Source: a virus
Lineage: Duplodnaviria > Heunggongvirae > Uroviricota > Caudoviricetes
IMG/VR virus record: IMGVR_UViG_3300005663_003096
Strand: one strand, 5' to 3'
DNA length: 64,000 nucleotides
The notes under the pieces are model-generated. The model saw nothing but the letters and a program-made list of their open reading frames with translations, had not been told where the DNA came from and did not search any database. The translations under genes and the position numbers were made by a program. Positions within the stretch are counted from its first letter, which is position 1; each line of letters begins with the position of its first letter. Positions 1-64,000 of this stretch are shown one piece after another.

Positions 1-1446
1 CATCCCGCGCCACCCGCTGCATCGTTTCAGACATGGAGGTCCCGAAGACCCCTTTGCCGAACTTCTGCAACTCCTTCAGGAAACGATGCTCCTTGCGACT
101 GGTTGGCAGTCTATCGTGAGGAAGCTTCAGGAGGGTCTTGATCTCTTTCATTGGATCGCGCGGGCTCGCGCCGGCACGCTGCCAAGTCAGACCTTGCAGG
201 CGCTTCACGTCCTTCACATCACAGCGCAGGAATTTTGCGATCACCGGTGCAAGGGGCACACGTGCGTCGATCGCATCCCGAAGCGCGGGCTCTTCATGCA
301 TGGATCTTGCGAGGATCGGATAGGCTTTTACGGCCTGCTGGCGGGCGATGGCTGCCTCGGTGTTGACCGTGTCTGGATCGAGCAGAGTGCTGCCATGTGT
401 CCCACAGAGCCACTGTGCATGACCCAGTTGGGTAAGACCGGTCCCACGCATGATGCGCAAGACTTCTGGATCCATAGCGTCTGCGATGGCCCAGCGCATC
501 AGATTGAGGCGGCTGTCGGCTTTGTTTTTCAGCATATGTTTGACTTGGTGCCGAAGCTTGTCATCAATCACGCGTCGGCTCGTTCTGTCGACGCCCATCA
601 TACTGTAAAGACCGCCGGATTTAAGGAATTCCAGCCCTTCAAGCGCCATAGCACGGGCGCTGTTCGAATGGCGGTTCAGCTCGATATCGCCCCGGCCGTG
701 GGAGATTTGCCAGTCTGGATGCCCCTTGTAAATTACCTCGAGCGCCTCGGCGACAGATTTGAGAGGGGCGACTTCCTGATTAACGGACTTCAACATCTTG
801 TTGATGAGCGCCCCGTCATCGTCTACCGCGATGACCGACAGCGCCTTGCTGTGGAGCGATAGGTTGTCTCCAGCGATGATCAAACGGCGGAAGCCGGGAA
901 ACTGATCTTTGTAGGAAACAAAGATACGCGCATCCTCAATGTACTCGGCGTATCCTTTTTCCCAATCCTCCATGAGCTCCTTGAGCTTTGGATTGTCCAG
1001 GTCGAGGCTGTGCTTCTGAGCCAAGGTTCTGAAGAGTGTATACTCCTCAGGGCGCTTCGCCTCAGGCTGCATTTTCAAGAACGGGTTGAGATCCTTCATC
1101 ATCGGGTCGTTCGCGATGAAATCGGAGACAGGGATCCGCTTGAAGCGCACGCCCTTCTCGCTTTCGACGATCTCGGGCTCTGGCTCAGCCTGAGGTGCCC
1201 TGCGGAATAGCGAAGCGGCCATGGATGGTACTGCTGCAGCAGACGGTACCGTTTCCTGCAGCGCGGTCTCATCTGCCTCAGGCATCCATGGGGCGCCCTC
1301 TTCTTCGGCAGGTTCAACTTCGTTCGAGCCCCCATAGCGATAAAACTCGAAGAGCTCGACCAATGTCTCACCGGCCGGATGCGCTTCTTCAACCTCTTTG
1401 ATAGGCGCCTTCGACGGGAAGAAGGACGATAGGAATCTGAACATCT
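1..1446 (-). CDS. hypothetical protein, partial (start codon at 1446; 3' end runs off the window start)
   Basis: Open reading frame on the minus strand from the ATG at 1446 to position 1 with protein-like composition (…KGYAEYIEDARIFVSYKDQFPGF…). It is absent from the ORF track only because it has no stop inside the window. The + strand ORF 86..862 is its antisense shadow. Confidence 0.5.
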
Positions 1447-1521
1447 TGATCTCGCATATTTGTTAGACGCCAGTGTCGTCGGGTCATGCGAAAAGACGAA
1501 AGCATTCCTATCGTCAGAGGA

Positions 1522-2376
1522 TCAGGCGGACCGTTTCATATGCTTGTACTTCCGATCAAAGCTCGCGAGCTTGGGCAGGTCCATGGCGGCCGGCGAGGCG
1601 CGCATCTTGCCATGATCCAGGAACAGGCTGACAGCGCGATCACGATCGATGATCTTCATCGATTTATCGTCCTGACGTGGGCCCCACCCCACCCGCAGGA
1701 GATAGTTCAACATGCCATCGGGATCGACGCCGTCATCGCGGTAGCCCAGAAGACTTGCCGCGGCGTCTCGCTTGGACATCTTTTTGCCGTCCATCGTGAT
1801 CAAGCCGACATGGGCGAAGTCCGGCATCGCGGCTCCGAGGGCCGTGTAGAGCCCAGCATGGCGGAAGGTATTGGTCAGATGATCCATGCCGCGGATAACG
1901 AGGTTCACACCAAGATCGATGTCATCGACCACGGAGGCGAAATGATAGACCGGCATGCCATCGGCTTTGATTAGCACCTGATCATGCGCCAGATCATGCG
2001 CCTTGGCGCTGGGCAGCTGGTCGCCGGAAATCAGATCATGCCAAGGGGCTGCCGCCCCACCCTTCATCAGTACAGCACCATTATCGGCACGGACCGCCAG
2101 CCCTGCATCTAGAAGCTTTGCAGCCGCGGCGTCATAGATGTCGCGCCGGTGCGACTGGCGGTAGACGGCATCGGGTGCAAGGCCCAGCCAATCGAGACAG
2201 TCGTGGATCACGTCGATCGAGGCGTGGTTGTTGCGCGCAAGATCCGTGTCATCGATGCGCAAGATGAAGCGACCGCCACTGGCGCGCGCTGCGAGCCAGT
2301 TGAAATATGCGGTGCGGGCGGTGCCGATGTGAAAGTCGCCGGTTGGAGATGGGGCGACGCGGGTCGTATAGGTCAT
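1522..2376 (-). CDS. gluQ: glutamyl-tRNA synthetase catalytic-domain paralog (GluQRS/YadB-like; no anticodon-binding domain), ~285 aa
   Basis: Protein from MTYTTRVAPSPTGDFHIGTARTAYFNWLAARASGGRFILRIDDTDLARN with HIGH-type motif (HIGT) and KMSKR. It aligns along the GluRS catalytic core (…VVDDIDLGVNLVIRGMDHLTNT…GKKMSKR…LLGYRDDG…NYLLRVGW) but stops after ~285 aa, as in GluQ-RS. Start set at the ATG at 2376, which has an AAGGA Shine-Dalgarno upstream; the track ORF start at 2538 is upstream read-through. Confidence 0.65.
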   Translation of the reverse strand: MTYTTRVAPSPTGDFHIGTARTAYFNWLAARASGGRFILRIDDTDLARNNHASIDVIHDCLDWLGLAPDAVYRQSHRRDIYDAAAAKLLDAGLAVRADNGAVLMKGGAAAPWHDLISGDQLPSAKAHDLAHDQVLIKADGMPVYHFASVVDDIDLGVNLVIRGMDHLTNTFRHAGLYTALGAAMPDFAHVGLITMDGKKMSKRDAAASLLGYRDDGVDPDGMLNYLLRVGWGPRQDDKSMKIIDRDRAVSLFLDHGKMRASPAAMDLPKLASFDRKYKHMKRSA

Positions 2377-2389
2377 TGCGAAAATCCTT

Positions 2390-2740
2390 TCAGACGCCAA
2401 TTCGATGTGCGTGAGCCTGCAGGTCTTCCGGGTCCGCGATGCGCGAGACGCAGAATGCCATTGGCTCATTGAGAGAAGCCGCAACCAGATCAGGAAACTC
2501 GGCTTTGAGGGTTCGGTATGAAGCCAGGGCTTCTTCATCGAAATACGATCCTATGTGGACCGATGTGGGTAGATAATCTCCGGATGTAGGATCAAAGAGG
2601 CGCTGTGCATCTTGATCTGATCTCTGGCGTGTCTGAAGAACCTTGCTGCGCATCCATGCAGCTGCTTCGCCCCGATCGGGGAAGCGGGGCAGCTCCGGAT
2701 CTGGGGAACGTCGTTTGAAACGGCTCAGCATGGACAGCAT
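2390..2740 (-). CDS. hypothetical protein (~116 aa) between the tRNA genes and the GluRS paralog
   Basis: Sub-ORF of track ORF 2390..2851 starting at MLSMLSRFKRR, just downstream of tRNA-like gene 1. Same strand as, and immediately upstream of, the GluRS paralog. Confidence 0.35.
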   Translation of the reverse strand: MLSMLSRFKRRSPDPELPRFPDRGEAAAWMRSKVLQTRQRSDQDAQRLFDPTSGDYLPTSVHIGSYFDEEALASYRTLKAEFPDLVAASLNEPMAFCVSRIADPEDLQAHAHRIGV

Positions 2741-2756
2741 CTTGGTCTCCTGAATT

Positions 2757-2832
2757 TGGCATCCGCAGCGAGGATCGAACTCGCGTCTTCGGGGTGAGGT
2801 CCCGGTATTCTGACCAATTGAACTATGCGGAC
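2757..2832 (-). tRNA. tRNA-like gene, probably tRNA-Glu(CUC), atypical anticodon arm (C33, 27:43 mismatch); possible pseudo-tRNA
   Basis: Reverse complement GTCCGCATAGTTCAATTGGTCAGAATACCGGGACCTCACCCCGAAGACGCGAGTTCGATCCTCGCTGCGGATGCCA folds as a cloverleaf. It has a 7-bp acceptor stem (G1:U72), D-arm GTTC/GAAT, T-arm GCGAG-TTCGATC-CTCGC, discriminator G and an encoded CCA. The anticodon loop ACCTCAC carries C33. Confidence 0.45.
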
Positions 2833-2845
2833 GTGGTTGTGATTT

Positions 2846-2921
2846 TGGCATCTCCTACGAGTCTCGAACTCGTTTCTGCTGCTTGAAAGGCGGCTGTTCT
2901 AACCGGGTGAACTAAGGAGAC
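2846..2921 (-). tRNA. tRNA-Glu(UUC)-like gene, one C·A mismatch in the anticodon stem
   Basis: Reverse complement GTCTCCTTAGTTCACCCGGTTAGAACAGCCGCCTTTCAAGCAGCAGAAACGAGTTCGAGACTCGTAGGAGATGCCA folds as a cloverleaf. It has a 7-bp acceptor stem, D-arm GTTC/GAAC, a canonical anticodon loop CTTTCAA (U33, anticodon TTC, A37), a perfect T-arm ACGAG/CTCGT, discriminator G and an encoded CCA. It lies 13 nt from tRNA-like gene 1. Confidence 0.55.
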
Positions 2922-2931
2922 GTAAGGGCAT

Positions 2932-2955
2932 AAAAAAACCCGCCTCAGGGGCGGG
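2932..2955 (-). terminator. intrinsic terminator-like hairpin (CCCGCC-N-GGCGGG followed by a U7 tract) on the minus strand, 10 nt upstream of tRNA-Glu-like gene 2
   Basis: Plus strand reads AAAAAAACCCGCCTCAGGGGCGGG. On the minus strand this is a GC hairpin followed by UUUUUUU. Confidence 0.5.
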
Positions 2956-3223
2956 TGCATGGGTATCGGGCGCGAAACTGAACTCTGGCGTCAGCGCGTC
3001 TCTCGATACCCGTATTGTTCTTCCTGAAAGCGGAACATGATTTTCTTCCTTTGATTTGGATATCTTTTTCGCACAACTCAAAGGGTCCGTCAAGAATAAT
3101 TTTCGCAAGCATCGCAGGGCCACTTATCGAGGCATATATGTGGAAAACCCCAGATCATCGTTTTTCTAAAAAGGGTCACAGACTACCCTGACGGCAACCA
3201 TACCTGATAAAAGAGACCTCCTC

Positions 3224-3733
3224 ATGCTTTTTCTTGAAGTGCTCCTGCTCGCTGGGCTTTGCGTTGCGATCCTGAGATATAGCAGCATCGCCCTCGGCCG
3301 GCCCGACGCCATGCGCATCGAGCAAGCCGTGCTGACCAAACTACGCGCCGGAGCAGAGCTGGGCTTGCGTGAGGTCGATCTTCACCAAGCTGATTGGATC
3401 AGCGGACCGATGGCCGCGACCCTCACAGGAGATGCCGTTCATGAATTCACTCTTGATGGTGCCTCTACAATCAAGGTGAGCGATGGCCACTCAGCACATC
3501 GTCTCGTTGTGATCTGCAGTGACTGCGCACCGAGGTTCTATGCGGTGACAACCCGGCAGAACGGCACGCCACGGCTTTTGCCGGTGCTTGACCGATTGGT
3601 GTGGCGCGCGCCTGAGCTAGGGCAGATGCGGGAACTGGCCAATGTGCGCCTGGCCAATATGGACCGGGGGCGGGATTGGCGTGCTTTCATTGAAAAGCGC
3701 ATTAAAACCCATCTTGCACGCCGGGCCCACTGA
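3224..3733 (+). CDS. hypothetical protein with N-terminal hydrophobic segment (signal or TM)
   Basis: ORF of 169 aa starting at ATG. N-terminus MLFLEVLLLAGLCVAILRY is hydrophobic. Confidence 0.45.
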   Translation: MLFLEVLLLAGLCVAILRYSSIALGRPDAMRIEQAVLTKLRAGAELGLREVDLHQADWISGPMAATLTGDAVHEFTLDGASTIKVSDGHSAHRLVVICSDCAPRFYAVTTRQNGTPRLLPVLDRLVWRAPELGQMRELANVRLANMDRGRDWRAFIEKRIKTHLARRAH

Positions 3734-3753
3734 AGGGCCCTGCCTGCTGAAGA

Positions 3754-4347
3754 TCAGCTCGGCGCATTCACCATGCGGTTCAGCTGCATCGAGAGTGCCT
3801 GTGCGGAGGTGGTGACCTCCTTTTCAATGCTCAGGGTGATCTTGCCTAGCGATGCATCCATGAGCGCGATGCCGGCGTTCAAACTGCTTTCGATTTCGGC
3901 GCGTGTGCCATCGCTCATCTGATCTGCGTGCTGCGCCGCTGTCTGCATAAGCTTCAAAACTGTGCGCTCCACATGGTCGATGCAGACCAGCTGGCTTGAG
4001 GGGATCTCTTCGCGGGCGGCATCAATCTGGCGGCAGCGATCAACGAAAGGATAAGCGGCCTCTTCCAAGCCAAGACTGCGGCCAATGACCCGCACGGCCG
4101 CAAGATCGTCTCGACGGTCTTTAAGGGCGTAATATTTGGCTTCCGTGGCGAGGTAGCGCGCCTTCATCTCTTTGCGCAGGCGTCTTTGGTTTAGAAACTT
4201 GTAGATTGCGGCGCCGATCACCGCAGCACCGGTCGGGATGATCACGGCGCCAAGAAGGAGCAGAGTCTCTGGCGAAAACGCAGTAACTGCAAAAAGAACG
4301 GCAAAGAAGCTGACAATGAAAACGACTAAAGCTTCAGTAAGACACAT
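3754..4347 (-). CDS. hypothetical membrane protein (two N-terminal TM helices plus a cytoplasmic domain)
   Basis: ORF of 197 aa. N-terminal VVFIVSFFAVLFAVTAF…LLLLGAVIIPTGAAVIGAAIY gives two TM helices. Its start overlaps the stop of the upstream gene (ATGA at 4347). Confidence 0.5.
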   Translation of the reverse strand: MCLTEALVVFIVSFFAVLFAVTAFSPETLLLLGAVIIPTGAAVIGAAIYKFLNQRRLRKEMKARYLATEAKYYALKDRRDDLAAVRVIGRSLGLEEAAYPFVDRCRQIDAAREEIPSSQLVCIDHVERTVLKLMQTAAQHADQMSDGTRAEIESSLNAGIALMDASLGKITLSIEKEVTTSAQALSMQLNRMVNAPS

Positions 4348-4769
4348 TATTCGCCCTCCGATTGCTTGCTGTCTTCCTGAGAGCGTTGATCTGCGATGGC
4401 GAATTCAGTCGGCGAGCCTGCCAATCCTTCAACCTCAAAGATCACCTTTTCACCTTCTTCGTAACAATACCCCACATCATCGCTGACGCGGCTGAAGGCA
4501 AAGCTACCGCCCCGCTCCATGCATGTCGCCTCAATATCAAGCAGGGCTGTCTCGCGCTCTGCAAAGCGCTCTTTCTGTGCATCGAGCTGGATGAAGTAAA
4601 AGGAGGCTACGAAAACGATAAGAGAGGCTGCCTGTAACACAAACCCAACCGGTCCACGAATGAGTTGATACTCGATTGCATCCCCTCTTTTCTTCCAACG
4701 CCGCGTGCGTTCCGCATCCTTTTCCCGCATCTGCGATGTGCCTTCGGCATACTCATGTTGTCTCGGCAT
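4347..4769 (-). CDS. hypothetical membrane protein
   Basis: ORF of 140 aa with an internal TM segment (VLQAASLIVFVASFYFIQL). It is translationally coupled to 3754..4347. The TTTTTCGCA motif abuts its ATG. Confidence 0.45.
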   Translation of the reverse strand: MPRQHEYAEGTSQMREKDAERTRRWKKRGDAIEYQLIRGPVGFVLQAASLIVFVASFYFIQLDAQKERFAERETALLDIEATCMERGGSFAFSRVSDDVGYCYEEGEKVIFEVEGLAGSPTEFAIADQRSQEDSKQSEGE

Positions 4770-4948
4770 TGCGAAAAACCCCTCTGTGTTAAAGTATATA
4801 TATTCGCACTTCTTGTTGGGGCAACCTGTCGCTGTAGGAGTAATTCTGCCCAGCGAGGCTTAAAACTTCTTTGAACCTCTGGATTATCGCAAGCCATCCC
4901 TATACTGGCGGCACCAATCGAGATGAGAAGAACGAGTCCACAGGCAGT

Positions 4949-5473
4949 ATGATCACAGCAACCCTCATCGGCTATCTCGCGATTGCCATCAGCATCACCA
5001 GTTACATGCTGCGTGATGACCACCGCCTGCGGGTTCTGAACGTCATCTCATGCCTGTTCTGGACCAGCTATTTTGTGATGCTCGGTGAGTGGACCTCGGT
5101 CGCCAGCCTTTCTCTTGCCTGCGTGATGATCTGGGGTGCGCTCTATAGGCACAAACGTACTGCAAATGTCGCCTGGTACCTTTGTATTGCGGCGATTCCG
5201 GCCTCCTTTATGGCTGTCGCCGCAGGGCAGATCACAATGATCGATACCCTCCCCTTCATCGGCGGTGCGGCCATCAATACCGGTGTCGCATTTCTAAGCC
5301 GCGGCAAGCTCACCCTCGCCTGCGCGGCCGGGGAATGTACCTGGGGCCTCTTTGCGGTGATGATTGGCGCCTGGCCAAGCGCCTTCATGGCCCTGTTCTC
5401 ACTGGGTGCTTTGGCCTATCGGGAGTTCTCGCGCTTCAGCTACGAACGCCAGGTCGGGAACGCGCCCGCCTGA
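4949..5473 (+). CDS. multi-pass inner membrane protein
   Basis: Several hydrophobic helices (ATLIGYLAIAISITSYML; VISCLFWTSYFVMLG; WYLCIAAIPASFMAVAAG). Start placed at the ATG at 4949 (MITATL…) inside track ORF 4871..5473. Confidence 0.5.
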   Translation: MITATLIGYLAIAISITSYMLRDDHRLRVLNVISCLFWTSYFVMLGEWTSVASLSLACVMIWGALYRHKRTANVAWYLCIAAIPASFMAVAAGQITMIDTLPFIGGAAINTGVAFLSRGKLTLACAAGECTWGLFAVMIGAWPSAFMALFSLGALAYREFSRFSYERQVGNAPA

Positions 5474-5486
5474 GGCAGGCGCCCTG

Positions 5487-6764
5487 TCAAGGACAGGGCT
5501 CCTCCACTCCCAGGGCTTTTCGCAGTGTGATCTCAACATTCTCACGGCAGGGCCCTTCTGATTTGAGCTTGAGATCATGCCCGCAAAGACCTCCGATAAC
5601 CTCGGCGAGGTTCTCAGTGTCAATCTCTGAAACAAAGGGCCCCTCTCCCATATCCATCACCGAGATCTCGATCTTATCGCCCAGCTGATCGAGGCAGGTG
5701 ACCCCCAGGCCATGATCAATGCCTACGCCCTGCCCTGTGCTGCGCGCGAGATCGGCCGAGATGATGCGGTCCAGCTCTCGGAGGTCCAGAGGTGCATAAC
5801 GGATGGCGTCCTGCCATTCGTTTGGCCTGTTGGTGCGGTCGATCACCTCAGTACCGGGCAAGGGCGTCGTTCCGCGGTCGAGCGGGAACGGCCCTGCCCC
5901 GTGTCGCGTTGCATAGGCCCGGGTCATATAGATGATCTCGAGATCGGTGATCTCGGCGTCTCGAGCGATGTCCACCATATTCTTGGCGCCAGTATGCGAC
6001 CGCGTCACGTGAGGGAATTCTCCGAGGTCCATATCGAGTTGCAACCCTTGGGCGCCCTCAAAGACAATGGCATCGCGATCGCCCAGGGCGCTATCCGACA
6101 TGATCGAGACATACTGCGTAAAGTGGCGCAGATCGTCATAAAATCGCTCAACGACTTCTGGGGCGTTGCCGAGAACAGGCTTTAAATGGTCTGGGATGCT
6201 ATCGAGACCAAGGGCTGCCAGGCGCTGCGGCACCCAAGAACTCGAAATCTCGTCGAGAAATCGTGCGAGGTCAGGCCGCCAAAGGTCATTCATGCAAAGC
6301 ATTGGCCCCTGCTCCTGCCGTTCCAAGGTCTCACCAAAGCCGAGACCACAAGATCCGTGCTTATCACCGCCGCGGAAAATCTCAGCTGCCTGATTGATGG
6401 CCATGTCCCAGGGTGTTGTCACCGCTGTGCGCGGATCGGCCGTGATCTGAATATCCTTTACGCCTTTGCGCGCGAGATCCTCGATCTCAGCAAAGAAGAC
6501 AATCGGATGAGATACAAAGAAGCGGGACAGATGGGTGGCGGCGCCTCGGAAGGATCCGGACCCGATGTGATGGAAGACATGGTGGCGGCCGTCAGCCATG
6601 GTGACGCCGTGGCCCGCCTGTGCGCCGCCATTGGAACGCACGACAGTGACCTGGCGCCCCTGCCCCTCAAGCTGCGCCGTGAGCGCATCTGTGGCCAGCC
6701 CCTTGCCTTCATCACCCCAGCCGGCGCCGATGATCCCACAGGCTTTGCGGATGTCATTTCCCAT
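5487..6764 (-). CDS. adenylosuccinate synthetase (PurA) family protein, divergent paralog
   Basis: Matches PurA signatures: GAGWGDEGKG (P-loop-like GDEGKGK), GGAQAGHGV, FEGAQGLQLDMDLGEFPHVTRSHT, RAYATRHGAGPFP and GVGIDHGLGV. It is 425 aa, clearly divergent from housekeeping PurA. Confidence 0.7.
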   Translation of the reverse strand: MGNDIRKACGIIGAGWGDEGKGLATDALTAQLEGQGRQVTVVRSNGGAQAGHGVTMADGRHHVFHHIGSGSFRGAATHLSRFFVSHPIVFFAEIEDLARKGVKDIQITADPRTAVTTPWDMAINQAAEIFRGGDKHGSCGLGFGETLERQEQGPMLCMNDLWRPDLARFLDEISSSWVPQRLAALGLDSIPDHLKPVLGNAPEVVERFYDDLRHFTQYVSIMSDSALGDRDAIVFEGAQGLQLDMDLGEFPHVTRSHTGAKNMVDIARDAEITDLEIIYMTRAYATRHGAGPFPLDRGTTPLPGTEVIDRTNRPNEWQDAIRYAPLDLRELDRIISADLARSTGQGVGIDHGLGVTCLDQLGDKIEISVMDMGEGPFVSEIDTENLAEVIGGLCGHDLKLKSEGPCRENVEITLRKALGVEEPCP

Positions 6765-6902
6765 TCAGGGCCTCACTCTCTTAGGTGTCATGATGAACCG
6801 CATTCTGCTCAGCGGGAGACAGCCGCGCGCAAAGATCCGCGATATAGTCGGTGAACCAGGCGGCGGCCTCTGGTGTCGCATGCTCAGCGACCGCCATGGG
6901 CT

Positions 6903-7289
6903 TCACACGACCATCGGGAAAAGTAAAATCGACATGGACAGCCACACGTTTCCACGCTCGGGAGATGCGAAGCGTTTGTCGTCCCCTTCAGTGATCCGAA
7001 CCGCAGCTGGGTATCCGGCCGTGACCCCATGCATCACCATGCCCAGAGCCCCATCGTCGAAATAGCGTAGCTTGTCGAAGTCCTTGTTAAAGAAAGCCCC
7101 ATAGGGTTTCAGCGTGTTGGCCAGCTCCCCCAGACCGTACATCCCAAGCTTCATTTCCATCTCGCGGAATGTCTTACGCATGAGGGGGAAGTGGCGCTCG
7201 GGGATGCGCAGGACGATTTCGGCCTCGCTGTTTTGCGGGGTTTGGTTCGCAGCTGGAGATGCAGCACCGCAGGTGGGGCATTTGGTCAT
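6903..7289 (-). CDS. hypothetical protein with N-terminal CPTC zinc-ribbon-like motif; probably continues to ~6780 through a frameshift
   Basis: ORF of 128 aa (MTKCPTCGAASPAANQ…). The 120 nt between its stop and the PurA-like start at 6764 are protein-coding in the -1 frame (…RVAVHVDFTFPDGRVKPMAVAEHATPEAAAWFTDYIADLCARLSPAEQNAVHHDT*). Confidence 0.45.
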   Translation of the reverse strand: MTKCPTCGAASPAANQTPQNSEAEIVLRIPERHFPLMRKTFREMEMKLGMYGLGELANTLKPYGAFFNKDFDKLRYFDDGALGMVMHGVTAGYPAAVRITEGDDKRFASPERGNVWLSMSILLFPMVV

Positions 7290-7343
7290 AGATGTTCGCT
7301 CCGGGGAGAATTGGGCCTGATCGGACTATTAAAGTCCTTCTGA

Positions 7344-8306
7344 TTATGGCGTGGGTGTCTCATCTTCTGTGGTTAGGTCGCTGTCGGGAGACGTAGGGAT
7401 GCCGAGGCGTATGTCTGTGGTTGAGATACGCCAATCCGCCTTACCCGCCGCAATCCGAACCAGATGATCCCCCTCAAAGCTTGCCGTGATGTCTTCAGGC
7501 GTTACACCGGTAAGCTCCTCCAATACCCTTGCTTCAATCCAGCTATCTTCCATTGAAGCGATGAAGGTATCCGTTGCTTTATTTTGGATTTTCTCATCTA
7601 CGAAGAGAGACCAGGCTTCTTGGCCCGCAAACTCGAGAATGAGATATTGGGTGCCGTCCTTCCGGACCTTCATTGAAGCTTCCTTGCAGAACAGACTATA
7701 TACGAGCGCCGCGTTAGCCCCCTGCCTTGCCTTCCTCGGGGAAAGATCGAGATCGAGGAAGGCATCGAAAGACTTCTGGTATTGCTGTGAAAATTTGGTT
7801 TCGAAATCTCGCAGGACGCGCGCAGCGGCCTCGATTTCGGGTGGGGTGATGTCACCGTTCTGGGCATCTTCCAGGCCGCGGTCGTAGAATGCCGCATAGC
7901 GCTCCATGGAGGACTGATTGCGCATTGTGAAGAGGTCATCCACAAGGGCCGAGCCCTCCGGTGGCATCTGGCTGCCCGCGGCAGCCCCCGTGAGATATTC
8001 GGCTTGGGCAGCTTGATATTCACCGAGGACCTGGCCCGGATCATCGAGATGATGAGGCATGATCGGAAGGACGCTCGTTGCATATTGCAGCCCTTGGACA
8101 ACGGCGATGCCACCGATACCCCAGATGGAATACATCCTGGACCATTTCGCTTTTGCGGTGTTCTTGGCGGTATCTAAGGCCAAGTTGCCGACCCTTTGAT
8201 AGAGCGGGGTATCAGCATTGGTCAGGCGGTCCTTGAGAGATTGAAGCTCTTCTTTCTTCTTCTCAATGCTGGCCCGCGTTGCCGTTCTGATGCGTTTCAT
8301 CTGCAT
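7344..8306 (-). CDS. hypothetical protein (one predicted TM segment)
   Basis: ORF of 320 aa. Hydrophobic stretch IWGIGGIAVVQGLQYATSVL. It is part of the minus-strand operon 10865→7344. Confidence 0.45.
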   Translation of the reverse strand: MQMKRIRTATRASIEKKKEELQSLKDRLTNADTPLYQRVGNLALDTAKNTAKAKWSRMYSIWGIGGIAVVQGLQYATSVLPIMPHHLDDPGQVLGEYQAAQAEYLTGAAAGSQMPPEGSALVDDLFTMRNQSSMERYAAFYDRGLEDAQNGDITPPEIEAAARVLRDFETKFSQQYQKSFDAFLDLDLSPRKARQGANAALVYSLFCKEASMKVRKDGTQYLILEFAGQEAWSLFVDEKIQNKATDTFIASMEDSWIEARVLEELTGVTPEDITASFEGDHLVRIAAGKADWRISTTDIRLGIPTSPDSDLTTEDETPTP

Positions 8307-8320
8307 CCCTTTCTGCCAGT

Positions 8321-8755
8321 TCAGTCGAGCTCGATCTCATCTTCAGGCTCGTCTTCGGGCTCATATCTCTGGATCCAATCCTCGATCGTCAGGACATGGG
8401 CCTCACTGGCAGCGGCGCCCAGGGGTCCGAAGGCGCCATGGCAGCCGCTCGAGCGCTGGGCCATTTTTTGGAACACGGCGGCTCCATAATTCTGAAGCTC
8501 TTCATCGGCCATCTCAGAAATTGCAGGATCGGGCTTGATGTCCTGTGCCTTGATATTTCCCATGACCACAGACCAGAGCGCCTCGGTCATCGAGGGTGCG
8601 ACCCATTCATCGGTCAGCTCCAGCGATCCGTCGAGAAGCCCGCCACCGCGCTTAGAAAGCTCCCGGAGAACCAGGGCTGGTACGGTGTTGAAATCCTCTT
8701 CTGAGAAGGCTTCGGGGTGTTTGGGATCAGGCATGATTGGCTCCGGTCTATGCAA
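8321..8755 (-). CDS. hypothetical acidic protein
   Basis: ORF of 144 aa with an acidic C-terminus (EPEDEPEDEIELD). Confidence 0.4.
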   Translation of the reverse strand: MHRPEPIMPDPKHPEAFSEEDFNTVPALVLRELSKRGGGLLDGSLELTDEWVAPSMTEALWSVVMGNIKAQDIKPDPAISEMADEELQNYGAAVFQKMAQRSSGCHGAFGPLGAAASEAHVLTIEDWIQRYEPEDEPEDEIELD

Positions 8756-8845
8756 GACACAACCCTACAAGAGGGCTGTGAAAAATCTTACAGTGATGCT
8801 CCTTCAAGGGCGTAATGCCCGGGCGTTTCCACCCGGACCACTGAC

Positions 8846-9769
8846 TCACAGCCGCTGGACGCCGCGACCCTGACCGGTCTTGGCCGGCACGCCCTTCAAG
8901 GCATTGGCCACGGTCAGTGCGGTCGAACCCGACCAGCTGGCGGCCACATCGGAGGCCATAGCGCCCTCGGTCACCTGGATCAGCGATACGACAGTCTCAA
9001 CCAGTGCGTTGACGTCCTCAAGCTGAATGGTGCGCTCAGGAAGGATCTGGCGCCAGGACGTGAGAACCTGATCGCGGCTCTGGCCCCAGTTGCAGTAGCC
9101 CTCGTTGACGAGAGCGATGTGGAAGACTTCCCAATCGCGCTGAACCATCCGGATGATGTCGGCCGCCGAGAGATCCGCTTCGACAGTGATGCCCAGAACC
9201 CGCTCGATCTCTGCTTTGGTCATGCCATCGTGGATCGGTTCATCGCCGATGGTGAAGAGATAGCCTTTGCGGCCGCGTTTCTCGATCGCATCGGCGCGGA
9301 CCTTGGTTGCGGCGAAAAGATGGGCCGATGAGTAGGATTCCCCGCCGTTGCCGCCCCCTGCCCCTTCAAGCCAGAGCTTGCGGGCCTGTTCAGCGACGCG
9401 AATATCGGCTTCGAACTGGGTTACCTGCAATGGCGCCCGGTCGGTTTTCGCATCCCCCACGCCCATGATCATGATATGCGGATCAGTGACCGGCTTGCGG
9501 TCATAGATCTGGGTCGCCAGGGTGTTGAGCCCGTCGCGCATCAGCTTCTCGGCAATCATACCCATGGAGCCGGTCACATCTGAGGCGAGGATGATCGGGG
9601 TCGACAGCGGGTTGTCCGCGGAATCCCGGCTTTCACGGAATTCAATTTTCGACGGGTCGAACTCGTCCTTCATGTTGCGCGATGTGAAAATCTGGCTTTG
9701 CGATTTACCCGCGGTGTTCTGTGCGGTGTAGCCGGCCCATGCCGAGCTGTCCCAGCGTCCATTTCCCAT
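8846..9769 (-). CDS. von Willebrand factor A (vWA) domain protein
   Basis: MIDAS-type motif ILASDVTGSMG (DxSxS) followed by a TxxxD-like segment. Start at the ATG at 9769, preceded by AAAGGAGATCTATC-ATG; the track ORF start at 9805 is upstream. Confidence 0.65.
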   Translation of the reverse strand: MGNGRWDSSAWAGYTAQNTAGKSQSQIFTSRNMKDEFDPSKIEFRESRDSADNPLSTPIILASDVTGSMGMIAEKLMRDGLNTLATQIYDRKPVTDPHIMIMGVGDAKTDRAPLQVTQFEADIRVAEQARKLWLEGAGGGNGGESYSSAHLFAATKVRADAIEKRGRKGYLFTIGDEPIHDGMTKAEIERVLGITVEADLSAADIIRMVQRDWEVFHIALVNEGYCNWGQSRDQVLTSWRQILPERTIQLEDVNALVETVVSLIQVTEGAMASDVAASWSGSTALTVANALKGVPAKTGQGRGVQRL

Positions 9770-9816
9770 GATAGATCTCCTTTTGTCTGGTCTTACATCC
9801 TGCATAGAATATTAAC

Positions 9817-9837
9817 TTGCACGTTGCAAGTTGTAAA
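9817..9837. promoter_or_regulatory. 21-bp perfect palindromic operator TAACTTGCA-cgt-TGCAAGTTA (plus an extra half-site TGCAAGTTAA at 9846-9856), upstream of the vWA gene
   Basis: Inverted repeat read directly from the sequence. A near-identical 21-mer recurs at 10899-10919. Confidence 0.6.
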
Positions 9838-9848
9838 ATGCAAGTTAA

Positions 9849-10865
9849 TTAGAGCGCGTAGACCCCCGCCCCATTTCCAGTGTATTTTGCAAAACGCCGG
9901 ACACCCCAGGCATCGGTCAGCGCCTTTTGCCATTTGCTGTAATCCGCGATCCCGTCTTTGCCGGGCGGCAGCATCAGCCAGTTGCGGATCGGCTCGGGCA
10001 GGCCCAGGCCGGAAAGCTGGCTCAAGGAGGCGGCCCCCATCGCCTCACATGTGGTGCGGCGGATCAACTCGAGATCAAGCGACGGATCCGCGGTCATGTC
10101 TTTAACGGCCATCTGGGGCGCGATCTGCAGGCTGCGGTTTGGCAACAACACCGGCCGCGTCCCGACATCTGTGGCAAAGCCCCAGCCCGCGACCAGGCGC
10201 ACCGCGTGAGTCTTGGGATCCACCATGACCGTATCGGGACCAATGGCGCCATGAACTTTACCAGCCCAGGTAAGCCAAGCAGCGATGTTCATCAGGCCCG
10301 AACAAAGCCAGGCGGCGTGTACAGGTTCCATTGGCCCGTCGCCTGACAGCAGATCGGCCAGTAGCACCTCCCCGTTCTGACGGCTGTGGGTGATCAATGT
10401 CTTGCCATCCACCAGATCGACGCGCGACTTGTTGCGTGGGAGGAACTTGCGCATCTGATCCTCCATCTTGGTATCGGCAAACTTGAAGCCCGAGAGATTG
10501 CGCAGCTCAGCTTCCGCGATATCCAAAAGATCGGCATCAAAAATCTGTGCAACACTGATGGGCCCTACCAGCAAAGTGCCGATGTCGGTCTCATGCTTTG
10601 ACAGGGTGCGCATGGCCTGTCGTCGGCCGTCGGCTTTGGTGAAGATGTATCGGGTCACCAGCATGGAGGGTTCGCCGCGGGCCGCATCGCGGAGCGTCAC
10701 CAGTTTGGCAAAAACATCGGCAGCCTTCGGATCCTGGCAATGATCCGGGTGCCAGCGGGCCGCGAGGGTGCGAAAAGACTTTTTGTCCGCCTTCTCATCC
10801 CCAGAGAAAATCTTGGACGCATCCCGCAATCCCATGTTTAGAATCTGCTCTGCATTGAGGTCCAT
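9849..10865 (-). CDS. J-domain (DnaJ-like, HPD motif) protein fused to an atypical kinase-like domain
   Basis: N-terminus FRTLAARWHPDHCQDPKAADVFAKL is a J domain with HPD. The C-terminal part carries HGAIGPDTVMVD … VRLVAGWGFA, resembling the catalytic loop and DFG-like region of RIO/APH-type kinases, with the catalytic Asp apparently replaced. Start at 10865 (TAAAGGAGATCAAA-ATG). Confidence 0.55.
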   Translation of the reverse strand: MDLNAEQILNMGLRDASKIFSGDEKADKKSFRTLAARWHPDHCQDPKAADVFAKLVTLRDAARGEPSMLVTRYIFTKADGRRQAMRTLSKHETDIGTLLVGPISVAQIFDADLLDIAEAELRNLSGFKFADTKMEDQMRKFLPRNKSRVDLVDGKTLITHSRQNGEVLLADLLSGDGPMEPVHAAWLCSGLMNIAAWLTWAGKVHGAIGPDTVMVDPKTHAVRLVAGWGFATDVGTRPVLLPNRSLQIAPQMAVKDMTADPSLDLELIRRTTCEAMGAASLSQLSGLGLPEPIRNWLMLPPGKDGIADYSKWQKALTDAWGVRRFAKYTGNGAGVYAL

Positions 10866-10898
10866 TTTGATCTCCTTTAGGCTGTTTGAGGATAACGT

Positions 10899-10919
10899 AG
10901 GCAATTAACTTGCATTATG
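10899..10919. promoter_or_regulatory. 21-bp palindromic operator TAACTTGCA-tta-TGCAAATTA in the divergent promoter region between the J-domain gene and the NrtR-like gene
   Basis: Near-perfect inverted repeat, same arms as the site at 9817-9837. Confidence 0.55.
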
Positions 10920-10998
10920 CAAATTATTATCCTATCTCTTGTATAACCCTGCGAAAATACTGATGCCCTGAACCAGAAAAGGTGTATCGAGAGGAGAT

Positions 10999-11697
10999 AT
11001 GATGACCGAGACCCCGCCCCGGAATGAGCGTGAGTACAACCCGATCTGCACTGTCGACGGGGTGCTTCTGACCATCGAGCAGGAATGCCTTAAGGTCTTG
11101 CTGCACCGCCGCCCCAAGGCGCCCTTTGAGGGGCGCTGGGCGCTCGTAGGCGGCTACATTCACCAGAATGAAGATGCGGGCGTGCTGGAGGCGGTCCAGC
11201 GCATCCTGCGTGACAAGGCGGGGCTACCGACGCTCTACCTTGAGCAGCTGCAGACCTACTCCGGCCCGGACCGTGACCCGCGGGGCTGGTCCGTGTCTGT
11301 GGCCCATCTGGGGCTTGTGCCGCGCGCGAAGCTAAAGCTGCCCGATGACCCGCATGTCATGCTGACAGATGTCGAAGGGCTGCCAGATCTCGCTTTCGAC
11401 CATAAGCAGATGATCGACGATGCCGTCGCGCGGCTGCGCGGTAAGGGCGCCTATTCCTCCCTGCCCGCTGCCCTGCTGGATGATCTCTTCACCCTGCCCG
11501 AGCTGCTGCGTACCTATGAGATCGTTCTGGGCACCAAGATCGATGAGAGCTCCTTCCGTCGCAAGATAAATGCCCTCGAGATGATCGAGGACAGCGGTGA
11601 GAAGCGCAAGACCGGCAGCAAGCGTCCGGCGGCGCTCTATCGCCTAACCGAGCCCGCGCAGACCTTTAATCGAACATTTGCGGCCGCGGCGGGCTGA
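10999..11697 (+). CDS. Nudix-domain transcriptional regulator, NrtR-like (degenerate Nudix box plus C-terminal winged-helix region)
   Basis: Nudix-like segment GRWALVGGYIHQNEDAGVLEAVQRILRDKAGL (Gx5Ex7R..L..D.AGL, degenerate). Total length ~230 aa with a C-terminal domain, as in NrtR. Strong Shine-Dalgarno GAGAGGAGAT before the ATG. Confidence 0.55.
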   Translation: MMTETPPRNEREYNPICTVDGVLLTIEQECLKVLLHRRPKAPFEGRWALVGGYIHQNEDAGVLEAVQRILRDKAGLPTLYLEQLQTYSGPDRDPRGWSVSVAHLGLVPRAKLKLPDDPHVMLTDVEGLPDLAFDHKQMIDDAVARLRGKGAYSSLPAALLDDLFTLPELLRTYEIVLGTKIDESSFRRKINALEMIEDSGEKRKTGSKRPAALYRLTEPAQTFNRTFAAAAG

Positions 11698-11700
11698 GGA

Positions 11701-13041
11701 ATGACAGGTTTGGAGGGCTATAGCATCTACCCTGGGCCGGGCGACCTGTCGCCGGTGCTGCAGCGCTATTGCATGGAGGCCGGCAACAGCGGCATCTACA
11801 TCTTCCACCATCAGTTCTGCGTCTGCCCCTTTCCTTTGGCGTTCCCCGTACCTCTCGAGAAACTGCTTCATGAGCGTGAAGAGGCTGCCATGGCAGCGCT
11901 CGCGGCCGGAGACACAGACTCCTTTCTGCTCCGGCACGAAAAGCCCTACCGGCCTGAAGCGCTGATGGATCTGGTTAACGAGGGTCATTTCGACAGCAAG
12001 CCCGAAGAATACTGGCGGCTCGTGCGCAAGGTCTGGGTCGACAGCGATCTGCCTGAAGATGATCCCTATTGGGCGGAAATGCTCGAGGCGGACATTGGCA
12101 GTGTTCAAGCCATGATGGGCGAAGGGGATCGCGCCCAGCTCGCGGCAATGCCTGAGGTCATTCAGGTCTGGCGCGGTGTCGAGGGCATGGATGAGACCTC
12201 AGCGCGCGAAGCTGTGACCGCAGGGCACAGCTGGAGCATCGATCCGAAGATTGCCGAACGTTTCGCGAAAAGTTTCGCGCGCAGCTCAGGCGAAGCATGG
12301 GTTGCTCGTGCTGACATCCCAAAAGCAAGGGTCGTCGCCTACCTGGCCGACCGCGGCGAAGCAGAGATCATTCTGCGGCCCTCCGATATTGCGGAGCTCG
12401 AATTTGACCTGATCTCTCTCGGTTCGAAGTCGCAGGGGTTTTCAGACCTTCAGGATAAACTGCTCGAGGAACAGCATAATGGAGAAACTATGACCTTCAC
12501 TGACAAGATCAAAGCGCACCTTGAGAGCTTTAAGAACGATGAAGAGGGCCACAAGCTCTTCCCTCATGCGGATTGGCGCTATGAGGTCGACAATGACGAC
12601 ACCAGCCTGGGTTATGACGATTGGCTTTCGGACAAGATCGATTTCGAAGTCGATGACGTTGCGGATAACGTCAACCGTTTCATCTACCGCGGCTGCAAGG
12701 CCACCGACGGCGAGATTTCCGAGATTGAGTTCAACCGCGATGTGGTCGACACCTTCTCGACCCTGCGGATCATCGATGATGAAGCCGTTGATCGCGCCAA
12801 TGGGTTTCTTGGCGAGGCGCCTGAAAAGCCGGTCTTCGGAGAAAGCTTTGGCTCTGTGCCCTCGGACGTAGCCGCAGATCTTTCGCGGATCGCACATCTC
12901 GGTATGGTCTTTTTCGAGGGGCGCTCCACGGCTGATAAAATCACCTCTGTCTTGGTTGAGGCAGCCGAGAAGCATGGGATCACCGGCTCTGGTGTTGATG
13001 CGGCACGCGCCCGAGCAGGTGGGGAAACTCCGGAGCCGTGA
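11701..13041 (+). CDS. hypothetical protein (446 aa; possibly two fused ORFs)
   Basis: Long ORF immediately after the NrtR-like gene. No recognisable motif. Confidence 0.4.
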   Translation: MTGLEGYSIYPGPGDLSPVLQRYCMEAGNSGIYIFHHQFCVCPFPLAFPVPLEKLLHEREEAAMAALAAGDTDSFLLRHEKPYRPEALMDLVNEGHFDSKPEEYWRLVRKVWVDSDLPEDDPYWAEMLEADIGSVQAMMGEGDRAQLAAMPEVIQVWRGVEGMDETSAREAVTAGHSWSIDPKIAERFAKSFARSSGEAWVARADIPKARVVAYLADRGEAEIILRPSDIAELEFDLISLGSKSQGFSDLQDKLLEEQHNGETMTFTDKIKAHLESFKNDEEGHKLFPHADWRYEVDNDDTSLGYDDWLSDKIDFEVDDVADNVNRFIYRGCKATDGEISEIEFNRDVVDTFSTLRIIDDEAVDRANGFLGEAPEKPVFGESFGSVPSDVAADLSRIAHLGMVFFEGRSTADKITSVLVEAAEKHGITGSGVDAARARAGGETPEP

Positions 13042-13067
13042 TTAACATTCTTACTTAAAGGATGAAA

Positions 13068-13115
13068 GAGAAAGACCCCTATAACAGATAGTTAGGGGCC
13101 TTTCTTTCCTAATTT
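13068..13115. terminator. hairpin-rich terminator region between convergent genes (CCCCTA…TAGGGG stem with flanking GAAAGAGAAAG / CTTTCTTTC)
   Basis: Inverted repeats read from the sequence between the stop at 13041 (+) and the stop at 13144 (-). Confidence 0.4.
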
Positions 13116-13143
13116 CTCTCGTACTTACTTAGAATTGCACTGA

Positions 13144-13776
13144 TTACGCAGGCTCTTCAGGTGCCTCGTAGTCGACATGTCCTGGTACAACACTAGGATC
13201 GATCACAGCTTTCCAGATGACGTCATCGATAACTTCTGATGCGCGCTCGGCAAGCATATACTCATCGCCGATCAGAGGTGCTGCGTGGAAGTGGAAGAAG
13301 AGGTCCCGCTGGGCATCATCCCAGGTATCAACCGGACCCCACTCATCTGCATCTTTCGAATATGCAGAGAAAGGAATGAACCCGGGTCGCTCGGTAAGTT
13401 CTGCTTCAACCAGCTCGCGCCAGGCCTGTATGCCGGCATCGTCCATGGCGTTGAAAGCCGCCTCAAGGTCGCGCAGAGGGAAAGTGACGATGATCTGGTC
13501 GTTACCCATGGAATAATCCCGCGGTGAGATGATCTTCTCGAATGCCATGTCGAGGCCAGATTCCTCTACTGCAGCCTTGGTATAGGCCTGCACATAGGAG
13601 AGATGAACTTCTGCCCAACGAACATTCGTCGTGCAGATCATATCAGGTTTATCATCTGCCTCATCGTCGTTGATCTGTTCCAGTGCGATATCCAGCATCT
13701 GGTCGTGGACGGTGTTGTAGAGGCCCGAAAAGGGCAATTTGACGGATACACGGCCATCGGGTGTTTTCTGTGACAT
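13144..13776 (-). CDS. hypothetical acidic protein
   Basis: ORF of 210 aa with a Shine-Dalgarno (CCAAGGAGATTGACCC-ATG). Confidence 0.45.
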   Translation of the reverse strand: MSQKTPDGRVSVKLPFSGLYNTVHDQMLDIALEQINDDEADDKPDMICTTNVRWAEVHLSYVQAYTKAAVEESGLDMAFEKIISPRDYSMGNDQIIVTFPLRDLEAAFNAMDDAGIQAWRELVEAELTERPGFIPFSAYSKDADEWGPVDTWDDAQRDLFFHFHAAPLIGDEYMLAERASEVIDDVIWKAVIDPSVVPGHVDYEAPEEPA

Positions 13777-13834
13777 GGGTCAATCTCCTTGGTTGACCCC
13801 AATATCACCGCAGGTTGCGAAAAGGCGTAATGCC

Positions 13835-13957
13835 TTAGACCGTCAGGAAGGTCGTCACGAAGGTCACAATCGTCGAGGCGGTGCCCATGTCAAAGAGATA
13901 TAAGCAAAGCAGCGTTACGAAGAGGGAGATAAAAAACTTATGTCCAAGCCGATTCAT
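13835..13957 (-). CDS. small hydrophobic peptide (40 aa, single TM)
   Basis: MNRLGHKFFISLFVTLLCLYLFDMGTASTIVTFVTTFLTV, with a consensus Shine-Dalgarno (AAGGAGATATTAAAC-ATG). Below the ORF-track size cut-off. Confidence 0.35.
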   Translation of the reverse strand: MNRLGHKFFISLFVTLLCLYLFDMGTASTIVTFVTTFLTV

Positions 13958-14052
13958 GTTTAATATCTCCTTTTTCGCAATATTACCTATTGCGATATTT
14001 TTCGCAACGCACTAGGTAGGCTGAACCGAACAGACATAGAGGGACGAGAGAG

Positions 14053-14625
14053 ATGGAAGTTAATCTGCGCAAAGCGAATGCAATCCAGCACGAGATCAAG
14101 AATGCGATCCGCGCTCTCGAAGCCCCTACCCGCGTCGATATCACCGAGTTTGAAGTCGGTGAAGATGCTATTGCGAAAACCAAAGAGAAGTCGCTTGAAG
14201 CGCGCCGCTCCTGGGACGATCTGACCAAGACCCTCTACGACATCCGTCGTAAGGTCGGCGTTGCGAACACAACTTCCGGGATCGATACGGCTCTGTCCGA
14301 GGTTGCCGAGATTGACGATCGCGTGGCAATGTTGCGCCATCTCGTGGCGCCCTCCGCTCAGCGTATGGAGCCTGAGGTCCTGGCCGGTCGTTTGAATAAG
14401 TTGAAAGACTCGCCGCGGGAAACGCACCACTATGCGATGCCCGACGAAAAGGTCACCACCGGCATCTACACGGCTGATGAAATCGAAGCCTTCAACGCGG
14501 AGATCGCGAACCTGCGTCGCCGCAAGCGCGCGCTGCAGGATGAGCTGCTCGCCATGAACGTCCAGAATACGATCGGGCTCACTGATGAGAGCATTGCCTG
14601 CCTCCAGGTTGCCGGTATCGTCTAA
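14053..14625 (+). CDS. hypothetical protein (coiled-coil-like)
   Basis: ORF of 190 aa. Upstream region carries tandem TTTTCGCAA motifs. Followed by the hairpin CGCCGCC-TTCG-GGCGGCG at 14641-14658. Confidence 0.45.
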   Translation: MEVNLRKANAIQHEIKNAIRALEAPTRVDITEFEVGEDAIAKTKEKSLEARRSWDDLTKTLYDIRRKVGVANTTSGIDTALSEVAEIDDRVAMLRHLVAPSAQRMEPEVLAGRLNKLKDSPRETHHYAMPDEKVTTGIYTADEIEAFNAEIANLRRRKRALQDELLAMNVQNTIGLTDESIACLQVAGIV

Positions 14626-14978
14626 GTTTGATGGCACGTCGCCGCCTTCGGGCGGCGATAACCATCCGGGAAGGGAGTTGAAAGACAGGTTCTTTGTGCG
14701 GTCTCTTACCGCATGATCCTCAAGCTTCACTGCTTGCTATGGCTCATAAAAAGGCGCGCTCCGGTGTCACCCAGGCCCTACCAGAAGCCAAGTGCATTTT
14801 GCTCACCGGTCTATGCCTATTTTGCACAGTTGCATATTGCATCTTGCCATCCTCGCGGAGTGCTTATTGCTTTACCTGGCTTTCGCCCCTTTCCGTCAAA
14901 TATCCCATACTAACAATAAATTGGAGGGAGCCCGCGAACGCGGGATCCTCTGTGGGCTGGCTCTGAACCAAATCGTGC

Positions 14979-15533
14979 TCAACCGGCGTCCGGCTCAGTC
15001 TTTCCAAAGATATTTGGCGATAAATACAGCCCGCGGCGCCAGAACCAGTGCGGGGGCTTATCATAGTTGAACGTGGGGATAGCTCTCCACGAGCCCCTGG
15101 CAACAACTTCCTCAATGACATTCCGTGCAGCCGTTTCGAAGTGTTGACAACGCGTAATCTCCTCATCGATCCTGAAGGTAACGTCATAGGCCCAGACCTG
15201 AGACGCATAGCGCAATGTCACAGCAGTTTCCGAGTGAGCTTCAATGGAGCCATCAGGGTAAAATTCGCATGAAACGTTCATGGGTCGGAACGTGTCATGC
15301 TGAGTATGCTCAACCCAGGCCACCACTTTAATGTCGCCAACAGCCCTTACCTTGATGCGCTCTTCTGCCAAGAGCTTTTCGCCGGGTGCGGTCGCTGCCA
15401 GGAAGACGTCGGCTGCCCTATTTTTGGGGGATCGTATCTCGACCCCAGCGAACCACATGATGCCATAGACGACTGCGATATAGGCCACTATACGCGCAAT
15501 CACCTCCCAAATTTCCATACGTTTTTCGCTCAT
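14979..15533 (-). CDS. membrane-anchored protein, paralog A of a tandem pair
   Basis: N-terminal TM (IVAYIAVVYGIMWFAGV). C-terminal region ITRCQHFETAARNVIEEVVARGSWRAIPTFNYD is homologous to the C-terminus of 15585..16151. Confidence 0.5.
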   Translation of the reverse strand: MSEKRMEIWEVIARIVAYIAVVYGIMWFAGVEIRSPKNRAADVFLAATAPGEKLLAEERIKVRAVGDIKVVAWVEHTQHDTFRPMNVSCEFYPDGSIEAHSETAVTLRYASQVWAYDVTFRIDEEITRCQHFETAARNVIEEVVARGSWRAIPTFNYDKPPHWFWRRGLYLSPNIFGKTEPDAG

Positions 15534-15584
15534 GAAGGTGGTCCTATGCTTCCTGGAGGCCGATGGCGTGTTGGCCCCACAATA

Positions 15585-16151
15585 TCAGTGGTATTTGAAT
15601 TCCGGGATGGATTTCCAAAAGCCATCCTTCACCGCATTCTCCATGCCGCGCGCGGCCGCGATCTCGAAATGCGCACAACGTGCGATCGCCTCGTCGATCT
15701 TGCCGGTCACTTTGTAGTTCGAGAGATTGGTGCTCCAACGCCCGCTCACAAGAACTTCTGCATAGGCATCGACGCCTCCATCCCGGCTGAAAACGCAGGT
15801 GACCTTGGTCCGACGTGTGTCGCGATATTTTCGACCGCTCACCATAGCCACGATGGTTTTATCCTCGCCGCGGCCGGTCAAGATCATCCCTTCCTCGAGC
15901 AAACCGCCGCTGTCTCGGGTCGCATTCAGGAAATTCTCAGCAGCTTTGGTCCGAGATGTGCGCACATCAGCCCCAATTGCCCAGGCGAATCCGAGGGTGA
16001 TCACAAAGACGGAACCCAGAACGAAGCAGGCGCCAATGATGCTGGTAATGAAGTCTTTCACAGGCGTGTTTTGCTCAGGAAGGCCCCGTTCGAAATCTGG
16101 TTTATCTGTCGATGGCATTGGCTTTCTCTTCTCATGGATATTCGACAGCAC
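15585..16151 (-). CDS. membrane-anchored protein, paralog B of a tandem pair
   Basis: N-terminal TM (IIGACFVLGSVFVITLGFAWAIG). C-terminus IARCAHFEIAAARGMENAVKDGFWKSIPEFKYH matches paralog A. Confidence 0.5.
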   Translation of the reverse strand: MLSNIHEKRKPMPSTDKPDFERGLPEQNTPVKDFITSIIGACFVLGSVFVITLGFAWAIGADVRTSRTKAAENFLNATRDSGGLLEEGMILTGRGEDKTIVAMVSGRKYRDTRRTKVTCVFSRDGGVDAYAEVLVSGRWSTNLSNYKVTGKIDEAIARCAHFEIAAARGMENAVKDGFWKSIPEFKYH

Positions 16152-16414
16152 CCTTTGGTGCGGTCTTCTTGGCGATCAGCTATGCCAGGAAATCAGGCGC
16201 GCAATCCTAAATGTGAAGGTTCTCGCAGGCTCTTGCACTCCCTTCGGAAATGCTGCCGCCTGTCATTCCCTGGCGGGAGTGACTTGCCTCTCACACCTCT
16301 TCAAAGGTGTTGCCGGCTGCACACCGGCTGTACCGGTGTGCATATATGCGAAAATAAAATATAATGACGTATTGCGCTTGCGAAAAACGCTGCCTATTTA
16401 GGTGGTATCAGAGA

Positions 16415-16488
16415 GGCCCCGGAGCTCGTAAGAAGAGTCCCGGTCTTTAAAACCGGTTGTCTGGGGGCGGAGCCCAGCGGGGTCACCA
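16415..16488 (+). tRNA. non-canonical tRNA-like element with anticodon UUA (would read the UAA stop codon); D- and T-loops lack the conserved GG and TΨC
   Basis: GGCCCCG-GA-GCTC-GTAAGAA-GAGT-C-CCGGT-CTTTAAA-ACCGG-TTGT-CTGGG-GGCGGAG-CCCAG-CGGGGTC-A-CCA. It has a 7-bp acceptor stem (one G·U), a 4-bp D stem (one G·U), a perfect 5-bp anticodon stem with loop C-U-UUA-A-A, a perfect 5-bp T stem, discriminator A and an encoded CCA. Two copies of the TGCGAAAA motif lie 25-70 nt upstream. Confidence 0.3.
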
Positions 16489-16575
16489 TCTGAATTGATG
16501 AGCTGCTAGTAAGACAAGCATCGTGATCGATCTCTCCTCTACACCCAGGTAACGCCCATAGAGGCTAGTAAGAGG

Positions 16576-17241
16576 TTGCGGGATGCGTGCTTTCGACGCG
16601 TCACTGTGAAGATGCTTGTTTACAGACTCTGGGACACAGCACCAGTGGGAGAGGTCCGTCAGGGACCGAGGATCAAGGAAGCCGAAGTGAATATCTACGA
16701 GATGTATATTCTTAATGGGGACGTCGACTTTTGGGTCATGCGTCAGACGTGGGGGAAAACCGTTGCTCGCGTAGTCCATGTCGATGAACTTACGACACCG
16801 GCGCCATACTACGGCACTCCCAAGGTTCTGGTCGACCTTTACGACATCGAAAGCGGCGCACTTCTAAAAAAGAATGAGCGGCTTAGCTGCCCTGGGACCT
16901 CGCAGTATTCGCAGGTGGATATTTCAACGTGGTCGCCTGCCGAAGCACTGAGAACCGTCACCAGCACCCCTCCTGATCCTGCCTTTCGTAAGCGCATGGA
17001 GGCGGCTGATAAGAGGGCGAAGCAAAACGCGGCTCGAAAGCAGAAAAGGAGGGAAGAAAGCGAAGCCAAGCCACGCTACTACTTCGCCTCAAACCCGAGG
17101 TTTCTCAACGAGAAGGATAAACTCTTCGGCGAAAACTTCTATGTCCGCTGGGACCCGGATAAGAAGCTTTGGTGGTGTCTGCAAGAGGACACAGCAACAC
17201 AGGCTTCACTGAAGGAAATGGGCTGCGAATTCCAGAGCTGA
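16576..17241 (+). CDS. hypothetical protein (start uncertain)
   Basis: ORF of 221 aa. The C-terminal region (YYFASNPRFLNEKDKLFGENFYVRWDPDKKLWWCLQED) looks protein-like. Confidence 0.4.
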   Translation: MRDACFRRVTVKMLVYRLWDTAPVGEVRQGPRIKEAEVNIYEMYILNGDVDFWVMRQTWGKTVARVVHVDELTTPAPYYGTPKVLVDLYDIESGALLKKNERLSCPGTSQYSQVDISTWSPAEALRTVTSTPPDPAFRKRMEAADKRAKQNAARKQKRREESEAKPRYYFASNPRFLNEKDKLFGENFYVRWDPDKKLWWCLQEDTATQASLKEMGCEFQS

Positions 17242-17437
17242 AAGGAAGAGTTCATGGCAGCCATATAGAGGCGCCTGCGAAAAATACGGATTGACCTCTT
17301 TACATAATTCAGGCCTTCCCTATATTCAGAACACGGCAAACAGAACCCCCTGCCCCAACGCAGGCCATTTGAAAGGACAGATCATGCGCAAGGATTAAAC
17401 CAGCGTCTCACTCCGCAGTAAGAACGACACGGCGCCT

Positions 17438-17905
17438 TTGGGCGACGATGTATATCGTGGGTTTGCCCACGACCTGAAGACCACCATCCCGGCACCGAGT
17501 TCTGCTCAGGTCGAAGGGCATATTGGTGACGATCTTCGTCTCTATTCCATTCTCAGAACAGATATCACCATGTCGCAAGGCAAGGCGAATGCCCAATGTG
17601 GTCACGCCTATGTCGCAGCTGCGATCGGTGCTTTGGGCACGCCTGAAGGCGATGCCTATGCCCGTCTGATCCCTGGAACCAAGATCTGCCTCGATGGCGG
17701 ATCGCTTCAGAAGATGCAGCTCCTGATCGAGCAGCTCTCCCTGCAGGGCATTCCCTGCTTTCCCATCATCGACCGCGACCATGTGGAGCTGCCTGACTTT
17801 GATGGCTCTCCGATCCTGACGGCCATTGGCCTCGGGCCCTTCACGCGTGCCGATACCCCCCGCGCCCTGCGCAAACTCAAGCTTTTCAAAGGACTTCAAG
17901 CATGA
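17438..17905 (+). CDS. peptidyl-tRNA hydrolase, PTH2 (archaeal/eukaryotic) family
   Basis: LYSILRTDITMSQGKANAQCGHAYVAAA matches the PTH2 signature (R.DL.MGKGK.AAQ..HA). The downstream part aligns with the rest of the Pth2 fold (…GIPCFPIIDRDHVELPDFDGSPILTAIGLGP…). The N-terminal boundary is uncertain. Confidence 0.7.
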   Translation: MGDDVYRGFAHDLKTTIPAPSSAQVEGHIGDDLRLYSILRTDITMSQGKANAQCGHAYVAAAIGALGTPEGDAYARLIPGTKICLDGGSLQKMQLLIEQLSLQGIPCFPIIDRDHVELPDFDGSPILTAIGLGPFTRADTPRALRKLKLFKGLQA

Positions 17906-18375
17906 CCGATTTTTCCAATTGCCCAGATTGTGGCGGCTACACCCCAGAGGGCACGCCTCTTTGCACGACCTGCAACAGCACCGGCCGGCGCCAGCTGACC
18001 CAAGAGCATATTGATCTGGCGATCAGTGCCAAGGAATGGGCCGACGAAGAGGTCGACCGCTTCTTCTCCGAATGGTGCCGCATCAACAACAAGCATCACG
18101 GTTACGGTGTGGCCAGCTGGGAGATCGGCTCGAAGCTCCACATCACCCAGGACACCTCCTGCATGGGCTGCGCCAGCAGTGAGGACCACAGCTTTCCTGC
18201 TGAGTGGTTCTATGCCACCGGCGAAGCGCGGACTGCGCTGATCGAAAAAGACCTCAAAGATAAACAAGCAGCCGAGCTCCAGCTTCGAAACTGCTCTCGC
18301 GTGGCCCGCCTCGCGCGCCTCAAGAAAGAAGCCGTGGAGCTGGAAGCTGACATCATGAAGGGGGCCTCGGCATGA
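17902..18375 (+). CDS. zinc-ribbon-containing hypothetical protein
   Basis: N-terminal CPDCGG…CTTCNSTG and a later CMGC; ATGA overlap with the PTH2 gene. Confidence 0.45.
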   Translation: MTDFSNCPDCGGYTPEGTPLCTTCNSTGRRQLTQEHIDLAISAKEWADEEVDRFFSEWCRINNKHHGYGVASWEIGSKLHITQDTSCMGCASSEDHSFPAEWFYATGEARTALIEKDLKDKQAAELQLRNCSRVARLARLKKEAVELEADIMKGASA

Positions 18376-18848
18376 GAAAAGCACCCTTCCAGAACAGCCA
18401 ACAGTGGAAGATCGAGCGCGAACATTCGCGGATGAAGAGCCACTACAAGCAGAAGATCATTCAGATGCGCATCGAGGGCGGCCACGGCCTGACCTGGCTG
18501 CCGCACCTCGACCCCAAGATGAGCGACAGCGATTTGTCGATCGCCTTTTACTGGCTCCTGCGCCCTTGGGATGACAGCCCGGCGGCGCGCCTTGGTCTGC
18601 TCACGCGCGCCTGCCCTCCTGGCGATAAGGATGCCTATCTCCTTCACCGCTTCCTTCTCAAGGGCTGGATCAAGGAGTTCGAACACCGCCAGCGCCGTCT
18701 CAAAGCGCGCTGGAGCGCCCCTGGCGGCGACCCGGACGCGCGCAGCCTTTGCCTGCGCAACCGGACCATTATTACCCGCCTGATTTCGATCCTGCGGGCC
18801 TCGCGGCGCTATGCCGGCCAGATGGCCGACCTGGCGCACACCCTGTGA
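18372..18848 (+). CDS. hypothetical basic protein
   Basis: ATGA-coupled to the upstream gene. 158 aa. Confidence 0.4.
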   Translation: MRKAPFQNSQQWKIEREHSRMKSHYKQKIIQMRIEGGHGLTWLPHLDPKMSDSDLSIAFYWLLRPWDDSPAARLGLLTRACPPGDKDAYLLHRFLLKGWIKEFEHRQRRLKARWSAPGGDPDARSLCLRNRTIITRLISILRASRRYAGQMADLAHTL

Positions 18849-18907
18849 CCCTAAGGCCGGGCCGCAATGGTGCGGTCCCGGCGTCCAACAAAAAAGGAAT
18901 TTGGACA

Positions 18908-19326
18908 TGACGACGACAACTACGAAAACAACATTCCCTGCAGTATCTGAAGAGATGAAGGCTGCGGCAGCACGCTACCCCGGTTGCCTCGCTGCCATGA
19001 TGGAGCTCCAGAAAGCGACCGCCTTCAAGGGCTGGTATACGGTCTCCAACGAGGCAGAACAGTCTGCCTACTTCGCTGATAAGCTCGAGTTGAAAACAAA
19101 GGAAGACTACATCGAGATGCGCGATGCTTTGAAAGCATGGCTGCGCCTCATGGAGACCACGCAGCGCAGCTTGAAAGAGATGACATCGCGTCCGGGGGAT
19201 CAGTCTGGGCCCCAGATGCACAAACACTTCGGGGCTGGTCTGGTGACCCAGCTCATTGAGATCCGCCGCGCCGGGAAAATCTGGTCGTCAAATCAGGCAA
19301 AGACAAAAGTCGAAGTAGCGGCATGA
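18908..19326 (+). CDS. hypothetical protein
   Basis: Start at the ATG preceded by AAAAAGGAATTTGGAC (Shine-Dalgarno). MTTTTTKTTFPAVSEEMKAAAARYPG…. Confidence 0.45.
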
Positions 19327-19556
19327 ATAAGCTGGCGGCGGGCTATACCCGCCGCCCTAGCTATTTATGGTTCGACCGGATCTTCGTTTTGACCGGGATG
19401 CGGCCTTCCATGCTCAACGTGATCCGTAGAGTACGGCGGGGTATCATGCACTTTGATCAGGCTGGGATCGTACCCGATATCTGCATTGTCATCGACCGAG
19501 GTGTCGGGCTGTTGGGGTTTAGACAATGTCGCTCTCCTTCGCAGTTACTGCTGAAA

Positions 19557-19784
19557 TCAGACAACAGCAGGTTTGATCTCGCGTGTCGCGTATTTATGCC
19601 CTGCCTTATCCCGGTTGCGGAAGAACTGGTCGATAGCCCAGTCCGGCCGATCCGTTGGAAAACAGGCCACAATCCTGTTCTTGCCGTCCAGGATCTCGAG
19701 CATCACTTTCGGTCCTTCAGCCTGCGCAGGGCCTCCTTCAGGCTCCTTGGTCATCACGTCTTTGCCACCTGTCTTCATAGTCAT
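19557..19784 (-). CDS. small hypothetical protein (75 aa)
   Basis: Protein-like composition (…NRIVACFPTDRPDWAIDQFFRNRDKAGHKYATREIKPAVV). The overlapping + ORF 19323..20036 looks like out-of-frame junk (R/C/S-rich). Confidence 0.4.
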   Translation of the reverse strand: MTMKTGGKDVMTKEPEGGPAQAEGPKVMLEILDGKNRIVACFPTDRPDWAIDQFFRNRDKAGHKYATREIKPAVV

Positions 19785-19921
19785 TTACTCCTCGTTTCAC
19801 AACTTCAGCCTATGCTGTACAACGTGCTGCGAAAAAACATTGTTGATAGTTATCCACATAAAGGCGCGATGCGCTGGCTGTGGGTTCTGGAATGCCACCT
19901 CTTTGCGGATAGTCTGGTGGC

Positions 19922-20239
19922 ATGGATGATAAACACTTTCTCAAGCACGATGACCCGAAGCCCCAAGACTGGGACCCAACGCCGCGCTGGCTGCGCCGGC
20001 TGTATCAAAGCATCGTTGGCCTCTTTGGCCTGTTGATGCTTTTGGCGGCCTGGCCGGTCTTCACACTGGAATCCGGCATTCGGTGCAAATACTTCGAGAT
20101 TTGCGAGACCCTCTCGCCCTTTGGGCCACATGCTTTTGGTACGCTATGGCCAATGGTTGCCATTGGCCTGTTTTGTATTTGGATGGCCTGGCGGATGCAG
20201 CCAGACCGCTTAAAGAACGGGAAGACCCAAAACCCGTAA
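19922..20239 (+). CDS. small membrane protein (2 TM)
   Basis: IVGLFGLLMLLAAWPVF and WPMVAIGLFCIWMAW. Confidence 0.45.
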   Translation: MDDKHFLKHDDPKPQDWDPTPRWLRRLYQSIVGLFGLLMLLAAWPVFTLESGIRCKYFEICETLSPFGPHAFGTLWPMVAIGLFCIWMAWRMQPDRLKNGKTQNP

Positions 20240-20509
20240 CGGCTTTTCTTCATTTGTCCTTCGATCCGCCTCATCAAAGAGCCTGTCGGTGTTCGAGGGC
20301 ACTGTTGGGAAAGCATAGGAACGATAAAGAGGCTCAACCTCCTCCGCCGGGCGCATCTGTACCCCCCTATTGCCGCTCAAGAGCGATATGAAGGATGCAA
20401 GAATGGATCTGGTCATAAGGGTTCTCCGACAGGTTAGAACAACCATATGTCGCCGTTTTTCGCAACCAACCCCCAGAGGGGATCTTATAACCACCAAGCA
20501 TCGAAGCTT

Positions 20510-20956
20510 TTATAGATCAGGCTCCTCCGATGGTGCCCTAAGGCGAAACCGGTCTAGGTCTGCCTCACGGATCATGGCCATGAAATCCGTAGCGCGGCGC
20601 GCAGCGTCGCTGGGCAGTACATCTGCAAGATCGCCTCCCTCTTCTGCTTCGACCATGGCCGAGAGGGCCTGGATATCGAAATCGAATGGGTCAGCCGAGA
20701 CCAGGCAAAGGCGCTCACCCGCGCCGGACGCCGGAAAGTCGCAATCACCGCGCACAAATCCTTTATCGATCGTCCGCCCCGTCTCCGCATCTAGCAAGAG
20801 CCAGAGGGCCCCACGGCGAAAGGCTTCATCGAGCTCGATCATATCTGCACCAAGCTCTTCGCCCGGCGGTCCCATAACGATCACGCCCTGGCGATCTGGA
20901 TCTCGCAGAACGTAGAAGTTCTCATCGAACTGTTTTTCGTCGAACATCGGCGCCAC
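20510..20956 (-). CDS. hypothetical acidic protein
   Basis: ORF of 148 aa. Its start abuts the stop of 20957..21880. Confidence 0.4.
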   Translation of the reverse strand: MAPMFDEKQFDENFYVLRDPDRQGVIVMGPPGEELGADMIELDEAFRRGALWLLLDAETGRTIDKGFVRGDCDFPASGAGERLCLVSADPFDFDIQALSAMVEAEEGGDLADVLPSDAARRATDFMAMIREADLDRFRLRAPSEEPDL

Positions 20957-21880
20957 TTAGTCTGGCTCGTGATCGTCGAGATTCAACTCGAACTTCACCG
21001 GTTCAGCAAAGGGGTTCTTGGGTCTGGGAAGTACCTCAGCTTTGCCGTTGGTGCGCATCATGACGGCGTCGTCGATGTCCGGGGCAGGCTCTGAGAGGTC
21101 AACGGTCACAGGCTCTCCCCGCCGGGGGAGATTGCGGCCCATCGACTGCTGGATGTCGTTTTCTGAGACTGGCTCGTACTTGGTGCGGTCTTTCTTGGCC
21201 GCGTAAGCTGGGAGTTCCTTTTCATAGAGCGCAGGACCTTGTGGTCTGCGGGGCACGCGGCCCAAGTCCTGTAGCGGTGCGCGCTCCCCAGAGTGAGACA
21301 GCTGACGGCGAGACCTGAACATTGGGGCCTCATTCATAGGAAGGGGCTCGACACCTTTTACAGTCTTTCCAACCTGACCCTGCGCTTTCAGCGCGTGATA
21401 CTTGTCGAAATCATGGGCCTCACCAAGCACGACCACATCCACCGGCTTCTGCCCTTTGCGGTGGAGGCGGCCTCTCGACTGCTCGATCTCAATCTCAGGC
21501 ATCGGATGCATGCGTCGGTCGCCATGTCCCGCCAGGCGCTTGCTGAGCTCTTCAGGGTCCATTTCCCGAACCGCTTTGATCATCTCTTCTTGGTGCGGGC
21601 GAAGTTTCACCATTCCCAGCTTGCTCCGATCGCGGGCTTCGGCCTGAAGCCTCGCTTTTGTGCCCTGCTCGCAGTTCCCTGTGAATTCGATGGTGGCACC
21701 CTCAGGCAGGCTGAAGCCCATGTTGAACTTGTGCATGGAGGCGACAGCCGTGCCGCCGTCCCGAATATGCGCGAGCATATCTTTGATGTCCTGGGGCCGG
21801 GCGAAACCGCGGGCTTCGCGGCGCGAGGCCTCAAGCATCATTTCTTGATCATCTGCTGTAAATACGAGTTTGCCGGACAT
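20957..21880 (-). CDS. hypothetical protein
   Basis: ORF of 307 aa. The upstream divergent region carries the TTGCGAAAA motif. Confidence 0.4.
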   Translation of the reverse strand: MSGKLVFTADDQEMMLEASRREARGFARPQDIKDMLAHIRDGGTAVASMHKFNMGFSLPEGATIEFTGNCEQGTKARLQAEARDRSKLGMVKLRPHQEEMIKAVREMDPEELSKRLAGHGDRRMHPMPEIEIEQSRGRLHRKGQKPVDVVVLGEAHDFDKYHALKAQGQVGKTVKGVEPLPMNEAPMFRSRRQLSHSGERAPLQDLGRVPRRPQGPALYEKELPAYAAKKDRTKYEPVSENDIQQSMGRNLPRRGEPVTVDLSEPAPDIDDAVMMRTNGKAEVLPRPKNPFAEPVKFELNLDDHEPD

Positions 21881-22020
21881 GGTATCGGAACTCCATAGGT
21901 TTGGATTCTGCTGTTCCCTATATGATACTGTTCAATTGCGAAAATTGATATTGATCTTCTAATACCTTCCTCTTTTCGGGCTTCAAGCATAGATTGAGGA
22001 CAACATCAGAGGAGAAGTTC

Positions 22021-22983
22021 ATGTCCGGAAAACTGACCGCGGAAGAGGCGTCAAGGCGTCTATTGGGTCTGGCGCGCGGGATTGCGCATCAGGCCGAGAC
22101 CGAGCCGGGTCTCACCCGATCCCAGCGGTGCGAGAAGACAGCCTACGGGCTGCTGGCCTTGCTCGACGGTAAGACGCCTAAATTCCCGCGCTGCATGCTT
22201 GCGCCGCAACAGCATGAGGAAGACATCGCGGAAGCAAAGGCCGAGGGCATGCCTTGGTACAATGAAGACATCTTCTGCAGCCCCGGCCTCTCCGACCACT
22301 TTCTGTCGCGTCTGAAGGACCCGTCCTGGCTGCCGGAGCGAACCGATGCTGCGCCCTACACCGCTGATGAAATTCGCGATCAGATCGTGCGTTCCTTCAT
22401 GGGTAGTGCTGAATATTGGGCAAAGAACAACAAAACGGATGAGTTGAAAAATTGTGATGGTGTGGCCTTCAGCTGCTTTGGCGCGCTCGACGGTGTCAGT
22501 TTGAGCGGGCAGATGATGTCGATCATTCTCGATGCTGAAGACATTGCGCAGCGCCATGAGCTTCGTGAATTCCAGCCCGAGGTTCTGCAGCCCTACCTGC
22601 ACGAACTCTATCACAGCACCGACCCCATCGAGATTGAGATCCCCACGCCCGGCGCGCTGAACCTCTATTCTGTGAGCGTCCCCAATTCCATGGAGAGCAG
22701 CGATTGGTATGTGGTAGCGCGAGACGCAACTCATGCCGCTGAAATCTATACTCAAGGTGTCATTGACGAAAAAATCTCTGTAGATGCATGGGAGATGGAC
22801 GGCGCGCGCTCTCTGACTGTCCAATGGGTCGGCAAGAACGCCACAGGCGAACCGCGTTGGATTGATTGGGGGTCTACGAATACGATCACGATGCGTCTTA
22901 CCCCCTATGAGGTGGATCTCGTCGCCCTTGCGGACCTCGCGAACTGGAATGACTTCCAAAAGGAACAGGGCCTCGAGCCATGA
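22021..22983 (+). CDS. hypothetical protein
   Basis: Start at the ATG with Shine-Dalgarno AGAGGAGAAGTTC-ATG (MSGKLTAEEASRR…). Confidence 0.45.
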   Translation: MSGKLTAEEASRRLLGLARGIAHQAETEPGLTRSQRCEKTAYGLLALLDGKTPKFPRCMLAPQQHEEDIAEAKAEGMPWYNEDIFCSPGLSDHFLSRLKDPSWLPERTDAAPYTADEIRDQIVRSFMGSAEYWAKNNKTDELKNCDGVAFSCFGALDGVSLSGQMMSIILDAEDIAQRHELREFQPEVLQPYLHELYHSTDPIEIEIPTPGALNLYSVSVPNSMESSDWYVVARDATHAAEIYTQGVIDEKISVDAWEMDGARSLTVQWVGKNATGEPRWIDWGSTNTITMRLTPYEVDLVALADLANWNDFQKEQGLEP

Positions 22984-23582
22984 GCTCAGCTCCGATCGAG
23001 ATCATCGCGCATAAATCCTCGGGTTACGGCCCGCGGACCTATGCCAACGCCCATGAGGGTGATCTGACGATCGCTGTGGCCGCCAACTACAAGACCGGCG
23101 GGGAGCGTCTGACCCATAAGGCCGCCGGGGACAAGTTCCTCGCCCTGCCCTTGGCGATGGATGCAATCGAGGCCGCGCGGCTCCTCTACCGCACGCTGCG
23201 GGATCGGGACCTAAAGAACCCGGTCATCAATGTCGCGGGCAATGGCATGCAGACGATGAGCCGCAATGGCTTCACCCAGGAGTTCGTGAATATCCGGCTG
23301 CTGGAGATCTTGAGCCCGGTCCATAAGCACTGGCCGATCGCCAAGGTGATCTCCGGCGGCCAGACCGGCGCCGATATGGCCGGCGGCATTGCGGCGCATG
23401 CATTGGGTATTCCGGTGAAACTGCATTTCCCCGCCGGGTTCAAGCAGCGCTATGCTGATGGGGTGGATCAAACCTTCTCCAAGGAAGATATCCTTCAGCA
23501 GGTGAAGGATGGTGTGGCTGCGCTGAAGCAGGAAGCTCAGAAGAGGCGTGACCAAGATCAGGAAGATGCGCCCGCGCCGTGA
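22980..23582 (+). CDS. SLOG/DprA-LOG-like Rossmann-fold protein
   Basis: VISGGQTGADMAGGIAAHALGIPV resembles the DprA/LOG/YpsA (SLOG superfamily) glycine-rich nucleotide-binding loop; ATGA overlap with the upstream gene. Confidence 0.4.
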   Translation: MSSAPIEIIAHKSSGYGPRTYANAHEGDLTIAVAANYKTGGERLTHKAAGDKFLALPLAMDAIEAARLLYRTLRDRDLKNPVINVAGNGMQTMSRNGFTQEFVNIRLLEILSPVHKHWPIAKVISGGQTGADMAGGIAAHALGIPVKLHFPAGFKQRYADGVDQTFSKEDILQQVKDGVAALKQEAQKRRDQDQEDAPAP

Positions 23583-23636
23583 TTAAAACGCTTAAACTGA
23601 GTAGCGATATAACTTTTGAAACTTACGGACGAATTT

Positions 23637-25340
23637 ATGCTGAAATCGAAAGATGCGTGGCAAGAATATTTCAATGAAGTCAGCTTCCCCCTAAGGGATG
23701 TGAGCAAACATGTCAGCACAGCGGTGTTTGCAGTGTACGATGGAGTGTGCATTTTTTGTAAAGAGCGAAAGGCTGAACACGTAGACCACATCGTTCCGCA
23801 CTCCCTGGGTGGGCCTGATAGATCCGATAATTTCGCTGCATCCTGCACGCGGTGTAATTTGCGAAAACACGATAAATTACTGCCTCTACCGGTTCTCGGA
23901 ATCGCGCTCCTGGAGGCGCGCAGGAAAGCTGAAGATGTAGAGCAAATGATTGCGGAGCTCGAAAATGGGGTTCAATCGACATACAAAGCATATCGATCTA
24001 AAGGGGAACGTGCCGTTCTATTGCACGAAAGCTATATTCTTCATAGATGTGAAGACGGGGGGGGCGTGAGGCCTGTCGCTCGGATCTATTACAAGAATGA
24101 TCCTCGATCTCGGCTAGGTCATCACCATCAGAATGGCGATTTCCCGGATATTCGCTTCTCATACGGCCGCAAATTTCTGAAGTCCAAGATGGCTCACGCC
24201 CTTTCTCCGGGGCTCCCTCTGGAGCCCGAAGAATACAAGAACCCTGAGGACTTCGAGACGCTAAACCTGCTTAGGGATATGGAGCCCGACCATTGGGGGC
24301 GAAGTATCGTGGACTACGCGGTACACCTAACCACCAATCGACATCCCAAGATGAGCGACTACCTCCTCTTCAACGAGACACGGTTCCGCCCTGGAGGTCT
24401 ATTCCTCGCCAAGACGCCCGGAGGTGAGGGAATTGGATACGATATCAGCTTGGCTGATCGTGAGGTGACATTCGATGACGCAGTCCGCTTTCAGACATTC
24501 ATGGATGCACAGGAAGATTTCTGGGCGGAACTTCCCGCTGAACTTCATCATTGCCTTCCAGCCGCTGCTGCTTTGGGGGGCGCTCAGCCGAAGATATGCA
24601 TCGACTGGATGGATGAGCTATGGGTGCTAAAATTGCCAAACGAGCGTCACGTTATCAACATGGCCGCGGCCGAGGCGGGCTGTCTTGACCTTTGCGAAAT
24701 GGCAGGCATTGCCGTACCTGATCGAGAGGTAAGATCCTTTGGACCCCGCTCGAGTGTGTTATTGGTCAAGCGCTTTGACAGAGTTTCCGCGCCTGGAGGC
24801 CGCATTCGCCGCCATATGATATCCTCACTCACACTGCTTGAGCGTCATGAGATGGACCGAGGGGTATCTGGTTATGCTGATATCTACCTAGCACTTCGGG
24901 CTTCCGGAGCGCCCAGTGTCGTCGGTGAGGATCTTTACCGTCGAATGCTGATGAATGTTCTTTGCGGCAATACCGACGATCATTATAGGAACCACGCTTT
25001 TTTCCAGAAAGATGACGGATCATTCACACCAACGCCCGTTTACGATGTCACTCCGACTATTCAAGTATCCCCATCTCGCAGGTTGTTCCTGCATCTCGGG
25101 AGGGCCGGGTGTGGCCGGGATGCGACAGTTGAAAATGCAGTGTCAGCGGCAAGCTCTCTGGATGTCGAACGAGATAGGGCCATTGAGATTGCCAATGAGC
25201 TTAGCTTGATGGTCGCTAGAAGCTGGAAAGATGCGATGAGACGGCATGGCGCGAGTGATGTCTGTATCGAAAGGATGGCGACGAGCTTCTCTGAGGCTGG
25301 CAATACAATCGCCTGCAATGACCCGGGTTTGAACATGTGA
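23637..25340 (+). CDS. HNH endonuclease domain fused to a HipA-like Ser/Thr kinase
   Basis: N-terminal CIFCKERKAEHVDHIVPHSLGGPDRSDNFAASCTRCNLRKHDK is a canonical HNH. The C-terminal part carries the HipA catalytic motifs GAQPKICIDW and CGNTDDHYRNHAFF. Local GC is lower than the flanks. The track ORF starts at TTG 23616; the first ATG is at 23637. Confidence 0.65.
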   Translation: MLKSKDAWQEYFNEVSFPLRDVSKHVSTAVFAVYDGVCIFCKERKAEHVDHIVPHSLGGPDRSDNFAASCTRCNLRKHDKLLPLPVLGIALLEARRKAEDVEQMIAELENGVQSTYKAYRSKGERAVLLHESYILHRCEDGGGVRPVARIYYKNDPRSRLGHHHQNGDFPDIRFSYGRKFLKSKMAHALSPGLPLEPEEYKNPEDFETLNLLRDMEPDHWGRSIVDYAVHLTTNRHPKMSDYLLFNETRFRPGGLFLAKTPGGEGIGYDISLADREVTFDDAVRFQTFMDAQEDFWAELPAELHHCLPAAAALGGAQPKICIDWMDELWVLKLPNERHVINMAAAEAGCLDLCEMAGIAVPDREVRSFGPRSSVLLVKRFDRVSAPGGRIRRHMISSLTLLERHEMDRGVSGYADIYLALRASGAPSVVGEDLYRRMLMNVLCGNTDDHYRNHAFFQKDDGSFTPTPVYDVTPTIQVSPSRRLFLHLGRAGCGRDATVENAVSAASSLDVERDRAIEIANELSLMVARSWKDAMRRHGASDVCIERMATSFSEAGNTIACNDPGLNM

Positions 25341-25350
25341 GCACGATTTA

Positions 25351-26475
25351 TCAGTCCTCGATGAGATTATCTTCCCTCGGGTCATCCCGGTCTGAAGGCT
25401 GGTCGGCCGCGCGGTTTTGCCGGGCTTGTAGAAGCTCATCATAGGTCTGTACCGGAGAATACTCCAAACAGTTCGTGGCCTTGTTGATCCCCGTCGGTAA
25501 GATCTTTCCGCGTTGTTTGAAGCAGACCATGGGCTGACGTGTTGAATTGCTGATGGCGCCGTAGCGACACTGCAAACAGGTCCGGGCGTTGACCCCACCC
25601 TCGTAATGCGCGGCTTTTAAAAAGGCATCGATCCGCTCGACGGGTCTGAGGCCCCGCAGCTTATCCGTGACCACCTCCCAATGTACGATGCTGCTGCGCG
25701 CGAGGATTTTCTTGAACCGCTGGCGGCTCTGGGAGGTCATCTGCACCTTGCCGCTGCGGTAGATGATGAAGACCGTCTCCTCCTTTGGGCAAGCGGAGCA
25801 CCGGTCGACAAAGCGTTCGGACAGCGGAGACAGATTGAAGCCGCGGCCGCGGTCGCTGTCGATCGTGATCCCGGTCCTGAGCCGAGCGATGTCCTTCTCC
25901 GAAGAGACCTTCGTTTCCAGTATGGGTAGGCCGCTGGCCAGCTTCTCCGGCGCGCAGGGGTGAGAGACTTCGATCTCGATGAGCAAGCGTGCGCCCTCTC
26001 CTCCTTTCGTCAGCAGCACATCTGCGATGAACCCCCCGACGCCGACCTCTTCTGCAGCGGTGTCCAGCCACTGCGTCAGGTCAAAGACCTCTGGTGCTTC
26101 GGGCTTGCTACAGCCATCCGGGAAGAGATCTGCGGCCGACATGCACCGAACCTTGCGGTTGCGGGTGAGCTTGTATTGCCTTCCCTCCCGGCACGCCGCG
26201 GTAAAACCTGCCACCACAGCCATCTTGGCGGCGCGGTGCAGATAGGTCTCATGCGAACAGTCGATTTCAGCATCGGAGGTATGTCGGAAGTGGTGAACGC
26301 GGATCTTGCCGAGCACGGGCAGCATGCCATTGCCGCAGCCCAGACAGGTATAGGGTCCGCGGGCGTTGCGATCCTCAGCCCTCAGTTCTTTGACGTCGAC
26401 CAGATCGCCATGCGTATTGGTACAGAACCGCGCCTTCATTTGTGCTGAGGCCTCCCCTGCCCTTGCCAAAACCAT
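25351..26475 (-). CDS. CoiA-like family nuclease (competence protein CoiA-like)
   Basis: YTCLGCGNGMLPVLGKIRVHHFRHTSD matches the CoiA N-terminal Zn-finger/HFAH-type motif. LIEIEVSH is a PD-(D/E)xK-like E-x-E/S motif. 374 aa, typical CoiA size. Confidence 0.55.
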   Translation of the reverse strand: MVLARAGEASAQMKARFCTNTHGDLVDVKELRAEDRNARGPYTCLGCGNGMLPVLGKIRVHHFRHTSDAEIDCSHETYLHRAAKMAVVAGFTAACREGRQYKLTRNRKVRCMSAADLFPDGCSKPEAPEVFDLTQWLDTAAEEVGVGGFIADVLLTKGGEGARLLIEIEVSHPCAPEKLASGLPILETKVSSEKDIARLRTGITIDSDRGRGFNLSPLSERFVDRCSACPKEETVFIIYRSGKVQMTSQSRQRFKKILARSSIVHWEVVTDKLRGLRPVERIDAFLKAAHYEGGVNARTCLQCRYGAISNSTRQPMVCFKQRGKILPTGINKATNCLEYSPVQTYDELLQARQNRAADQPSDRDDPREDNLIED

Positions 26476-26523
26476 GGCAGATTACCAATCTGGCGGCAAA
26501 TGCAACGGGATGGGAACTAAAGA

Positions 26524-27438
26524 ATGGTTGGTGACGCGGACCTGAATCGAGAGGCACCCTTCGATAACAATATCACCGACGCGCTGGGCCTATATGTCTA
26601 TGCCCTCTTCGATCCGCGAGACGGCTCCCCTTTCTATGTGGGCAAAGGTGGCGGCCGGCACGGCAACGATCGCGTTCTGCACCATTTCTTCGAAGCCAGG
26701 GAAGACATGAAGCGTGAATCTGGTCCCAATGACAAGGAACGCGCCAAGCTCAAAAGGATTCAAGAAATATGGGGCGCCGGTCTCGAGGTTGAATGGAAGA
26801 TCATGCGCCGCAAACTGCGGGATGAGGCGGAAGCACTGAATGTAGAAGCCGCCTTGATGGATGCATTCGCCGCCTGTGGCCACATCCTCACCAACATCCA
26901 AGGCGGCCACAGGAGTGGCCATCAAGGGCTGATTGCGGGGAGTGCGCTAAGGGAATTCGCAGCACCTCCAATCACCGGACAAGATTTCCCGGCCGAGCTG
27001 CGCAACCGACCGATCTTTATCTTCAACATCGGCACCAAGGTCAGCAGGATGTGGAAGAAGATCGACCGGATCAAAAACCCTAAAGAAAGACCTGACTACG
27101 TCAAAGCAACACAATGTTGCTGGAAACTGGGGCCCTATTGGCCAAATCAGCGTGATGCCATCGCCATGGGGGTCGTGGCGGGCATCAGCCGCTCCGCAAT
27201 AGGCATTGCTGATTGGACGCCCTGTACAGATGACCCGGAGCGGTGGCAGATCACGCCGACGGAATTAGATCCTGAAATCCACCAAGTGGTGGTGAACAGA
27301 AAATTCAGCGCGCTTCTTGAGCCAGTCAAAGGGTATCTGCAGCTCGGCGGATTTACCGTCATAGAAATCTCAGACGAGGGCGAATGTACTTTCCTTCGTG
27401 GTTCTAAATCGTCACAGAAGGCTGGTTCCAGCGGCTGA
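26524..27438 (+). CDS. GIY-YIG nuclease domain protein
   Basis: GLYVYALFDPRDGSPFYVGKGGGRHGNDRV contains the GIY…YIG-type pair (LYVY … FYVGKG), with a conserved Arg and downstream Glu/Asn. Confidence 0.55.
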   Translation: MVGDADLNREAPFDNNITDALGLYVYALFDPRDGSPFYVGKGGGRHGNDRVLHHFFEAREDMKRESGPNDKERAKLKRIQEIWGAGLEVEWKIMRRKLRDEAEALNVEAALMDAFAACGHILTNIQGGHRSGHQGLIAGSALREFAAPPITGQDFPAELRNRPIFIFNIGTKVSRMWKKIDRIKNPKERPDYVKATQCCWKLGPYWPNQRDAIAMGVVAGISRSAIGIADWTPCTDDPERWQITPTELDPEIHQVVVNRKFSALLEPVKGYLQLGGFTVIEISDEGECTFLRGSKSSQKAGSSG

Positions 27439-27565
27439 AATTGACGGATCAGGAATACCTGCACAACAGGATATCTGAACCGAGACACCATCCGCGTCAG
27501 TGGGTTTGCGAAAAACCGCGCAGTAATAGTATTTCACAAACCCAAAATTATGTGTCTTTATCGCT

Positions 27566-28306
27566 ATGAGCGATATTGGAGAGACCATGCAGTACAGTGA
27601 CAAACAAATGAAAGACGGACGGGCCCGCCTCAAGCGCCTGCTGCCAGAGGCTCGGGCCTATGCGCGTAAGGCGATGCGCAATCCAGATATTCAGATGCAG
27701 ATTAATACGGCAAAGGGAATGGCCACGCAGCGGTTTATCCGGGCCGACAACTTCCGTGCATTGGTGGTCTACCGAACACCCAGAGGTTGGTACGCAGACC
27801 TCTTGCTGAAACAGGTTCCCCCTGGCGTTTCTGATGTCATGGGCACTCCTATGAGTATGCCCCACGAAACCCGAGAGGAAGCCGAAGAGGCCGCGGTCCA
27901 CATCCTGCAGTCCATGTGCTTGCAATCGATCATGAACGAGGGCCTCGTGAGTGACGGGTCAAAAGCCGATGTGCGACCCTTCAAGCTCTTCAACATCTCG
28001 ATGCCATTGCCCGGCGATGCCGTTGATCTATGCGTCCCAGTGATGGCGATCACGGGCCAGACGGTAATGGAAGCGCGGACCTATGCATTGAGCCGTCTTG
28101 AAGAAGCCTGCGCGCGCATCGGCATCGATGAGACCACAACTATTGAGGACATGGCAGATAAGCCGGATGCAGATCATGAAGAGATTTTTCGCCTTTGTTG
28201 CATGACGGCCGCGACCAACTGCATCGAATTTCCGGTGTCGGAATGGGCCGCCGAGGAGGTGCTCGATGATCCGAAGGATGGTTCCGCCCCATCCGCTGAA
28301 CTTTGA
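27566..28306 (+). CDS. hypothetical protein
   Basis: ORF of 246 aa with a Shine-Dalgarno (GGAGAGACC-ATG). TTGCGAAAAA motif 50 nt upstream. Confidence 0.45.
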   Translation: MSDIGETMQYSDKQMKDGRARLKRLLPEARAYARKAMRNPDIQMQINTAKGMATQRFIRADNFRALVVYRTPRGWYADLLLKQVPPGVSDVMGTPMSMPHETREEAEEAAVHILQSMCLQSIMNEGLVSDGSKADVRPFKLFNISMPLPGDAVDLCVPVMAITGQTVMEARTYALSRLEEACARIGIDETTTIEDMADKPDADHEEIFRLCCMTAATNCIEFPVSEWAAEEVLDDPKDGSAPSAEL

Positions 28307-28357
28307 AGGCGCTCCACTTTTCGCAAAATCACTTCTTAATCTTGCAGGATATATTTG

Positions 28358-28723
28358 ATGAAGCAGACGATTACAGCCCGCATTACCTTCGATCCAAGCC
28401 ACCGGCTGGACTCCGAGAATGAATATGACCCCGAAGTCGATCTGACCAGCATCATGGATTACGGCCGCGATCGCTTCAACGTCGACAGCTATTCCATCAT
28501 CTCTGTCGCTCCCGCCGTAGAGGCGGAGGCCAAGCAGGAGGATGCCGATCGGGGAGATCAGCAGTTCACCGTGGTAATCAGCACCCAAACCCGTGCGGCG
28601 AATGCCCAAGAAGCGCTGACCATTGCGCTGGCGCAAATCTCCGATGGATCGGCCTACGCCGAGGTTAAATCAGATGATGGCGGAGCTGAGGAAGGCACAC
28701 TCTCTGAGCTCTTAGAGCAATAG
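28358..28723 (+). CDS. hypothetical acidic protein
   Basis: ATG at 28358 (the track ORF starts at TTG 28355). TTTTCGCAAAA motif ~30 nt upstream. Confidence 0.4.
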   Translation: MKQTITARITFDPSHRLDSENEYDPEVDLTSIMDYGRDRFNVDSYSIISVAPAVEAEAKQEDADRGDQQFTVVISTQTRAANAQEALTIALAQISDGSAYAEVKSDDGGAEEGTLSELLEQ

Positions 28724-28755
28724 GCGCCCTCCTCACGTCGCAACCCTGCAGCTAT

Positions 28756-29892
28756 TCAGGCAGAGAAGCGCGCGCGCGACGCTGACAGGGCGTCCACGAG
28801 CCCTTCATGGACCTGTCCCGCCTCGCAGTCCTCTCCCAAGCTCACGAGCTCTGAGAGCGCCGCAGAGCGCCCAGGACGACCCTCTAAGCCAAAGGCGCGG
28901 CGCACGTCCGCCAAAGTCTCCATGGTGAGCACATGGGCGCGCTTGCGGCCTTCTTCGAGGATATGGTCTACCAACTCGATATCAGCTGCGGCTTCGGCGC
29001 GCCGCGCCCGCATGGGCGCCAGCATCTCTTGCAAGATCCCGTCCAGACGCCGCTTCAATACCATGTCGCCGAGCCCACCGGCGCGGTACTGATCCTTGAG
29101 GTCCGCTACAGCACCGCTGTCTGGATCAAAAGCATCGAGCATGGCAAAGACCACATTGCCCTCGACCTTGCCGGGGTCCGAGACCTTCAGATGGCCTGGA
29201 TCGGTGAACATGCGCATGACAGCCGCGCGGATCTCTTCCGGGCTGTCGCGCAGCGCGATGGCATTGCCGGCGGATTTGGACATCTTGCCTGCCCCGTCGA
29301 TGCCCGGCAGCCGCGGCGCGTTGCTCTGCATCAAGGTTGGAGAGACCAGGACCTTGCGCCCAGCCATGCGGTTCACCTTCCCCGTGATCTCACCGGTGAT
29401 CTCGACAAGCGGCGCTTGGTCGGCGCCTGCGGGCACGATGTCTGCGCCAAAGGCGGTGATGTCGGCCGCCTGGCTGACCGGGTAGCAAAGAAAGCCCGCC
29501 GGGGTGCCATCGCCGAAGCCGCGCTGGGTGATCTCTTCACGGATCGTGGGAATGCGCATCAGACGCGGCACGGTGACCAGGTTCATATAGAGCATGGTCA
29601 GCTCGTTGAGTGCGGGCAGATCGGACTGGCGCACGATGGTCACCCGCTCAGGGTCGATGCCGGCCGCGATGTAATCAAGCACCACCTCGCGCACATTGGC
29701 CGCCACATCTGCGGCGCGCCCGGCGTTGTCCGTCAGCGCCTGCATGTCGGCGACCAGGATGGTCACGTCGTTCTTGTCCTGCAGGGCGACGCGCGCCTGA
29801 AGGGTCCCGGCGAGATGGCCGAGATGCAGCGCACCGGTGGGCCGGTCGCCGGTGAGGATGGTTCTGCCTTCGAGGGTAGAGAGATCTTGCAT
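28756..29892 (-). CDS. trpS: tryptophanyl-tRNA synthetase
   Basis: Class I motifs TGDRPTGALHLGH (HIGH-type) and KMSKS. TrpRS-specific segments LVADMQALTD (D-x-Q/H-A-x-T) and YPVSQAADITAFGADIVPAGADQ (compare E. coli YPVLMAADILLY…VPVGEDQ). Start at the ATG at 29892 (MQDLSTLEGRTILTG). Confidence 0.8.
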   Translation of the reverse strand: MQDLSTLEGRTILTGDRPTGALHLGHLAGTLQARVALQDKNDVTILVADMQALTDNAGRAADVAANVREVVLDYIAAGIDPERVTIVRQSDLPALNELTMLYMNLVTVPRLMRIPTIREEITQRGFGDGTPAGFLCYPVSQAADITAFGADIVPAGADQAPLVEITGEITGKVNRMAGRKVLVSPTLMQSNAPRLPGIDGAGKMSKSAGNAIALRDSPEEIRAAVMRMFTDPGHLKVSDPGKVEGNVVFAMLDAFDPDSGAVADLKDQYRAGGLGDMVLKRRLDGILQEMLAPMRARRAEAAADIELVDHILEEGRKRAHVLTMETLADVRRAFGLEGRPGRSAALSELVSLGEDCEAGQVHEGLVDALSASRARFSA

Positions 29893-30004
29893 GGTCTTGT
29901 CCTTTATGGAGAGAGGACAGCCGCATGATGGGAAGGGTCTTTCAGGACATCTCAAGCCGCATCACGCGGCCGATCCTGGGGTTGGTCACAGGAATTGGGC
30001 CGCC

Positions 30005-30055
30005 TCAGAGAGGCAGCCACCAATTGATCGCGCAGATGGGTTTATCCTGTGTCAT
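30005..30055 (-). promoter_or_regulatory. candidate Trp attenuator leader peptide MTQDKPICAINWWLPL (tandem TGG TGG codons) ~110 nt upstream of trpS
   Basis: Minus-strand 16-codon ORF ATGACACAGGATAAACCCATCTGCGCGATCAATTGGTGGCTGCCTCTCTGA. Downstream are mutually exclusive pairings GCGGCC…GGCCGC versus GCCGC-gtgat-GCGGC, the latter followed by UU. Confidence 0.45.
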
Positions 30056-30165
30056 GGCGAGACCATAGAAAGCACGGCTCGAAAAGGCAATGCGAAAAGT
30101 GAGAAGTGATCCTTTCGAAAACGGATATGTTTAGCAAGATTCGAAGTAAGCCACGGGACCGGAAA

Positions 30166-30197
30166 CGAAAAACGCCCGGTGGATGTCCGCCGGGCGG
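30166..30197 (-). terminator. intrinsic terminator on the minus strand (CGCCCGGTGG-loop-CCGCCGGGCG followed by a U5 tract) after the membrane-protein gene
   Basis: Plus strand reads AAAAACGCCCGGTGGATGTCCGCCGGGCGG. Confidence 0.55.
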
Positions 30198-30229
30198 AGC
30201 TTTCTGAGCCAGCGCAGGGCTTCGATCGA

Positions 30230-30706
30230 TTACTGCGCGTCGTCGATCGCCTGGGCGTCGGGGGAGATAAACTCCACGGGCTCTTGCCCCTTCAATTCCA
30301 TGATGGCTGCAATGAGCGTCACGCCCGCGCCAATGAAATAGACCGGCATGCCAAGGCTCGCGAGTTCGAGAAGCTCTCCAACGCTGCCAATCGGAAGATT
30401 GGCGCCAGCGCTATTGGCGGCGGAGCTGATGCGGACCATGGCGATCAGGGCGATGACGAATGGAAGGGCCCCGGTCGCCACGGCAAGGCGCGGGTTCAGG
30501 CGACCTGTCGCTGCCATGGCGCATGTCAGTGCTGCGAGGGCAAAGCTGCCAATGAATACGAATGTCCCGAAAGACATCATGTCAGCGCCGGCTTTCAGCA
30601 GGTAGCTCGGGGAAAAGCTTCCCAGCCAGGTGCTAATCCATGGCAGAAAGAAGCTGAGGGCGGTGGCGGCCGAGCCGCCGATGATGACTTTGGTGTTCTT
30701 ATCCAT
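30230..30706 (-). CDS. multi-pass membrane protein
   Basis: Start at MDKNTKVIIGG. Several TM helices (ALSFFLPWISTWLG; GTFVFIGSFALAALTCAMAA; LPFVIALIAMV; VYFIGAGVTLIAAIM). Confidence 0.5.
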   Translation of the reverse strand: MDKNTKVIIGGSAATALSFFLPWISTWLGSFSPSYLLKAGADMMSFGTFVFIGSFALAALTCAMAATGRLNPRLAVATGALPFVIALIAMVRISSAANSAGANLPIGSVGELLELASLGMPVYFIGAGVTLIAAIMELKGQEPVEFISPDAQAIDDAQ

Positions 30707-30780
30707 TTTTCTCGTATTCCTTGTGCGTAATGGAAATTGAAGCGGAAAGCCGGGGCAGCGACACCACCCCAGCAATGAGG

Positions 30781-31116
30781 TCAGCAGCTTTGATAGCTGC
30801 GCGCAGTCCCGCGGCTATAGATCATCAGCCCCTTGTAATCGGTCCCGATGAAAACCCGTTCCGACCAGGTGGAGCCCTCCCCGCTGCAGACCATGTCGTA
30901 GAGCTTCGCTTCTGGCATGTTGCGCAAGGCCGTGGGGTTGGTCAGCTTGCAAGCGGACTCGATGAATTTGATCTCGTTCCCCGAGATCCGAACCTGGGTT
31001 TCCGGGTAGACGCCGCTACAATGCTGCGGATCACTTGCCCAGGTGCCTTGGATGGAGCCAGCTACGGCTGGCAGGGCGAGGAGACCAAATACGGTCGAGA
31101 GAATGAGGTTGCGCAT
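30781..31116 (-). CDS. secreted small protein (signal peptide)
   Basis: MRNLILSTVFGLLALPAVAGS is a signal peptide. The mature part contains 4 Cys. Confidence 0.5.
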   Translation of the reverse strand: MRNLILSTVFGLLALPAVAGSIQGTWASDPQHCSGVYPETQVRISGNEIKFIESACKLTNPTALRNMPEAKLYDMVCSGEGSTWSERVFIGTDYKGLMIYSRGTARSYQSC

Positions 31117-31284
31117 AAATACTCCTTTGTTGCGTACTACCGATATCGCGGCAGCCGAACCTGCATGACAGGTTCGGCGATAATAATCTCAGGCACCTTA
31201 CTCAGAAAACCCCGGATTCGGGTAATTCGCAGGTCATTTCAAGGTCAATGCGGTTCATCCTGCCACATTTGGCTGGCCACACAG

Positions 31285-31641
31285 TCAATGCCCACTTTCA
31301 GGTCGAACGATCTCGAGGGAGGCTTGAACAGCAAAAAGACGGTCAGATTGTTTTCTGAGTTCCTGCGCGATTTCGCCAATGAGCTCATGGTGGTGCTGAT
31401 CGATGGTTTTGCCGTTGTGCCAATATTGCGCCGGCTCTGTGCAGAGCCGCTCGAGGCTGAATGTATCGCTGCCAAACTCCTCCTCATCAATGAACACGGT
31501 AATGCTAGGATCTTTGCCATGCCAACCGGTTAGAAAGTCGATCATGTACCCCTCCGAGCGCATTTCAAGCACCTCTTTCTTGTAGGATTCCGCGATCCGG
31601 TCGAGCATCCATTCGGGGATATCAAATTTCTCTTCAGCCAT
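31285..31641 (-). CDS. hypothetical protein
   Basis: Start at MAEEKFDIPEW inside track ORF 31285..31728. Confidence 0.4.
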   Translation of the reverse strand: MAEEKFDIPEWMLDRIAESYKKEVLEMRSEGYMIDFLTGWHGKDPSITVFIDEEEFGSDTFSLERLCTEPAQYWHNGKTIDQHHHELIGEIAQELRKQSDRLFAVQASLEIVRPESGH

Positions 31642-31868
31642 TGTTTCAGTCCATTTTTCTTTACACTGATGCCATGTCATGCCGGGTTTTTTAGTGATGC
31701 AAGCGGCAATTTTGCCGTGCGACAGCATGGGTCAGCATGCGACAGAAAAAACTTCGAGGGTGCCGCTAGAACTGTACCCGGAGTCCTTCCAGAAGCGTGA
31801 CAGACCTTGCGAAAACACATACCGTATAACGAATCGTCTTGAGGTTTGTGACGCTAGGTTGGGGGATC

Positions 31869-32753
31869 ATGGCAAATCTGGAACATCTTGCAGACGGCGA
31901 TCGGGCCCGGGTCATCTTTAATCCACCTCGGCATGAAGACGGTACCGAGATCAGCTCTGCTGAAGGGCCGGTACTTGCAGTCGCAGGCATGCGCTACATT
32001 CAAGATGAAACCCACCGGCGCGCCTGGGGCATGCCAACCATCCTCGATCTGGCAAATTCGGATGTAGAGAGCGTCGAAGTGCTGGAAGCTTCCGAAGAGA
32101 TCGCGCGCCGCAAGGCGCGTGAAGCGCGGGGTGATCTTGTCTTCCCCGACCTTCCAGATGATCCGGTCGAGATCGAGGACGCCCTCGATCACCTCGCGGC
32201 CCTGATCGCGCGCGAAACGGACACCCGGGTCATCCGCGGCCGGCAGAGCCAGTTACTGGCCCAGTTCAACGACATTGCCGAACACATTTCGCTCGCGGCC
32301 ACGAAACGAAAATATGTTCTCACCCGCGCCCTGACCGGGGGAGACTTCCATCCGTGGGAAACCCGGGACCCCCATGTCTTCCGCAACGGGACAGTGCGTC
32401 CCCTCCCGGCTGATTTCGAGTTGGAACCGGCGGCCCGTCGCGATCGGCCGCGGCGATTGGAGGAAGCGGTGCGTATTTTCGGTGAGGCGGAGCGTGAAGT
32501 GCGCAACCTATTGTCTGCACTCCGCGCCCAGGGGTTCGATGTGCGGCGCCCCCACCCCAATGCACAGGAGATCAGATCGCGGTACCGTCAAGGCCGCGGC
32601 TTTGTCGATCTGGGACTGGCACCGAATGCCAATGGGCTGTGGCAGGTCATTCAGATCGCCCCGGAGAACAAGACCAAGGCAAAGCTGCTGAGAAAAGTGT
32701 TGGCCCGCGGTGAAAAAGAGCGCCTGCAGGCAGCCCTTATGGCGCTGGTGTAG
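31869..32753 (+). CDS. hypothetical protein
   Basis: Start at MANLEHLADGD. TTGCGAAAAC motif ~55 nt upstream. Confidence 0.45.
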   Translation: MANLEHLADGDRARVIFNPPRHEDGTEISSAEGPVLAVAGMRYIQDETHRRAWGMPTILDLANSDVESVEVLEASEEIARRKAREARGDLVFPDLPDDPVEIEDALDHLAALIARETDTRVIRGRQSQLLAQFNDIAEHISLAATKRKYVLTRALTGGDFHPWETRDPHVFRNGTVRPLPADFELEPAARRDRPRRLEEAVRIFGEAEREVRNLLSALRAQGFDVRRPHPNAQEIRSRYRQGRGFVDLGLAPNANGLWQVIQIAPENKTKAKLLRKVLARGEKERLQAALMALV

Positions 32754-33219
32754 GCGTCTCTTCTGGCCCTGCATGTGGCGATCGGCTCATCACGGGGCCT
32801 TCATCCATGAAAGAAGCTTCCGCGGGGATGAAGCCCCGCCTGCTGTACCAGTCGGTGAGGTTCACATCGTTAAGCGGGCCGGTAGGCACCACTTCCATGC
32901 GTAGGGCGACTTCGTGTTTGTCGGCCAGAGCACAGAGGGCCTCAAGCATACGCGTGCCATGGCCCTGCCCCAGCATCGGGCGCCGGACCTTGATCAGGCT
33001 GACGCTGACCTCCTGGTCTTCGTGGATGTCCTCGAGACAGAAAGCCCCGATCTCCACGCCTTCATGGGCAAAACGGTAAAAGCCGTTCACATCCGGCCAA
33101 AGCGCATCTGCTTCAGCCAGGAAGGCTGCGGCCGGTGAGAGGTCATCATCAGCGGGCGCCGCGTCTTGCTGGTCGTAATGGATCATAAGAACTCCGTAAT
33201 CTGACGTTTCACCCAGCAT
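32737..33219 (-). CDS. GNAT family N-acetyltransferase
   Basis: Motif A VRRPMLGQGHGTRMLEAL (R/Q-x-x-G-x-G/A). Confidence 0.6.
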   Translation of the reverse strand: MLGETSDYGVLMIHYDQQDAAPADDDLSPAAAFLAEADALWPDVNGFYRFAHEGVEIGAFCLEDIHEDQEVSVSLIKVRRPMLGQGHGTRMLEALCALADKHEVALRMEVVPTGPLNDVNLTDWYSRRGFIPAEASFMDEGPVMSRSPHAGPEETPTPAP

Positions 33220-33403
33220 AGCCCCTGCCCCTGAAAACCGGGCATCCTGCCCGGGGGAGGGTAATTTCAGTTATTCTTGGTCTTTTCATACAGTCTGTCC
33301 AAACTCCCGATTAAGAAGTCCCGCTTTAAAATTCGCATATCTTGTCTTGAAGTAGATAGGGGCCCACATAATATTGATAGAAGGATCACAGGGGGCATGA
33401 ACG

Positions 33404-33631
33404 ATGAGCTTTTCCAAAACCAAAGAGTTTCAGGAGATGAAGCGCAGCCTGCAAGAACGCAGCCAGGCGAGCCGCGAGGAGCATGCACAAGCCATGGCGG
33501 CCGCCGAGATCGAACAGGAAGCAGACCTCTCGGGCAGCACACTTCTGTCGCCGGCGGAGTTCAAGTTCGCGATGGCCACCGGTGTGGATCCGCATGGGGC
33601 CTATACCGATGAGCGCGAGGAAGATCACTAA
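33404..33631 (+). CDS. small hypothetical protein (75 aa) overlapping the start of the next gene
   Basis: Track ORF only; charged/helical composition. Confidence 0.3.
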   Translation: MSFSKTKEFQEMKRSLQERSQASREEHAQAMAAAEIEQEADLSGSTLLSPAEFKFAMATGVDPHGAYTDEREEDH

Positions 33632-34283
33632 AGTCGAGATCTCCAAGCTATTTTGGAAGGACCTCGCGAAAGCGCGGAACAACCCGGATTACTGGACGAT
33701 CCGCAAACAGATCGGTGAGATGGTCAGCAAGGCCGCCGCGGGTGAGCCCGGCGGTGACAACCCCTTCTCCGGCAAGCGCTTTGCTGGCATCAGGCATATG
33801 CATGTGGCCGCCAAGCTCATCGTCTTCACCACCTACCCTGACGATGACACGATGCGGATCTGCGCGCTGAAGAAGCATGACTTCTATGGCTTCAAACGTG
33901 AACGCAAAGGCATGGCCGAGAAGGCCGCGCAAAAGATTTGGAACGCCTCAAACAGCCCGGCCGTACGCTCACCAGGATGGGGCTCGATCAAATGGTCTGA
34001 CCCTGGCGAGATCCCGGGGCATCCGGAGCTGCCGGAATGCTCCTCCGAGACGCTCAACGCGCTTTATCAGGAGGTTCTTGATGAGATCGACAGTCTGGAG
34101 AAGCTCGACGCGCAAATCTCAGGCATGTCGAACCGGACCGGTCAGCGTGTCGCGGAATCCTGGATCGAAAGCCTGATCGAGGCACAGGAGGCTGTGGAGA
34201 TGCAGATCCTGAAGCAGGCGCGCCGCAAGCCTGATGCATTGCCTGTGGCGGAGTTTGAAAGATGGGCAATATCACCCAACTGA
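33609..34283 (+). CDS. hypothetical protein
   Basis: Start at MSARKITKVEISKLFWKDLAKARNNPDYW, overlapping the stop of the small upstream ORF. Confidence 0.4.
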   Translation: MSARKITKVEISKLFWKDLAKARNNPDYWTIRKQIGEMVSKAAAGEPGGDNPFSGKRFAGIRHMHVAAKLIVFTTYPDDDTMRICALKKHDFYGFKRERKGMAEKAAQKIWNASNSPAVRSPGWGSIKWSDPGEIPGHPELPECSSETLNALYQEVLDEIDSLEKLDAQISGMSNRTGQRVAESWIESLIEAQEAVEMQILKQARRKPDALPVAEFERWAISPN

Positions 34284-34344
34284 ATGACAAAGGGCACCCC
34301 CAACCATATGGATCGAGGGTGCCCTTTGTTTTCTTTCGCTGCCT

Positions 34345-35161
34345 TTAACTGGCCACGTCTTCAACCTTACCGTTGAACAGTTCGTGCTCGTTCCAACCAT
34401 GGAACTCGAGATTGCGTTCCTTCTTGGTCTTAATAACCTTGGTTTCGCGGTGGGTGCGTTTTGCCTCCCAAGCGGCCGCCATGGTTTCCATCAGAAGGCC
34501 GCGCTGGATTGAACGCGAAGCGGTGTGCGCGCGGATCAGCCGCTCACGCAAGGCAATAGCGGGGTCATTGTTCTGCGCGGGAATGCCGGAGATCATCGTT
34601 TCAACAAAGGCATCAGCTTCTTCTTTGTAGCCCGTGTAGCAGCCAATATAATGGAGCGCCGACAAGAAGCTGGCGGGCATGACTGCGCTTTTTACCGAAA
34701 TGCGAACAGACTCAACGATGCCAGGATGCGCGGAATATACCGAAAACAATTCATTGGATGTCAGGCCCCCGCGCGGCGTATTTTTCGCAACACAGCACAT
34801 AACGTTGAGGGCGGCGCTGACAGAATTCGCGTATTTCACACCCTCCATCGTCAACCGCTGCCCGTTTGTGCGCTTCATGCCAGAGTCGATTGTTTTGATC
34901 GATTCACGCGGAAGGCCGCGCACCAATAGCATGTTGTGATATGTCCCGGATGCGACAATAGCTGAAAGGCGATGCTGGCCGTCCAGAAGGGTCCCGTCAG
35001 TGTCGAAACGGATCGGGTCCCCATTCATCTGGTACCTGCCTGCCTTCATGTCACGCGCGATGGTGTCCACATGGCTACGGTTGATAGGTCGGTTAATCGT
35101 GTTGCCAACGAGCATTGCTTGGGCGATTTCAGGGGTGATGATCTTGAATTCTGCAGTCGAC
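34345..35161 (-). CDS. ParB/Srx-like N-terminal (DGQHR-type) nuclease domain protein
   Basis: NRSHVDTIARDMKAGRY…IRFDTDGTLLDGQHRLSAI matches the ParB-N / DGQHR-domain motif. Start probably at MSTAEFKII (35161). Confidence 0.5.
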
Positions 35162-35416
35162 ATGTATCTCTCCATCGGATGACTATACAGCCTAGTTATC
35201 CGCTTTTTCGCAATGCGCAACTCCGTTGAGAATAATTAATGTAAATTTTCGCTAGAAGGCTTGAGGGCTTCGGCTTCCATCAAAGGTCAGGGCCCTTTGA
35301 ATTGGGAATTTGACCATAGTCCTCCCCCTATCGTAGCGTTCCATCAACACGGCGGTTGATTATGACAAGCCTCGACCGGCCAACATGCTGATCAACATAG
35401 ATTGAATGGATTACCT

Positions 35417-36409
35417 ATGCCCAAATTCCTTGATGGAGCCAAATTGCGCCAGCGCCTACGAACTGAACTAAGACACTCAAAAAGCGCCGATATCGCAGTC
35501 GCCTTCTGGGGTGACGGCGCCGCAGATGCGCTTGGCATCCAAGACGGAACCAAGTTACGGATCGTCTGCAACCTTATGAGCGGCGGCACGAACCCCAAAG
35601 AGATCAGCAAGCTTCAGAAACGTGGGGCTGAGGTTCATCAGCTGAATGATCTGCACGCAAAGATCGGCGTGATCGGAGACATGTCCTTCGTCGGTTCATC
35701 CAATATGTCTGCCAATGGCCTCGGCGCGGAAGGCAGCGCGGCACATTGGCAAGAGGCCAATGCCGTCTACAGCAAAGCCCGGCCCGAAATTGCAAAGATG
35801 TTCAACGCTTATTGGGAAGCTTCGAAGCCCATCACAAAAGAAGACCTCAGCGCAGCCACAGCGATTTGGGCAAACCGACAGCGCGGTAATGCCATGGTTG
35901 CGGCCAGGAAGGGCGATCGCGGCTTAATTGATGTTCTGCGCGCCGCGCCGGCCGAGCTTGATGCGCTCAATGTCCGGATGGTGGTATTCGATACGATGAC
36001 TGATCCGGATGAGTTGGAAGTGCTCGATACGGCCGACCGACAAGCGCAGGAAATGTATGGACCCACTTTCTTAGTGTATTGGGACTGGGAGAGCATGGCG
36101 AAAGAGGCCCGGTCAGCATACCTCCTCTCCTTTGACTGGCCGGCACGCCGCGGGATCGCGCGGGGCACGCTTCTGCGCCGCAACACCGAGGAGTTTCCCG
36201 ACTTTGAGCAAAACGGTAGCGTCTTCCATCCAGCCTACGCAGTCGACAGCATTGAAGGCATCACCGTCGATGCGAGCGACAAAGCCCTTCTACGCAAGGC
36301 ATTCTCAGCCTATGTGAAAGACGGTGCGACAGGAGAAGAAGGTGAAGATCGTGCCTACAACTTTCCCATGTCGGAGTTGGCGCCCTATCTTCCACCGGCC
36401 AACAGCTGA
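35417..36409 (+). CDS. phospholipase D/nuclease (HKD)-like family protein
   Basis: LHAKIGVIGDMSFVGSSNMSANG resembles the H-x-K-x4-D-x6-GSxN HKD motif (loose spacing). The track ORF starts at TTG 35402; the first ATG is at 35417. Confidence 0.4.
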   Translation: MPKFLDGAKLRQRLRTELRHSKSADIAVAFWGDGAADALGIQDGTKLRIVCNLMSGGTNPKEISKLQKRGAEVHQLNDLHAKIGVIGDMSFVGSSNMSANGLGAEGSAAHWQEANAVYSKARPEIAKMFNAYWEASKPITKEDLSAATAIWANRQRGNAMVAARKGDRGLIDVLRAAPAELDALNVRMVVFDTMTDPDELEVLDTADRQAQEMYGPTFLVYWDWESMAKEARSAYLLSFDWPARRGIARGTLLRRNTEEFPDFEQNGSVFHPAYAVDSIEGITVDASDKALLRKAFSAYVKDGATGEEGEDRAYNFPMSELAPYLPPANS

Positions 36410-36596
36410 GTCAGATACAGTTGCGCCAGGCGAGAGCAATGGATTGGCGCGCTGTTTCATCCAAGGCGCTCTCCTCACGGAAATTCCCCATTGAGCGCGG
36501 GGCATCCAAAGAAAACTCAACCTGAGTGGCAGATGAAAACCTGTCACTCAGACCGGTCATCGAGGCCCGGATCAGGATCATATCACCTTCAGGGAG

Positions 36597-37274
36597 CTAT
36601 GGCCCCGCCATCTCGATGTCGTCGCTATCCTCAATAGATACGTCGGGCCCATCGAAGATCTCATGCAAGCGTTCCAGCACGATGTCGCGAAGTTCGGTCT
36701 CGCTCCGCGGCCGCGGGATATTCGGATGATGGATCGACTGACCGATCTGCGGGAATTCATCGGCAAGCTCCACCATGATCGCATCAATGGCGCTCAACCG
36801 ATCATATACCCCATCTTCGATGCCCTTCTGACCGGTGGCCACCAGCAATTTAAAGAAGAACTCCGCGTGGCGTGCGCCCTTCACGTTCTGGAGCCAACTG
36901 GCCCCGAGGGGCCATTGTCCGAAACTGTCGTTGCAGTCCTTCATGACCTCGTTGGGATCCAGGCCCAGCTCGACGAATTTCTCTTTGCGGTCCCAGTGGT
37001 ACATCAGGCGATACTGCAGGGTATATCCGTGCAGGCAGTCATACCGCTTTCCATCCTGGGCAGCTTCACGGATCCGCGCGCCGCAGTTCTTAGCGGCCGT
37101 GTCGAAACTATCGCCATAGCCGCTTGGCGCAAAGTCCGGATCAGAGACCGAGTCATAAAACCCGGTATCCAGCACCGCCCTGCCACTCGATGTGGACCTG
37201 CAGATGATCGTATCTGCGAAGTCATCCAGCGTACGCTTGCCGGGCGAATAGTGTTTTTTGGAAAGCTGCATCAT
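36597..37274 (-). CDS. hypothetical protein
   Basis: Start at MMQLSKKHY. Start/stop overlap with the upstream gene. Confidence 0.4.
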   Translation of the reverse strand: MMQLSKKHYSPGKRTLDDFADTIICRSTSSGRAVLDTGFYDSVSDPDFAPSGYGDSFDTAAKNCGARIREAAQDGKRYDCLHGYTLQYRLMYHWDRKEKFVELGLDPNEVMKDCNDSFGQWPLGASWLQNVKGARHAEFFFKLLVATGQKGIEDGVYDRLSAIDAIMVELADEFPQIGQSIHHPNIPRPRSETELRDIVLERLHEIFDGPDVSIEDSDDIEMAGP

Positions 37275-37275
37275 C

Positions 37276-37884
37276 TTAGGGTTCCATATCGTCGTCTGCA
37301 TCGCATGTTTCTTCGGCCGGAGTTTCGACAGGACGCCAGTCTTCGCGCAGACCCTTCTCCATCAGTCCAATGCTGTCCCAGCCGTTGAGCCGAACCAGGT
37401 AGCTGATCTCCCGATCATCGAAGTCGCCAAAGCTCGTGCCCCGGGGCAGCATATGGTCTTTTTGGAACTGCTTTGGATGTTCCAGCCATTTCTCAACTTT
37501 GAGGGCAACGGCCGCGAGGGACTTGTGGAAGCCTTCTTTGTCCTGGATCTCTTCGCCGTTCCGATTGGAGAACTTGCTGCAGGCCTCGCCGACGATCGTG
37601 TCGATCTTCTCCAGCAGAATGGCGGATGTCAGATACATCTCGATCTTGCCTTTAGGCTCATGCCCTTCTGCCAGAGCGTTCCAGGCCTCTGCCTCATCGA
37701 AGCGGCGCCCTTCGAGACCCTCAAATGTTCCGAGTTTCCCGGCATCCCGGGCGCGCTGCATCGCTTTCACGACGAGCTCTTCACGCGCGCAGCGGTGCAG
37801 GTAAACGCCGAAGGTCCGATCATAGGCATGCTCATGATCGAAGATCGGGTCGAAGAAGGCTTTGGTGATCAGTCTGCTTGTCAT
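37276..37884 (-). CDS. hypothetical protein
   Basis: Start at MTSRLITKAF (37884). Confidence 0.4.
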   Translation of the reverse strand: MTSRLITKAFFDPIFDHEHAYDRTFGVYLHRCAREELVVKAMQRARDAGKLGTFEGLEGRRFDEAEAWNALAEGHEPKGKIEMYLTSAILLEKIDTIVGEACSKFSNRNGEEIQDKEGFHKSLAAVALKVEKWLEHPKQFQKDHMLPRGTSFGDFDDREISYLVRLNGWDSIGLMEKGLREDWRPVETPAEETCDADDDMEP

Positions 37885-37984
37885 GAATGGGCTCCTGTGT
37901 TCCAGAACCATATTTCATCTATGCGAAAAAGCGTCTTAGCTTTCCTGTTGACGCGGCATGAGTATTGCGTTTATCACTTACAAC

Positions 37985-38053
37985 ATGATGAACATGATCG
38001 CCTCCACCACGACGACAACAACCACCCATCCCGGGCGGAGCGTTGTCGTGTGA
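37985..38053 (+). promoter_or_regulatory. Thr attenuator leader peptide MMNMIASTTTTTTTHPGRSVVV (seven consecutive Thr codons)
   Basis: 22-codon ORF ATGATGAACATGATCGCCTCC-ACCACGACGACAACAACCACC-CATCCCGGGCGGAGCGTTGTCGTGTGA. The Thr-codon block CGACGACAAC is complementary to the downstream GTTGTCGTG. It is followed by hairpins and an intrinsic terminator, directly upstream of the ThrRS paralog. Confidence 0.65.
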
Positions 38054-38082
38054 GTTGATCTGATCAACACCCAGACTTTGAA

Positions 38083-38107
38083 CCCCGCCGATGACGCGGG
38101 GTTTTTT
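38083..38107 (+). terminator. intrinsic terminator/attenuator hairpin CCCCGC-cgatgac-GCGGGG followed by a T6 tract, between the Thr leader and the ThrRS paralog start
   Basis: Read directly from the sequence: AACCCCGCCGATGACGCGGGGTTTTTTATT. Confidence 0.65.
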
Positions 38108-38151
38108 ATTGTCTCGCGTCCAATCTGATACCCCTCAAAAGGACCAAGACA

Positions 38152-39402
38152 ATGAATAAGAACAACCACAAAGACCTCGATATCCCTCAAGAACAAGGCA
38201 TGGATCCTCTGGACCACCGCGTGCTCGCGCGCCGCCTCGATCTCTATCACATCGAAGAAGATGCGCCGGGCATGATCTATTGGCACGCCGCCGGTTGGCA
38301 GATCTACCGCGAGCTCGAAGATTATATCCGCGGCCGCATGCGGGGCTTAGGTTATGGTGAGGTGCGCTCGCCGCAGCTGTTGCCCCAGTCCCTCTGGGAA
38401 GCCTCCGGTCACTGGGAGAAGTTCGGCGAGAACATGTTCGCCGTGCCGGCGCGCGAGGAAGGCGGCCGCGATATGGCCCTGAAGCCGATGAGCTGCCCGT
38501 GTCATTTGCAGATATTTAACTCGGATCTGCGCTCTTGGCGTGATCTGCCGATGCGCATTGCCGAGTTCGGCCAGTGCCACCGCGATGAGGCTTCGGGCTC
38601 GATGCATGGGCTCATGCGCACCAAGGCTTTCGAGCAGGACGATGCTCATGTGATCTGCGATCCCGGTCAGGTACGCGGCGAGGTTGCGCGTTTCGTTGAG
38701 CTGCTGAAGGAAGTCTATGCCGCTCTGGGCTTTGCTGATTTCGAGGTGGCGCTGTCGCTGCGCCCCGAAAAGCGCGCCGGCAATGATGCGGATTGGGATC
38801 ACGCGGAGCAGGAACTGCTGGGAGCGGCCCTCTCCTGCGGGCTCGACCCGAAGCTGCAGCTCGGCGAAGGTGCCTTCTACGGGCCCAAGCTGGAGTTCGC
38901 GCTGCGCGACAAGAAAGGCCGCTCCTGGCAGTGCGGCACCATCCAGCTCGATATGGTCCTGCCAGGCCGACTGGGCGCATCCTATGTTGGCAAGGACGGT
39001 GCCAAACATGAGCCGGTGATGCTGCACCACGCTGTGTTGGGGTCCTTGGGACGCTTCATTGGTATTCTGCTGGAGCATTGCGAAGGCCGCCTGCCCCTCT
39101 GGCTGGCGCCGGTACAGGTGGCGGTCCTGCCCATTGGGGATGATCAGCGCGACGCTGCTGTGGATGTCATGGACCAGCTGCGCGCCGCGGGGCTGCGCCC
39201 TGCCCTTTTTGATCAATCCGAAGGGCTCGGCCGCCGGATCGTCATGGTCCGCGATCAGTTGATCCCGGTTCAGATCGTGATTGGGAAACTGGAGGTGGAG
39301 CGTGGCGAAGTGATGCTGCAGATCGGCGGGGGCAAAGAGGCGCTGTCGCCAGCCGCGGCCATTGCGCGGATGGGTGAGCTTGTCGGGGTGCCGAAGGGGT
39401 GA
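38152..39402 (+). CDS. threonyl-tRNA synthetase paralog, catalytic plus anticodon-binding domains only (N-terminal TGS/editing domains absent)
   Basis: Aligns with E. coli ThrRS from about residue 225 onward: LDLYHIEEDAPGMIYWHAAGWQIYRELE…KPMSCPCHLQIFNSDLRSWRDLPMRIAEFGQCHRDEASGSMHGLMRTKAFEQDDAHV…QCGTIQLDMVLPGRLGASYVG. 416 aa versus ~640 for full-length ThrRS. Confidence 0.75.
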   Translation: MNKNNHKDLDIPQEQGMDPLDHRVLARRLDLYHIEEDAPGMIYWHAAGWQIYRELEDYIRGRMRGLGYGEVRSPQLLPQSLWEASGHWEKFGENMFAVPAREEGGRDMALKPMSCPCHLQIFNSDLRSWRDLPMRIAEFGQCHRDEASGSMHGLMRTKAFEQDDAHVICDPGQVRGEVARFVELLKEVYAALGFADFEVALSLRPEKRAGNDADWDHAEQELLGAALSCGLDPKLQLGEGAFYGPKLEFALRDKKGRSWQCGTIQLDMVLPGRLGASYVGKDGAKHEPVMLHHAVLGSLGRFIGILLEHCEGRLPLWLAPVQVAVLPIGDDQRDAAVDVMDQLRAAGLRPALFDQSEGLGRRIVMVRDQLIPVQIVIGKLEVERGEVMLQIGGGKEALSPAAAIARMGELVGVPKG

Positions 39403-39609
39403 TGCATAGCAGGCCGCTGAGAGGCGGCCTGCCCTCTTTGATCAATCCGATAAATTTGCCTGTCGGAGTGTTGGGTGAGGTTTCGGTGGCGAGACATGGT
39501 CAACCATTAGTGTGGATAACCTATCGTATCTGCGAAAACCGAGATTGTAGGGTCTTATTTTGCTCATAGCTGAACCGCGAGTTAAACGCCCAACGCAAAG
39601 GTTCAACTA

Positions 39610-40563
39610 ATGCTTATTTCCGCAACGGCGATCTATGTCGCCATCTTCACCGTCGTGTTTCTTCTGATGGCCTCATCGACCGTGGTTATCACGCAGCAAC
39701 AACACGTTAAGATCATCTCGACCTTCGGCAGGTTCTCCTCCGTGAGAAAATCCGGCTTGTCGTTCAAAGCACCTTGGCCGTTCCAGGCGGCGTCGGAAAA
39801 CTTCTCCCTGAAAATCCGCGAGATTTCCGAGGATGTGAACGTGAAATCCTCGGACAATGCCTTCGTGCTGGTGCCGATCCGGGTTCAATTCTGCGTCGAC
39901 GAAAACACGGCCCAGGACGCCTTCTACAAGCTGAACAACCCTGAGGGCCAGATCCGGTCCTACGTCGTCAACCAGGTGCGCTCCACGGCCTCAAGCCTGT
40001 CGTTCAATCAGCTCTTTCAGGCGCGGGATACCTTCGAAGATGGTGTCGAAGGCACTCTGACTGAAAAGATGTCCGGTTTTGGCTTCCGGATCGAGAACGT
40101 GCTCGTCGATGATCCACAGCCCTCGGAGGACCTCCGCCAGGCATTCGACCGCGTCATCGCATCTGAGCGCCTGAAAGAAGCGGCGATCAATGAAGGTGAA
40201 GCTGCGAAAACCCTTTCGATTGCCAAATCGAAAGCAGAAGGTGAGGCGATGAACATCAAGGCCGAGGCCTATGCGTCCTTCCGTAAAAAGGTGGCCGAAG
40301 GCAACGCAGAAGCGCTGCAGGCCTTTGTGGGCAGCACCGGTCTTTCGGCCAGCGCCGGCCTCGACTTCTTTACCTCGATCAATGAGATGGAAGCCCTGCG
40401 CGACGCAGCATCTGCAGGTGGCAGTGTGGTCTTCGTGACAGCGGCCGCCAAAGAGACAAAGGACGCCTCTACCATGGGTATGATTGCCGCAGGACAGCAA
40501 GAGTCTGCTCCAGCTAAAAAAAGGATGCCCCGAAAGTCTGTTTCATCTCTGCAAAAGCCTTGA
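39610..40563 (+). CDS. SPFH/Band-7 (stomatin/prohibitin-like) family protein
   Basis: N-terminal TM, then VVITQQQHVKIISTFGRFSSVRKSGLSFKAPWPF, typical of the start of the SPFH domain. Ala/Glu-rich coiled C-terminus. Confidence 0.6.
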   Translation: MLISATAIYVAIFTVVFLLMASSTVVITQQQHVKIISTFGRFSSVRKSGLSFKAPWPFQAASENFSLKIREISEDVNVKSSDNAFVLVPIRVQFCVDENTAQDAFYKLNNPEGQIRSYVVNQVRSTASSLSFNQLFQARDTFEDGVEGTLTEKMSGFGFRIENVLVDDPQPSEDLRQAFDRVIASERLKEAAINEGEAAKTLSIAKSKAEGEAMNIKAEAYASFRKKVAEGNAEALQAFVGSTGLSASAGLDFFTSINEMEALRDAASAGGSVVFVTAAAKETKDASTMGMIAAGQQESAPAKKRMPRKSVSSLQKP

Positions 40564-40678
40564 TTGGATCAATATGATGATAAGGGCGCCAGGCAACTGG
40601 CGTCCTTTCTATTTCTGATATGCGTGTTTTTCGCAATGTGTTAGGGTAGTCAAAACCTCAGCCTCTAAGGATACCTTA

Positions 40679-41323
40679 ATGACAGTACAGTCTTCCGGCC
40701 GCATGGCCTTTCCTGCCTACACCGGCGCGCGCTGCTACATGATGCCCTTCATTCAAGGCCGCCCGGAAAGCCTGCCGAAAGCCTATGCGGGTTACGGTGA
40801 AGTGGCGGAACGCTTCGCCCTGCCCGGCCAGGAAGGCGAGCTGGGTCTCATCACGATCGACGAAAGCATGGTCGCGGCTGGCGCCTCGCAGCGGGGCTAT
40901 GGCGCCGGCGATCGTACGATCCATACCGAGGCCTGCCTTCGCGAAAGCCTGCTGACATGGGGACCAAGCTCGCCCACCTGGGGCGATGGGCCTGGATTTG
41001 TCGAGCTGGAGCGCGACACACGTGTGCTGATCGCCAACTCGATCCCGGACACCTGCATGATCTGGGACCTCGATGTCGAAGACACCACCCCGGACGGCGA
41101 CCTGTCGTCGCGCGCCGCCGAGTTCCCGCGGACAACCGGGCGCATGATGGAAGCCGGTGAAGTGGTCGAGATCGGGATCTTTACGCCCCATGAGCCCATT
41201 GCACAGCCTGAGGCCGGGCCGCGGCAGTTCTTCCGCATCGTCGGCAAGGGCGTGCATGGTCGCGAAGAATATTTCACACGCAATCCAGTTCTGGAGAAAC
41301 GTGTGGGTCTGTCACATCTTTAA
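40679..41323 (+). CDS. hypothetical protein
   Basis: ORF of 214 aa with Shine-Dalgarno TAAGGATACC. TTTTTCGCAATG motif upstream. Confidence 0.4.
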   Translation: MTVQSSGRMAFPAYTGARCYMMPFIQGRPESLPKAYAGYGEVAERFALPGQEGELGLITIDESMVAAGASQRGYGAGDRTIHTEACLRESLLTWGPSSPTWGDGPGFVELERDTRVLIANSIPDTCMIWDLDVEDTTPDGDLSSRAAEFPRTTGRMMEAGEVVEIGIFTPHEPIAQPEAGPRQFFRIVGKGVHGREEYFTRNPVLEKRVGLSHL

Positions 41324-41408
41324 GACATACCATTAAAAATAAAGCAGGGCTGCGTTCTTTCGCGCCCTGCCCCCATAGTCATTCCTGATTGAGTGCAGGA
41401 GTTGCAGC

Positions 41409-41897
41409 ATGGCCCATAAGGTAAACATCTATGAAAATGGCTTCGACGAGGATGGCGTTTTGCGTCCATCGCGCATCATCGAGACCGACGATGCTGCAGA
41501 GGCGGAGCGCCTGGTGCGCGAAGAGATGAGCCGAACCAACTCCATGATGGCCGCCGACGTCCATGTCGATTGGCGCCTGTGCAGTTCCATCGAAGAATAT
41601 GTCCGCCTGGGCAACGCCCCGGCGCGCTGGCTCGCAGAGAACCCGATAGACGGCTGCTTCATGTCCCTTCTCGTCGAAGACCCTGAGCATTGGGCCCAAT
41701 ATGGTGTCACCACCCCGGAAGAGCTTGAAAAGCACCGGCTACTGCAGTCCTATTCTGATCACTACAAGGAGACCTACGGCGTCCGGCCGCGGCACCATGG
41801 AATGACGATGGAGACGCCGATCGAAGAGGTCGAGGCAGCCTATGATCGTCTGGCCGATATGGCCCCCAGAGAGGATGACCAGTCACCTGGGTTGTAA
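41409..41897 (+). CDS. hypothetical protein
   Basis: ORF of 162 aa. Confidence 0.4.
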   Translation: MAHKVNIYENGFDEDGVLRPSRIIETDDAAEAERLVREEMSRTNSMMAADVHVDWRLCSSIEEYVRLGNAPARWLAENPIDGCFMSLLVEDPEHWAQYGVTTPEELEKHRLLQSYSDHYKETYGVRPRHHGMTMETPIEEVEAAYDRLADMAPREDDQSPGL

Positions 41898-42071
41898 CTT
41901 GCGAAAACCTTTACGAAGCATAAATGCGCACTTAGGTAAGTTTCAGGGTCGGAGCGAACCCGGCGGCCCCAAGATGCCAAACCGCTCCTCGAAACATTCC
42001 ACGATGATCATCCAGCGATCGGAGCGGGTAACGGGGTCAACTCGATATGACGGTCGCTTAGGAGCATCATT

Positions 42072-42587
42072 TTGGATTTCGATATCAAGCGTTCGCACAT
42101 CTCAGCCCTGTCCAAACTCATGGGCAACCCCGACAACGCCAGGCTTTCCCATCTTCAGCGCATCGACCTGATCGCAGAGGTCCTCGGCTTCGAGAACCAA
42201 GCCGCTCTCATGGCCACGCTGAAGGCGGCCGAGGGCGCCCCCAAGTCTGCGCAAGTGGCCGCAAAGAAACACCAGATCGTTATGGTCTTTGGCGGTGAGT
42301 TCACCTCGGCGATCGACAGCAACGAGCCCATCGGGGACGACGCCTTTGGCGAGGTGCGGGTTATCGATTTCAATACGCAGGAGGAAGCCGATTGCTACCT
42401 GCGGGGGATCTACGACGGCGATGGCTGGGAGCGTTCGATGGTCATGGAGCGCAGCGGGCCCGATATGACACCTCAGGAAGGATCGTATCTCGCAGGACTT
42501 GCGCAGGATTCGAACCTCGCCTTGGTCGAATGGCACAATGCGCAGGCCGATCTCGAGGACGACGATCTCGACGACGAGCCTTCGTAA
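42072..42587 (+). CDS. hypothetical acidic protein
   Basis: ORF of 171 aa. Confidence 0.4.
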   Translation: MDFDIKRSHISALSKLMGNPDNARLSHLQRIDLIAEVLGFENQAALMATLKAAEGAPKSAQVAAKKHQIVMVFGGEFTSAIDSNEPIGDDAFGEVRVIDFNTQEEADCYLRGIYDGDGWERSMVMERSGPDMTPQEGSYLAGLAQDSNLALVEWHNAQADLEDDDLDDEPS

Positions 42588-42780
42588 GCGAGAAAGGCCT
42601 CGGCAGAAATGCCGAGGCCTCCCGCTGCATTGGGACAGGTATTGCGATCCGCATCGCGGCTGATCCTGTTTTTATTGCGAAGCAATGTTAATTGTGTCCG
42701 ACCTCATATATGCTTGGTTTGGCTTAGTTATTTTCACGAGCCCCGCATAATGTCTCCTTAAAAAGAGAAAGGGACGGCAG

Positions 42781-43275
42781 ATGAAGGTCGAGTTACGCTT
42801 CAGAAATACAGATCAGGGAGATACGATCGCTTACCTCCGCACGGCTGGTGCTGCACCAGACGGCGGTCAGGTGGTGCGCTCGGAAGATGAATATGATGGC
42901 CTCGTGCGCGGCATCATGGGCGCCCGGAACCGGCGACGCGAGATCCTGGTCACCTCCAGCATGGAGAATGCCCGCACGGTGGCGCTCCTGCGCCGCGGCG
43001 ACAGTCTCGGTGAGGCTCTGATCACCCAGCTTGACGAGGACATCTATGCCGTGGGCCTCACTACGCGCGATGGCGCTTATGACGATGGCATGCCGCTGAT
43101 CTATGACTTGCGAGAAGTGGGCAAGCCCCTCGAACTCGTTGGGGACTTCCTTCCGATGAATGACATTCATGTTGAGGTTGCAAATGGGCCTCTGGAATTG
43201 ATCACGGCTGACCCTTGTGAGCCGGGCATCGAAGTCACGCAGATCGAAGAAGACGAGCTCGACATGGTCATGTGA
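42781..43275 (+). CDS. hypothetical protein
   Basis: ORF of 164 aa with Shine-Dalgarno (AGAAAGGGACGGCAG-ATG). Confidence 0.4.
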   Translation: MKVELRFRNTDQGDTIAYLRTAGAAPDGGQVVRSEDEYDGLVRGIMGARNRRREILVTSSMENARTVALLRRGDSLGEALITQLDEDIYAVGLTTRDGAYDDGMPLIYDLREVGKPLELVGDFLPMNDIHVEVANGPLELITADPCEPGIEVTQIEEDELDMVM

Positions 43276-43303
43276 TCTATTGGCCGGGCCCTGCCCGGCC
43301 GTT

Positions 43304-44023
43304 CTATTTATCCTCGGCGGTATCTGCAGCGTTTCTTGTGGCCTCGAGAAGCTGCTCGTACAGGTCTTCTGAAGATGAATATAGGGCCTCCGAGGCCTCC
43401 CATTCGAGCCTCTGGGCCTCAAGCCAGATTTCGACGTAATAATCCGCGGCATCCATGAAGGATGGATCGCGAAGGACCTTGTCGAACGCCAGGGCCGCCA
43501 GCGCGTAACCTTTGCCTGCTCCATAATGGCTATATGTGCCACTGGCTTGATCGGCAAAATTCATCATTTGCTCGATCTCAAGGATCGTAAGAGGCAAAAT
43601 GAAGCCGCTTGGTCTGTCCGGCATCTCACTGATCTCGGCAAAGATATTGATCGCCTCACGCGCGCCCTGGGTGAAAAGAGCTTTGATAGAAGCGTCGCTG
43701 AGACTTCCTACATTCCGGCCCTGATCGTCTTCGCAGAGCTCCAGATCGCCGCGGCCAATGATGGGCTCAAGACAGTCATCGCAAATGGTGCATTTTGCGG
43801 GGATATCCTGCGGCGCCAAGGACCAGACATAACGGCGTCTCTGTCCCTCGGTGCCATAGAGCTGCGTGCCGTCGTGCTCCCAGTACCCCACTTTGCGGCG
43901 ACAGAGCGCACAGCCGGTGTCTTCGACCTGGCTGCTGCTGTAGTTTCGGCCCGGGATGTAAATATTATCCACCTCGGGCTCACCCGGTCCGGTGTCTTTT
44001 GAAAAATCTGGCTTCTCGGTCAT
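43304..44023 (-). CDS. hypothetical protein (Cys-rich N-terminal half)
   Basis: ORF of 239 aa. CALCRRK…CTICDDCLEP suggests zinc binding. Confidence 0.4.
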   Translation of the reverse strand: MTEKPDFSKDTGPGEPEVDNIYIPGRNYSSSQVEDTGCALCRRKVGYWEHDGTQLYGTEGQRRRYVWSLAPQDIPAKCTICDDCLEPIIGRGDLELCEDDQGRNVGSLSDASIKALFTQGAREAINIFAEISEMPDRPSGFILPLTILEIEQMMNFADQASGTYSHYGAGKGYALAALAFDKVLRDPSFMDAADYYVEIWLEAQRLEWEASEALYSSSEDLYEQLLEATRNAADTAEDK

Positions 44024-44129
44024 CGTCTACCCTCTTCGATCTGACTTGCTATGGATGTCGCAAGACGGAGACATCTATGACAGGCAGGCATCGAAAAGAT
44101 GGAAGGTGGCACCGTTTTCCTAACTTGGC

Positions 44130-44468
44130 TTGCAGACTTCGATATGCCAGCCTCAACAGCATCCCAATAAGAGGTGCTCTCTAATGCTTGATTACCCAAA
44201 AGTCTGCCGCGAGGCTTTTGCACTTGTCGACGACATCGGCAAAGGCGCGTTCAACACGGAGTTCAGCGAGCGCGGGACCCTCGCAACCACCGTCGAAGTG
44301 GCGATGCCCGTCTTGGCAGTATTCCGGGAGTTGGATCCGAGAGACCGCAGCTCCATCTTGGCCTGCCGCACCCGACTGGCCAAGATCGCCTCCAAAGAGC
44401 AAGGCGTGTTCTCGCGCTACCCCGCTCTGACAGGCTTTGCGCTCGGTAAGGCCATAACGGTCCAATAG
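44130..44468 (+). CDS. hypothetical protein
   Basis: Track ORF. The start may be the internal MLDYPKVCREAF. Confidence 0.3.
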   Translation: MQTSICQPQQHPNKRCSLMLDYPKVCREAFALVDDIGKGAFNTEFSERGTLATTVEVAMPVLAVFRELDPRDRSSILACRTRLAKIASKEQGVFSRYPALTGFALGKAITVQ

Positions 44469-44469
44469 A

Positions 44470-45126
44470 TCAAGGCGACGGGCTCGCCTCTTCTTCGAGG
44501 GCCTTTCTGGCTACCTCACGTGCAACCTTTGCCTGGGCAAACATCAAGTCGACTTCGGCTTCCGTCATCGCCCGCATGCCGGCGGGGAGTGAAGGCGACG
44601 TGCCTTCAGGCAGCCAGGTCAGACTCTCGGGATCTAGACCGATTTTCTCGACAGCATCATGCGCATCCGGTGCGATCAGGATGACGTCACTGAGACGACC
44701 ACCTGGGTATGCTGTCCAGCAGACGGAGAAGGGCTGGATCGTTCCGCGGCTTAGCACGTGGCTCGCACGCCTCCAAGACTCTGCCTCCCCGTTCACGGAA
44801 TGCGGCAGGCCGATCTCATTGCACACGACGTTCCTCAGGGATTTGCACCACTCCAAATCCTTAAGCTTTTCAATTGCTTCACGGTTGCTTTTCTTGGGAC
44901 GCGACGCCCCATTCCGGGTGGGTTTGGTCCAGCCATCCGGCGCCTCGTTGCGGGGGAACTTGAAGGCAGATGGTTTTTCAAAAGGCAGGCGGAATGCGCC
45001 TACCGCACCGATTTCGTCCATATAGGCCTTCAGTCGTGCCTCGGCATCGAACAGGTCTTCGCGCCATTGCTCAAGAGCCTGCTTGGGGCGTCCGGCTTCG
45101 GCGATGAGGTAGATCTCTTTGGCCAT
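44470..45126 (-). CDS. hypothetical protein, paralog of 49078..49989
   Basis: LEQWREDLFDAEARLKAYMDEIGAVGAFRLPFEKPSAFKFPRNEAPDGWTKPTRNGASRPKKSNREAIEKLKDLEWC is about 60% identical to the corresponding segment of 49078..49989. Confidence 0.5.
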   Translation of the reverse strand: MAKEIYLIAEAGRPKQALEQWREDLFDAEARLKAYMDEIGAVGAFRLPFEKPSAFKFPRNEAPDGWTKPTRNGASRPKKSNREAIEKLKDLEWCKSLRNVVCNEIGLPHSVNGEAESWRRASHVLSRGTIQPFSVCWTAYPGGRLSDVILIAPDAHDAVEKIGLDPESLTWLPEGTSPSLPAGMRAMTEAEVDLMFAQAKVAREVARKALEEEASPSP

Positions 45127-45161
45127 GGGGATGGTCCTTATCTTGAATTTCGGGAATGACC

Positions 45162-45965
45162 TCAGGCCATCTCAGGTGTTTCATCGGGCTCACGCTCAAG
45201 GGAGTGCTTGCGCAGGACCTCTCCAGAGGCATCCTGGATCTCGATCGAAGCCAGGCGCTCTCGACCGTTCTTGCCGTCCTGTTTCAACATCGGATACCAG
45301 GAGAGGCGTTCTTTTACCCAGGCATCCTCATCGCGGAGCTCTTCACCCGCGGTGACCCGCACCAGCGTATCAAAGACCTTGTCGATCTCTGCTGCGTCTT
45401 CGCTGTATTGCATCACCCGCTCGTAGCCGCTCTTGTGGCAGCACAGAACATATTGGCCAGGCAGCGGATCACGGGTGTCGAGATCTTCCCGCTCCGGTGC
45501 GCAACCCGGAAAGACAGTATCCGCGGCAACCGAGAAGTAGCAGGTGTTGTACCCGAATGTCGCGTCCGCCAGATCGTTCATTTCATCGCTGCTGTCCCGG
45601 ATACGCGAGAAAGAGGCATTTGCCATGATTGATTTCGCGGCGCTCTCGAGGCGCTCCGCCGGCGCACCGCGCAGCCAGGTAACCTGATCTACGCGCTCTT
45701 CCTCATCCGGGTTCTCGACATCCTGCAGTTCAATGCTGGGGTCCAGCCTCATCGCCAGCTCCGGCACGACCCGGTAGAGGGCCCACTCGTCGTAGCTGTA
45801 GCGCTGATCCTTTGAGAAGGCACCGCTTTCGCGCAGTGTGCGGGCTGCATGCAGCAGTGTTGCCGCCTGCCCTTCAGGTGTATCGTTCTGAAAGGCCATG
45901 ACGGCTGCACGCCGGCGCGCGGAGGCCGCCTGAGATTTGGGTGAGATGACTTTGCGAAAATCCAT
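45162..45965 (-). CDS. hypothetical protein
   Basis: ORF of 267 aa. The GATTTTCGCAAAG motif overlaps codons 2-5, so the true start may be internal. Confidence 0.4.
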   Translation of the reverse strand: MDFRKVISPKSQAASARRRAAVMAFQNDTPEGQAATLLHAARTLRESGAFSKDQRYSYDEWALYRVVPELAMRLDPSIELQDVENPDEEERVDQVTWLRGAPAERLESAAKSIMANASFSRIRDSSDEMNDLADATFGYNTCYFSVAADTVFPGCAPEREDLDTRDPLPGQYVLCCHKSGYERVMQYSEDAAEIDKVFDTLVRVTAGEELRDEDAWVKERLSWYPMLKQDGKNGRERLASIEIQDASGEVLRKHSLEREPDETPEMA

Positions 45966-46024
45966 AAAGGTTCTCCTTTAGGTGAGCGTTCGCGTCGGGC
46001 GTCCGCATAATCTGACTGAGGGGC

Positions 46025-46474
46025 TTATTCCGGGACGAGCAATGGCTCGGAACCGTCCTTCGGCTCGGGAAATTCCATGTCGGCCAATGTCTCGAGGTCG
46101 ATATAGCGCTGGTAGTCCCAGTCCCCGTCGATGTCCTCGCAGTCAAGGAAAACACCGTCGCTGCGTCCGATCATCAACCGACCGCAAGTCTGCTTCTGAT
46201 CATGCCAGTCTTCAATCTCACAGCCAAGCAGCGGCGAGGTGATCTTGTAGAGCGCGTCAAACAAAGGCCGCGGCAGATCCCCGGCCTCTCCTTGGAACGT
46301 CGCGCGGATTCCCACGCCATGGTATCCAGTATCGAAGTTGATGAGCACATCCCGCCCCAGGGCGGTCAGACAGGCATGGATCTGCGTGAAGAGTGTCTGA
46401 GGTGTGTCGCCATCGAGAGCATGGGCGTCAACAATCTCAGCTACGGCCGTTGGCTTGAGGGTCTGTCCGGTCAT
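46025..46474 (-). CDS. hypothetical acidic protein
   Basis: ORF of 149 aa. Confidence 0.4.
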   Translation of the reverse strand: MTGQTLKPTAVAEIVDAHALDGDTPQTLFTQIHACLTALGRDVLINFDTGYHGVGIRATFQGEAGDLPRPLFDALYKITSPLLGCEIEDWHDQKQTCGRLMIGRSDGVFLDCEDIDGDWDYQRYIDLETLADMEFPEPKDGSEPLLVPE

Positions 46475-46612
46475 TCCACTGTCACTCTTTATCGTTGCGA
46501 ATTTTGCACTTCCCTATACTTGTGTCAGGATGCCGAAAAAGAAAAGCTTTGCAGCTCTTATTGAATGAAAGAAGATCAGTAAGTGCCAATCATGATCAAC
46601 GAGGAGACCTCA

Positions 46613-46959
46613 TGTCGGACGCATCAAACAAAACCCAGGAGGCCTCAATCTGGGTGGTGGCCTATAACCACGACTACAACGAATACTCCCGGGCGTTTAA
46701 TGATCCCCGTCTGGCGGCGATCGACATCGCGCGTGAGTTCAACATCACCGCCGTGATCTCCAGAGCCGGGGCAACGGAGGCCTTTTGGGACCGGATCAAC
46801 GAAGAATATGAGGCGAACAGTTGGAAAGGCTTGACGGTCCACAGTCTAAATCCGGAGAGCTTAGAGATGGTGAAATCTGCGCCAGAGGAAATGCAGTTCT
46901 CCCTCGAAGAGCTTTCCGAGGCGGATCCTGACTTCGCCATCACGCCGCCTGCCCCATAG
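46613..46959 (+). CDS. hypothetical protein
   Basis: Start at the ATG with Shine-Dalgarno (CGAGGAGACCTC-ATG). MSDASNKTQEASIWVVAYNHDY…. Confidence 0.45.
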
Positions 46960-47080
46960 CGCCCTCTTTGCGACGAATGATATTCACCGAGTGCTCGTTT
47001 AACGAGTAGATATCTTGGCAAGCGGGGTCGCTGCGCCTCATGGGCATTTCAAAGCAGTAATTTCCCCTGCTGTCTATGAT

Positions 47081-47995
47081 ATGGAGATAAATTTGCTCAA
47101 ACCGATTTTTTACAGCGCCGCCGTGGTTGCACTGCTTGCAAGCGCCACTTCAATATTCGCTCAAGGCAATCTCAAATCTCAACCCGTCGCATGCCTGTCG
47201 GTGGGCGATCAGTTTTCACTCTCCGAGGAAGAAGAGCTTTTCAATGCTCCCGTGACATACGGCCTCAACAGGTTCAATAATGCCTGGTTGTTGCTCACCT
47301 ACAGTCCTGACGGAGGTCCAAAAGCGAGATCGATGCTTCTCATGGAGAGTGGGAATTACATAATTCATCGTCATATTGATAATGGGAACCCCTGCGATAA
47401 AGATGCGGGAAATATGAACGACCAGTGCTCCCAAAACTACCACTGTGACGATCCCGCGGGGGTCAACGTATCTTTCGTTAGAACCATTCTTCCAAGCGGC
47501 AAAGCGGATGAAAATTACGGCGAACAAGGCTCTCTATCGAGTGCCAATTCACCCTTCAAAAAAGTCGTTTCATCACAAAGGGAAGCGGTGCAATGGTTTA
47601 ATGATCTCCTTTCCCAAATCGATGGAAAGGATCCGATCAAGAACATTGCGGACGTCATGTTGCTGGATGCCCATCGGGCCACTTCGATGCTCGCTGATGG
47701 GGCTCAAGTCTCAATGACCATGGGTGACTTGGGGTTTGAGAAAGGCAACATCATCTTGAGCAATGCCGTCTTACCAACCGAGATCGACCGCGGATCAGCA
47801 CCTAATCTCGTCTGGAAAGGTTTTGAGTGGGAGCCGTCGGCACTTTGGTCTGGTACTGCAACGGTGCGCTGTCACATTGATCCGGATGACATGCCGGAAG
47901 TTGATCACGGTGAGACCTACGACTTTGAGGCAAAACTCATTGAAATTTCCAATCAGGGCACCGGTGGTGCCCGTGTCGAGCTGGCCTGCTCTTGA
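47081..47995 (+). CDS. secreted hypothetical protein (signal peptide)
   Basis: MEINLLKPIFYSAAVVALLASATSIFAQG is a signal peptide. The mature protein has several Cys and Asp/Asn-rich stretches. Confidence 0.45.
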   Translation: MEINLLKPIFYSAAVVALLASATSIFAQGNLKSQPVACLSVGDQFSLSEEEELFNAPVTYGLNRFNNAWLLLTYSPDGGPKARSMLLMESGNYIIHRHIDNGNPCDKDAGNMNDQCSQNYHCDDPAGVNVSFVRTILPSGKADENYGEQGSLSSANSPFKKVVSSQREAVQWFNDLLSQIDGKDPIKNIADVMLLDAHRATSMLADGAQVSMTMGDLGFEKGNIILSNAVLPTEIDRGSAPNLVWKGFEWEPSALWSGTATVRCHIDPDDMPEVDHGETYDFEAKLIEISNQGTGGARVELACS

Positions 47996-48069
47996 GGCGT
48001 GAAAGTTCTCTGAAATGACCGTCTGAGAATGCCGCTCGGGTTCTTGTCCGAGCGGCATTCTCATTAGGA

Positions 48070-48627
48070 TCAGCTGAGGTAATGCTCTTCCCTCTCCGGC
48101 CGCGGCGAACGTTCAATCGTCGCGGGATTAATCTCGCACATCGTCAGCTGTGCATTCACCTTGCGTGCGGCCATTCCAGCCCGGAACCACTTCGACGCTG
48201 CATCAATGTTCATGCGCGGGCGCCTCTGGCCTTTTTGCGGCTTCGAGGCCTCCATCACGGCGGCGACCATCTCATCGATACGGTAGAGCCCACCAGAAAC
48301 CGGCAGTGGCATCTTGCGCTGTTGAAGAGCCTGACGTTTAACCTCCAGCTTCTCTGCCACGTCGGCCAAGCTGACCAGGTCAGGGCGCACCTCGCGCAGG
48401 ATAGTGCCTTGCGGGAGCGCCTTGATCAGTGCCCGCGCAGCATCGAGGATCACGACTTCTGCGTCGTCCCCTTCTACCTCCAGCTCCACGCCGATCAGGC
48501 CAGCCTGGCCCGTGCCCACAAGGGCATCTTCAAACCCGGCCTCAAAGACGGCGTCAGACAGGGCAAATGCCTCGTGCTCTCCTTCGGGGAGCGCGAAGAC
48601 CAGTTCGAATTCGAATTCTTCAGCCAT
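48070..48627 (-). CDS. hypothetical protein
   Basis: ORF of 185 aa overlapping the upstream gene by ATGGCTGA. Confidence 0.4.
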   Translation of the reverse strand: MAEEFEFELVFALPEGEHEAFALSDAVFEAGFEDALVGTGQAGLIGVELEVEGDDAEVVILDAARALIKALPQGTILREVRPDLVSLADVAEKLEVKRQALQQRKMPLPVSGGLYRIDEMVAAVMEASKPQKGQRRPRMNIDAASKWFRAGMAARKVNAQLTMCEINPATIERSPRPEREEHYLS

Positions 48628-48889
48628 CGGCTTTTCCTTCGCATTTCTTCTCGAGCCTCACGCAAGACAGGGCCTTCTGCCTAACCTTCTTCGCGTGCTG
48701 CTGCGGGTTCTTGGGTGTGGACCACACCGACATGTTGCAGAACGTGCCGCAGCGGCACTCCTTATCGTTGGCTGGACAGCGGAGAATCCCCCAAACATGC
48801 CCCTTGCCTTCAATCAGGTCCCATCCGAGAGCTTCCAGCTCTTGGATGACAGCCTCGATTTCCTTTGACGTGTGCTTCTTCCTTGGCAC
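48620..48889 (-). CDS. small Cys-containing hypothetical protein
   Basis: ORF of 89 aa (CPANDKECRCGTFC…). Confidence 0.35.
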   Translation of the reverse strand: MPRKKHTSKEIEAVIQELEALGWDLIEGKGHVWGILRCPANDKECRCGTFCNMSVWSTPKNPQQHAKKVRQKALSCVRLEKKCEGKADG

Positions 48890-49077
48890 TGAAGATACCT
48901 CATCTTCTTAAATTGTCAAACGACAAGTTAGCAGGTCGACAAAAACGTCGCTCCAAATCGTAGCCGGGCTTCAGCACGTCCCACAGCGGGTTAACGGACA
49001 GAGAATTGCGCTATCTTCAATCCTCAAAGCTGCCGTCTGCCATGCCAGCGCCGCATCCTTCGATACGAGCCGCCCTG

Positions 49078-49989
49078 TCACAGTTCGGGCGCAGCTTCTT
49101 CCGGGGCCGCTGGCGGATCAAAGTAAACCTGAGCATGAGCCTCGAACTGCTTGCGCAAATCCTCTTCGCTTTCCCCGGTGAGCAGGAACCCTTCCGCATC
49201 GTCATTCGGATCCCAGATAACAAAACCATGCCCGGCAACGAAGAGCGGAGCCGCACGCTCTTTCAGGTCCGCCGGTGCTTCAAGCTCAAAGGTACCCTTA
49301 TCATCGACCCGAAAATCATAGATCTCTACCAGATCAGTCCGACGGTATGGATCCGTCTCAACATCATCCCGCGCGGCTTTGGCACGAGAGAACATCAGGT
49401 CGACCTCGGCCTTTGACAGACGTTCAAAGCCCACGTCGACATCCGGGTCTGCACCTTCAGGGCGCCAAGAGACCTGCACGTCACTCTGGTTCTGGAATTC
49501 AGCCTTCCGACGCTGGTAATCGGGTGTCACCAGGATCACATCCCCCAGCGATCCATCAGCATGCTCGGTCCAGAGCGCCGTGAAGGCAGCCGCATTCGTC
49601 CCGCGCAGCAATAGGTAATTCTCGCCACGCCCGCTCCCGCCGCCGCGGTTGATGTTGATGAGGTCAGGCAAGCCCAACTCTCGTGTCGCAACAATCTCGA
49701 GCGGCACACACCAATTGAGGTCATCCAAGCGCTTGGCGGCCTCTTTGTTGGTTTTCTTAGGTCGGCTGGCACCCTGAGCACCAGGCTTGGTCCACCCCTC
49801 AGGGACGGTGTCGTTCTGGAATTTGAATGCGTAGGGCTTCTCGAATTTCTCAAGAAAGCAGCCAATGGCGCCAATCTCATCCATATAAGCCACCAGGCGC
49901 TTGTGCGATGCGAGGTAATCCTGTCGCCAGTTCTCCAGAACCTCTTTCGCGCGCCCGCCGCGTGCCACCAAATACTGCTCGTTTGCCAT
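49078..49989 (-). CDS. hypothetical protein, paralog of 44470..45126 with a C-terminal extension
   Basis: Start at MANEQYLVARGG (CAT at 49987-49989). Shares a conserved ~150 aa N-terminal region with 44470..45126. Confidence 0.5.
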   Translation of the reverse strand: MANEQYLVARGGRAKEVLENWRQDYLASHKRLVAYMDEIGAIGCFLEKFEKPYAFKFQNDTVPEGWTKPGAQGASRPKKTNKEAAKRLDDLNWCVPLEIVATRELGLPDLININRGGGSGRGENYLLLRGTNAAAFTALWTEHADGSLGDVILVTPDYQRRKAEFQNQSDVQVSWRPEGADPDVDVGFERLSKAEVDLMFSRAKAARDDVETDPYRRTDLVEIYDFRVDDKGTFELEAPADLKERAAPLFVAGHGFVIWDPNDDAEGFLLTGESEEDLRKQFEAHAQVYFDPPAAPEEAAPEL

Positions 49990-50123
49990 GCTGTTTTCCT
50001 GCTGCCTGTCCAGCGGAGTCGCTGGCGCTTCTTGTCTCTGCTCAGAAGATAGGGGCTTTAGGGCTTTGCGAAAAGCATTGTTGCGCATAATTAACACATA
50101 TACCCAAACTCACAGGTTTCAGA

Positions 50124-50348
50124 ATGCCATTATCATACCCCGATGGACGAATGGTCACAGAGCGCTGCGGCGCCTGCCACGGGTCCGGCTTTCATTTGAA
50201 GTCCGGCGCGCCGCTCAGCTTTGCCAAATGCTGGATGTGCAATGGATGGCGTGGGAAGTATGATCATCGGCGGTGCGATCTCGCCCAGCCTTCAGAGACC
50301 TCGGACCCGTCCGACAGGCCTGCGGGAGCACCACGTGACGCAAGCTGA
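50124..50348 (+). CDS. small Cys-rich (zinc-ribbon-like) protein
   Basis: CGACHGSGFH…CWMCNGWRG. Partly overlaps the next ORF in another frame. Confidence 0.3.
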   Translation: MPLSYPDGRMVTERCGACHGSGFHLKSGAPLSFAKCWMCNGWRGKYDHRRCDLAQPSETSDPSDRPAGAPRDAS

Positions 50349-50355
50349 ACCAATG

Positions 50356-50709
50356 GTGCTTTATCATGGGACATCAGAAGCTTCCGCTCGAGAGCTCATG
50401 CTGTACGGCTGGGCGCCCGAGCGCGGCCGCAGTGGCGGCCAGTGCGGCCAGGCGCGGTATCTCTACCTTACGACCACATCAGATAATGCTCAGTGGTATG
50501 CCACCGAGAAAATGGTTGATGTTGTACTGAAAGTCGAAGTTGACCGGTCTCAGCTCCGGGTAGATCCCGAAGACGGTGTGGGGGAAACGATCGAGGAGGA
50601 GATGAACTGCCCAAACGGTTTTCCAGGGAATCTTGTCTGTGTCTCTGCACTTTCACCGGAAAGCTTTAGTTTTCTCGCAACAGCTGACCCTACGCCGGAG
50701 ATGACATGA
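50356..50709 (+). CDS. hypothetical protein
   Basis: Start at MVLYHGTSEASAREL inside track ORF 50221..50709. Confidence 0.35.
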   Translation: MLYHGTSEASARELMLYGWAPERGRSGGQCGQARYLYLTTTSDNAQWYATEKMVDVVLKVEVDRSQLRVDPEDGVGETIEEEMNCPNGFPGNLVCVSALSPESFSFLATADPTPEMT

Positions 50710-51899
50710 CCCCCAACGCCGCTGATATCGAGGAGAAGCTTCTGCAGATCCTCAAGGACAACCGACCCGGGAAAGAGGTTCGAGGCTGCAACACCCATCT
50801 CGATATCTATGAACGCGCAGTTCAGAAGGAGATCATTGAGCCTCTTTTCAAAGACCTTGGAGAGCAGGGTCGGATTCAGGACATCGATGATCTGGGACAT
50901 GACACGGAGTTCAAATTGGTTTGGAACCGCGCGCTGCGGGGCCAGTGCGAAGATTGGGATTGTCGAACTCTGGCAAACCTCTTCATCACAAATGCGGTCC
51001 GGGACGTGCCGGATTTCTTCCGAGTTGTCTTCAAAGACGACTACGACGCGATCGACGCAGCCATCCTCAAGAACCTTCCGGATCTTCTGTCAGGGGGCGG
51101 CATGGGTCCCTACACTGGGTGGGGCTTGAAGTCATGGATGACGGGTGCGCACGTCGACATCAAAATGGATGGCCTCCAGGCAAGCTTCTGTGCGCGCGAT
51201 GGGAGCACCCTCGAGCCACCCCCAAGGTATATCGCCTATAAAGACAGCGACCCCAGCCAAGAGCCGGTCGAGGTCTACGGCCTGATGAGCTTCCACTGCG
51301 AAGAGATCGACTATGACACCTCCATCAAAGCCTGGCAGGCTTGGTCAAATGCCCTGAGGAGTAAAGAGCTGAACCGGCGCGATCAATATGACAGCGTCGT
51401 GGGTCGCATGCTCATGAATCTCCTTCCACTGAACGAGATTGGCATCTCCCAGATGGTGTTGCGCCAGGATGAATCCGTATCTGTCGAAGCGGGCCCGGAT
51501 GGGGTCATCGCCTACCGCGGTGAAGTCCGTGGATTGAAGCGCCTTGTCGATGAGGGGCAATTCCTCTGCGGCCCGCGCGCAAGGTTCGCGGAGATCCTGG
51601 AAACGGGTGGCTTCTCGAAAGCAGGCGCGGGTGCGTTTCTCGATACCTTGGCGCAAAGCAGCTCCGCCTTCTGCGCGCTGGCGCCGGCCGGGTCGAACTT
51701 TCGCTATATGCTGGACCCTGAAACTCTCATGGCCTTCGAGGAAGATGGCGATGACATGCTCTATGATCTCGATAAAGCAGATGCGCTGCCGATCATGGCT
51801 GCTGGCACCTTCGAGATGCCTGAGATGATCACCCACCGTGACCGCGAGGCCCGTAAACTCGCGGCAAATCTCTCATCCGAGCTTGGAGAGCCCACATGA
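50706..51899 (+). CDS. hypothetical protein
   Basis: ORF of 397 aa, ATGA-coupled to both neighbours. Confidence 0.45.
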   Translation: MTPNAADIEEKLLQILKDNRPGKEVRGCNTHLDIYERAVQKEIIEPLFKDLGEQGRIQDIDDLGHDTEFKLVWNRALRGQCEDWDCRTLANLFITNAVRDVPDFFRVVFKDDYDAIDAAILKNLPDLLSGGGMGPYTGWGLKSWMTGAHVDIKMDGLQASFCARDGSTLEPPPRYIAYKDSDPSQEPVEVYGLMSFHCEEIDYDTSIKAWQAWSNALRSKELNRRDQYDSVVGRMLMNLLPLNEIGISQMVLRQDESVSVEAGPDGVIAYRGEVRGLKRLVDEGQFLCGPRARFAEILETGGFSKAGAGAFLDTLAQSSSAFCALAPAGSNFRYMLDPETLMAFEEDGDDMLYDLDKADALPIMAAGTFEMPEMITHRDREARKLAANLSSELGEPT

Positions 51900-52369
51900 A
51901 GATGCAATCCCTCTACATCAAACGCCCCCTCGCCCCGTCCGATAACGATATGATCGTCGACATGATGGCGCGTTTTGACTTTGAGTGTGAGGTCGATCTG
52001 CACCTGACGCTGATCTATTCAAAGCGCGAGGTCGACTGGAGCTTGCCTGTCTTCCAAGCGATGGAAGCCCCCCTGGAGATCGTGCCACAGGATCTTGCCT
52101 TTGACCGGTTCGGCCCTCACCTGGTGCTGACCATGCGTTGCCCTGAGATCGAGGCGCGGCACCGCGCGCTGGTCGCGGCCGGCGCGCATTTCGCCTTCCC
52201 GGAGTTCAATGCGCATATCTCGCTGGGGCTCGACCCTGAGGGAGCTGTGCAGGACTATCCTGATCTCTCGGGGATTACCGGGCTCCAGTTTGAAGGCGAG
52301 GTCCGCGGGCTTGCCAATAAAGCAGAGTCCAAGGTGAAGCCGCCCGAAGATGAGCCTGAAATGACCTGA
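51896..52369 (+). CDS. 2H phosphoesterase superfamily protein (LigT/2'-5' RNA ligase/CPDase-like)
   Basis: Two H-x-T/S-x motifs at the expected spacing: HLTLIYS and HISLGLD. ~157 aa. Confidence 0.55.
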   Translation: MKMQSLYIKRPLAPSDNDMIVDMMARFDFECEVDLHLTLIYSKREVDWSLPVFQAMEAPLEIVPQDLAFDRFGPHLVLTMRCPEIEARHRALVAAGAHFAFPEFNAHISLGLDPEGAVQDYPDLSGITGLQFEGEVRGLANKAESKVKPPEDEPEMT

Positions 52370-52386
52370 AGGGCGCGCGCGTGGTG

Positions 52387-52578
52387 TTAGTCAGCGTTTC
52401 CGAGTGCCAGCAACAGCAGGCACGCCAAGATCGGCGAACCGACAAGGCTGATCAGTACCCAGATGATTTGGCTGCGGTTGCGCCGCTCGGCCATGCCCGC
52501 CGGAAGCAGGATATAAAGCCAGATCACGAATGCGATCGCGATCAAGAAGATGATGAAAGATAGGACGCCTTCCATCAA
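52387..52578 (-). CDS. small two-TM membrane protein (PLDc_N-like)
   Basis: MMEGVLSFIIFLIAIAFVIWLYILLP … IIWVLISLVGSPILACLLLLALG. Confidence 0.35.
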   Translation of the reverse strand: MMEGVLSFIIFLIAIAFVIWLYILLPAGMAERRNRSQIIWVLISLVGSPILACLLLLALGNAD

Positions 52579-52580
52579 TC

Positions 52581-53048
52581 TTAACCGTCAGTGTCTAACG
52601 AGACGACCCGGTCATTGACGAATTCGATGGTGCTGCGATCATTGCCGTAGTCATCATATTGATAGACCCACCGCGTGTATTTACGCCCGTCGGCGAGGTA
52701 ATATTCCTCTTCGCTGTAGGGTAGGCCCCAAGCGCAGGTCACGGCCATATCGGTCATCCCAAGCTCAGCATCGCCGGTCAAAGCGCTGTTGTAATCCTTG
52801 CGAGAGATATGGCCGCGGTTATGGACTTCCGCCAAGAGCCGCCGGGCTTTCGTCCGTTCGGACGGGTCGTCATCATAGGTAAAATAGGACGCCGCATCGC
52901 AAAGATCAGTGGAAGAGATGCCGGACAGATCCTTGCTGGCCCCAATGTTCTCGAGGTCCTGGCTGAAATAGGGATCTGTGCAGGCCGTAGTGGTCAGCGC
53001 CACGATCAGAGCCAATCCTGATGTTCGTAAACCTGTCATTCGCTTCAT
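52581..53048 (-). CDS. secreted protein or putative lipoprotein
   Basis: MKRMTGLRTSGLALIVALTTTAC is a signal peptide with a Cys after TTA (weak lipobox). Confidence 0.4.
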   Translation of the reverse strand: MKRMTGLRTSGLALIVALTTTACTDPYFSQDLENIGASKDLSGISSTDLCDAASYFTYDDDPSERTKARRLLAEVHNRGHISRKDYNSALTGDAELGMTDMAVTCAWGLPYSEEEYYLADGRKYTRWVYQYDDYGNDRSTIEFVNDRVVSLDTDG

Positions 53049-53096
53049 TGTAAGCCTCCAACAATGCCTTGCATACAACCTAAGCAGTCGCGCGCG

Positions 53097-54167
53097 TCAT
53101 TTCACGACCCGAAAATTACCATTTCCTTCCCAGATGACCAGCTCTTGGTCTGAGGGCGCATCCATTGTGTAATAGCTGTACTCTGAGGCCTGCTTGAACC
53201 ACTTGTACTGCGCCCGGGTAAAGCGCAGCCGCACCAACATATCTCTGATCTCAGTATGGGTCTCTTTGATGTTTGCGTTGCGCGCGAAGCTCGCGGCCAC
53301 GAACTCCACGGTTTTATAGCCCGCCCCGATCGTCCGCGCAGATCCATCCGCCTCCCACAGCAGCTTGCGCATGGCGGGGCCGTAGGCATCACGCAGAACC
53401 GGCAGCATGCGCTTTTGTGTCGAAACGATCTGGCGCCGGTAGGCATCATGCTTTGTCTTCACGGCCGGATCGTCTCGGTATTGCTTCCCTTCCTCGTAAA
53501 GCATTACCCAGATATTTTGCAGTAGGACAGCGCTGTTGATGGTATCAACATCTGACGTGTATTGCGACACATTGAACTTCTTCAGATCCGCCATCTCACG
53601 GTCCATCATATCCAGGTAGCTTTTGATGTCTGCGGCACGCGTCTCTGCCCGTTTGGCGGCCTCTTTTTCTTCGGCAATCCGTACGATCTCGGCCTGCTTG
53701 GCGTCATCGATCACCTTTTGAGCAGCCCGCTCTGCCTCCTCTTCAGAGCGGCGGGCTTCTTGCGCGGCGAGGCGTACCCGCTCCTCTTCTATGGCCACGG
53801 CATGTCGCTCCGGATCGATCTCCTCCAGCTCTGTCAGCCAGATGTCACGATCTTTCTTTTCTAGTTCTGCAAGATAAGCCTCCGGGTCTGCGGCCTTGAG
53901 TGCTGACATAGCTTCCAGGTCTACCGACTGCATTGTGCTGTAGCCAATCATCGTGGCCATAATGCCTACGAAGAATGCCACCGAAAAGCTGAACCCTCTA
54001 TGCCCCAATCCGATCTGTGGGAGGGGCTTTATAAGTGCGATGAGCGGTACGATCAGCAGGGCAAGACCCAGGTAGAACCCCAGATGTGGCGAGATCACCG
54101 AAACGATTACAGAGCCAAACACCAACCCGAGAATAATGAGAACCGACTTAATGAACTTGAGAACCAT
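53097..54167 (-). CDS. membrane protein with N-terminal TM helices and a long coiled-coil region
   Basis: VLIILGLVFGSVIVSVISPHLGFYLGLALLIVPLIAL…, then an Ala/Glu/Arg-rich heptad-like region. Confidence 0.45.
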   Translation of the reverse strand: MVLKFIKSVLIILGLVFGSVIVSVISPHLGFYLGLALLIVPLIALIKPLPQIGLGHRGFSFSVAFFVGIMATMIGYSTMQSVDLEAMSALKAADPEAYLAELEKKDRDIWLTELEEIDPERHAVAIEEERVRLAAQEARRSEEEAERAAQKVIDDAKQAEIVRIAEEKEAAKRAETRAADIKSYLDMMDREMADLKKFNVSQYTSDVDTINSAVLLQNIWVMLYEEGKQYRDDPAVKTKHDAYRRQIVSTQKRMLPVLRDAYGPAMRKLLWEADGSARTIGAGYKTVEFVAASFARNANIKETHTEIRDMLVRLRFTRAQYKWFKQASEYSYYTMDAPSDQELVIWEGNGNFRVVK

Positions 54168-54421
54168 GAATCACCTGAGAATTGCAAAATCTCAGCTAAA
54201 TATGCAGGCAGGCTATGGCTGCGGTATGGCCTGCACCAGCCAAAAGTGAGGCTCATGCGAATTTAGTAGATATCTGTGTCCCAAAAAAACATCGAGCGAT
54301 TTTAGGCCGCGCGGGTGGCAACCGTTTAATTTTGGGTCTCGTGGCCTATATATAAATCAATGGTCGCCGCTTCGCACCGAAGCCGCGCAGGGCGGAGGCT
54401 CCGCCATATGAAAGAGATTAC

Positions 54422-54649
54422 ATGACCTCGAAAAATTCTGTCTACACCCCCTCCAAAATGGAGACAAAGGCTGAGCGCACTACAGCCGCAGCAACCGAAA
54501 TCATCGAGGCAGAAAACGGCCTTCGCGAAGCAAAGACGGAACGGCTGCGTGCGGCCCGCTTGAAATATGAACGGGATCAGAAGGCCGGACCCGAAGCGAC
54601 ACCAAAGCAGGCCACCAAGAAGACGCGCGCCAAGACCAAGGCAGCTTGA
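54422..54649 (+). CDS. small basic hypothetical protein
   Basis: Track ORF. Lys/Ala/Thr-rich. Confidence 0.3.
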   Translation: MTSKNSVYTPSKMETKAERTTAAATEIIEAENGLREAKTERLRAARLKYERDQKAGPEATPKQATKKTRAKTKAA

Positions 54650-54792
54650 GCGGCCTTCGAATTAACGGTGGGGCCGAACGGCGCCGCCTGCTCCCCTCTG
54701 TATGTCTGCTGACCAACGAACCTGTGGATTAAGGTTTGTATCCCCATTCTCCTGGCATAGCTGCGAAAAAGAAGCTGTGGCAGGAGTCCTCG

Positions 54793-55668
54793 ATGACATT
54801 AGAGTGGAATAGGCGCGCATCGGAGATCGATGCCTCGGTAAACTTCATTGCGAAAACGAAAGACGGTGGCGCACTTGAGGCCCGTTTCGTTCAGCGCAGG
54901 TCCGAGTATTTTATCGCCTATCTCTCCTCCCAAACCGGCTGCAACCAATCCTGCAGGTTCTGCCACCTCACCCAGCTCCGGGAAGTATCAATGGGCCAGG
55001 CCCGTATCGCAGACTATCACGCGCAGTTTGCACAGGTCCTTGACCATTACGACAGCCTCAAAGCGCCGGTTGAGCGGATGAACGTCAATATGATGGCCCG
55101 CGGTGAGCCCTTGCTGAACCCGAACTTTTGCAATGAGTTCGACCGGTTCATCGCGCCGATTCGCGCGGCCGCAGAGCAACGCGGCATCAACTACCGCGTC
55201 AATGTCTCATCGATCTTCCCGGTGGGGGCGCGTGAGGTGGATCTGATTAAATCCTTTGCCGGCCATCCGGTGACATTCTACTGGTCGCTCTACTCCCTGC
55301 GGCAGAGCTTCCGCAGGCGCTGGTTGCCGAAGGCAGATGCCCCGGCCACCACCCTGCCCCGTCTGCGCGCCTGGCAAGAGGCCACCGGACGCGACGTGGT
55401 CATTCACCACGCGCTGATCTCGGGCGAGAACGATCGTCTTTGCGATCATATCGCTTTGCGGAACTTCCTCAGGAATTCTTCCTTGAAGACGCGATTAAAT
55501 CTCGTTCGCTACAACAGCTTCGGGCCGCGGACCGGGCGCGAAGCGAGTGATGCCGCCTATGCGCAGGCACTGGAGGTCCTGGGAGAAGATATGCCCCTCT
55601 CAGGCTCGAAGATCGTCCCGCGCGTCGGCCGCGACGTTGCAGCCTCTTGTGGGATGTTTCTGACCTAA
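54793..55668 (+). CDS. radical SAM protein, RlmN/Cfr-like (compact)
   Basis: CNQSCRFC (CxxxCxxC). MMARGEPLLN resembles the RlmN GMGEPL motif. C-terminal …RVGRDVAASCGMF ends with the conserved Cys. TGCGAAAAAG motif upstream of this start, within the longer track ORF. Confidence 0.5.
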   Translation: MTLEWNRRASEIDASVNFIAKTKDGGALEARFVQRRSEYFIAYLSSQTGCNQSCRFCHLTQLREVSMGQARIADYHAQFAQVLDHYDSLKAPVERMNVNMMARGEPLLNPNFCNEFDRFIAPIRAAAEQRGINYRVNVSSIFPVGAREVDLIKSFAGHPVTFYWSLYSLRQSFRRRWLPKADAPATTLPRLRAWQEATGRDVVIHHALISGENDRLCDHIALRNFLRNSSLKTRLNLVRYNSFGPRTGREASDAAYAQALEVLGEDMPLSGSKIVPRVGRDVAASCGMFLT

Positions 55669-56199
55669 GTTTGGGTCATTACAGGCCTCAAGACCAAGGA
55701 TTCCGGCAATCTGGTTCCCGAAGTCACGAACTGCCAATGCGCTTGTGATGCCATGGAGCTTCACATAGCGGCGCCCCCATTGATCTTCGTCCATATCAGA
55801 TGCATCGATCGCGATGACGGAAGCAACGGCTGAGATCAGCCTTTCCGTATCCGGGTAGACTTTGGCGCTCATTTGTTGGGCTGCGCCAGACCGTTTCGAT
55901 CTATCCAAGCTCGATGCCCTATCCGCCTTAGCAAAGATTTCCAGTTTCGGGCGCGGTTTACGGATCAGTTGATGGGTATCACTCTCAGACGCCGTTACCG
56001 TCATAACCGAAAAGCTGTCGCTCCCCGCCATGCGAGTGATGCATAAAAGGGCATAACCTCCAGCTCGGAAGTAGAACTGCTCATCGCTGCCTCTCATCTT
56101 GGTTGATGTGGACATATGCGCCACCAGAGGCCTCCTGTTGTATCGCAAGAACTGCGAAAATTCATTCACGTCAGTATCTGACACATCGCAAATGGCCAC
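55600..56199 (-). CDS. hypothetical protein (start uncertain)
   Basis: Track ORF of 199 aa. An internal ATG (MSTSTKMRG) is a possible start. Confidence 0.35.
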   Translation of the reverse strand: MAICDVSDTDVNEFSQFLRYNRRPLVAHMSTSTKMRGSDEQFYFRAGGYALLCITRMAGSDSFSVMTVTASESDTHQLIRKPRPKLEIFAKADRASSLDRSKRSGAAQQMSAKVYPDTERLISAVASVIAIDASDMDEDQWGRRYVKLHGITSALAVRDFGNQIAGILGLEACNDPNLGQKHPTRGCNVAADARDDLRA

Positions 56200-56294
56200 A
56201 AGCCTTAGTAGATTGCCAGCGGGGAATTGCCGGCGGCAAATGAAAAGAGGCAGCCCGAAGGCTGCCTCAAGTTGCGGTAAACCGCGATAGACCG

Positions 56295-56807
56295 TTATTT
56301 GTCTTCGGTCTTGCCTTTATGGTCGCGCTTGCCTGCGCTCAGCTCATCTTTGCTCAAGACACCATCTGCGTCGGTATCAAGCTTCTCAAAGCGCTCTGCG
56401 GGGCTGTGCTTCGGCTTTCCTTCGGGTTTGCCGTCCTTCCCACCATCACGCATTTTGGCGCGGTGCTCTGCCATACGCTCTGAGGCCACGGTGAACTCTT
56501 CTACAGTAACATCGCCTGAGCTATCGGTGTCGATTTTGGAGAACATATTGCCGCGTTTGTGACCGTCTTTCTTGCCATGGCGCTTCTCGCCGCGCTGTTT
56601 TCCGCTATGGGCGGCTTTGCGCTCCTCCGCGGTCAAAACACCATCACCATCGGTATCCACCTTGTCGAAGCGTTTGCCGGCCATTTCCAAAGCATCAGCG
56701 CGTGTGATGTCTGCCTTGTCCTGCGAAGCGAATACGGGTGCGCCCATGAGGGCCACGGCTGTTGCCATGATAGAGATGGTGCTAACTGCGGTCTTGCTGG
56801 TCTTCAT
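56295..56807 (-). CDS. secreted EF-hand calcium-binding protein
   Basis: Signal peptide MKTSKTAVSTISIMATAVALMGAPVFA. Three EF-hand loops: DTDGDGVLTAEE, DTDSSGDVTVEE, DTDADGVLSKDE. Confidence 0.65.
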   Translation of the reverse strand: MKTSKTAVSTISIMATAVALMGAPVFASQDKADITRADALEMAGKRFDKVDTDGDGVLTAEERKAAHSGKQRGEKRHGKKDGHKRGNMFSKIDTDSSGDVTVEEFTVASERMAEHRAKMRDGGKDGKPEGKPKHSPAERFEKLDTDADGVLSKDELSAGKRDHKGKTEDK

Positions 56808-56942
56808 GAATGAAGCCTCCTATTGGAATATTGCGTCTGATGTTCTTTGCCGAACACATGCCGTTGCGAAAAAGGAACTCATATAAAACGCTTACGTTCC
56901 TCATTTCCGTCTTTTTTGTTGCATCTTTATTATTCGCACCAC

Positions 56943-57701
56943 ATGTTTAGCACATATAGTTTTTCAATGGAGGTCGATGTGAAGCACGCGATCAAAGGAA
57001 TGCAGACCCTTGCTGAGCATAAGAAAGCCTTTTTATCCCTTTTCAGCGAGACCGCCCGGTACCACCACCGTTTTAAGGTCTTCTGCGATTTCGTAACCGT
57101 CAGTGCAATCGCCTTGCGAAATACTCAGTATCGCTCAGACCCACTCGAGGCAGAATACCACCTGATTATGAAGGCCTATGAGCCGGATGATCGGATCCGC
57201 CTCTGCGAGTTGTATGCAATCACCGTGATGGCCCTCGAGTTGGGCCCGGAGGACTTCCTCGGGGACATCTTCATGGATCTCGAGTTGGGCGATGCGCGCC
57301 GTGGGCAGTTTTACACCCCCAAGAACGTCTCCAAGATGATGGCCGAAATGTCTTTTGCGAATTTGGATGAACGCCTCAAAGAGAAGCCTTTCATCACCAT
57401 CTCCGAACCGGCTTGTGGCGCGGGCGGTATGATCCTGCCGATCGTAGATATCCTGATGCGGTCTGGGCACCGCCCTGAGCAGACGATCTGGGTTCAGGCC
57501 GTGGACGTCGACCGGACGGCGGCGCTGATGTGCTATATCCAGTTTTCCCTCTGGGCCATCCCGGCCGAGGTCATTGTCGGCAATTGCCTGACCCTTGAGA
57601 TCCGTGAGGTTTGGCACACCCCGATGCACCACATGATGGGGTGGCGGGCGCGCCTGAAGGAGGCCCCCCTGCCCGAGGGATTTCTTGAAGCGGCCGAGTA
57701 G
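56943..57701 (+). CDS. N6-adenine DNA methyltransferase (HsdM-like) N-terminal/SAM-binding domain only
   Basis: GQFYTPKNVSKMMAEM … ISEPACGAGGMILPI matches the N6_Mtase motifs (FYTP and motif I). The ORF ends before any NPPY/F catalytic motif. Confidence 0.45.
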   Translation: MFSTYSFSMEVDVKHAIKGMQTLAEHKKAFLSLFSETARYHHRFKVFCDFVTVSAIALRNTQYRSDPLEAEYHLIMKAYEPDDRIRLCELYAITVMALELGPEDFLGDIFMDLELGDARRGQFYTPKNVSKMMAEMSFANLDERLKEKPFITISEPACGAGGMILPIVDILMRSGHRPEQTIWVQAVDVDRTAALMCYIQFSLWAIPAEVIVGNCLTLEIREVWHTPMHHMMGWRARLKEAPLPEGFLEAAE

Positions 57702-57759
57702 CTGCTCATCGTCATTTACGACACCCTGCCTTATCCTGAAGGCAAAGAAGGAGCTCTCA

Positions 57760-58533
57760 ATGAACAAAGACCGCCTAAAAGAACACCTCCATGCGATCGT
57801 AAAGGCAGCCGCCAAAGCCAACAACGCCTATCGCAATGCCCATCCCAATGCGCCCTTGTCGCGCAAGGCGCGGCTTCACGAGGTGGATGGGGCGGCCTGC
57901 TGGTCTGGCTTCATGGAATTCCCCGAGTCCTCCGATCTGCCCAAAGGCTATGCCGAGTTTGGCGGGGGTGCAGTCGCCGCTTTTCAGAGCTTCATCGAGA
58001 AGCTGCCCCAGTCGGCACGGCCTGTAAAAATCGAACTCGATCTCGATCACTATGATGGTGATCATGGGGCAAAGACGAAGATGGATATGAGCTTGAATCT
58101 TGCCGGCATGCAGATCGATCGATCCGGTTATGGTTTCTCTGATTATCAGGACTATGGCGCTCATCATTTCGAGACATGGCTCGACCTCCATCGCATGTTC
58201 GATGAAAAACGCGACGGGTCTGAACCTGAGGCGGATTGGCTCGTCGTGAGAGGTGGCCGCGGAGAGGCGCTGGGCCACCAGGCGGGTCGCTTTGAAGTGA
58301 CACGTCTGAAAGCCTGCGGTGAGCAGGAGGCGGCTTTGAAGGCTCTCGCTATCTCTCGTGGCCCCCGGTACATCCTTGAGAACGTGCAGAGCGGCAATTA
58401 CGGAGCCCTGTCGGCCGAGGTCCGTGGCGAGATCATCTCGCGCATTCCCGAGCGGTCTACCGCGGAGATCTTGGATCCGGAATACGGGCAGCACCGCGCT
58501 GTGGAGGATGAGATGGAGATGCAGGGGCCCTGA
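57760..58533 (+). CDS. hypothetical protein
   Basis: Start at MNKDRLKEHLHAIVKAA. Confidence 0.4.
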   Translation: MNKDRLKEHLHAIVKAAAKANNAYRNAHPNAPLSRKARLHEVDGAACWSGFMEFPESSDLPKGYAEFGGGAVAAFQSFIEKLPQSARPVKIELDLDHYDGDHGAKTKMDMSLNLAGMQIDRSGYGFSDYQDYGAHHFETWLDLHRMFDEKRDGSEPEADWLVVRGGRGEALGHQAGRFEVTRLKACGEQEAALKALAISRGPRYILENVQSGNYGALSAEVRGEIISRIPERSTAEILDPEYGQHRAVEDEMEMQGP

Positions 58534-58549
58534 GGCCCCTGCTCTGATC

Positions 58550-59326
58550 TCAGTCGCGCTGCTCGCGCCGTGAGCCCGGCGGACGGGTCTGTGCCGTGCG
58601 CAACGTTTTCTTCCGAGTCCGGTTGCCCCGCTGGATAACCTTGCCTTTGGCATCTTTGGTGACGACGCTGGTCGGGATCACGTTGCGGTACCCTTCTTCG
58701 GTCACGATGTAATCGAAACTGGCTTCATCCGATTTGAAAATCCACTTCTTGCTGCCGCGGGCAAAGAAGGAATACTGTTTCCCCTCCAGCGTGAAGCGGT
58801 GAATGTGAAGAGCCGTCGTATTGCCGCCTTTGGACGGGGGGCGGTAGGGCTCATAGAGGTATGCCTTGTAGTCCTCAACCGTCACGCCCTCATGGCGGCG
58901 AACATCCTTGCCAGCCCAGCTGGTGACCGGGATTCCATCGACCACGGTCAGGCTGTCTTCATCGGTCCGGGTGATCTCGGCAATCGCATGCTTCCAGACA
59001 TTGAGCTCGGCCACCATGGCCATAACCTCATCACTGCTGTGATGGGCGCCCTCTGGCAGCCTCTCGCGGATCTGCGCGCGCTCCTCGGGCGTCGTCCAGG
59101 CCAGTGCCACGGCCGCCGGCACATGGGCCCTGTAAAGCCCGTCATCACCGGGAATGATCATATGGGGGAACTTGTCGTAGTCCTCGACGTATTCGCCTGC
59201 CATCCGCATTTTGCCACCACGCGCTACCTCAATGCCGATGTCCTGAGGGTCACGATACTCCCGTTCATCTTTCTTCTTTGCGTCTCGGACGCCGTCAAAT
59301 GTCTGCTGTTGAACGTCTTCCTTCAT
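58550..59326 (-). CDS. hypothetical protein
   Basis: ORF of 258 aa. Confidence 0.4.
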   Translation of the reverse strand: MKEDVQQQTFDGVRDAKKKDEREYRDPQDIGIEVARGGKMRMAGEYVEDYDKFPHMIIPGDDGLYRAHVPAAVALAWTTPEERAQIRERLPEGAHHSSDEVMAMVAELNVWKHAIAEITRTDEDSLTVVDGIPVTSWAGKDVRRHEGVTVEDYKAYLYEPYRPPSKGGNTTALHIHRFTLEGKQYSFFARGSKKWIFKSDEASFDYIVTEEGYRNVIPTSVVTKDAKGKVIQRGNRTRKKTLRTAQTRPPGSRREQRD

Positions 59327-59420
59327 GAAATCTCCTTTTTAGAAACGTGAATACCTAAAATGGGTATCTGAACCGATTTTCGCAACAGGCCTCGCAGGGA
59401 ATACTTTCCACACATCAACG

Positions 59421-60008
59421 ATGCAAATTGACACTGCTTCACCGCAGGCTCAATCTCCACGGGAAATGACTGGGAGATTTGGCCAAATGAATGCCCTGAA
59501 GAATATCAGCCTGACAATGGGTTTTGTCTTAGCGGCGGGTTCTGTGCTCGCCCAATCCACGTCCGAGCGCCATGTTTGGCAGGATACCCGGTACTTTGGA
59601 CCTTACAGCCGCACAGCCACCGCCATCACCGGCCCGATAAAGCTATCCGGCAACCCCGAGTTTGCCACAGCGGGCAGCCGAATGTTCCTGCAGTTTGCAA
59701 ATGGCACATCTGTCGAGCTGATATCGGAAGGAGCATTCAGTCGCAGCTGGGACTATGCCAGCGATGGCAAGCAAACAGCAGAAGTGTTCCGCGCCGCGTC
59801 ACCTCCGGCCGAGCTGCTCAATGGGAACAGGATCTGCGGTGGGCCGCCATCGGACCTCCCGATCTACTTTGTCTTCCATGAGAGCAGGTCATACAGCAAT
59901 TCTCTGCTTTTGAACCTCGCGGTCTTTCAGTCAGACTCTGTTCCAGTCGACATCAACAGCGAGGGTCTCTGCGGAACCTTCTCATATGATGTCGAGACCC
60001 CGACCTAA
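59421..60008 (+). CDS. secreted hypothetical protein
   Basis: Internal MNALKNISLTMGFVLAAGSVLAQS is a signal peptide. Confidence 0.4.
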   Translation: MQIDTASPQAQSPREMTGRFGQMNALKNISLTMGFVLAAGSVLAQSTSERHVWQDTRYFGPYSRTATAITGPIKLSGNPEFATAGSRMFLQFANGTSVELISEGAFSRSWDYASDGKQTAEVFRAASPPAELLNGNRICGGPPSDLPIYFVFHESRSYSNSLLLNLAVFQSDSVPVDINSEGLCGTFSYDVETPT

Positions 60009-60020
60009 CGCTATGCGGCA

Positions 60021-60446
60021 TCAAATATCGTATGTTCGATTGTCCGGATCACGCAGCTGATCGCGGTTCTCCATGTACTCTTCGATGTTCTGAAGCGCCT
60101 TTTGGTATGCCATCTGGGACTGATACTCAGACCATAAGAGGTATACGGGGAGAAAAGCGACGACCACGGAGACCACGACCATGGACGCATCGGAGGCATA
60201 TCCTGCGGCACCTTTTGATTTACCTTTGCGCAGCCTTTGGTATGCCACATATCCCGCGACCGCTGTCACGTAGAATGGGTTCAACAGCATGATTGGGAGG
60301 CACACCAGAGTGGCAAGGGGGCCGAGACGCATGCGCTTTCCCGATCCTTCCTCCAGCTTTGCGTAGAGGTCGAACTCAGAAAGCCGCCGGTCGGCCGCCG
60401 CATCTCTGCTCTCTACTCTATCTCTCTCTGCAGACTTACCCCTCAT
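60021..60446 (-). CDS. membrane protein
   Basis: LVCLPIMLLNPFYVTAVAGYVAY and VVVSVVVAFLPVYLLW. Confidence 0.4.
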   Translation of the reverse strand: MRGKSAERDRVESRDAAADRRLSEFDLYAKLEEGSGKRMRLGPLATLVCLPIMLLNPFYVTAVAGYVAYQRLRKGKSKGAAGYASDASMVVVSVVVAFLPVYLLWSEYQSQMAYQKALQNIEEYMENRDQLRDPDNRTYDI

Positions 60447-61165
60447 GCATAGGCCACAAGGGGATCAACTGGTGCGTTGAAGTCCGGGAACTTCTCGTTG
60501 AAGCTCATCACCTCCCCTTCTTCGTCCTCCACTTCAAAAAGGTGCAGGCGCTCCGGAAAGAGGATACCTGAAGGTGCGCAGCCGGCCTCGACATTGTCGG
60601 GCTCAGACCACCAGATCCCGACCACATAGGGCCGCTTGGGCACCACAACCTTGCGGATGTAGAGGGAGATGGCAGCCTGCTCCCATTGGACCATATTTCC
60701 GGGCCAGCGCTCGAGCTGCTTCATGCCGCGTGGGGTGATCTTGAAGGTCGGGTCAGCCCAGGTGCCGCCATGGCCGTTCGAGATTGCCAAGATCTCCTCA
60801 TCGAGGGTCCGGCCGATCGCGCGCGCCGCCTCTTCTTGGGTCGCGAAGATCTTCACCTCGGCTTCATGGTCGCTGGCCACGACAGCAAACCAAGCCGTGG
60901 TCTCGCGCAGGTAGCCTTCCTTGACGGCCCAATTTTTGATGTCCTCGATGTCATCATCGCCGAAGGTCATGGCGTCGACCCACTGCGCGGTCGGGAAGAT
61001 CAGGGTGAATTCAGGCCCGTTGAGACCTTTGATCGATCGCCAGCTCTCCGGCTTGGTGGTGACAGAGATACCACCCCCATCCAGGCTGGGCTTACGGTTC
61101 TCGACCCCATCCAGAAACCCGATATGTGTCACTTCCTTGATATAGGTATTCTCGATATAGGGCAT
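60443..61165 (-). CDS. hypothetical protein
   Basis: ORF of 240 aa, ATGA-coupled to the downstream gene. Confidence 0.4.
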   Translation of the reverse strand: MPYIENTYIKEVTHIGFLDGVENRKPSLDGGGISVTTKPESWRSIKGLNGPEFTLIFPTAQWVDAMTFGDDDIEDIKNWAVKEGYLRETTAWFAVVASDHEAEVKIFATQEEAARAIGRTLDEEILAISNGHGGTWADPTFKITPRGMKQLERWPGNMVQWEQAAISLYIRKVVVPKRPYVVGIWWSEPDNVEAGCAPSGILFPERLHLFEVEDEEGEVMSFNEKFPDFNAPVDPLVAYA

Positions 61166-61213
61166 TCAGGTCGTCTCTTTCTAACTTTGGATTTCGCAAG
61201 TCTTTTGTTCAGG

Positions 61214-61756
61214 TCACCAGATCAGGAATTCGAGACCCAGAAGCAGCACGATGTAGAGGAACATCGGCCAGATGCAGAAAATGGATCGGAACATGTCGAT
61301 GATGTCGTCATTGCCAAGATCAGTACGCACACCGCGTTCCCAGATCATCAGATAGGCTGCCCCGTAGAACATCGCGGCATCGATGATGTCGGGTCGGCGC
61401 AACCGGGTAAGCTGGGCATTCTCGGGCAGGATCTGCTCCCCGCCATATTCGATAAGGGCGGCAAATCCCGCGGCCACTGCCAGCAAGATGATCAGGCTGA
61501 GCGGGTTTGAATCCTTGAACGCATGGCGCACGATCAACAGCGCGCCGAAGAAGCCGGTCACACCAACAAAGCCAGCAGAGATCTGCTCGGGCAGATAGCC
61601 GTCGATCCCGCCGAGAACGGCATAGGCCGCCCCGCCTGCGAAGGTCGCCGCAACCGCAGTCGAGAAAAGCACATTGAGCACGCGGAGCGCCATTGAGGGT
61701 CCGCGGGGTTTCTTTCGGATGGGCTGCTTGCGCATGCCGTCTCTGATCACTGCCAT
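61214..61756 (-). CDS. multi-pass membrane protein
   Basis: Several TM helices (LNVLFSTAVAATFAGGAAYAVLG; FVGVTGFFGALLIV; LIILLAVAAGFAALI; IFCIWPMFLYIVLLLGL). Confidence 0.45.
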   Translation of the reverse strand: MAVIRDGMRKQPIRKKPRGPSMALRVLNVLFSTAVAATFAGGAAYAVLGGIDGYLPEQISAGFVGVTGFFGALLIVRHAFKDSNPLSLIILLAVAAGFAALIEYGGEQILPENAQLTRLRRPDIIDAAMFYGAAYLMIWERGVRTDLGNDDIIDMFRSIFCIWPMFLYIVLLLGLEFLIW

Positions 61757-61789
61757 GGTCTGGCTCCTAGTGGGGTGTCCACGGGTTGT

Positions 61790-62200
61790 ATCTATGAGTG
61801 CGTTTTTCGCATGTCAAAGATTTCGACCTTTTTCGCATTGATCCTAGCACGATCAGTCCTCAGATGCTCTTATTTTGTAACGCTGTGGCCCCTGTTACGG
61901 CACCCTGTTACAAGACAATCCAGCAAAAACAACAACTTAATCAATGTAACGCATTACGCCGCCGAATGTATTGCGTGTGTGCGTGTGTGCGCCTGGGTGT
62001 GCGTGCATGTGTATACTCTTGCAGGGATTCCGTTATATAACTATCTACATCTAAGAAATATATATAAATATCATAGAGATAGAGTGTTACAAAAAGCGTT
62101 ACAAAGCCATTACAGGGGCGTTACAGACCCCTGTTTTTGTAACAAAACGCTTCCAGTGCGCATTTTTCACAAGTCTGACCTATTCTGATCCCAGAGATAT
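61790..62200. repeat. AT-rich non-coding region with iteron-like direct and inverted repeats of GTTACA / CGTTACA, a (TGTGCG)n tract and a CAGGGG…CCCCTG hairpin
   Basis: CCCTGTTAC twice; TGTAACGC three times (inverted); GCGTTACA two to three times; TGCGTGTGTGCGTGTGTGCGCC…TGTGCGTGCATGTGTAT; AAATATATATAAATA. Two TTTTTCGCAT motifs 26 nt apart sit at its left edge. Confidence 0.55.
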
Positions 62201-62211
62201 GGAGATGTGAC

Positions 62212-62706
62212 ATGAGCGATATTGATCTACACACGCAGCGTTTCATTGGATGGGTTCGGAGCAATATCGAGGCCATGGGGCGCGAAGCGGCGGCCGGCGG
62301 TCTGGACCTCTCGACCATCTGGGCGTTTCGGCGCGTGGTGACCGAAGCCTCCGAGAATGTCAGCGCCTATTTGCGCGAGATGGCCCCTGCCCTGCACCTC
62401 GCCTTCGACGATGCCGGTGGCACCGCATCCTATATCGTGACCCCTGGGGTGAACATCCGGATCGGCGATGAAGTTCAGAAGATCACCTGGCTCACCAAAG
62501 ACGATCTGGAGATCCCCGAAATCCGGCGCGGTCTCGGTCGCCCGCTTGCCACGCTCCTCGATTGTTCCTTTGAGATGTCTCGTTTGGTTCAGGACGCCGG
62601 ACAGAAAGGGGTCACCTTCATATGCGAGCTCGAAGACGACGACATCCACATGCTTGCTGCGCCCTATGATGCGAAGCCTCAGGCCGAGGAGCTGATGTCG
62701 CTTTAG
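62212..62706 (+). CDS. hypothetical protein
   Basis: ORF of 164 aa following the repeat region. Confidence 0.4.
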   Translation: MSDIDLHTQRFIGWVRSNIEAMGREAAAGGLDLSTIWAFRRVVTEASENVSAYLREMAPALHLAFDDAGGTASYIVTPGVNIRIGDEVQKITWLTKDDLEIPEIRRGLGRPLATLLDCSFEMSRLVQDAGQKGVTFICELEDDDIHMLAAPYDAKPQAEELMSL

Positions 62707-62875
62707 ATGTGAAAATCTTTTGTGATATTACTGCTATTGTTTTCCCGACACCCCCGGGTTTTGCGTCAAAAGGCAGATCAAAGCCCTTGGATCCACAAGC
62801 CAAAGCTACCTGATCCGTATTTATGCGAAAACAGAAGGTAGCATCAGGAGATATTAACCTGAACTGGACTACCCT

Positions 62876-64000
62876 ATGAAACATGTCAGACCTATCGGGG
62901 AGCTTTTGCGCAAGCGGGCGATCTCTCTCATTGAAGGCGTGCTTTATCTTGTGGTCGCATTGGCGATCATCGTTGGTGGCATCGTCTTCTTTCAACAAGC
63001 CAACTTCAACCGGCAGGTCAACTCCGTCGCTGGCATGATGACCAGCGTGTCATCGTACCTGCTCGCGCAAACGAAGGAGGTGTCCAACACCTCGGCAGAC
63101 AGTGAATTTGTGACAGGCGACGCGACGACCTATGCGATCCGGTCCGGCGCCATTCAGTCTGACATGGTCGATCGCGCTCAGGGCGCGCCGGACACAGAGG
63201 TCATCAGGATGCCATGGGGTGGCATTGTCACCCTTCAGGAAGCAGCTGCGCGCCATAACGGCCGTCGCATGCCGGTAATCGCCATGCGCATGAATGACCT
63301 TCCGACGGGCGCCTGTATGCGTCTGGGCCATAAGAACGCAAATGGCACTTCCATGATTGGTGGTAGGGTCTTTGCGCTTGGTGTCGAGGAAAACAACATC
63401 CACGACGACAACCTGGATTGGGTATCGGGTGATCTGCGCTATATCGCCCGTGCCGGCGAAGACACGGACATGGCTGCTCTGGCTGAGGCCTGCAAAGGCG
63501 GTAAGCGCGACCTGATCGCCTTCTATGATGTATCAGGCGTCCCAGACGATCTTCCAGCAGTCTATGACGTCAGCGACCCTGATGGCGACGGTGAAAGCCC
63601 CAATAACAACCCCGACTCTGATAGCAACACCGGCGGTGACGAAGGTGGATCTGATGGTGGTGGAGACGGTTCTGGTGACGGCAGCGGTGGGGATGGAGAC
63701 AGCTCTGGCGGTGGCACAGGTGGCGATGGGGACGCATTCTGCCCGCCGTCAAACTGGTCTTGGAACGCAGCCCGCAGCGAATACACTGTCCCGGGCATCC
63801 AACTGTTCCATAAGGACAGCCGTCATGGCAATACGGTCGTGTCTCTTAACGATCCTGGGACCACGACAAAATTACGCGTTCCTGCAGTCTCGACATCAGA
63901 TCTGTTCGAGTTTTCGCGTAGCCGCGGCAGTAGGACCTACTGGAATTTCGTGCGCCACATCGAGCGTGGTGATTTGGTGCCTCCCGGCGATAACTGCTGA
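62876..64000 (+). CDS. pilin-like (TadE/pseudopilin-type N-terminal hydrophobic segment) protein with a Gly/Asp-rich low-complexity region; partial, 3' end beyond the window
   Basis: N-terminus RAISLIEGVLYLVVALAIIVGGIVFF resembles a prepilin/TadE-type helix. GGDEGGSDGGGDGSGDGSGGDGDSSGGGTGGDGD repeats. No stop codon before position 64000. Confidence 0.4.
   Translation: MKHVRPIGELLRKRAISLIEGVLYLVVALAIIVGGIVFFQQANFNRQVNSVAGMMTSVSSYLLAQTKEVSNTSADSEFVTGDATTYAIRSGAIQSDMVDRAQGAPDTEVIRMPWGGIVTLQEAAARHNGRRMPVIAMRMNDLPTGACMRLGHKNANGTSMIGGRVFALGVEENNIHDDNLDWVSGDLRYIARAGEDTDMAALAEACKGGKRDLIAFYDVSGVPDDLPAVYDVSDPDGDGESPNNNPDSDSNTGGDEGGSDGGGDGSGDGSGGDGDSSGGGTGGDGDAFCPPSNWSWNAARSEYTVPGIQLFHKDSRHGNTVVSLNDPGTTTKLRVPAVSTSDLFEFSRSRGSRTYWNFVRHIERGDLVPPGDNC

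Follow-up and report, generated by a model that had tools for sequence, protein, structure and literature searches.

The motif and its genomic setting

The window, that is the whole stretch of 64,000 nt that was analysed, comes from a huge phage-like element, in line with the huge phages to which the sequence-only reading had compared it. The element is found on contigs of 426-656 kb and carries aminoacyl-tRNA synthetases, tRNAs and Acb1. Its relatives are present in Rhodobacterales isolates, and their source names cover several Rhodobacterales genera and one Parvibaculum MAG (Leisingera, Epibacterium, Cereibacter, Parvibaculum). Because the relatives occur in isolate assemblies, a plasmid-prophage lifestyle is suspected.

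Among all 8-mers of the window, TGCGAAAA is the most frequent, with 41 exact copies on both strands (Table 1) against 2.84 expected (maximum of 8 in 100 shuffles), a density of ~0.6 per kb. The non-coding share, 16% of the window, holds 31 of these copies against 0.65 expected, and 32 if the GluRS-like gene begins at ATG 2376, likely its true start. The word is all-or-none: one-mismatch variants in non-coding DNA were at chance (12 vs 13.3 expected). A T precedes it in 23/41 copies and an A follows in 17/41, so that the extended form T-TGCGAAAA-A described earlier stands as a preference and not as a fixed form. When the window copies were compared, no repeated flanks were found around them. 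Both orientations and the pairing noted earlier were recovered; most pairs are direct repeats at 26-34 nt (3066/3100, 13972/13999, 16347/16379 and 61804/61830). All 33 positions first listed are true copies, mostly 0-3 nt off (21946 is actually 21937), and the 8 copies absent from that list (5517, 9445, 10769, 14172, 23860, 34782, 40203 and 54849) are all intragenic. The chance expectation, first given as about one, is closer to 3.

Table 1. Exact TGCGAAAA copies in the window. Forward and reverse give the motif orientation relative to the gene it precedes; L-numbers are relatives' loci.
Copy	Strand	Orientation	Context	Relatives
1487-1494	+	reverse	tandem gap, 42 nt upstream of ATG of 2-1444(-)	
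2377-2384	+	reverse	adjoins ATG 2376 (AAGGATTTTCGCAATG)	
3066-3073	-	forward	144 nt upstream of tRNA-Glu(UUC) at 2921; direct pair with 3100	
3100-3107	-	forward	distal in direct pair, 34 nt from 3066	
4770-4777	+		divergent gap; adjoins ATG of 4347-4769(-), 93 nt upstream of 4871(+)	
5517-5524	-		within adenylosuccinate-synthetase-like gene, sense	
9445-9452	-		within gene 8846-9769(-), sense	
10769-10776	+		within gene 9849-10865(-), antisense	
10950-10957	+	forward	44 nt upstream of NUDIX/NrtR-like regulator gene at 11002	
13816-13823	+	reverse	39 nt upstream of 13144-13776(-)	exact in L007, L008
13972-13979	-	forward	14 nt upstream of 40-aa ORF 13835-13957(-); about at predicted transcription start	kept in L007, L008
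13999-14006	-	forward	41 nt upstream of the same ORF; read reversed, within spacer of TTGCGA-17-TAGGTA (13990-14018, +) before gene 14053	
14172-14179	+		within gene 14053-14625, codons Ala-Ile-Ala-Lys-Thr, sense	conserved
16347-16354	+	forward	60 nt upstream of tRNA-like RNA; distal in direct pair	
16379-16386	+	forward	28 nt upstream of tRNA-like RNA 5' end (16415)	kept in L007, L008
17276-17283	+	forward	15 nt upstream of conserved TTTACA-16-TATATT promoter-like pair; PTH2 operon	
19828-19835	+		divergent gap; 86 nt from 19922(+), 49 nt from 19778(-); DnaA-box-like TTATCCACA 15 nt downstream	
20457-20464	-	forward	40 nt upstream of 68-aa gene 20210-20416(-); motif-N9-TATGGT	kept in L007
21937-21944	+		divergent gap; 76 nt from 22021(+), 56 nt from 21880(-)	
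23860-23867	+		within HNH-HipA_C gene, sense	
27507-27514	+	forward	72 nt upstream of 27587	exact in L007, TGCGAAAT in L008
28318-28325	-	reverse	tandem gap, 32 nt upstream of 28358(+)	lost in L007
30091-30098	+	reverse	adjoins -35 of promoter-like pair (30062-30090, -) before Trp leader peptide and TrpRS-like gene	kept in L007, L008
31808-31815	+	forward	32-53 nt upstream of gene 31848/31869(+)	kept in L007
34782-34789	-		within gene 34345-35163(-), sense	
35205-35212	-	forward	41 nt upstream of ParB/Srx-fold protein gene 34345-35163(-)	
37922-37929	+	forward	28 nt upstream of Thr-run leader peptide ORF (37958) of class II aaRS; read reversed, 37 nt from 37884(-)	
39531-39538	+	forward	71 nt upstream of Band_7 gene at 39610; motif-N9-TAGGGT	
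40203-40210	+		within Band_7 gene, sense	
40628-40635	-	reverse	tandem gap, 43 nt upstream of 40679(+); TAGGGT 6 nt downstream	
41900-41907	+	forward	164 nt upstream of 42072	kept in L019, L021
45953-45960	+		in first codons of called gene 45162-45965(-), start uncertain	
50067-50074	+		divergent gap; read reversed, 77 nt from 49989(-), TATCTT 15 nt downstream	kept in L018, L019
54762-54769	+	forward	23 nt upstream of radical-SAM gene at 54793	kept in L018, L019, L020
54849-54856	+		within radical-SAM gene, sense	
56153-56160	+		626-nt gap 55669-56294 with uncalled ORF 55600-56199(-)	kept in L018
56865-56872	+		divergent gap; 57 nt from 56807(-), 46-106 nt from N6-methylase-like gene; motif-N9-TATAAA	kept in L018
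59377-59384	-	forward	50 nt upstream of 58550-59326(-)	kept in L018
61804-61811	-	forward	47 nt from ATG 61756; fills upstream spacer half of TTGACA-17-TAGATA (61789-61817, -)	same layout in L019, L024, L027
61830-61837	-	forward	distal in direct pair, 26 nt from 61804	
62824-62831	+	forward	44 nt upstream of 62876(+)	

Copies concentrate at gene 5' ends

In the window, TGCGAAAA is present in 14/19 divergent, 11/45 tandem and 1/18 convergent gaps, and in about half of the tandem gaps of at least 60 nt. The sole convergent gap with a copy contains an uncalled ORF. When 16 loci (354 kb) were pooled, the density per kb was 3.08 for divergent, 1.97 for tandem and 0.23 for convergent gaps (2 matches in 8.5 kb), and 0.13 within genes. 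This 2:1:0 pattern of divergent, tandem and convergent gaps is what a promoter-zone element should give. The proposed link to gene 5' ends was confirmed in this way, and the motif is scarce in genes; its presence in nearly every intergenic region had been overstated. About 60% of the promoter-capable window gaps have an exact copy in the promoter zone. The claim that essentially the whole region is under its control is too strong, because about 40% have none.

These distributions bear on a role outside transcription, whether in DNA uptake or packaging, in replication or priming, as a target of methylation or as a Chi-like word. Uptake sequences have a similar density, and a short exact word found on both strands would fit such a role; an N6-methylase-like gene also lies within the window. 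The near-absence from convergent gaps and genes and the twofold density of divergent over tandem gaps argue against it. A recent repeat is contradicted by the unrepeated flanks and by the orthology of the copies (see below), and a compositional artefact is excluded by the shuffles. We regard this whole group of explanations as highly improbable.

Among the unambiguous copies in tandem gaps, 33 are forward and 16 reverse relative to the following gene. Forward copies cluster at 36-55 nt from the start codon and reversed copies at 28-63 nt. A TA exactly 9 nt past forward copies is in modest excess (12/52 vs about 7% background); a fixed spacing between the motif and -10-like elements was looked for and not found.

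The motif is conserved across a family of related elements

Of 24 alignable orthologous sites, 22 are unchanged where the alignment across them has 70-95% identity; the mean identity of ungapped flanks anchored on the motif is ~60%. Judged from these alignments, the motif is under strong purifying selection, and the window copies are ancient and orthologous, not recently spread. TGCGAAAA ranks first or joint first among non-coding 8-mers in 5/6 relatives so profiled, down to 42% protein identity. In further relatives (52-69% GC), whole-locus counts are well above the composition estimate where the locus is long enough, and L026 contains 8 copies vs 0.17 expected by shuffles. The L012 lineage has TGGGAAAA instead (8 vs 1.07 expected) and one TGCGAAAA only.

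Such sites could have been copied from those of a host transcription factor onto the promoters of the element, the regulator being host-encoded. The spread of the relatives over several Rhodobacterales genera and a Parvibaculum MAG is compatible with this, and a conserved host protein could explain the stability of the word. Moreover, Pfam and PHROGs scans of all window proteins detected no repressor, sigma factor, RNA polymerase subunit, MotA or AsiA, which also suits a host factor. On the other hand, one lineage has switched all its sites to TGGGAAAA. The word was also not enriched in 50 kb from a roseobacter megaplasmid (1 vs 2.2 expected), which counts against a host factor as well, though the genus of this one replicon is not an established host. 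We know of no Rhodobacterales regulator with a TGCGAAAA site, and a literature text search for this word returned unrelated papers only. Taken together, we consider a host factor quite unlikely.

Placement of the motif on sigma70-like promoters

Sigma70-like promoters score higher in gaps with the motif than in those without (p about 0.015). In several motif promoters, the -35 and -10 hexamers are consensus-like and 16-17 nt apart; in many, the -35 hexamer is weak. Where orthologous promoters have a conserved -35/-10 pair of their own, the motif lies beside the -35, in the spacer or over the -10, and both this position (from -43 to -10/start) and its orientation differ between lineages. In the window and in L007 and L008, the reversed motif at the Trp-leader promoter adjoins the -35 of TTGCCT-17-TATGGT, and in L012 the forward variant lies within the spacer of TTGACG-16-TATAGA. 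Relative to the ATG of the Thr leader, the motif is forward at 28 nt in the window, reversed at 37 nt in L012, forward at 23 nt (in the spacer) in L014 and reversed at 4 nt (over the -10/start) in L015. Other consensus promoters keep it in the spacer: TTGACA-(motif+N9)-TAGATA is conserved as far as a 44%-identity relative, and TTGCGA/TTGCCA-17-TAGGTA is built likewise. At some promoters, second copies lie near the predicted start (13972).

The motif could be a self-contained promoter for an element-encoded sigma factor or RNA polymerase, of the T4 late (TATAAATA), T7 or mimivirus (AAAATTGA) type. The T4 late promoter and the mimivirus early motif are directional core promoter elements for the viral transcription machinery. 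Like them, TGCGAAAA is an exact 8-mer at a large share of upstream regions of a giant or large virus; its all-or-none character, its density, the clustering of forward copies before start codons and the lineage-specific variant would all be in keeping with this. Unlike them, it is non-directional, reversed copies clustering too, and it is adjoined by conserved host-type -35/-10 pairs. Distances to proxies of RNA 5' ends also vary (28 nt for the tRNA-like RNA, 35 or 17 nt by lineage for the Trp leader, 28, 37, 23 or 4 nt for the Thr leader), and neither a polymerase nor a sigma factor gene was found in the window. The stand-alone phage promoter is not supported, in view of the reversed copies, the variable spacing and the host-type pairs alongside; we judge it very improbable.

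A global activator, replacing or assisting -35 recognition as in the sigma appropriation by T4 MotA/AsiA, would switch on a temporal class of genes. The T4 MotA box is a roughly 9-bp asymmetric and highly conserved word near -30, recognised by a phage protein at promoters that keep the sigma70 -10. TGCGAAAA resembles it as a short, asymmetric and near-invariant word at promoters with a sigma70 -10, and relative to the best predicted promoter, many forward copies lie at about -34 to -22. The TA excess and the weak -35 hexamers also speak for an activator. However, the MotA box takes the place of the -35 at a fixed position and in a fixed orientation, whereas a third of the unambiguous copies here are reversed, their position on orthologous promoters moves and good -35 hexamers often coexist with them. 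The second copies over the start and the lack of a MotA or AsiA domain in the window are further points against an activator, which we hold to be unlikely.

A candidate operator of a dedicated regulator

As TGCGAAAA occupies about 60% of the promoter-capable gaps and distant relatives retain it, much of the element is probably controlled by one dedicated DNA-binding regulator. With slightly better than even confidence, we propose that TGCGAAAA is the operator of this regulator, most likely a repressor, and overlaps host-type promoters. One sequence-specific protein would recognise the word, probably as a monomer given the asymmetry of the site, and would probably be encoded by the element itself. 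Its operators would overlap ordinary sigma70-type core promoters read by the host RNA polymerase, anywhere from about -45 to the transcription start and in either orientation, some promoters having a second copy near the start. Since the bound regulator would compete with RNA polymerase, its most likely action would be repression of a large share of the transcription units of the element. The dedicated factor with global operators suggested by the sequence-only reading fits the tracking of 5' ends, the purifying selection and the family-wide sharing; its version with a sigma factor or phage RNA polymerase does not fit the 33:16 orientation and the lack of fixed -10 spacing. The forward bias and the TA excess hint that the geometry is constrained to some degree, a feature not needed by a repressor acting through steric hindrance alone, and 8 bp is short for an operator.

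In the Cluster A mycobacteriophage L5, the monomeric repressor gp71 uses a short asymmetric site of 13 bp at more than 20 places of the genome, its operators and 'stoperators', in promoters and intergenic gaps; site orientation correlates strikingly with the direction of transcription and reversal abolishes repression (PMC9283540). The motif resembles these sites as a short, asymmetric and dispersed word of similar density per kb. It differs from these directional 13-bp sites in its 8-bp length and in having a third of its copies reversed; moreover, copies lie in promoter-bearing gaps and not in short intra-operon gaps, and the genome exceeds that of L5 about tenfold. Among the window proteins, none resembling gp71 was found. 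Cluster A lineages reportedly have differing site consensus sequences matched to their repressors, which the TGGGAAAA lineage parallels.

The C1 repressor of P1 acts alone on asymmetric, non-palindromic operators of 17 bp, fewer than about 20, which are scattered over a large plasmid-prophage genome, overlap many promoters in either orientation and are sometimes doubled. The arrangement proposed here is alike in its single regulator and its dispersed asymmetric sites, some doubled, which overlap separate promoters in both orientations, but the word has 8 bp. No C1 homologue was detected among the window proteins. The KorA and KorB operators of RK2/IncP, about 7-12 sites, are palindromes bound by dimers; these global regulon arrangements were compared as well, and differ in this respect from the asymmetric word. 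Should the element be temperate, a global repressor would be natural.

Enrichment of an 8-base word in non-coding DNA

TGCGAAAA and its complement occur 41 times in the 64-kb window, against a mean of 2.84 and a maximum of 8 in dinucleotide-preserving shuffles. It is the most frequent 8-mer of the whole window, across which GC content is even (0.54-0.59). On a gene map built from codon usage, which agrees with the gene calls on public copies of identical DNA, 31 copies (31-32 depending on the choice of one gene start) lie in non-coding DNA, which makes up 16% of the window, versus 0.65 expected; 10 are genic (1.8 expected). The enrichment noticed in the sequence-only reading, which had the word marking more than 30 intergenic regions across the window, is borne out by these numbers.

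The only preference in the motif flanks is a T before and an A after the word. In the non-coding DNA of the window, variants with one mismatch are no commoner than chance predicts (12 versus 13.3), so that the word is all-or-none. The sole variant with a hint of excess, TGTGAAAA, may be a weaker accepted form of the motif; the related loci L019 and L020 have 5 copies each where about 0.5 would be expected, and the window likewise has 5, of which 3 are non-coding. The next 8-mers confined to the non-coding DNA of the window, AACCTGTC (7 copies) and CCTGTCAT (5 copies), are similar to Pho-box half-sites; examples of the two words are at 11703, 31167, 36539 and 53031. They were discarded as a further signal because they showed no consistent pairing or context. 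The motif string brought up nothing but primers and unrelated sequences in a full-text literature search.

The element and its relatives

Most large ORFs of the window have no Pfam family. The recognisable genes encode adenylosuccinate-synthetase-like, TrpRS-like, class II aaRS and GluRS-like proteins, two tRNA-Glu, PTH2, an HNH-HipA fusion, a GIY-YIG protein, a NUDIX/NrtR-like regulator, Band_7, Acb1 (anti-CBASS), a radical-SAM enzyme and an N6-methylase-like protein. Several window proteins match PHROG families, and in tblastn they also hit jumbo phages of Vibrio and Rhizobium as well as an uncultured phage of 635 kb. The identical sequence is present in several independent assemblies, on contigs of up to 426 kb, and close relatives lie on a 656-kb contig. 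Distant relatives, reached through a conserved 397-aa family protein and lying on contigs of up to 519-564 kb, carry the source names Cereibacter sphaeroides, Leisingera caerulea and Epibacterium sp. Family contigs are JBIFFS010000004.1 (426 kb), Ga0208018_100003 (656 kb), JAHWRP010000004.1 (519 kb) and a Leisingera caerulea contig (564 kb).

No capsid or terminase genes were seen in the window or in the relatives' loci, so that our description of the window as a piece of a huge phage-like element of Rhodobacterales rests on gene content. Searches for relatives were negative in IMG/VR (queried with a neighbouring protein and the tRNA-like sequence described below), in GTDB representative genomes, in INPHARED phages by DNA, and in PLSDB plasmids and INPHARED by protein. 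The moraphages, which infect Bacteroidota, proved unrelated. Across the family, the Acb1 homologue is found near the 397-aa gene, downstream of it in the window and two genes upstream in the related loci L010, L011 and L012. A PurZ-type enzyme would imply 2-aminoadenine DNA; the extent of the adenylosuccinate-synthetase-like match is given with the other features below.

Features of the window and of related loci (L007, L008, L010 and L012)
Locus	Position	Strand	Feature	Details
Window	2-1444		Gene	No Pfam family at E<=0.001
Window	1522-2376	-	Short GluRS/GluQRS-like catalytic-domain protein	Likely start 2376, directly preceded by AAGGA-TTTTCGCA; adjoins the tRNA-Glu genes
Window	2757-2921	-	Two tRNA-Glu genes	Anticodons CUC and UUC
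Window	5487-6764	-	Adenylosuccinate-synthetase-like protein	Positions 2-275 of 416-position Pfam profile only; also in L012 (1-943)
Window	13835-13957	-	Unannotated 40-aa hydrophobic ORF (MNRLGHKFFISLFVTLLCLYLF...)	AGGAG ribosome-binding site; behind double motif; kept in L007 and L008
Window	16415-16488	+	tRNA-like RNA	7-bp acceptor stem, encoded CCA; anticodon stem-loop CCGGU-CUUUAAA-ACCGG; unusual D and T arms; 100% conserved in L007 and L008; missed by ARAGORN and Rfam
Window	19851-19859	+	Perfect DnaA-box-like TTATCCACA	15-16 nt downstream of motif copy 19828; kept in L007 (~7290) and L008 (~7820)
Window	23637-25340	+	HNH endonuclease fused to HipA_C kinase domain	
L007	11579-13287 (region compared with window fusion gene)		Separate HipA_C gene	Preceded by HTH_3 (HipB-like) gene
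L008	12709-14417 (region compared with window fusion gene)		Separate HipA_C gene	Preceded by HTH_3 (HipB-like) gene
Window	28756-29892		TrpRS-like gene	
Window	30005-30055	-	Leader peptide upstream of TrpRS-like gene	Tandem Trp codons (MTQDKPICAINWWLPL)
L012	5137-5184		Trp leader peptide counterpart	MKHASNLTVTWWLAS
Window	37958-38107	+	Leader peptide ORF upstream of class II aaRS	7 consecutive Thr codons (MSIAFITYNMMNMIASTTTTTTTHPGRSVVV)
Window	38083-38107		GC hairpin with T-run	After Thr leader ORF
Window	38152-39402		Class II aaRS	
Window	51896-52369	+	Acb1 homologue (anti-CBASS phosphodiesterase)	
L010	5575-7017		480-aa protein	Only faint RNA_pol_A_CTD/HhH matches; similar in size to window gene 2-1444
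L010 (Leisingera-associated)	12823-13083		Ros/MucR zinc-finger protein	

Conservation of the word and a variant lineage

Among window sites whose surrounding DNA could be aligned to a relative by BLAST, all eight bases are unchanged in 22 of the 24 orthologous pairs, although identity over the local alignments is 70-95% (mostly 70-86%). Ungapped flanks anchored on the motif have a mean identity of about 60%. In five of the six relatives so profiled, down to 42% protein identity, TGCGAAAA ranks first or joint first among non-coding 8-mers; the sixth is a variant lineage, L012. In further relatives with 52-69% GC, whole-locus counts are well above the composition estimate where the locus is long enough, and locus L026 has 8 copies versus 0.17 expected from shuffles.

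L012 (SRR23274491_1827; 51% identity) holds a single TGCGAAAA and eight copies of the one-base variant TGGGAAAA (1.07 expected), six of them within 1.5 kb of non-coding DNA. It alone uses TGGGAAAA, all other relatives using TGCGAAAA. A change of one base at all L012 sites suggests that the recognition factor changed in step with its sites in this lineage. A host-type control, relevant though weak as it covers a single replicon, was 50 kb of a megaplasmid from Ruegeria pomeroyi; the motif was found there once versus 2.2 expected and is thus not enriched.

Placement relative to genes

Sixteen family loci (354 kb, 147 copies; several of the relatives' gene maps are our own) were pooled; because some of them are orthologous, the counts are not fully independent. 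Per kb, divergent gaps had 3.08 copies, tandem gaps 1.97, convergent gaps 0.23 and genes 0.13. The ratio of about 2:1:0 between divergent, tandem and convergent gaps is that expected of something tied to gene 5' ends. Equal frequency in coding DNA, the outcome that had been named as a refutation, is not what these loci show. Its low density in genes and convergent gaps, together with the megaplasmid count, also led us to reject a DNA uptake sequence or Chi-like word.

Almost all window copies lie in gaps of at least 50 nt upstream of a gene. Co-directional gaps of less than 50 nt hold no copies, the sole exception being the one at 2377. This copy, counted as genic, abuts ATG 2376, the probable true start of the GluRS-like gene, and lies 13 nt after the stop of a probably spurious ORF that overlaps the tRNA genes. 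Sigma70-like promoters score higher in motif-bearing than in motif-free gaps, mainly via the -10 element (p ~0.015).

Orientation and spacing of the motif on promoters

Tandem gaps leave no doubt about the target gene; in them, 33 copies face it and 16 face away. Reversed copies are clustered no less tightly than forward ones, 28-63 nt from the next ATG, and those at 13816 and 30091 are conserved in relatives. In both orientations, the distance from the motif to -10-like hexamers varies over about 4-23 nt, and no one value is preferred. The idea of a fixed motif-to-(-10) spacing was dropped, since the TA peak 9 nt after forward copies is modest (12 of 52) and the -10-like peaks of reversed copies, at gaps 6 and 15, are partly inflated by mutual orthologues.

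Transcription starts are predicted throughout. In both Trp leaders and in the Thr leaders of the related loci L014 and L015, the leader ATG comes 6-10 nt after a conserved -10-like hexamer and should therefore closely mark the transcription start. Over all proxies of RNA 5' ends, the tRNA-like RNA and the remaining leader ATGs included, the motif lies 4 to 37 nt away. In the Trp-leader promoter of the window clade, TTTTCGCA, the motif read reversed, abuts TTGCCT-17-TATGGT; in that of L012, TTGACG-16-TATAGA, the variant word is forward and inside the spacer. In Thr-leader promoters the distance from motif to leader ATG differs by lineage (forward 28, reversed 37, forward 23 and reversed 4 nt), the layout with the forward motif at 23 nt being TTGAC-TGCGAAAA-N10-TAGAAG. 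The motif also occupies the spacer of consensus-like promoters elsewhere, in TTGACA-[motif+N9]-TAGATA upstream of 61214-61756, kept out to a relative of 44% identity, and in TTGCGA/TTGCCA-17-TAGGTA upstream of gene 14053. Where copies are paired, the second is often over the predicted start (13972). The -35-like hexamers TTGACA, TTGACG, TTGCCT and TTGCCA stand 16-17 nt from the -10-like hexamers of motif promoters.

As the motif wanders on orthologous promoters, it is unlikely to be a core promoter element; a site that need only lie within the polymerase footprint could wander in this way. The earlier proposal of a sigma factor or phage RNA polymerase is not supported, given the 33:16 orientation, the variable spacing and these shifts. 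Pfam and PHROGs detected no dedicated polymerase or sigma factor within the 64-kb window. TTGCGA was rejected as a -35 hexamer because its spacing to -10-like hexamers is 11-20 nt and many copies are too near the ATG (14-25 nt). A sigma54 reading, with TTGC as -12 element, finds no conserved GG 10 nt upstream, and an archaeal BRE/TATA reading was rejected since the genes use Shine-Dalgarno sequences, one relative has a peptidoglycan-binding gene and the isolate hosts are bacteria.

Leader peptides and a tRNA-like RNA

The Thr leader design (6-7 consecutive Thr codons and a hairpin with T-run) is found in four lineages, the window, L012, L014 and L015. It suggests that a short ThrRS-like gene on a phage-like element is under threonine attenuation; Rfam gave only sub-threshold Thr/Trp/Leu leader matches for it. 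The Trp leader, about 160 nt long and almost invariant among close relatives, has two Trp codons in a conserved leader peptide and suggests Trp attenuation of a TrpRS gene borne by a phage. Its ATG is 6 nt past the -10-like TATGGT, so that the transcript would be near leaderless. T-box leaders were also considered, and Rfam found none before the aaRS genes, which have putative leader-peptide attenuators instead.

The best Rfam match of the tRNA-like RNA is tRNA-Sec (17.9 bits, E 0.5). Its anticodon would be UUA, reading the TAA stop codon. Since 24 of the 81 window genes end in TAA, wholesale recoding in the window was rejected.

Proposed regulator and comparison with known systems

The shifts of the motif within the polymerase footprint on orthologous promoters point to an operator. 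We read the motif as an operator served by a single dedicated DNA-binding protein, probably a monomer, which would regulate host-type promoters, most likely by occlusion (repression). The observations behind this reading are direct, and from them we infer that a protein binds, where it is encoded and that it represses. Of the original claim of one dedicated factor, the recognition factor is retained, in line with the conservation, the family spread and the lineage variant, and the sigma factor or polymerase is dropped.

The nearest analogue of such an operator is found in mycobacteriophage L5, whose monomeric repressor recognises an asymmetric site of 13 bp at more than 20 dispersed operators and "stoperators" (PMC9283540). 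The word described here is likewise asymmetric, non-palindromic, dispersed and mostly intergenic, but it has 8 bp, in a genome an order of magnitude larger. Site orientation is tightly tied to the direction of transcription in L5 and is not so here, where reversed copies are conserved. Moreover, L5 stoperators lie in short intra-operon gaps and stop elongation, whereas the motif lies in promoters. No gp71-like repressor (HTH and stoperator domain) was detected in the 64-kb window by Pfam or PHROGs.

The T4 MotA box has a fixed position (centre ~-30) and orientation relative to the -10, whereas the motif varies in both; MotA-dependent middle promoters are without a functional -35, whereas motif promoters carry -35-like hexamers. 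MotA/AsiA homologues were not found within the 64-kb window. T4 late, T7-type and mimivirus early promoters have a single orientation and a constant distance to the RNA start, unlike the motif. An operator of the KorB/ParB type is a palindrome read by a ParB-family dimer, whereas the motif is asymmetric with flanks that carry no information; the window does encode a ParB/Srx-fold protein, but one with no evident tie to the motif. We also count the RK2 KorA/KorB regulons and the P1 C1 repressor among the close systems. The motif would be a global operator dispersed over a mobile element, here one from a family of very large elements that is uncharacterised.

A more far-reaching version, which we regard as unlikely, is that a single element-encoded protein controls marine Rhodobacterales elements of 0.4-0.65 Mb via the 8-bp word, its specificity having co-evolved with all sites in at least one lineage. 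The word would then stand at an estimated several hundred promoters per genome, and the lineage change would be C to G at position 3, at all sites at once. If this were true and the protein a silencer, no larger viral regulon with a single operator would be known, and megaphages could be switched on or off through it in culturable hosts. Under the same unlikely heading, the reader of the word might instead be a promoter-specificity factor of a new kind, one that tolerates either orientation.

To our knowledge, almost nothing is known of gene regulation in very large phages because few have been cultured. In these elements, transcription across hundreds of kilobases appears to be organised around one word, family-wide and with a natural specificity variant. 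Since relatives are carried by growable isolates (Leisingera caerulea, Epibacterium sp. DP7N7-1 and Cereibacter sphaeroides), the regulator can be fished out by oligonucleotide and tested directly. The motif is also a practical guide to annotating promoters, small genes or RNAs in these elements.

Follow-up and report, generated by a model that had tools for sequence, protein, structure and literature searches.

A tRNA-Glu and truncated GluRS operon behind a probable leader-peptide attenuator on a very large phage-like element

The glutamyl transferase GluQRS (YadB) acts on the queuosine (Q34) of tRNA-Asp. Classical attenuators are known ahead of aminoacyl-tRNA synthetase (aaRS) genes, pheST and the Streptomyces genes trpS and leuS being cases in point (PMC1262725), and Al-Shayeb et al. 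(2020, PMC7162821) describe huge phages that encode tRNAs together with several aaRSs, possibly for the charging of their own tRNAs. The locus considered here, in a 64,000-nt stretch of DNA (the ‘window’, by which the whole of that stretch is meant), touches on each of these. On balance we take it to be a charging-sensitive, leader-peptide-attenuated tRNA-Glu/mini-GluRS operon on a very large phage-like element, a reading that is probable rather than secure. Its parts are all on the minus strand, in the order leader, P1, terminator, tRNA-Glu(UUC), tRNA-Glu(CUC), ORF116, GluRS:

3039..3053, minus strand: Shine-Dalgarno region, AAAGGAAGAAAAUC ahead of the AUG (read from the sequence)
2991..3038, minus strand: leader ORF of 15 codons, MFRFQEEQYGYRETR and then a stop codon (read from the sequence)
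2961..3011, minus strand: leader stem-loop P1, GGGUAUCG...CGAUACCC plus an inner helix (RNA fold z-score -3.0; covariation)
2932..2956, minus strand: leader intrinsic terminator with a 7-bp GC-rich stem, 5-nt loop and U7 (terminator scan)
2846..2921, minus strand: tRNA-Glu(UUC) with encoded CCA and a 4-nt variable loop (ARAGORN; Rfam 52.9 bits)
2757..2832, minus strand: tRNA-Glu(CUC) with encoded CCA and a 4-nt variable loop (ARAGORN; Rfam 53.7 bits)
2390..2740, minus strand: ORF116, 116 aa, between the tRNAs and GluRS, with codon-position bias
1522..2376, minus strand: truncated GluRS gene, 284 aa, catalytic Rossmann domain plus stem-contact region (PF00749, E = 3e-58)

A preliminary description of this DNA had two tRNA-Glu genes in tandem, 13 nt apart, with 380 nt separating the GluRS gene from the nearer of them, and the positions and the distance both stand. 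The 380-nt gap is not empty: it holds the ORF116 gene at 2390–2740, a real coding sequence since the differences between relatives are mainly at third codon positions (198/136/604 by position). Neither ORF116 nor a large downstream ORF has a match in Pfam, NCBIfam, PHROG or PADLOC. ORF116 is limited to the window's clade and is absent from L102 and L103, two related loci whose tRNAs directly adjoin GluRS.

Sequence comparison, curated HMM cut-offs and the predicted fold all identify the enzyme as a truncated bacterial GluRS and not a GluQRS. That it is a GluRS of about 285 aa without the anticodon-binding domain had been proposed and is confirmed by the 284-aa ORF, its PF00749 match and its missing C-terminal half; the match to gltX_bact (TIGR00464) stops at model position 318 of 470, from which the absence of the anticodon-binding half follows, and its 249.3 bits are below the curated whole-protein cut-off of 289.95 (NCBIfam). 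The designation ‘GluQRS-like’ has fared less well. All GluQRS NCBIfam models (TIGR03838/PRK05710) give 100–155 bits against cut-offs of 250–453, the best four about 121–155 against 250–380; sequence search of the PDB yields GluRS chains at about 1e-51 (34–38% identity to solved GluRS structures) and YadB at 1.7e-21; and an AF2 model (pLDDT 93.9) has bacterial GluRS as its best Foldseek matches, with a TM of 0.87 over the query (about 0.53 by target length) compared with 0.70–0.78 for GluQRS.

The catalytic motifs are present, HIGH as HIGTART and KMSKS as KMSKR, and the HIGH, KMSKS and PSPTG residues are invariant in 28/28 homologs of 53–82% identity. Among the matches listed (53–99% identical) all 120 of 120 homologs have lengths of 277–330 aa, which shows the truncated form to be a stable architecture, and the differences between close relatives are biased to third codon positions (364/122/1811). 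The family has RIDDTD where GluRS has RIEDTD, and in the window enzyme the CP/zinc-binding insertion is reduced and without Cys ligands. Glutamylation by an enzyme so reduced there, and devoid of an anticodon-binding domain, is predicted from sequence but unproven. When genome contigs were searched with a family alignment, only canonical gltX of other phyla was recovered, at no more than 40% identity.

The two tRNA genes are called by ARAGORN at the positions listed, both on the minus strand and with the Glu anticodons UUC and CUC that had been reported, and their Rfam tRNA scores are well placed against the gathering score of 29. The peculiarities noted earlier are also there to be read in the sequence: G1·U72 in both, C29·A41 in the anticodon stem of the UUC tRNA, C27·A43 in that of the CUC tRNA, and C33, which may impair decoding, in the latter. 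Otherwise both keep the universal nucleotides (U8, A14, G18G19, A21, G53-U54-U55-C56, A58 and C61), and tRNA-Glu(UUC) has a mean pairwise identity of 98.5% in seven contigs. Pseudogenes were considered and are rejected in view of the good covariance-model scores and the strong conservation. What does not survive is atypicality as a defining trait of the pair. Outside the window, C33 and C27·A43 are seen in just three contigs, all nearly identical to it; with a distribution so narrow, neither C33 nor the mismatched anticodon stems can be what characterises the module. The sister contigs L107–L109 (92–94% protein identity) carry the same CUC tRNA body and a canonical anticodon arm with U33, the UUC tRNA of L103 has a fully paired anticodon stem, and G1·U72 alternates with G1-C72 among relatives.

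Is the association of enzyme and tRNA itself kept? Of the 46 family loci that have sufficient flanking sequence, 18 carry tRNA-Glu upstream on the same strand, as do 6/6 loci with GluRS identity of at least 70%; the 28 of 46 without an adjacent tRNA-Glu count against the reading. Among upstream tRNA genes in family loci 50/109 are tRNA-Glu. Recurrence in many independent contigs makes the arrangement more than chance, and the dedicated enzyme/tRNA-Glu pairing suggested at the outset is supported by a linkage kept across very divergent elements.

As to the carrier, the enzyme family is a large one of ~285-aa proteins on tRNA-rich contigs of 100 kb to more than 1 Mb, many of them classed as viral; relatives are on IMG/VR contigs of 54–608 kb, and homologs are also on contigs of 1.46 and 1.82 Mb and in isolate assemblies. 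Among isolates, Epibacterium sp. DP7N7-1 and Leisingera sp. XS_AS12 carry a related element. Window proteins are matched by 19 PHROG families at E <= 1e-8, and Acb1, HNH and GIY-YIG genes are carried. No capsid or terminase gene is found within the 64 kb, and, given this and the homologs on megabase-size contigs and in isolate assemblies, ‘phage’ is not established. With blastn there is no match of the locus to plasmids and phages, nor of the leader plus tRNAs to plasmids. Of the two nearest plasmid homologs, one is on a Methylobacterium plasmid (pVL1_2) and has no tRNA close by; the other is on a Variovorax plasmid, where a tRNA cluster is 3 kb off across IS elements. The window also has a PurA/PurZ-like gene. 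A protein combining HNH and HipA_C is encoded 21 kb from the operon, a coincidence that the earlier remark on GluRS as a target of HipA toxins thereby gains.

Ahead of the tRNAs, the hairpin ACCCGCC-CCUGA-GGCGGGU with its U7 tract (2956–2932, minus strand) does end 10 nt short of the tRNA 5' end as originally described, and the hint of read-through control drawn from it is strengthened, the hairpin being the terminator of a conserved leader ORF region. That ORF has AAGGAAG as its Shine-Dalgarno site and AUG as its start codon; its tandem GAA codons (3023–3018) are followed by CAA, codon 13 is GAG, and its final six sense codons and stop codon are included in P1. In the window's genes GAA (40%) and CAA (26%) are each the less used of their synonymous pair. 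In seven contigs the 122-nt leader block is 96.5% identical, rising to 100% from codon 10 through the U7 tract, the terminator included, and the Shine-Dalgarno region is conserved in the same seven; the surroundings are less so, adjacent coding DNA being 87% and the 27 nt upstream 61% identical.

The same layout of ORF, P1 and hairpin recurs where GluRS identity is only 51–77%. P1 keeps its five outer pairs 100% paired in all of 11 divergent leaders, with compensatory changes at 5/5, which 0/500 shuffles reach, and slid controls pair at 25–51%. In L102 the reading frame through P1 differs and the structure is retained. Small ORFs with E-(x)-E-Q are present 60–120 nt upstream of the first tRNA-Glu at 15 loci, with only 2 off-target matches to the search in about 70 loci, and the Glu/Gln codons, at a fixed 9–11 nt from P1, are the only universally conserved leader codons (the L256/L257 leader has E-Q only). 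The leader motif has seven matches in IMG/VR, and in 7/7 a tRNA-Glu comes after it, at +64 to +79; as a negative control, the loose EEQ-plus-hairpin pattern GAAGAACAA...CCCGCC...GGCGG has 72 matches there, of which 0 have a tRNA after them. Hairpin-plus-U-tract equivalents occur in L102, L103, L086, L157 and L163. One leader group (L087, L089, L091, L093, L256 and L262) has a second hairpin without a U-tract, so that not every such leader need act through termination. Only 8–10 nt separate U-tract and tRNA in the window, L086 and L157, leaving no room for a promoter.

Glutamate is not the only amino acid for which the window has such a leader. Its ThrRS gene is preceded by MMNMIASTTTTTTTHPGRSVVV-stop (7×Thr) with a hairpin and U6, and its TrpRS gene by MTQDKPICAINWWLPL-stop (Trp-Trp). 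No relatives of this ThrRS or TrpRS were found in viral contigs; the ThrRS of Sinorhizobium phage Phosso, considered for comparison, is full-length and so not comparable. Footprint-constrained equilibrium folding of the Glu leader keeps the terminator in every state and gives no mutually exclusive antiterminator, and it likewise yields none for the unmistakable Thr leader; since it fails on the 7×Thr leader too, the folding result is uninformative rather than negative. Rfam at E <= 10 returns, for the region, the tRNAs and terminator-driven noise only; no T-box is matched at that setting or at the gathering threshold, and searches of Rfam and the literature turned up no description of a leader with Glu (plus Gln) codons.

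How might such an assembly work? It would be a single minus-strand operon with a promoter at its start, followed by leader, P1, terminator, tRNAs, ORF116 and mini-GluRS. The mini-GluRS is envisaged to glutamylate both co-encoded tRNA-Glu isoacceptors while recognising acceptor and D-arm only, in which case charging would be independent of the anticodon or its modification, and the module would furnish the Glu-tRNA that the element's Glu-rich genes demand in translation. Expression would be gated by ribosome-mediated attenuation, the leader ribosome meeting GAA GAA and a Gln codon 9–11 nt before P1. With charged Glu-tRNA scarce (and probably GluRS-dependent Gln-tRNA too), the ribosome would pause at these codons, which would favour transcription past the U7 terminator into the tRNA and GluRS genes; with charged Glu-tRNA plentiful, transcription would stop 10 nt ahead of the first tRNA.

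Several other explanations merit consideration. Resemblance to YadB in size and in lacking an anticodon-binding domain, plus matches to the GluQRS models, albeit weak ones, could suggest an enzyme that attaches glutamate to a modified anticodon base instead of charging the 3' end. This is hardly credible in view of the shortfall of every GluQRS NCBIfam model from its cut-off (gltX_bact has 249 bits), the disparity between YadB and GluRS in the PDB search, the poorer structural match, and neighbours that are tRNA-Glu with C34 or U34 and not tRNA-Asp with a queuosine-forming G34. If the enzyme does charge, its product could go to a non-ribosomal consumer, whether a LanB-type dehydratase/PEARL, glutamyl-tRNA reductase or a Mom-like DNA modification, and for this it can be said that enzymes dependent on Glu-tRNA do exist. 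A further precedent is the DNA modification by phage Mu Mom, which uses Gly-tRNA (PMC13219725), and the PurA/PurZ-like gene hints at nucleotide chemistry. We nonetheless hold a non-ribosomal destination to be very improbable: none of the 75 window proteins has a LanB, GNAT/Mom or GluTR Pfam match (E <= 1e-6), none of these families is in the annotated neighbourhoods of relatives, a translated Glu-codon leader as gate senses ribosomal demand, and ThrRS and TrpRS have leaders of that kind too. The link to tRNA-dependent dehydratases raised in the preliminary description is accordingly not supported, and with no such genes in the window a lanthipeptide or PEARL context is rejected.

The mini-GluRS could alternatively be a synthetase that does not work, serving as decoy for a HipA-type kinase or tRNA-targeting toxin or as a leader-binding regulator, with the tRNAs the sole functional translational part. 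HipA kinases have GltX and TrpS as targets (PMC8262856), the KMSKR serine hit in GltX corresponds to an invariant S201, and the HNH+HipA_C protein is in the window; this is improbable all the same, every catalytic signature, none needed by a decoy, being invariant in the 28 homologs (53–82% identity), and there is no PADLOC match. Rather more weight, though still that of an unlikely option, attaches to an upstream block that is no attenuator: it might be a separate small gene or an sRNA ending at a terminator of its own, or a hairpin stabilising the 3' end after RNase P action, with the tRNAs constitutive through leaky read-through or through a phage RNA polymerase insensitive to the hairpin. 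RNase P cleavage at the tRNA 5' end would indeed free a leader with a terminal hairpin, the U-tract is missing in one leader group, and no antiterminator emerged from the folding, a test that fails on the Thr leader as well. Set against it are the universal conservation of Glu/Gln codons alone at their constant spacing from P1, the P1 structure kept in L102 despite a different reading frame, the cognate-codon leaders ahead of ThrRS and TrpRS, and the lack of promoter space after the U-tract in the window, L086 and L157.

A bolder extension is that the Glu, Trp and Thr modules are inducible replacement charging sets, each armed by its cognate-codon leader and on only when the host synthetase or tRNA is knocked out, together a sense-and-respond counter-defence circuit. 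The knock-out might be by Hip-type kinases, with their known targets GltX and TrpS, or by tRNA-cleaving defences; alternatively the element's own HNH-HipA_C protein might be its weapon for shutting down the host, with the truncated enzymes immune to it. This is a long shot. In more sober vein, the matching leaders of ThrRS (Thr) and TrpRS (Trp) suggest that elements of this sort monitor host charging one amino acid at a time, a point of interest for the way in which giant phages or plasmids commandeer or buffer translation in the host. The vague idea of big phages carrying translation genes becomes a concrete, testable circuit, an operon proposed to be coupled to ribosomal sensing of how much Glu-tRNA is available, and searches of Rfam and the literature gave neither a Glu-codon attenuator nor one that gates tRNA genes. 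A GluRS without an anticodon reader, accompanied by both Glu isoacceptors, offers a natural test of minimal recognition between synthetase and tRNA, and mini-GluRS/tRNA-Glu sets are a possible source of orthogonal pairs.

In relation to described systems, the enzyme shares with bacterial GluRS (GltX, TIGR00464) the catalytic domain, HIGH and KMSKS, and the Glu-binding PSPTG region, whereas it is without the whole C-terminal anticodon-binding half, has a shortened CP/zinc-binding insertion and has RIDDTD in place of RIEDTD. Like GluQRS/YadB it has a GluRS-like catalytic core in about 290 aa and no anticodon-binding domain, but it is more distant from it by sequence, HMM and fold, and the tRNA genes that partner it are those for Glu and not Asp. 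The translation sets of huge phages (PMC7162821) are similar in belonging to large tRNA-rich genomes with several aaRSs, and relatives of the enzyme are on IMG/VR contigs of 250–600 kb; the part of that account covered here describes no clade of GluRS lacking the anticodon domain, no fixed pairing with UUC/CUC tRNA-Glu and no leader-peptide control; the phage status of the window is itself not proven. T-box riboswitches would be analogous in function, as charging-dependent control of aaRSs at a terminator, but the window leader, of ~120 nt, has an ORF, is without specifier loop or T-box bulge and has no Rfam match to them. The closest likeness is to the leader-peptide attenuators (trpL, thrL, pheM-pheST, and Streptomyces trpS and leuS), with which it has in common a Shine-Dalgarno-led short ORF, cognate codons, a stem-loop into which the end of the ORF extends, and an intrinsic terminator ahead of the regulated genes. 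It departs from them in showing no antiterminator in the footprint folding, a test that also fails on the Thr leader, and in being carried by a mobile or viral element, with regulatory codons that are those of Glu (plus Gln) and with tRNAs as the first regulated genes.

Transcription of the operon is from the minus strand, that is from high to low coordinates, and its parts in that direction are:

3038-2991, minus strand: leader ORF MFRFQEEQYGYRETR and stop, 15 codons, with GAA GAA CAA at codons 6-8
3011-2961, minus strand: stem-loop P1, which holds the ORF end and stop codon, with the terminator next
2956-2932, minus strand: hairpin ACCCGCC-CCUGA-GGCGGGU followed by U7 (terminator scan)
2921-2846, minus strand: tRNA-Glu(UUC) (ARAGORN; Rfam tRNA 52.9 bits)
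2832-2757, minus strand: tRNA-Glu(CUC), 13 nt after tRNA-Glu(UUC) (ARAGORN; Rfam tRNA 53.7 bits)
2740-2390, minus strand: 116-aa ORF
2376-1522, minus strand: 284-aa mini-GluRS (PF00749 class I Glu/Gln-RS catalytic domain, 3e-58)

The tandem tRNA-Glu pair (both above the Rfam gathering score of 29), the U7 hairpin and the Glu-RS catalytic-domain protein are where the preliminary description had put them, and the tRNA oddities that it listed can all be read from the sequence: G1.U72 in both tRNAs, a C29.A41 mismatch in the UUC tRNA, and a C27.A43 mismatch together with C33 in the CUC tRNA. Both retain the universal tRNA nucleotides, have CCA encoded and possess the 4-nt variable loop typical of bacterial tRNA-Glu. 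On the same strand, starting 78 nt past the GluRS stop, is a large gene (window 2-1444; an 849-aa gene in the related locus L003) with no Pfam or PHROG match, which may share the GluRS transcript.

That such atypical tRNAs define a non-canonical design, as had been proposed, does not survive comparison with relatives. The CUC tRNA with C33 and C27.A43 is confined to the window and L104-L106. In L107-L109 (92-94% protein identity) this CUC tRNA body is combined with a fully canonical anticodon arm (GUGCC-CUCUCAA-GGCAC, with U33, versus CCGGG-ACCUCAC-CCCGA in the window), a difference that suggests a swapped arm more than point drift. Position 72 is U or C by contig (C in L106), and the 29.41 pair is C.A or A.A within the clade and U-A in L103. 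The odd traits are variants specific to a lineage, in tRNAs that are well conserved and in other respects ordinary. The UUC-tRNA arm of L102, a family locus on a 519 kb Epibacterium isolate contig, resembles the window CUC-tRNA anticodon arm.

The enzyme had been termed GluQRS-like, an identity ruled out by several lines of comparison. Of the GluQRS NCBIfam models, the four that score best reach about 121-155 bits, where their cut-offs are 250-380; the gltX_bact model gives 249 bits, and its shortfall from the cut-off of 290 is due solely to the match ending at position 318 of 470. In a PDB sequence search bacterial GluRS chains score 1e-51 to 1e-36 and YadB 1.7e-21. An AlphaFold model (28 homologs as input; pLDDT 93.9) superposes best on bacterial GluRS (TM 0.84-0.89, 34-38% identity), with GluQRS at ranks 43 and 44 (TM 0.70-0.78). 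Sequence and predicted fold both identify the enzyme as a truncated GluRS. The PSPTG, HIGH and KMSKR signatures do not vary within the family. The connective insertion, putatively zinc-binding, is reduced, and RIDDTD replaces RIEDTD. All 120 homologs among the matches listed (53-99% identical) are 277-330 aa long, and differences among seven close relatives at codon positions 1, 2 and 3 number 364, 122 and 1811; the truncation is, to judge from these, a stable architecture. A role of the protein as decoy or regulator, which would not require invariant catalytic residues, is unlikely.

The preliminary description had also suggested a dedicated enzyme/tRNA-Glu pairing, and gene linkage supports this. 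Of 46 non-redundant family loci whose upstream flank is 2.5 kb or longer, 18 carry same-strand tRNA-Glu genes upstream, as do all six with at least 70% identity; tRNA-Glu makes up 50 of the 109 upstream same-strand tRNA genes, typically with both UUC and CUC isoacceptors present. Remaining members have mixed tRNA arrays or no tRNA nearby, so linkage is conserved, though not universal. The second commonest neighbor, behind tRNA-Glu, is tRNA-Arg(UCU/CCU), whose genes recur 0.03-4.6 kb past the truncated GluRS, on its downstream side, in many related loci (L089, L091, L093, L094, L087 and others). Odd calls, namely a CUA-anticodon tRNA (amber suppressor or Pyl-type), one with a 4-nt anticodon and two ambiguous ones, occur in L151 (+3086 from GluRS), L094/L140 (-382) and L144, and may reflect recoding in some related elements.

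A new finding is that the U7 hairpin is part of a conserved leader. In an alignment of seven contigs the 122-nt block directly 5' of the first tRNA, which includes a Shine-Dalgarno site, is 96.5% identical, and 100% identical from codon 10 to the U7 tract, against 87% for neighboring coding DNA and 61% for the 27 nt farther upstream. Loci with a GluRS of only 51-77% identity and with widely different GC content have this layout, too, ahead of their first tRNA-Glu. Fifteen loci have a small ORF with E-(x)-E-Q 60-120 nt before the first tRNA-Glu; elsewhere upstream, about 70 loci yield just two more matches. The motif of one leader group has seven IMG/VR matches (contigs of 54-494 kb, five above 100 kb), always 64-79 nt before tRNA-Glu; a loose EEQ-plus-hairpin pattern has 72, none followed by a tRNA. 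Over 11 leaders, pairing of the outer P1 stem holds in 55 of 55 cells, with compensatory changes at all five pairs; none of 500 shuffles equals this, and slid controls pair at 25-51%. The Glu/Gln codon cluster is always 9-11 nt ahead of P1 and, since L102 keeps the helix despite a different reading frame across it, is the conserved coding feature. In window genes Glu is 7.3% of codons, and GAA (40%) and CAA (26%) are the minor synonymous codons. The hint that the hairpin meant read-through control is supported, the alignment and P1 covariation marking it as the terminator of this leader.

Relatives without adjacent tRNA-Glu may have other forms of Glu-codon control. In L092, L096, L123 and L132 a conserved ORF containing NNLTGEEESFKV, with three consecutive Glu codons, extends from -128 to -5 relative to the GluRS start, ending 5 nt before it; the upstream ORF is MEEQQAGSL in L135 and ends ATEEEF in L131.

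Two further synthetase units in the window have cognate-codon leaders:

37985-38053, plus strand: leader ORF MMNMIASTTTTTTTHPGRSVVV and stop, seven consecutive Thr codons
38083-38107, plus strand: hairpin and U6 after the Thr leader
38152-39402, plus strand: ThrRS directly downstream, N-terminally truncated, without the editing/TGS part (TIGR00418 425 bits, above cut-off; model positions 169-540)
30055-30005, minus strand: leader ORF MTQDKPICAINWWLPL and stop, tandem Trp codons, abutting a hairpin
28756-29892, minus strand: TrpRS (TIGR00233 above cut-off), with a long second hairpin, without clear U-tract, 5' of its Shine-Dalgarno site

Leader-peptide attenuation of synthetase genes is established (pheST; Streptomyces trpS and leuS; PMC1262725). 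With three such leaders 5' of three synthetase units in one element, it is the reading that accounts for the Glu leader most economically; the main alternative is a non-regulatory block, either a small gene or a stabilizing hairpin. In footprint-constrained folding of the Glu leader the terminator persists in all states, but this test fails for the Thr leader too. In one leader group the second hairpin lacks a U-tract, and the first codons pair with the 3' side of P1 in an additional long-range helix.

How might the observed gene order, conservation, covariation, cognate codons and terminator work together? Under attenuation, scarcity of Glu-tRNA would cause ribosomes to pause at GAA GAA CAR, favoring read-through; in hosts without GlnRS, Gln-tRNA supply also depends on GluRS. 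Mini-GluRS would charge the co-encoded tRNAs by acceptor and D-arm contacts alone. As E. coli GluRS depends on modified U34, an enzyme that ignores the anticodon could charge both isoacceptors and also transcripts that are under-modified. Consumption of the Glu-tRNA outside the ribosome, by a LanB/PEARL, GluTR or Mom-like enzyme (PMC13219725), is unlikely: no such gene is nearby, which also tells against the earlier idea of a tRNA-dependent dehydratase, and the operon's control element would sense ribosomal demand.

What carries the module is a very large phage-like element, rich in tRNA genes. Identical mini-GluRS is on contigs of the 0.2-1 Mb size class, 93% identical relatives are on metagenome contigs that reach 656 kb, and IMG/VR relatives are on contigs of 54-608 kb; named homologs are from Rhodobacterales isolates (Epibacterium, Paracoccus, Leisingera, Cereibacter). 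Most window genes lack a Pfam match, and 19 PHROG families match window proteins (E <= 1e-8). 'Huge phage' is only likely, as the 64 kb has no phage structural gene and homologs are also on contigs of 1.46 Mb (L137) and 1.82 Mb (L103). These exceed in size any described phage and, with assemblies of cultured isolates such as that of L102 that hold the same tRNA-Glu/GluRS module, raise the possibility that some carriers are not free phages but megaplasmids or integrated elements.

Other window genes include HNH and GIY-YIG nucleases and an RNA-ligase PHROG member; particular loci are:

23616-25340, plus strand: 574-aa HNH+HipA_C fusion (HNH residues 45-88; HipA_C kinase residues 319-537, 2e-37)
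5487-6764, minus strand: divergent adenylosuccinate-synthetase-like (PurA/PurZ-like) protein (PurA models far below cut-off; PHROG 1211, annotated PurZ-type)
51896-52369: anti-CBASS Acb1
26524-27438: GIY-YIG protein matching PADLOC PD-T4-3
10999-11697: NrtR-like Nudix regulator

The last three are conflict- or NAD-related accessory genes typical of phage genomes, and the PurZ-like gene may be a sign of modified purine or DNA chemistry. HipA-family kinases inactivate GltX and TrpS (PMC8262856), so that a HipA_C protein in a window encoding its own GluRS and TrpRS is an intriguing coincidence.

The tRNA-Glu/mini-GluRS feature is real, conserved and functional-looking. Huge phages are known to carry genes for tRNAs and as many as 15 synthetases, which may charge the phages' own tRNAs (PMC7162821), and the module combines this phage-type complement with a second known kind, the leader-peptide attenuator; what is unusual is the loss of the anticodon-binding domain, the use of Glu codons for regulation, and the position of tRNA genes as the first to be attenuated.

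What the first reader, a model, noticed from the sequence alone, without database searches (positions are those of the whole stretch)
7344..11697. NrtR-like Nudix regulator with two 21-bp palindromic operators controlling a J-domain kinase-like protein and vWA operon
A Nudix-plus-wHTH (NrtR-like) gene is divergently transcribed from a four-gene operon: J-domain fused to an RIO/APH-like kinase-like domain, vWA protein, and two hypotheticals. Near-identical 21-bp palindromes (TAACTTGCA-N3-TGCAAGTTA) sit at the operon promoter (9817-9837, plus a half-site) and in the divergent region (10899-10919). NrtR regulators respond to ADP-ribose or NAD metabolites, so this would link an NAD-derived signal to a module combining a J-domain (Hsp70 recruitment), a kinase-like domain and a vWA domain. 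This is reminiscent of vWA/kinase conflict systems but with an unusual J-domain fusion.
Basis: partly seen in the sequence, partly recalled or inferred. Interest (0 to 1): 0.65.

Follow-up and report, generated by a model that had tools for sequence, protein, structure and literature searches.

The report
NrtR-controlled vWA/PurA-like gene cassette
A repressor of the type that senses the NAD breakdown product ADP-ribose has conserved binding sites in front of a widespread, unstudied gene set (a J-domain pseudokinase, a vWA protein and an altered adenylosuccinate-synthetase-like enzyme) that in some other bacteria and large phages sits beside NAD-salvage genes.

Summary
nrtR (10999-11697) is a full-length NrtR homologue. 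The 21-bp palindromes exist, 4-7 bp from the stated coordinates: 9813-9833, an overlapping second box at 9827-9847, and 10906-10926. None is expected by chance. The consensus YAAnTTGCAnnnTGCAAnTTR occurs 98 times in the equivalent regulatory gaps of 61 related loci and never in the other 938 kb.

The "kinase" is a J domain (HPD kept from phages to Clostridium) fused to a Hanks-type kinase fold that lacks the catalytic residues. It is a pseudokinase, not RIO/APH-like. The vWA fold and a MIDAS-like motif are confirmed.

It follows the vWA gene in 78 of 80 genomes and in four groups of large phages. It keeps PurA's catalytic core but has lost the aspartate-binding arginines.

The J-pseudokinase is an optional accessory. 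NrtR is the usual regulator. In Clostridium and another Bacillota genome the cassette lies in one operon with NrtR, a Prs-like gene, PncA and NAMPT (plus PARG in Clostridium). In one alphaproteobacterium it overlaps NAMPT.

Most likely this is an ADP-ribose-inducible module linked to NAD salvage. Its chemistry is unknown. I found no description in the searchable literature.

The parts
10999..11697 (+). nrtR: a Nudix-like sensor domain with a degenerate Nudix box (RILRDKAGL instead of REUxEExGU) plus an NrtR winged-helix DNA-binding domain
   Evidence: Pfam NrtR_WHD 4e-22 and NUDIX 6.5e-8. NCBIfam NrtR model scores 155 bits, below the equivalog cut-off of 400. PDB 3GZ5 (S. oneidensis NrtR) matches at E 9e-37 across the full length. 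The Nudix box was read directly from the sequence.
11701..13041 (+). p446, which starts 3 nt after the nrtR stop and is therefore probably co-transcribed. Its N-terminal ~235 aa belong to phrog_4776 and carry an invariant R...SxS/T...ExE pattern. This makes it a candidate ADP-ribosyltransferase, unproven.
   Evidence: phrog_4776 at 2.7e-27. Alignment A6 shows R158/G159, S177/W178 and E220/E222 invariant across phage homologues that are 27-31% identical. There is no Pfam or PDB sequence support.
10906..10926 (.). NrtR box C (TAACTTGCATTATGCAAATTA) in the nrtR / J-pseudokinase divergent region. It lies immediately downstream of a predicted minus-strand -10 element.
10926..10955 (-). Predicted sigma-70-like promoter of the J-pseudokinase gene (TTCGCA-18-GATAAT)
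   Evidence: This is a consensus match only.
9849..10865 (-). J-domain (aa ~20-65, invariant WHPD) fused to a Hanks-type protein-kinase fold that lacks the catalytic residues (a pseudokinase)
9813..9847 (.). NrtR boxes A (9813-9833) and B (9827-9847). They overlap by 7 bp, are offset by 14 bp, and cover the predicted vWA promoter.
   Evidence: The same double-box arrangement is seen in L004, L008, L013 and L015.
9809..9837 (-). Predicted sigma-70-like promoter of the vWA gene (TTTACA-17-TAATAT)
   Evidence: This is a consensus match only.
8846..9769 (-). vWA-fold protein (phrog_2971) with a MIDAS-like D64-x-T66-x-S68 motif, an invariant D176, and an invariant N-terminus MG..RW
   Evidence: phrog_2971 at 1e-49. 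Alignments A2 and A3. The AF2 model has pLDDT 84.8. Foldseek matches integrin beta-I, SpaC and Ku80 vWA domains at E 3e-6 to 1e-4.
8321..8755 (-). p144, an acidic ORF specific to this lineage (public gene calls start it at 8734, giving 137 aa)
   Evidence: Homologue found only in L004-L007. No family hits. Gene calls.
7344..8306 (-). p320, an ORF inserted in this lineage only
   Evidence: No homologue in any other locus. Only a weak PADLOC match to PDC-M34B, E 0.003.
6903..7289 (-). p128, an ORF specific to this lineage
   Evidence: Homologue found only in L004-L007.
5487..6764 (-). PurA-like GTP-dependent ligase. The P-loop, D13, H41, Q224, D333 and S414/G416 are kept. The aspartate-binding residues T301, R303 and R305 and the IMP-phosphate contacts T129 and R143 are replaced. 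This is the conserved partner of the vWA gene.
   Evidence: Pfam Adenylsucc_synt 1.8e-43, covering only aa 11-296. NCBIfam PurA scores 127 bits against a cut-off of 402; PurZ scores 39 against 300. phrog_1211. PDB PurA at E 1e-23. Residue census over 81 family members. Adjacency in 78 of 80 loci.
14826..14846 (.). Possible third NrtR box (ACAGTTGCATATTGCATCTTG, 3 mismatches to the consensus) inside a gene-free stretch (14626-14900) that is unusually conserved
   Evidence: Its function is unknown. No promoter is predicted.

Best explanation
This is a repressor-controlled module linked to NAD/ADP-ribose.

Proposed regulation. NrtR dimers bind 21-bp boxes (consensus YAAnTTGCAnnnTGCAAnTTR) that lie over two promoters. 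One drives the J-domain pseudokinase gene. The other, covered by a double box, drives the vWA gene and the genes downstream of it, ending in the PurA-like gene. When the NrtR ligand accumulates, the repressor leaves the DNA and the module is expressed. By homology the ligand is ADP-ribose or a close NAD-derived nucleotide, which is released when NAD is cleaved.

Proposed action. The working core is the vWA protein together with an atypical PurA-family enzyme. That enzyme should still use GTP to phosphorylate a 6-oxopurine-type substrate. It should then join the substrate to an amine other than aspartate. The J-domain pseudokinase is an optional adaptor. Its HPD motif would recruit DnaK/Hsp70 to whatever its inactive kinase domain binds. 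Elsewhere the module is co-transcribed with NAMPT, Prs-like and PncA genes (plus PARG in Clostridium), and large lytic phages carry it among nucleotide and NAD genes. Its role is therefore most likely to support rebuilding of the NAD/adenine-nucleotide pool after NAD breakdown.

Shown here: domain identities, loss of catalytic and substrate-binding residues, gene linkage, and conservation and promoter overlap of the operators.

Inferred: the ligand, repression itself, the enzyme's substrates, DnaK recruitment, and the physiological role.
For: Regulator: a full-length NrtR homologue with a degenerate Nudix box like the non-catalytic S. oneidensis NrtR (sequence).

Operators:
- 3 matches in the window against 0 expected.
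- They overlap the predicted -35/-10 elements of both minus-strand promoters.
- 98 sites with at most 2 mismatches lie in 10.4 kb of NrtR-Jkin, Jkin-vWA and NrtR-vWA gaps of 61 loci. None lies in the remaining 938 kb.
- The double box with a 14-bp offset recurs in relatives.
- The 21-bp palindromic symmetry matches the general NrtR motif architecture (PMC2330246).

Linkage:
- vWA and PurA-like are adjacent in 78 of 80 genome loci from Alphaproteobacteria, Gammaproteobacteria, Bacillota, Cyanobacteria, Acidobacteria and Actinomycetota.
- They are also adjacent in Mycobacterium Bixzunavirus, Vibrio phiKT1024-like, Rhizobium RHph and a gut phage scaffold.
- NrtR is adjacent in at least 56 of 80 loci.
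- Gene starts and stops overlap in pAtS4e and L072, which suggests translational coupling.

NAD link:
- Clostridium beijerinckii-group loci and a Bacillota MAG carry NrtR, Prs-like, isochorismatase, NAMPT, (PARG), Jkin, vWA and PurA-like on one strand.
- L072 carries vWA, PurA-like and NAMPT with 4-nt overlaps.
- The Rhizobium phage has a PRTase and an NMNAT/Nudix gene 3 kb away. The Vibrio phage has NADAR.

Enzyme: the catalytic D13, H41, Q224 and P-loop are invariant. D333 is kept in 79 and G416 in 76 of 81 members. T301, R303, R305, T129 and R143 are replaced.

J domain and pseudokinase.
Against: - No experiment or ligand-site analysis shows that this NrtR subgroup binds ADP-ribose. Family members can use other ligands, such as AraR with arabinose (5BS6 is the second-best PDB match).
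- The NCBIfam NrtR equivalog score is far below its cut-off.
- The box core is TG-N7-CA rather than the GT-N7-AC reported for most NrtR groups.
- 27 of 61 loci have no box at 2 or fewer mismatches. Their motifs have diverged or differ.
- The window itself holds no recognised NAD-salvage gene near the cassette.
- In the window three unrelated ORFs separate vWA from the PurA-like gene, so co-transcription is assumed rather than shown. No operator lies in front of the PurA-like gene.
- Co-location with NAMPT is seen in only a few lineages.
- The substrate of the PurA-like enzyme and any vWA/PurA-like/J-protein contacts are unknown.
Confidence: 0.55

Rival explanations
1. The cassette is an abortive-infection or conflict system. 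NrtR senses ADP-ribose produced during phage attack or by viral ADP-ribosyltransferases. The PurA-like enzyme is then a toxic effector that drains GTP or IMP, or makes a poisonous nucleotide. The vWA protein and J-pseudokinase act as sensors or chaperones.
For: The cassette is compact, patchily distributed across phyla and set in varied genomic surroundings. These include neighbours such as nSTAND/TPR, EVE, HepT/MNT and AbiEii genes. Nudix-HTH regulators and vWA chaperones have been predicted in ADPr-centred immune systems (PMC9503650). In the window nrtR is followed by a candidate ADP-ribosyltransferase.
Against: PADLOC gives no hit to any core protein. The same vWA/PurA-like pair sits in the nucleotide-metabolism regions of large lytic phages, where a suicide effector is unlikely. 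In Bacillota and L072 it is co-transcribed with biosynthetic NAD-salvage genes. No ARG, nuclease, pore or other typical effector is present.
Confidence: 0.15
2. The PurA-like gene is simply a second, regulated adenylosuccinate synthetase. It tops up AMP/ATP for NAD resynthesis. The vWA protein and J-pseudokinase are unrelated passengers or stabilisers.
For: Annotation pipelines call it adenylosuccinate synthetase. The catalytic D13, H41, Q224, P-loop and guanine-binding D333 are kept. NAD rebuilding through Prs, NAMPT and NMNAT consumes adenylate (established pathway knowledge).
Against: T301, R303 and R305, which hold aspartate in E. coli PurA, are replaced in essentially all 81 members: R303 and T301 in all, R305 in at least 80. 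T129 and R143, which hold the IMP phosphate, are also changed. New invariant residues appear (H273, N298, Q301). Scores are far below the PurA equivalog cut-offs. The strict pairing with a vWA gene in 78 of 80 loci, often with overlapping stop and start codons, is not explained.
Confidence: 0.15
3. The module is a chaperone set (a J protein plus a vWA co-chaperone) for the assembly of phage or host complexes. Regulation by NrtR would be incidental.
For: J-domain proteins and MoxR-vWA pairs occur in jumbo phages and are proposed to be assembly chaperones (PMC7824862). The window looks like part of a very large phage or phage-like replicon.
Against: The J protein is missing from more than half of the loci, while the enzyme is nearly always present. 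No MoxR ATPase is present. Most carriers are ordinary bacterial chromosomes and plasmids.
Confidence: 0.05
4. The palindromes are not operators. They are intrinsic terminators or repeated phage intergenic elements.
For: The 9814-9832 palindrome directly follows the J-kinase stop codon. It was flagged as terminator-like on the minus strand and folds into a hairpin.
Against: The stem is AT-rich with 3 G-C pairs. What is conserved is the sequence, not merely the ability to pair. In genomes without the J gene the same box lies between nrtR and vWA. It is found only in these gaps, 98 sites against 0. The window holds only four box-like sites.
Confidence: 0.03

Closest known systems
NrtR regulons of NAD salvage (e.g. 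Shewanella oneidensis NrtR controlling prs-nadV; Rodionov et al. 2008, PMC2330246)
   Same: The two-domain regulator is the same (E 9e-37 to the S. oneidensis structure). The operators are 21-bp palindromes that overlap promoters. The regulator gene lies divergently next to its target. In Bacillota the same operon even contains Prs-like and NAMPT genes.
   Different: The target genes here (vWA, PurA-like, J-pseudokinase) are not known NAD enzymes and do not appear in that paper. The box core is TG-N7-CA rather than GT-N7-AC. The ligand is untested.
Phage NAD+ reconstitution pathways NARP1, NARP2 and NARP3
   Same: All are auxiliary NAD-related genes carried by phages. In Rhizobium phages the vWA/PurA-like pair lies about 3 kb from PRTase and NMNAT/Nudix genes that resemble NARP2. 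The Clostridium operon pairs a short Prs-like gene with a NAMPT-family gene.
   Different: None of the described NARP enzymes (Adps/Namat, Nampt/Nmnat, PnuC/NadR-like; abstracts) is a PurA homologue, a vWA protein or a J protein. No NAD-forming activity is shown or predictable for this cassette.
Adenylosuccinate synthetase PurA and the phage enzyme PurZ
   Same: The fold and the phosphotransfer machinery are shared (GDEGKG P-loop, D13, H41, Q224), as are the GTP-base contacts D333 and S414-G416.
   Different: The aspartate-binding loop and the IMP-phosphate contacts are replaced. Scores fall below the curated cut-offs for both PurA and PurZ. The enzyme is always paired with a vWA protein.
ARG / Nudix-HTH / vWA 'anti-ADP-ribosylation' systems predicted by Iyer et al. 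2022 (PMC9503650)
   Same: An NrtR-like Nudix-HTH repressor is proposed as an ADPr sensor, and a vWA protein is an accessory peptide-binding component.
   Different: There is no ADP-ribosylglycohydrolase or phosphatase here. The enzyme is a PurA homologue, which that survey does not mention (0 occurrences).
DNAJB1-PRKACA chimera (structural analogue only)
   Same: It is the best Foldseek match, with a J domain followed by a protein-kinase fold in one chain.
   Different: The human fusion is an oncogenic accident with an active kinase. This is a natural, conserved prokaryotic and phage family with an inactive kinase domain.
TerY-P / vWA-kinase-phosphatase triads
   Same: A vWA protein is encoded next to a protein with a kinase fold.
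   Different: No PP2C phosphatase is present, the kinase domain lacks its catalytic residues, and the constant partner is a PurA-like enzyme. The comparison rests on my recollection of that system, not on a test.

Membership tests
NrtR family regulators | N-terminal Nudix-fold domain plus C-terminal NrtR-type winged helix | tested here: met
   Pfam NUDIX 6.5e-8 and NrtR_WHD 4e-22. 3GZ5 matches at E 9e-37 over residues 16-219.
NrtR family regulators | 21-bp palindromic operators in the promoters of target genes | tested here: met
   The symmetry matches, but the core is TG-N7-CA rather than GT-N7-AC.
NrtR family regulators | DNA binding relieved by ADP-ribose | not testable with these tools
   Needs EMSA or ITC. 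The degenerate Nudix box (RILRDKAGL) fits a non-catalytic sensor (sequence).
NrtR family regulators | Orthology to characterised NrtR (NCBIfam equivalog NF050029) | tested here: not met
   155.5 bits against a cut-off of 400. It is a family member but not an equivalog.
NrtR family regulators | Regulon consists of NAD-metabolism genes | tested here: inconclusive
   The window targets are not known NAD genes. Homologous cassettes are co-operonic with NAMPT, Prs-like and PncA, plus PARG in Clostridium, in a few lineages.
J-domain (Hsp40) co-chaperones | Helix II - HPD - helix III J domain | tested here: met
   WHPD is invariant in A1. HPD is kept in 40 of the 41 distant homologues that cover the motif. 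The family profile matches PDB J domains at E 5e-7. Helices span 24-38 and 48-63 in the model. The single sequence falls below the Pfam cut-off (19.4 against 27.8 bits).
J-domain (Hsp40) co-chaperones | Stimulates the Hsp70/DnaK ATPase | not testable with these tools
   Needs a biochemical assay.
Hanks-type (eukaryotic-like) protein kinases | Bilobal protein-kinase fold | tested here: met
Hanks-type (eukaryotic-like) protein kinases | Catalytic residues: beta3 Lys, HRD Asp, catalytic-loop Asn, DFG Asp | tested here: not met
   The catalytic loop reads VHGAIxPxT and the DFG position reads GGW. No Lys, Asp or Asn is invariant at these positions. The protein is therefore a pseudokinase.
von Willebrand factor A (vWA) domain proteins | Alpha/beta Rossmann-like vWA fold | tested here: met
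   AF2 pLDDT 84.8. Foldseek matches integrin beta-I, SpaC, Ku80 and RGLG1 vWA domains. There are no Pfam or PDB sequence hits.
von Willebrand factor A (vWA) domain proteins | MIDAS metal site (DxSxS ... T ... D) | tested here: inconclusive
   D64-x-T66-x-S68 is invariant, and D176 is invariant at the end of strand 169-175. The motif is a DxTxS variant. Metal binding was not tested.
Adenylosuccinate synthetase (PurA) | P-loop GDEGKG, catalytic Asp13 and His41, Gln224 | tested here: met
   Invariant in 81 family members.
Adenylosuccinate synthetase (PurA) | Aspartate-binding Thr301, Arg303, Arg305 and IMP-phosphate contacts Thr129, Arg143 | tested here: not met
   Replaced by Q/W, G/D, L/I, C and variable residues. 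The roles of these residues are from my knowledge of the E. coli PurA structures.
Adenylosuccinate synthetase (PurA) | Score above the curated equivalog cut-off | tested here: not met
   127 bits against 402 for NF002223; 121 against 396 for TIGR00184.
PurZ (aminoadenine pathway) | Score above the NF038379 cut-off | tested here: not met
   39 bits against 300.
Known anti-phage defence systems (PADLOC 2.0) | Match to any defence-system protein model | tested here: not met
   No hits for NrtR, Jkin, vWA or PurA-like. Only p320 gives a weak match, E 0.003.

The most novel reading that the evidence does not exclude
The vWA protein and the atypical PurA-family enzyme together carry out a nucleotide reaction not yet described, which belongs to NAD/ADP-ribose salvage or counter-defence. 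ADP-ribose would switch it on through NrtR. Both bacteria and large phages would use it, as a further 'NAD-reconstitution-type' module. One concrete form of the idea is a GTP-driven ligation of a 6-oxopurine nucleotide to a non-aspartate amine. That amine could conceivably be the invariant N-terminal glycine of the vWA partner, with a J-domain pseudokinase bringing in Hsp70. In this window the regulator is also co-transcribed with a candidate ADP-ribosyltransferase, so the whole locus would be a self-contained NAD/ADPr circuit on a giant phage-like replicon.
Probability: 0.25. Interest if true: 0.85.

Novelty: new variant of a known kind. Interest (0 to 1): 0.68.

Why it matters
NAD depletion and its reversal are now a central theme in phage-bacterium conflict, and three phage NAD-rebuilding routes are described.

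This work defines a fourth kind of gene set. It is tied to the same regulator (NrtR) and in some lineages to the same salvage genes (NAMPT, Prs-like, PncA and, in Clostridium, PARG). It is widespread in bacteria and in large phages of Mycobacterium, Vibrio and Rhizobium. Its enzyme is a PurA relative that can no longer bind aspartate in the usual way.

If the module proves to act on the NAD or adenine-nucleotide pool, several things follow:
- It would add a new reaction to purine/NAD metabolism.
- It would explain the long-annotated 'PurA-like' and 'serine/threonine kinase' genes of cluster C mycobacteriophages.
- It would give the first function for a natural J-domain pseudokinase.

The operator consensus also makes the regulon directly searchable in thousands of genomes.

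Tried and rejected
- Megablast of 7000-12000 against plasmids: no match.
- PADLOC on nine proteins: nothing significant.
- Single-sequence and profile PDB searches with the vWA protein: nothing useful. Only the fold search identified it.
- The search for related loci with the J-kinase alignment failed because it has no sufficiently conserved stretch. The vWA alignment was used instead.
- I tested whether the proteins upstream of vWA in the Vibrio and Rhizobium phages are hidden J-pseudokinases. hhalign probability was below 1%, so the idea was rejected.
- I looked for vWA-PurA-like fusion proteins and found none.
- Rfam scans of the window and of 14500-15100 found only the two tRNA-Glu genes.
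- Promoter scan of 14600-15000: nothing.
- Pfam at E up to 10 and PDB searches for p446, p144, p320 and p128: nothing credible. The ADP-ribosyltransferase idea for p446 therefore rests on a motif pattern only.
- Nine literature searches found no paper describing this cassette. They combined NrtR, adenylosuccinate, vWA, J-domain, pseudokinase, NADAR, NARP, PurA-like and phage.
- NARP3 was checked and is unrelated: it is a PnuC plus NadR-like pair.
- PMC2896262, the NrtR structure paper, is not held. ADP-ribose-contact residues could therefore not be compared.
- No phage structural gene was found among the 20 further large ORFs scanned with PHROGs outside the cassette. Whether the replicon is a huge phage or a megaplasmid stays open.

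Full report
**What is in the sequence.**

On the plus strand, nrtR (10999-11697) encodes a 232-aa protein. It matches Pfam NrtR_WHD (4e-22), AraR_C and NUDIX (6.5e-8). It matches the Shewanella oneidensis NrtR structure 3GZ5 at E 9e-37 over residues 16-219. Its Nudix box reads RILRDKAGL where the catalytic signature is REUxEExGU. Like the non-catalytic S. oneidensis protein, it therefore looks like a sensor rather than a hydrolase (read from the sequence). It scores far below NCBI's equivalog cut-off (155 against 400 bits). It is thus a family member but not an orthologue of the characterised regulator.

Three nucleotides after its stop begins a 446-aa ORF (11701-13041).

On the minus strand, in order:
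- a 338-aa gene, 9849-10865;
- a 307-aa gene, 8846-9769;
- three ORFs at 8321-8755, 7344-8306 and 6903-7289;
- a 425-aa PurA-like gene, 5487-6764.

**The palindromes.**

The pattern TAACTTGCA-N3-TGCAAGTTA, allowing up to 3 mismatches, occurs three times in the 64 kb: at 9813-9833, 9827-9847 and 10906-10926. None is expected in 100 shuffles.

- Boxes A and B cover a predicted minus-strand promoter (TTTACA-17-TAATAT, 9837-9809). It lies between the stop of the 338-aa gene and the start of the 307-aa gene.
- Box C abuts the -10 element of a second predicted minus-strand promoter (TTCGCA-18-GATAAT, 10955-10926). That promoter lies in front of the 338-aa gene.

**The palindromes are conserved operators.**

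An alignment of homologues of the 307-aa protein retrieved 80 loci from one-genome-per-species contigs. Further loci came from plasmids, phages and metagenomes.

In 61 loci an nrtR homologue is divergent from the cassette. In these, the motif YAAnTTGCAnnnTGCAAnTTR with at most 2 mismatches occurs 98 times in the 10.4 kb of nrtR/first-gene and J-gene/vWA gaps. It never occurs in the remaining 938 kb.

Runs of overlapping boxes in 7-bp register are common, and five of 21 J-gene-containing loci have boxes in both gaps, as the window does. At this stringency 34 of the 61 loci have at least one box. The others carry diverged or different palindromes.

Most NrtR groups are reported to use 21-bp palindromes with a GT-N7-AC core (PMC2330246). 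This group keeps the 21-bp symmetry but has TG-N7-CA.

The alternative that the 9814-9832 hairpin is only a terminator does not explain three things. Sequence-level conservation is one. Its presence directly between nrtR and vWA in genomes lacking the J gene is another. The third is its exclusive occurrence in these gaps.

**The 338-aa protein.**

An alignment of 37 homologues shows WHPD invariant. HPD is kept in 40 of the 41 homologues that cover the motif. These come from a mycobacteriophage, Clostridia, cyanobacteria, Acidobacteria and Proteobacteria. The family profile hits many solved J domains (best E 5e-7).

The catalytic loop reads VHGAIxPxT, so the HRD Asp is Ala and the Asn is Thr. 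The DFG position reads GGW. No lysine is invariant in the N-lobe. The mycobacteriophage homologue, annotated 'serine/threonine kinase', keeps the Asn and a DW but also lacks the HRD Asp.

The protein is therefore a J-domain pseudokinase. It is most simply read as an adaptor that delivers DnaK/Hsp70 to a bound partner. That reading is an inference.

**The 307-aa protein.**

It has no Pfam, NCBIfam or PDB sequence hit. It belongs to phrog_2971 (1e-49) and to a large family: more than 5,600 clusters scored at E ≤ 0.001 among the 8,000 candidates examined.

The model (pLDDT 84.8) matches vWA domains of integrin beta subunits, SpaC, Ku80 and RGLG1. D64-x-T66-x-S68 and D176 are invariant, which fits a MIDAS-type metal site. 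The N-terminus MG..RW is also invariant, even in phage homologues.

**The missed partner.**

The gene at 5487-6764 matches Adenylsucc_synt only over residues 11-296 (1.8e-43). It matches solved PurA structures at about 1e-23. It scores well below the PurA and PurZ cut-offs.

I aligned 81 family members with E. coli PurA.

| Status in the family | Residues (E. coli PurA numbering) |
|---|---|
| Invariant | P-loop G12-G17, D13, H41, Q224, T239 |
| Kept in most members | Guanine-contact residues D333 (79 of 81), S414 (62), G416 (76) |
| Changed | N38 to Q, T129 to C, R143 to variable, T301 to Q/W, R303 to G/D, R305 to L/I, K331 to C |
| Newly invariant | H273, N298, Q301 |

The roles of these residues in aspartate and IMP binding are from my knowledge of the E. 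coli structures.

The enzyme should therefore still perform GTP-dependent activation of a purine-like 6-oxo group. It cannot hold aspartate in the canonical way.

**Co-occurrence.**

Among the 80 genome loci:
- The PurA-like gene follows the vWA gene on the same strand in 78. One exception ends at a contig edge; the other is a truncated vWA match.
- The gaps are mostly 0-250 bp.
- nrtR is adjacent in at least 56 loci, divergent in 54 of them.
- The J-pseudokinase lies between nrtR and vWA in at least 33.

Rhizobium, Caulobacter and Acetobacter loci have nrtR facing vWA-PurA-like with no J gene. In pAtS4e the three genes overlap by 8 and 4 nt.

The vWA-PurA-like pair also occurs in four groups of large phages:
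- about 200 cluster C mycobacteriophages, with the J-pseudokinase;
- Vibrio phiKT1024-like phages;
- Rhizobium RHph phages;
- a human-gut phage scaffold.

p144 and p128 have homologues only in the closest relatives, and p320 in none. The conserved unit is therefore vWA plus PurA-like. NrtR is its usual regulator and the J-pseudokinase a frequent accessory. The window carries lineage-specific insertions between vWA and PurA-like.

**Link to NAD metabolism.**

- In Clostridium beijerinckii-group genomes one same-strand array reads: NrtR (Nudix + NrtR_WHD), a short Prs-like protein, an isochorismatase-family (PncA-like) protein, a NAMPT-family enzyme, a microbial PARG, the J-pseudokinase, vWA, PurA-like.
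- A second Bacillota genome has the same array without PARG.
- In the alphaproteobacterial MAG L072, nrtR faces vWA, PurA-like and NAMPT, with 4-nt overlaps between each pair.
- The Rhizobium phages have a phosphoribosyltransferase and an NMNAT/Nudix gene 3 kb upstream. The Vibrio phage has a NADAR gene.

prs-nadV is the classical NrtR regulon, and ADP-ribose is the ligand that releases NrtR from DNA (PMC2330246). These are independent associations with the same pathway, and they are the main basis for the proposed role.

**How it most likely works.**

The steps below are inferred unless the preceding sections show them. NrtR occupies box C and the A/B pair and blocks both minus-strand promoters. 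It may also repress its own promoter. ADP-ribose or a related NAD-derived nucleotide relieves repression.

The vWA protein and the PurA-like enzyme then act together on a purine nucleotide with a non-aspartate amine. This helps to restore nucleotide or NAD pools after NAD cleavage. The J-pseudokinase brings Hsp70 to one of the components.

I rate this general model at 0.55. The chemistry is open.

Rivals, with my ratings:
- a defence or abortive-infection system with a toxic PurA-like effector (0.15);
- an ordinary regulated PurA paralogue (0.15);
- an assembly-chaperone set (0.05);
- non-operator palindromes (0.03).

**Context of the window.**

The window also encodes:
- a ThrRS-like class II aminoacyl-tRNA synthetase;
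- a Trp/Tyr-type class I synthetase;
- a Glu/Gln-type catalytic domain next to two tRNA-Glu genes;
- an HNH-HipA fusion;
- many ORFs with no family match or with matches to phage-only families of unknown function.

The exact PurA-like protein is found on a 282-kb MAG contig (DRFN01000049.1) and on contigs of 0.2-1 Mb. A relative that is 77% identical lies on a 642-kb contig made almost entirely of ORFs without Pfam hits. Homologues of NrtR and ThrRS occur in a 636-kb uncultured phage and in Bacillus phage G.

The closest isolate-phage relative of p446 is a Ruegeria phage. J-protein homologues come from Rhodobacterales.

The replicon is probably a very large phage or a phage-like megaplasmid of a Rhodobacterales-type host. 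No structural gene was seen, so this is not settled.

**Comparison with what is known.**

The regulatory part is a new variant of the NrtR paradigm. The regulated genes are not in the NrtR regulon paper. They are also absent from the survey of viral NAD/ADPr systems, the jumbo-phage survey and the NARP literature. Nine full-text searches found no description of the cassette.

The library does not hold most subscription-journal papers, so prior description elsewhere cannot be excluded.

Noticed in passing
window 11701-13041: The ORF that starts 3 nt after nrtR has an N-terminal phrog_4776 domain. Across Ruegeria and Mycobacterium phage homologues only 27-31% identical, R158-G159, S177-W178-S/T and E220-x-E222 are invariant. 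Their spacing is that of R-S-E ADP-ribosyltransferases. No profile or structural support could be obtained.
   Followed up: partly
window 14626-14900: This gene-free stretch between convergent genes is about 97% identical to the relative L004, whereas the cassette proteins shared with L004, including one flanking gene (p210, 80%), are only 68-94% identical. It holds a third NrtR-box-like site (14826-14846) with TTGCA repeated every 7 bp. It has no Rfam hit and no predicted promoter. It may be a regulated small RNA or another regulatory element.
   Followed up: partly
window 1522-2921, 28756-29955, 38152-39402: Three aminoacyl-tRNA-synthetase-like genes are present: a Glu/Gln-type catalytic domain, a Trp/Tyr type and a ThrRS-like class II enzyme. 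Two adjacent tRNA-Glu genes (CTC and TTC anticodons) lie nearby. This is typical of huge phages.
   Followed up: partly
window 23616-25340: A 574-aa protein fuses an N-terminal HNH endonuclease domain to a HipA-like C-terminal kinase domain.
   Followed up: no
window 8846-9769 and all homologues (alignment A2): The vWA protein has an invariant N-terminus, M-G-x-x-R/x-W/F, even in phage homologues. After methionine removal this would expose a conserved N-terminal glycine. It could be relevant as a substrate or contact for the partner enzyme.
   Followed up: no
window 4871-5473: An Imp-YgjV family inner-membrane protein is encoded convergently, 13 bp from the 3' end of the PurA-like gene. It is not conserved next to the cassette in other loci.
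   Followed up: no
L060 1814-10282 (Clostridium beijerinckii HUN142); also L055, L062, L082: A single operon reads NrtR, short Prs-like, PncA-like, NAMPT-family, microbial PARG, J-pseudokinase, vWA, PurA-like. The short Prs-like plus NAMPT-family pair resembles the Adps/Namat (NARP1) pairing described in phages. This was not tested.
   Followed up: partly
L094 8420-8827 and L095 307-714: In one lineage an EVE-domain protein occupies the upstream position where nrtR usually lies.
   Followed up: no
window 35402-36409: A PLD-like (PLDc_2) domain protein, with a Pfam score just below the cut-off.
   Followed up: no
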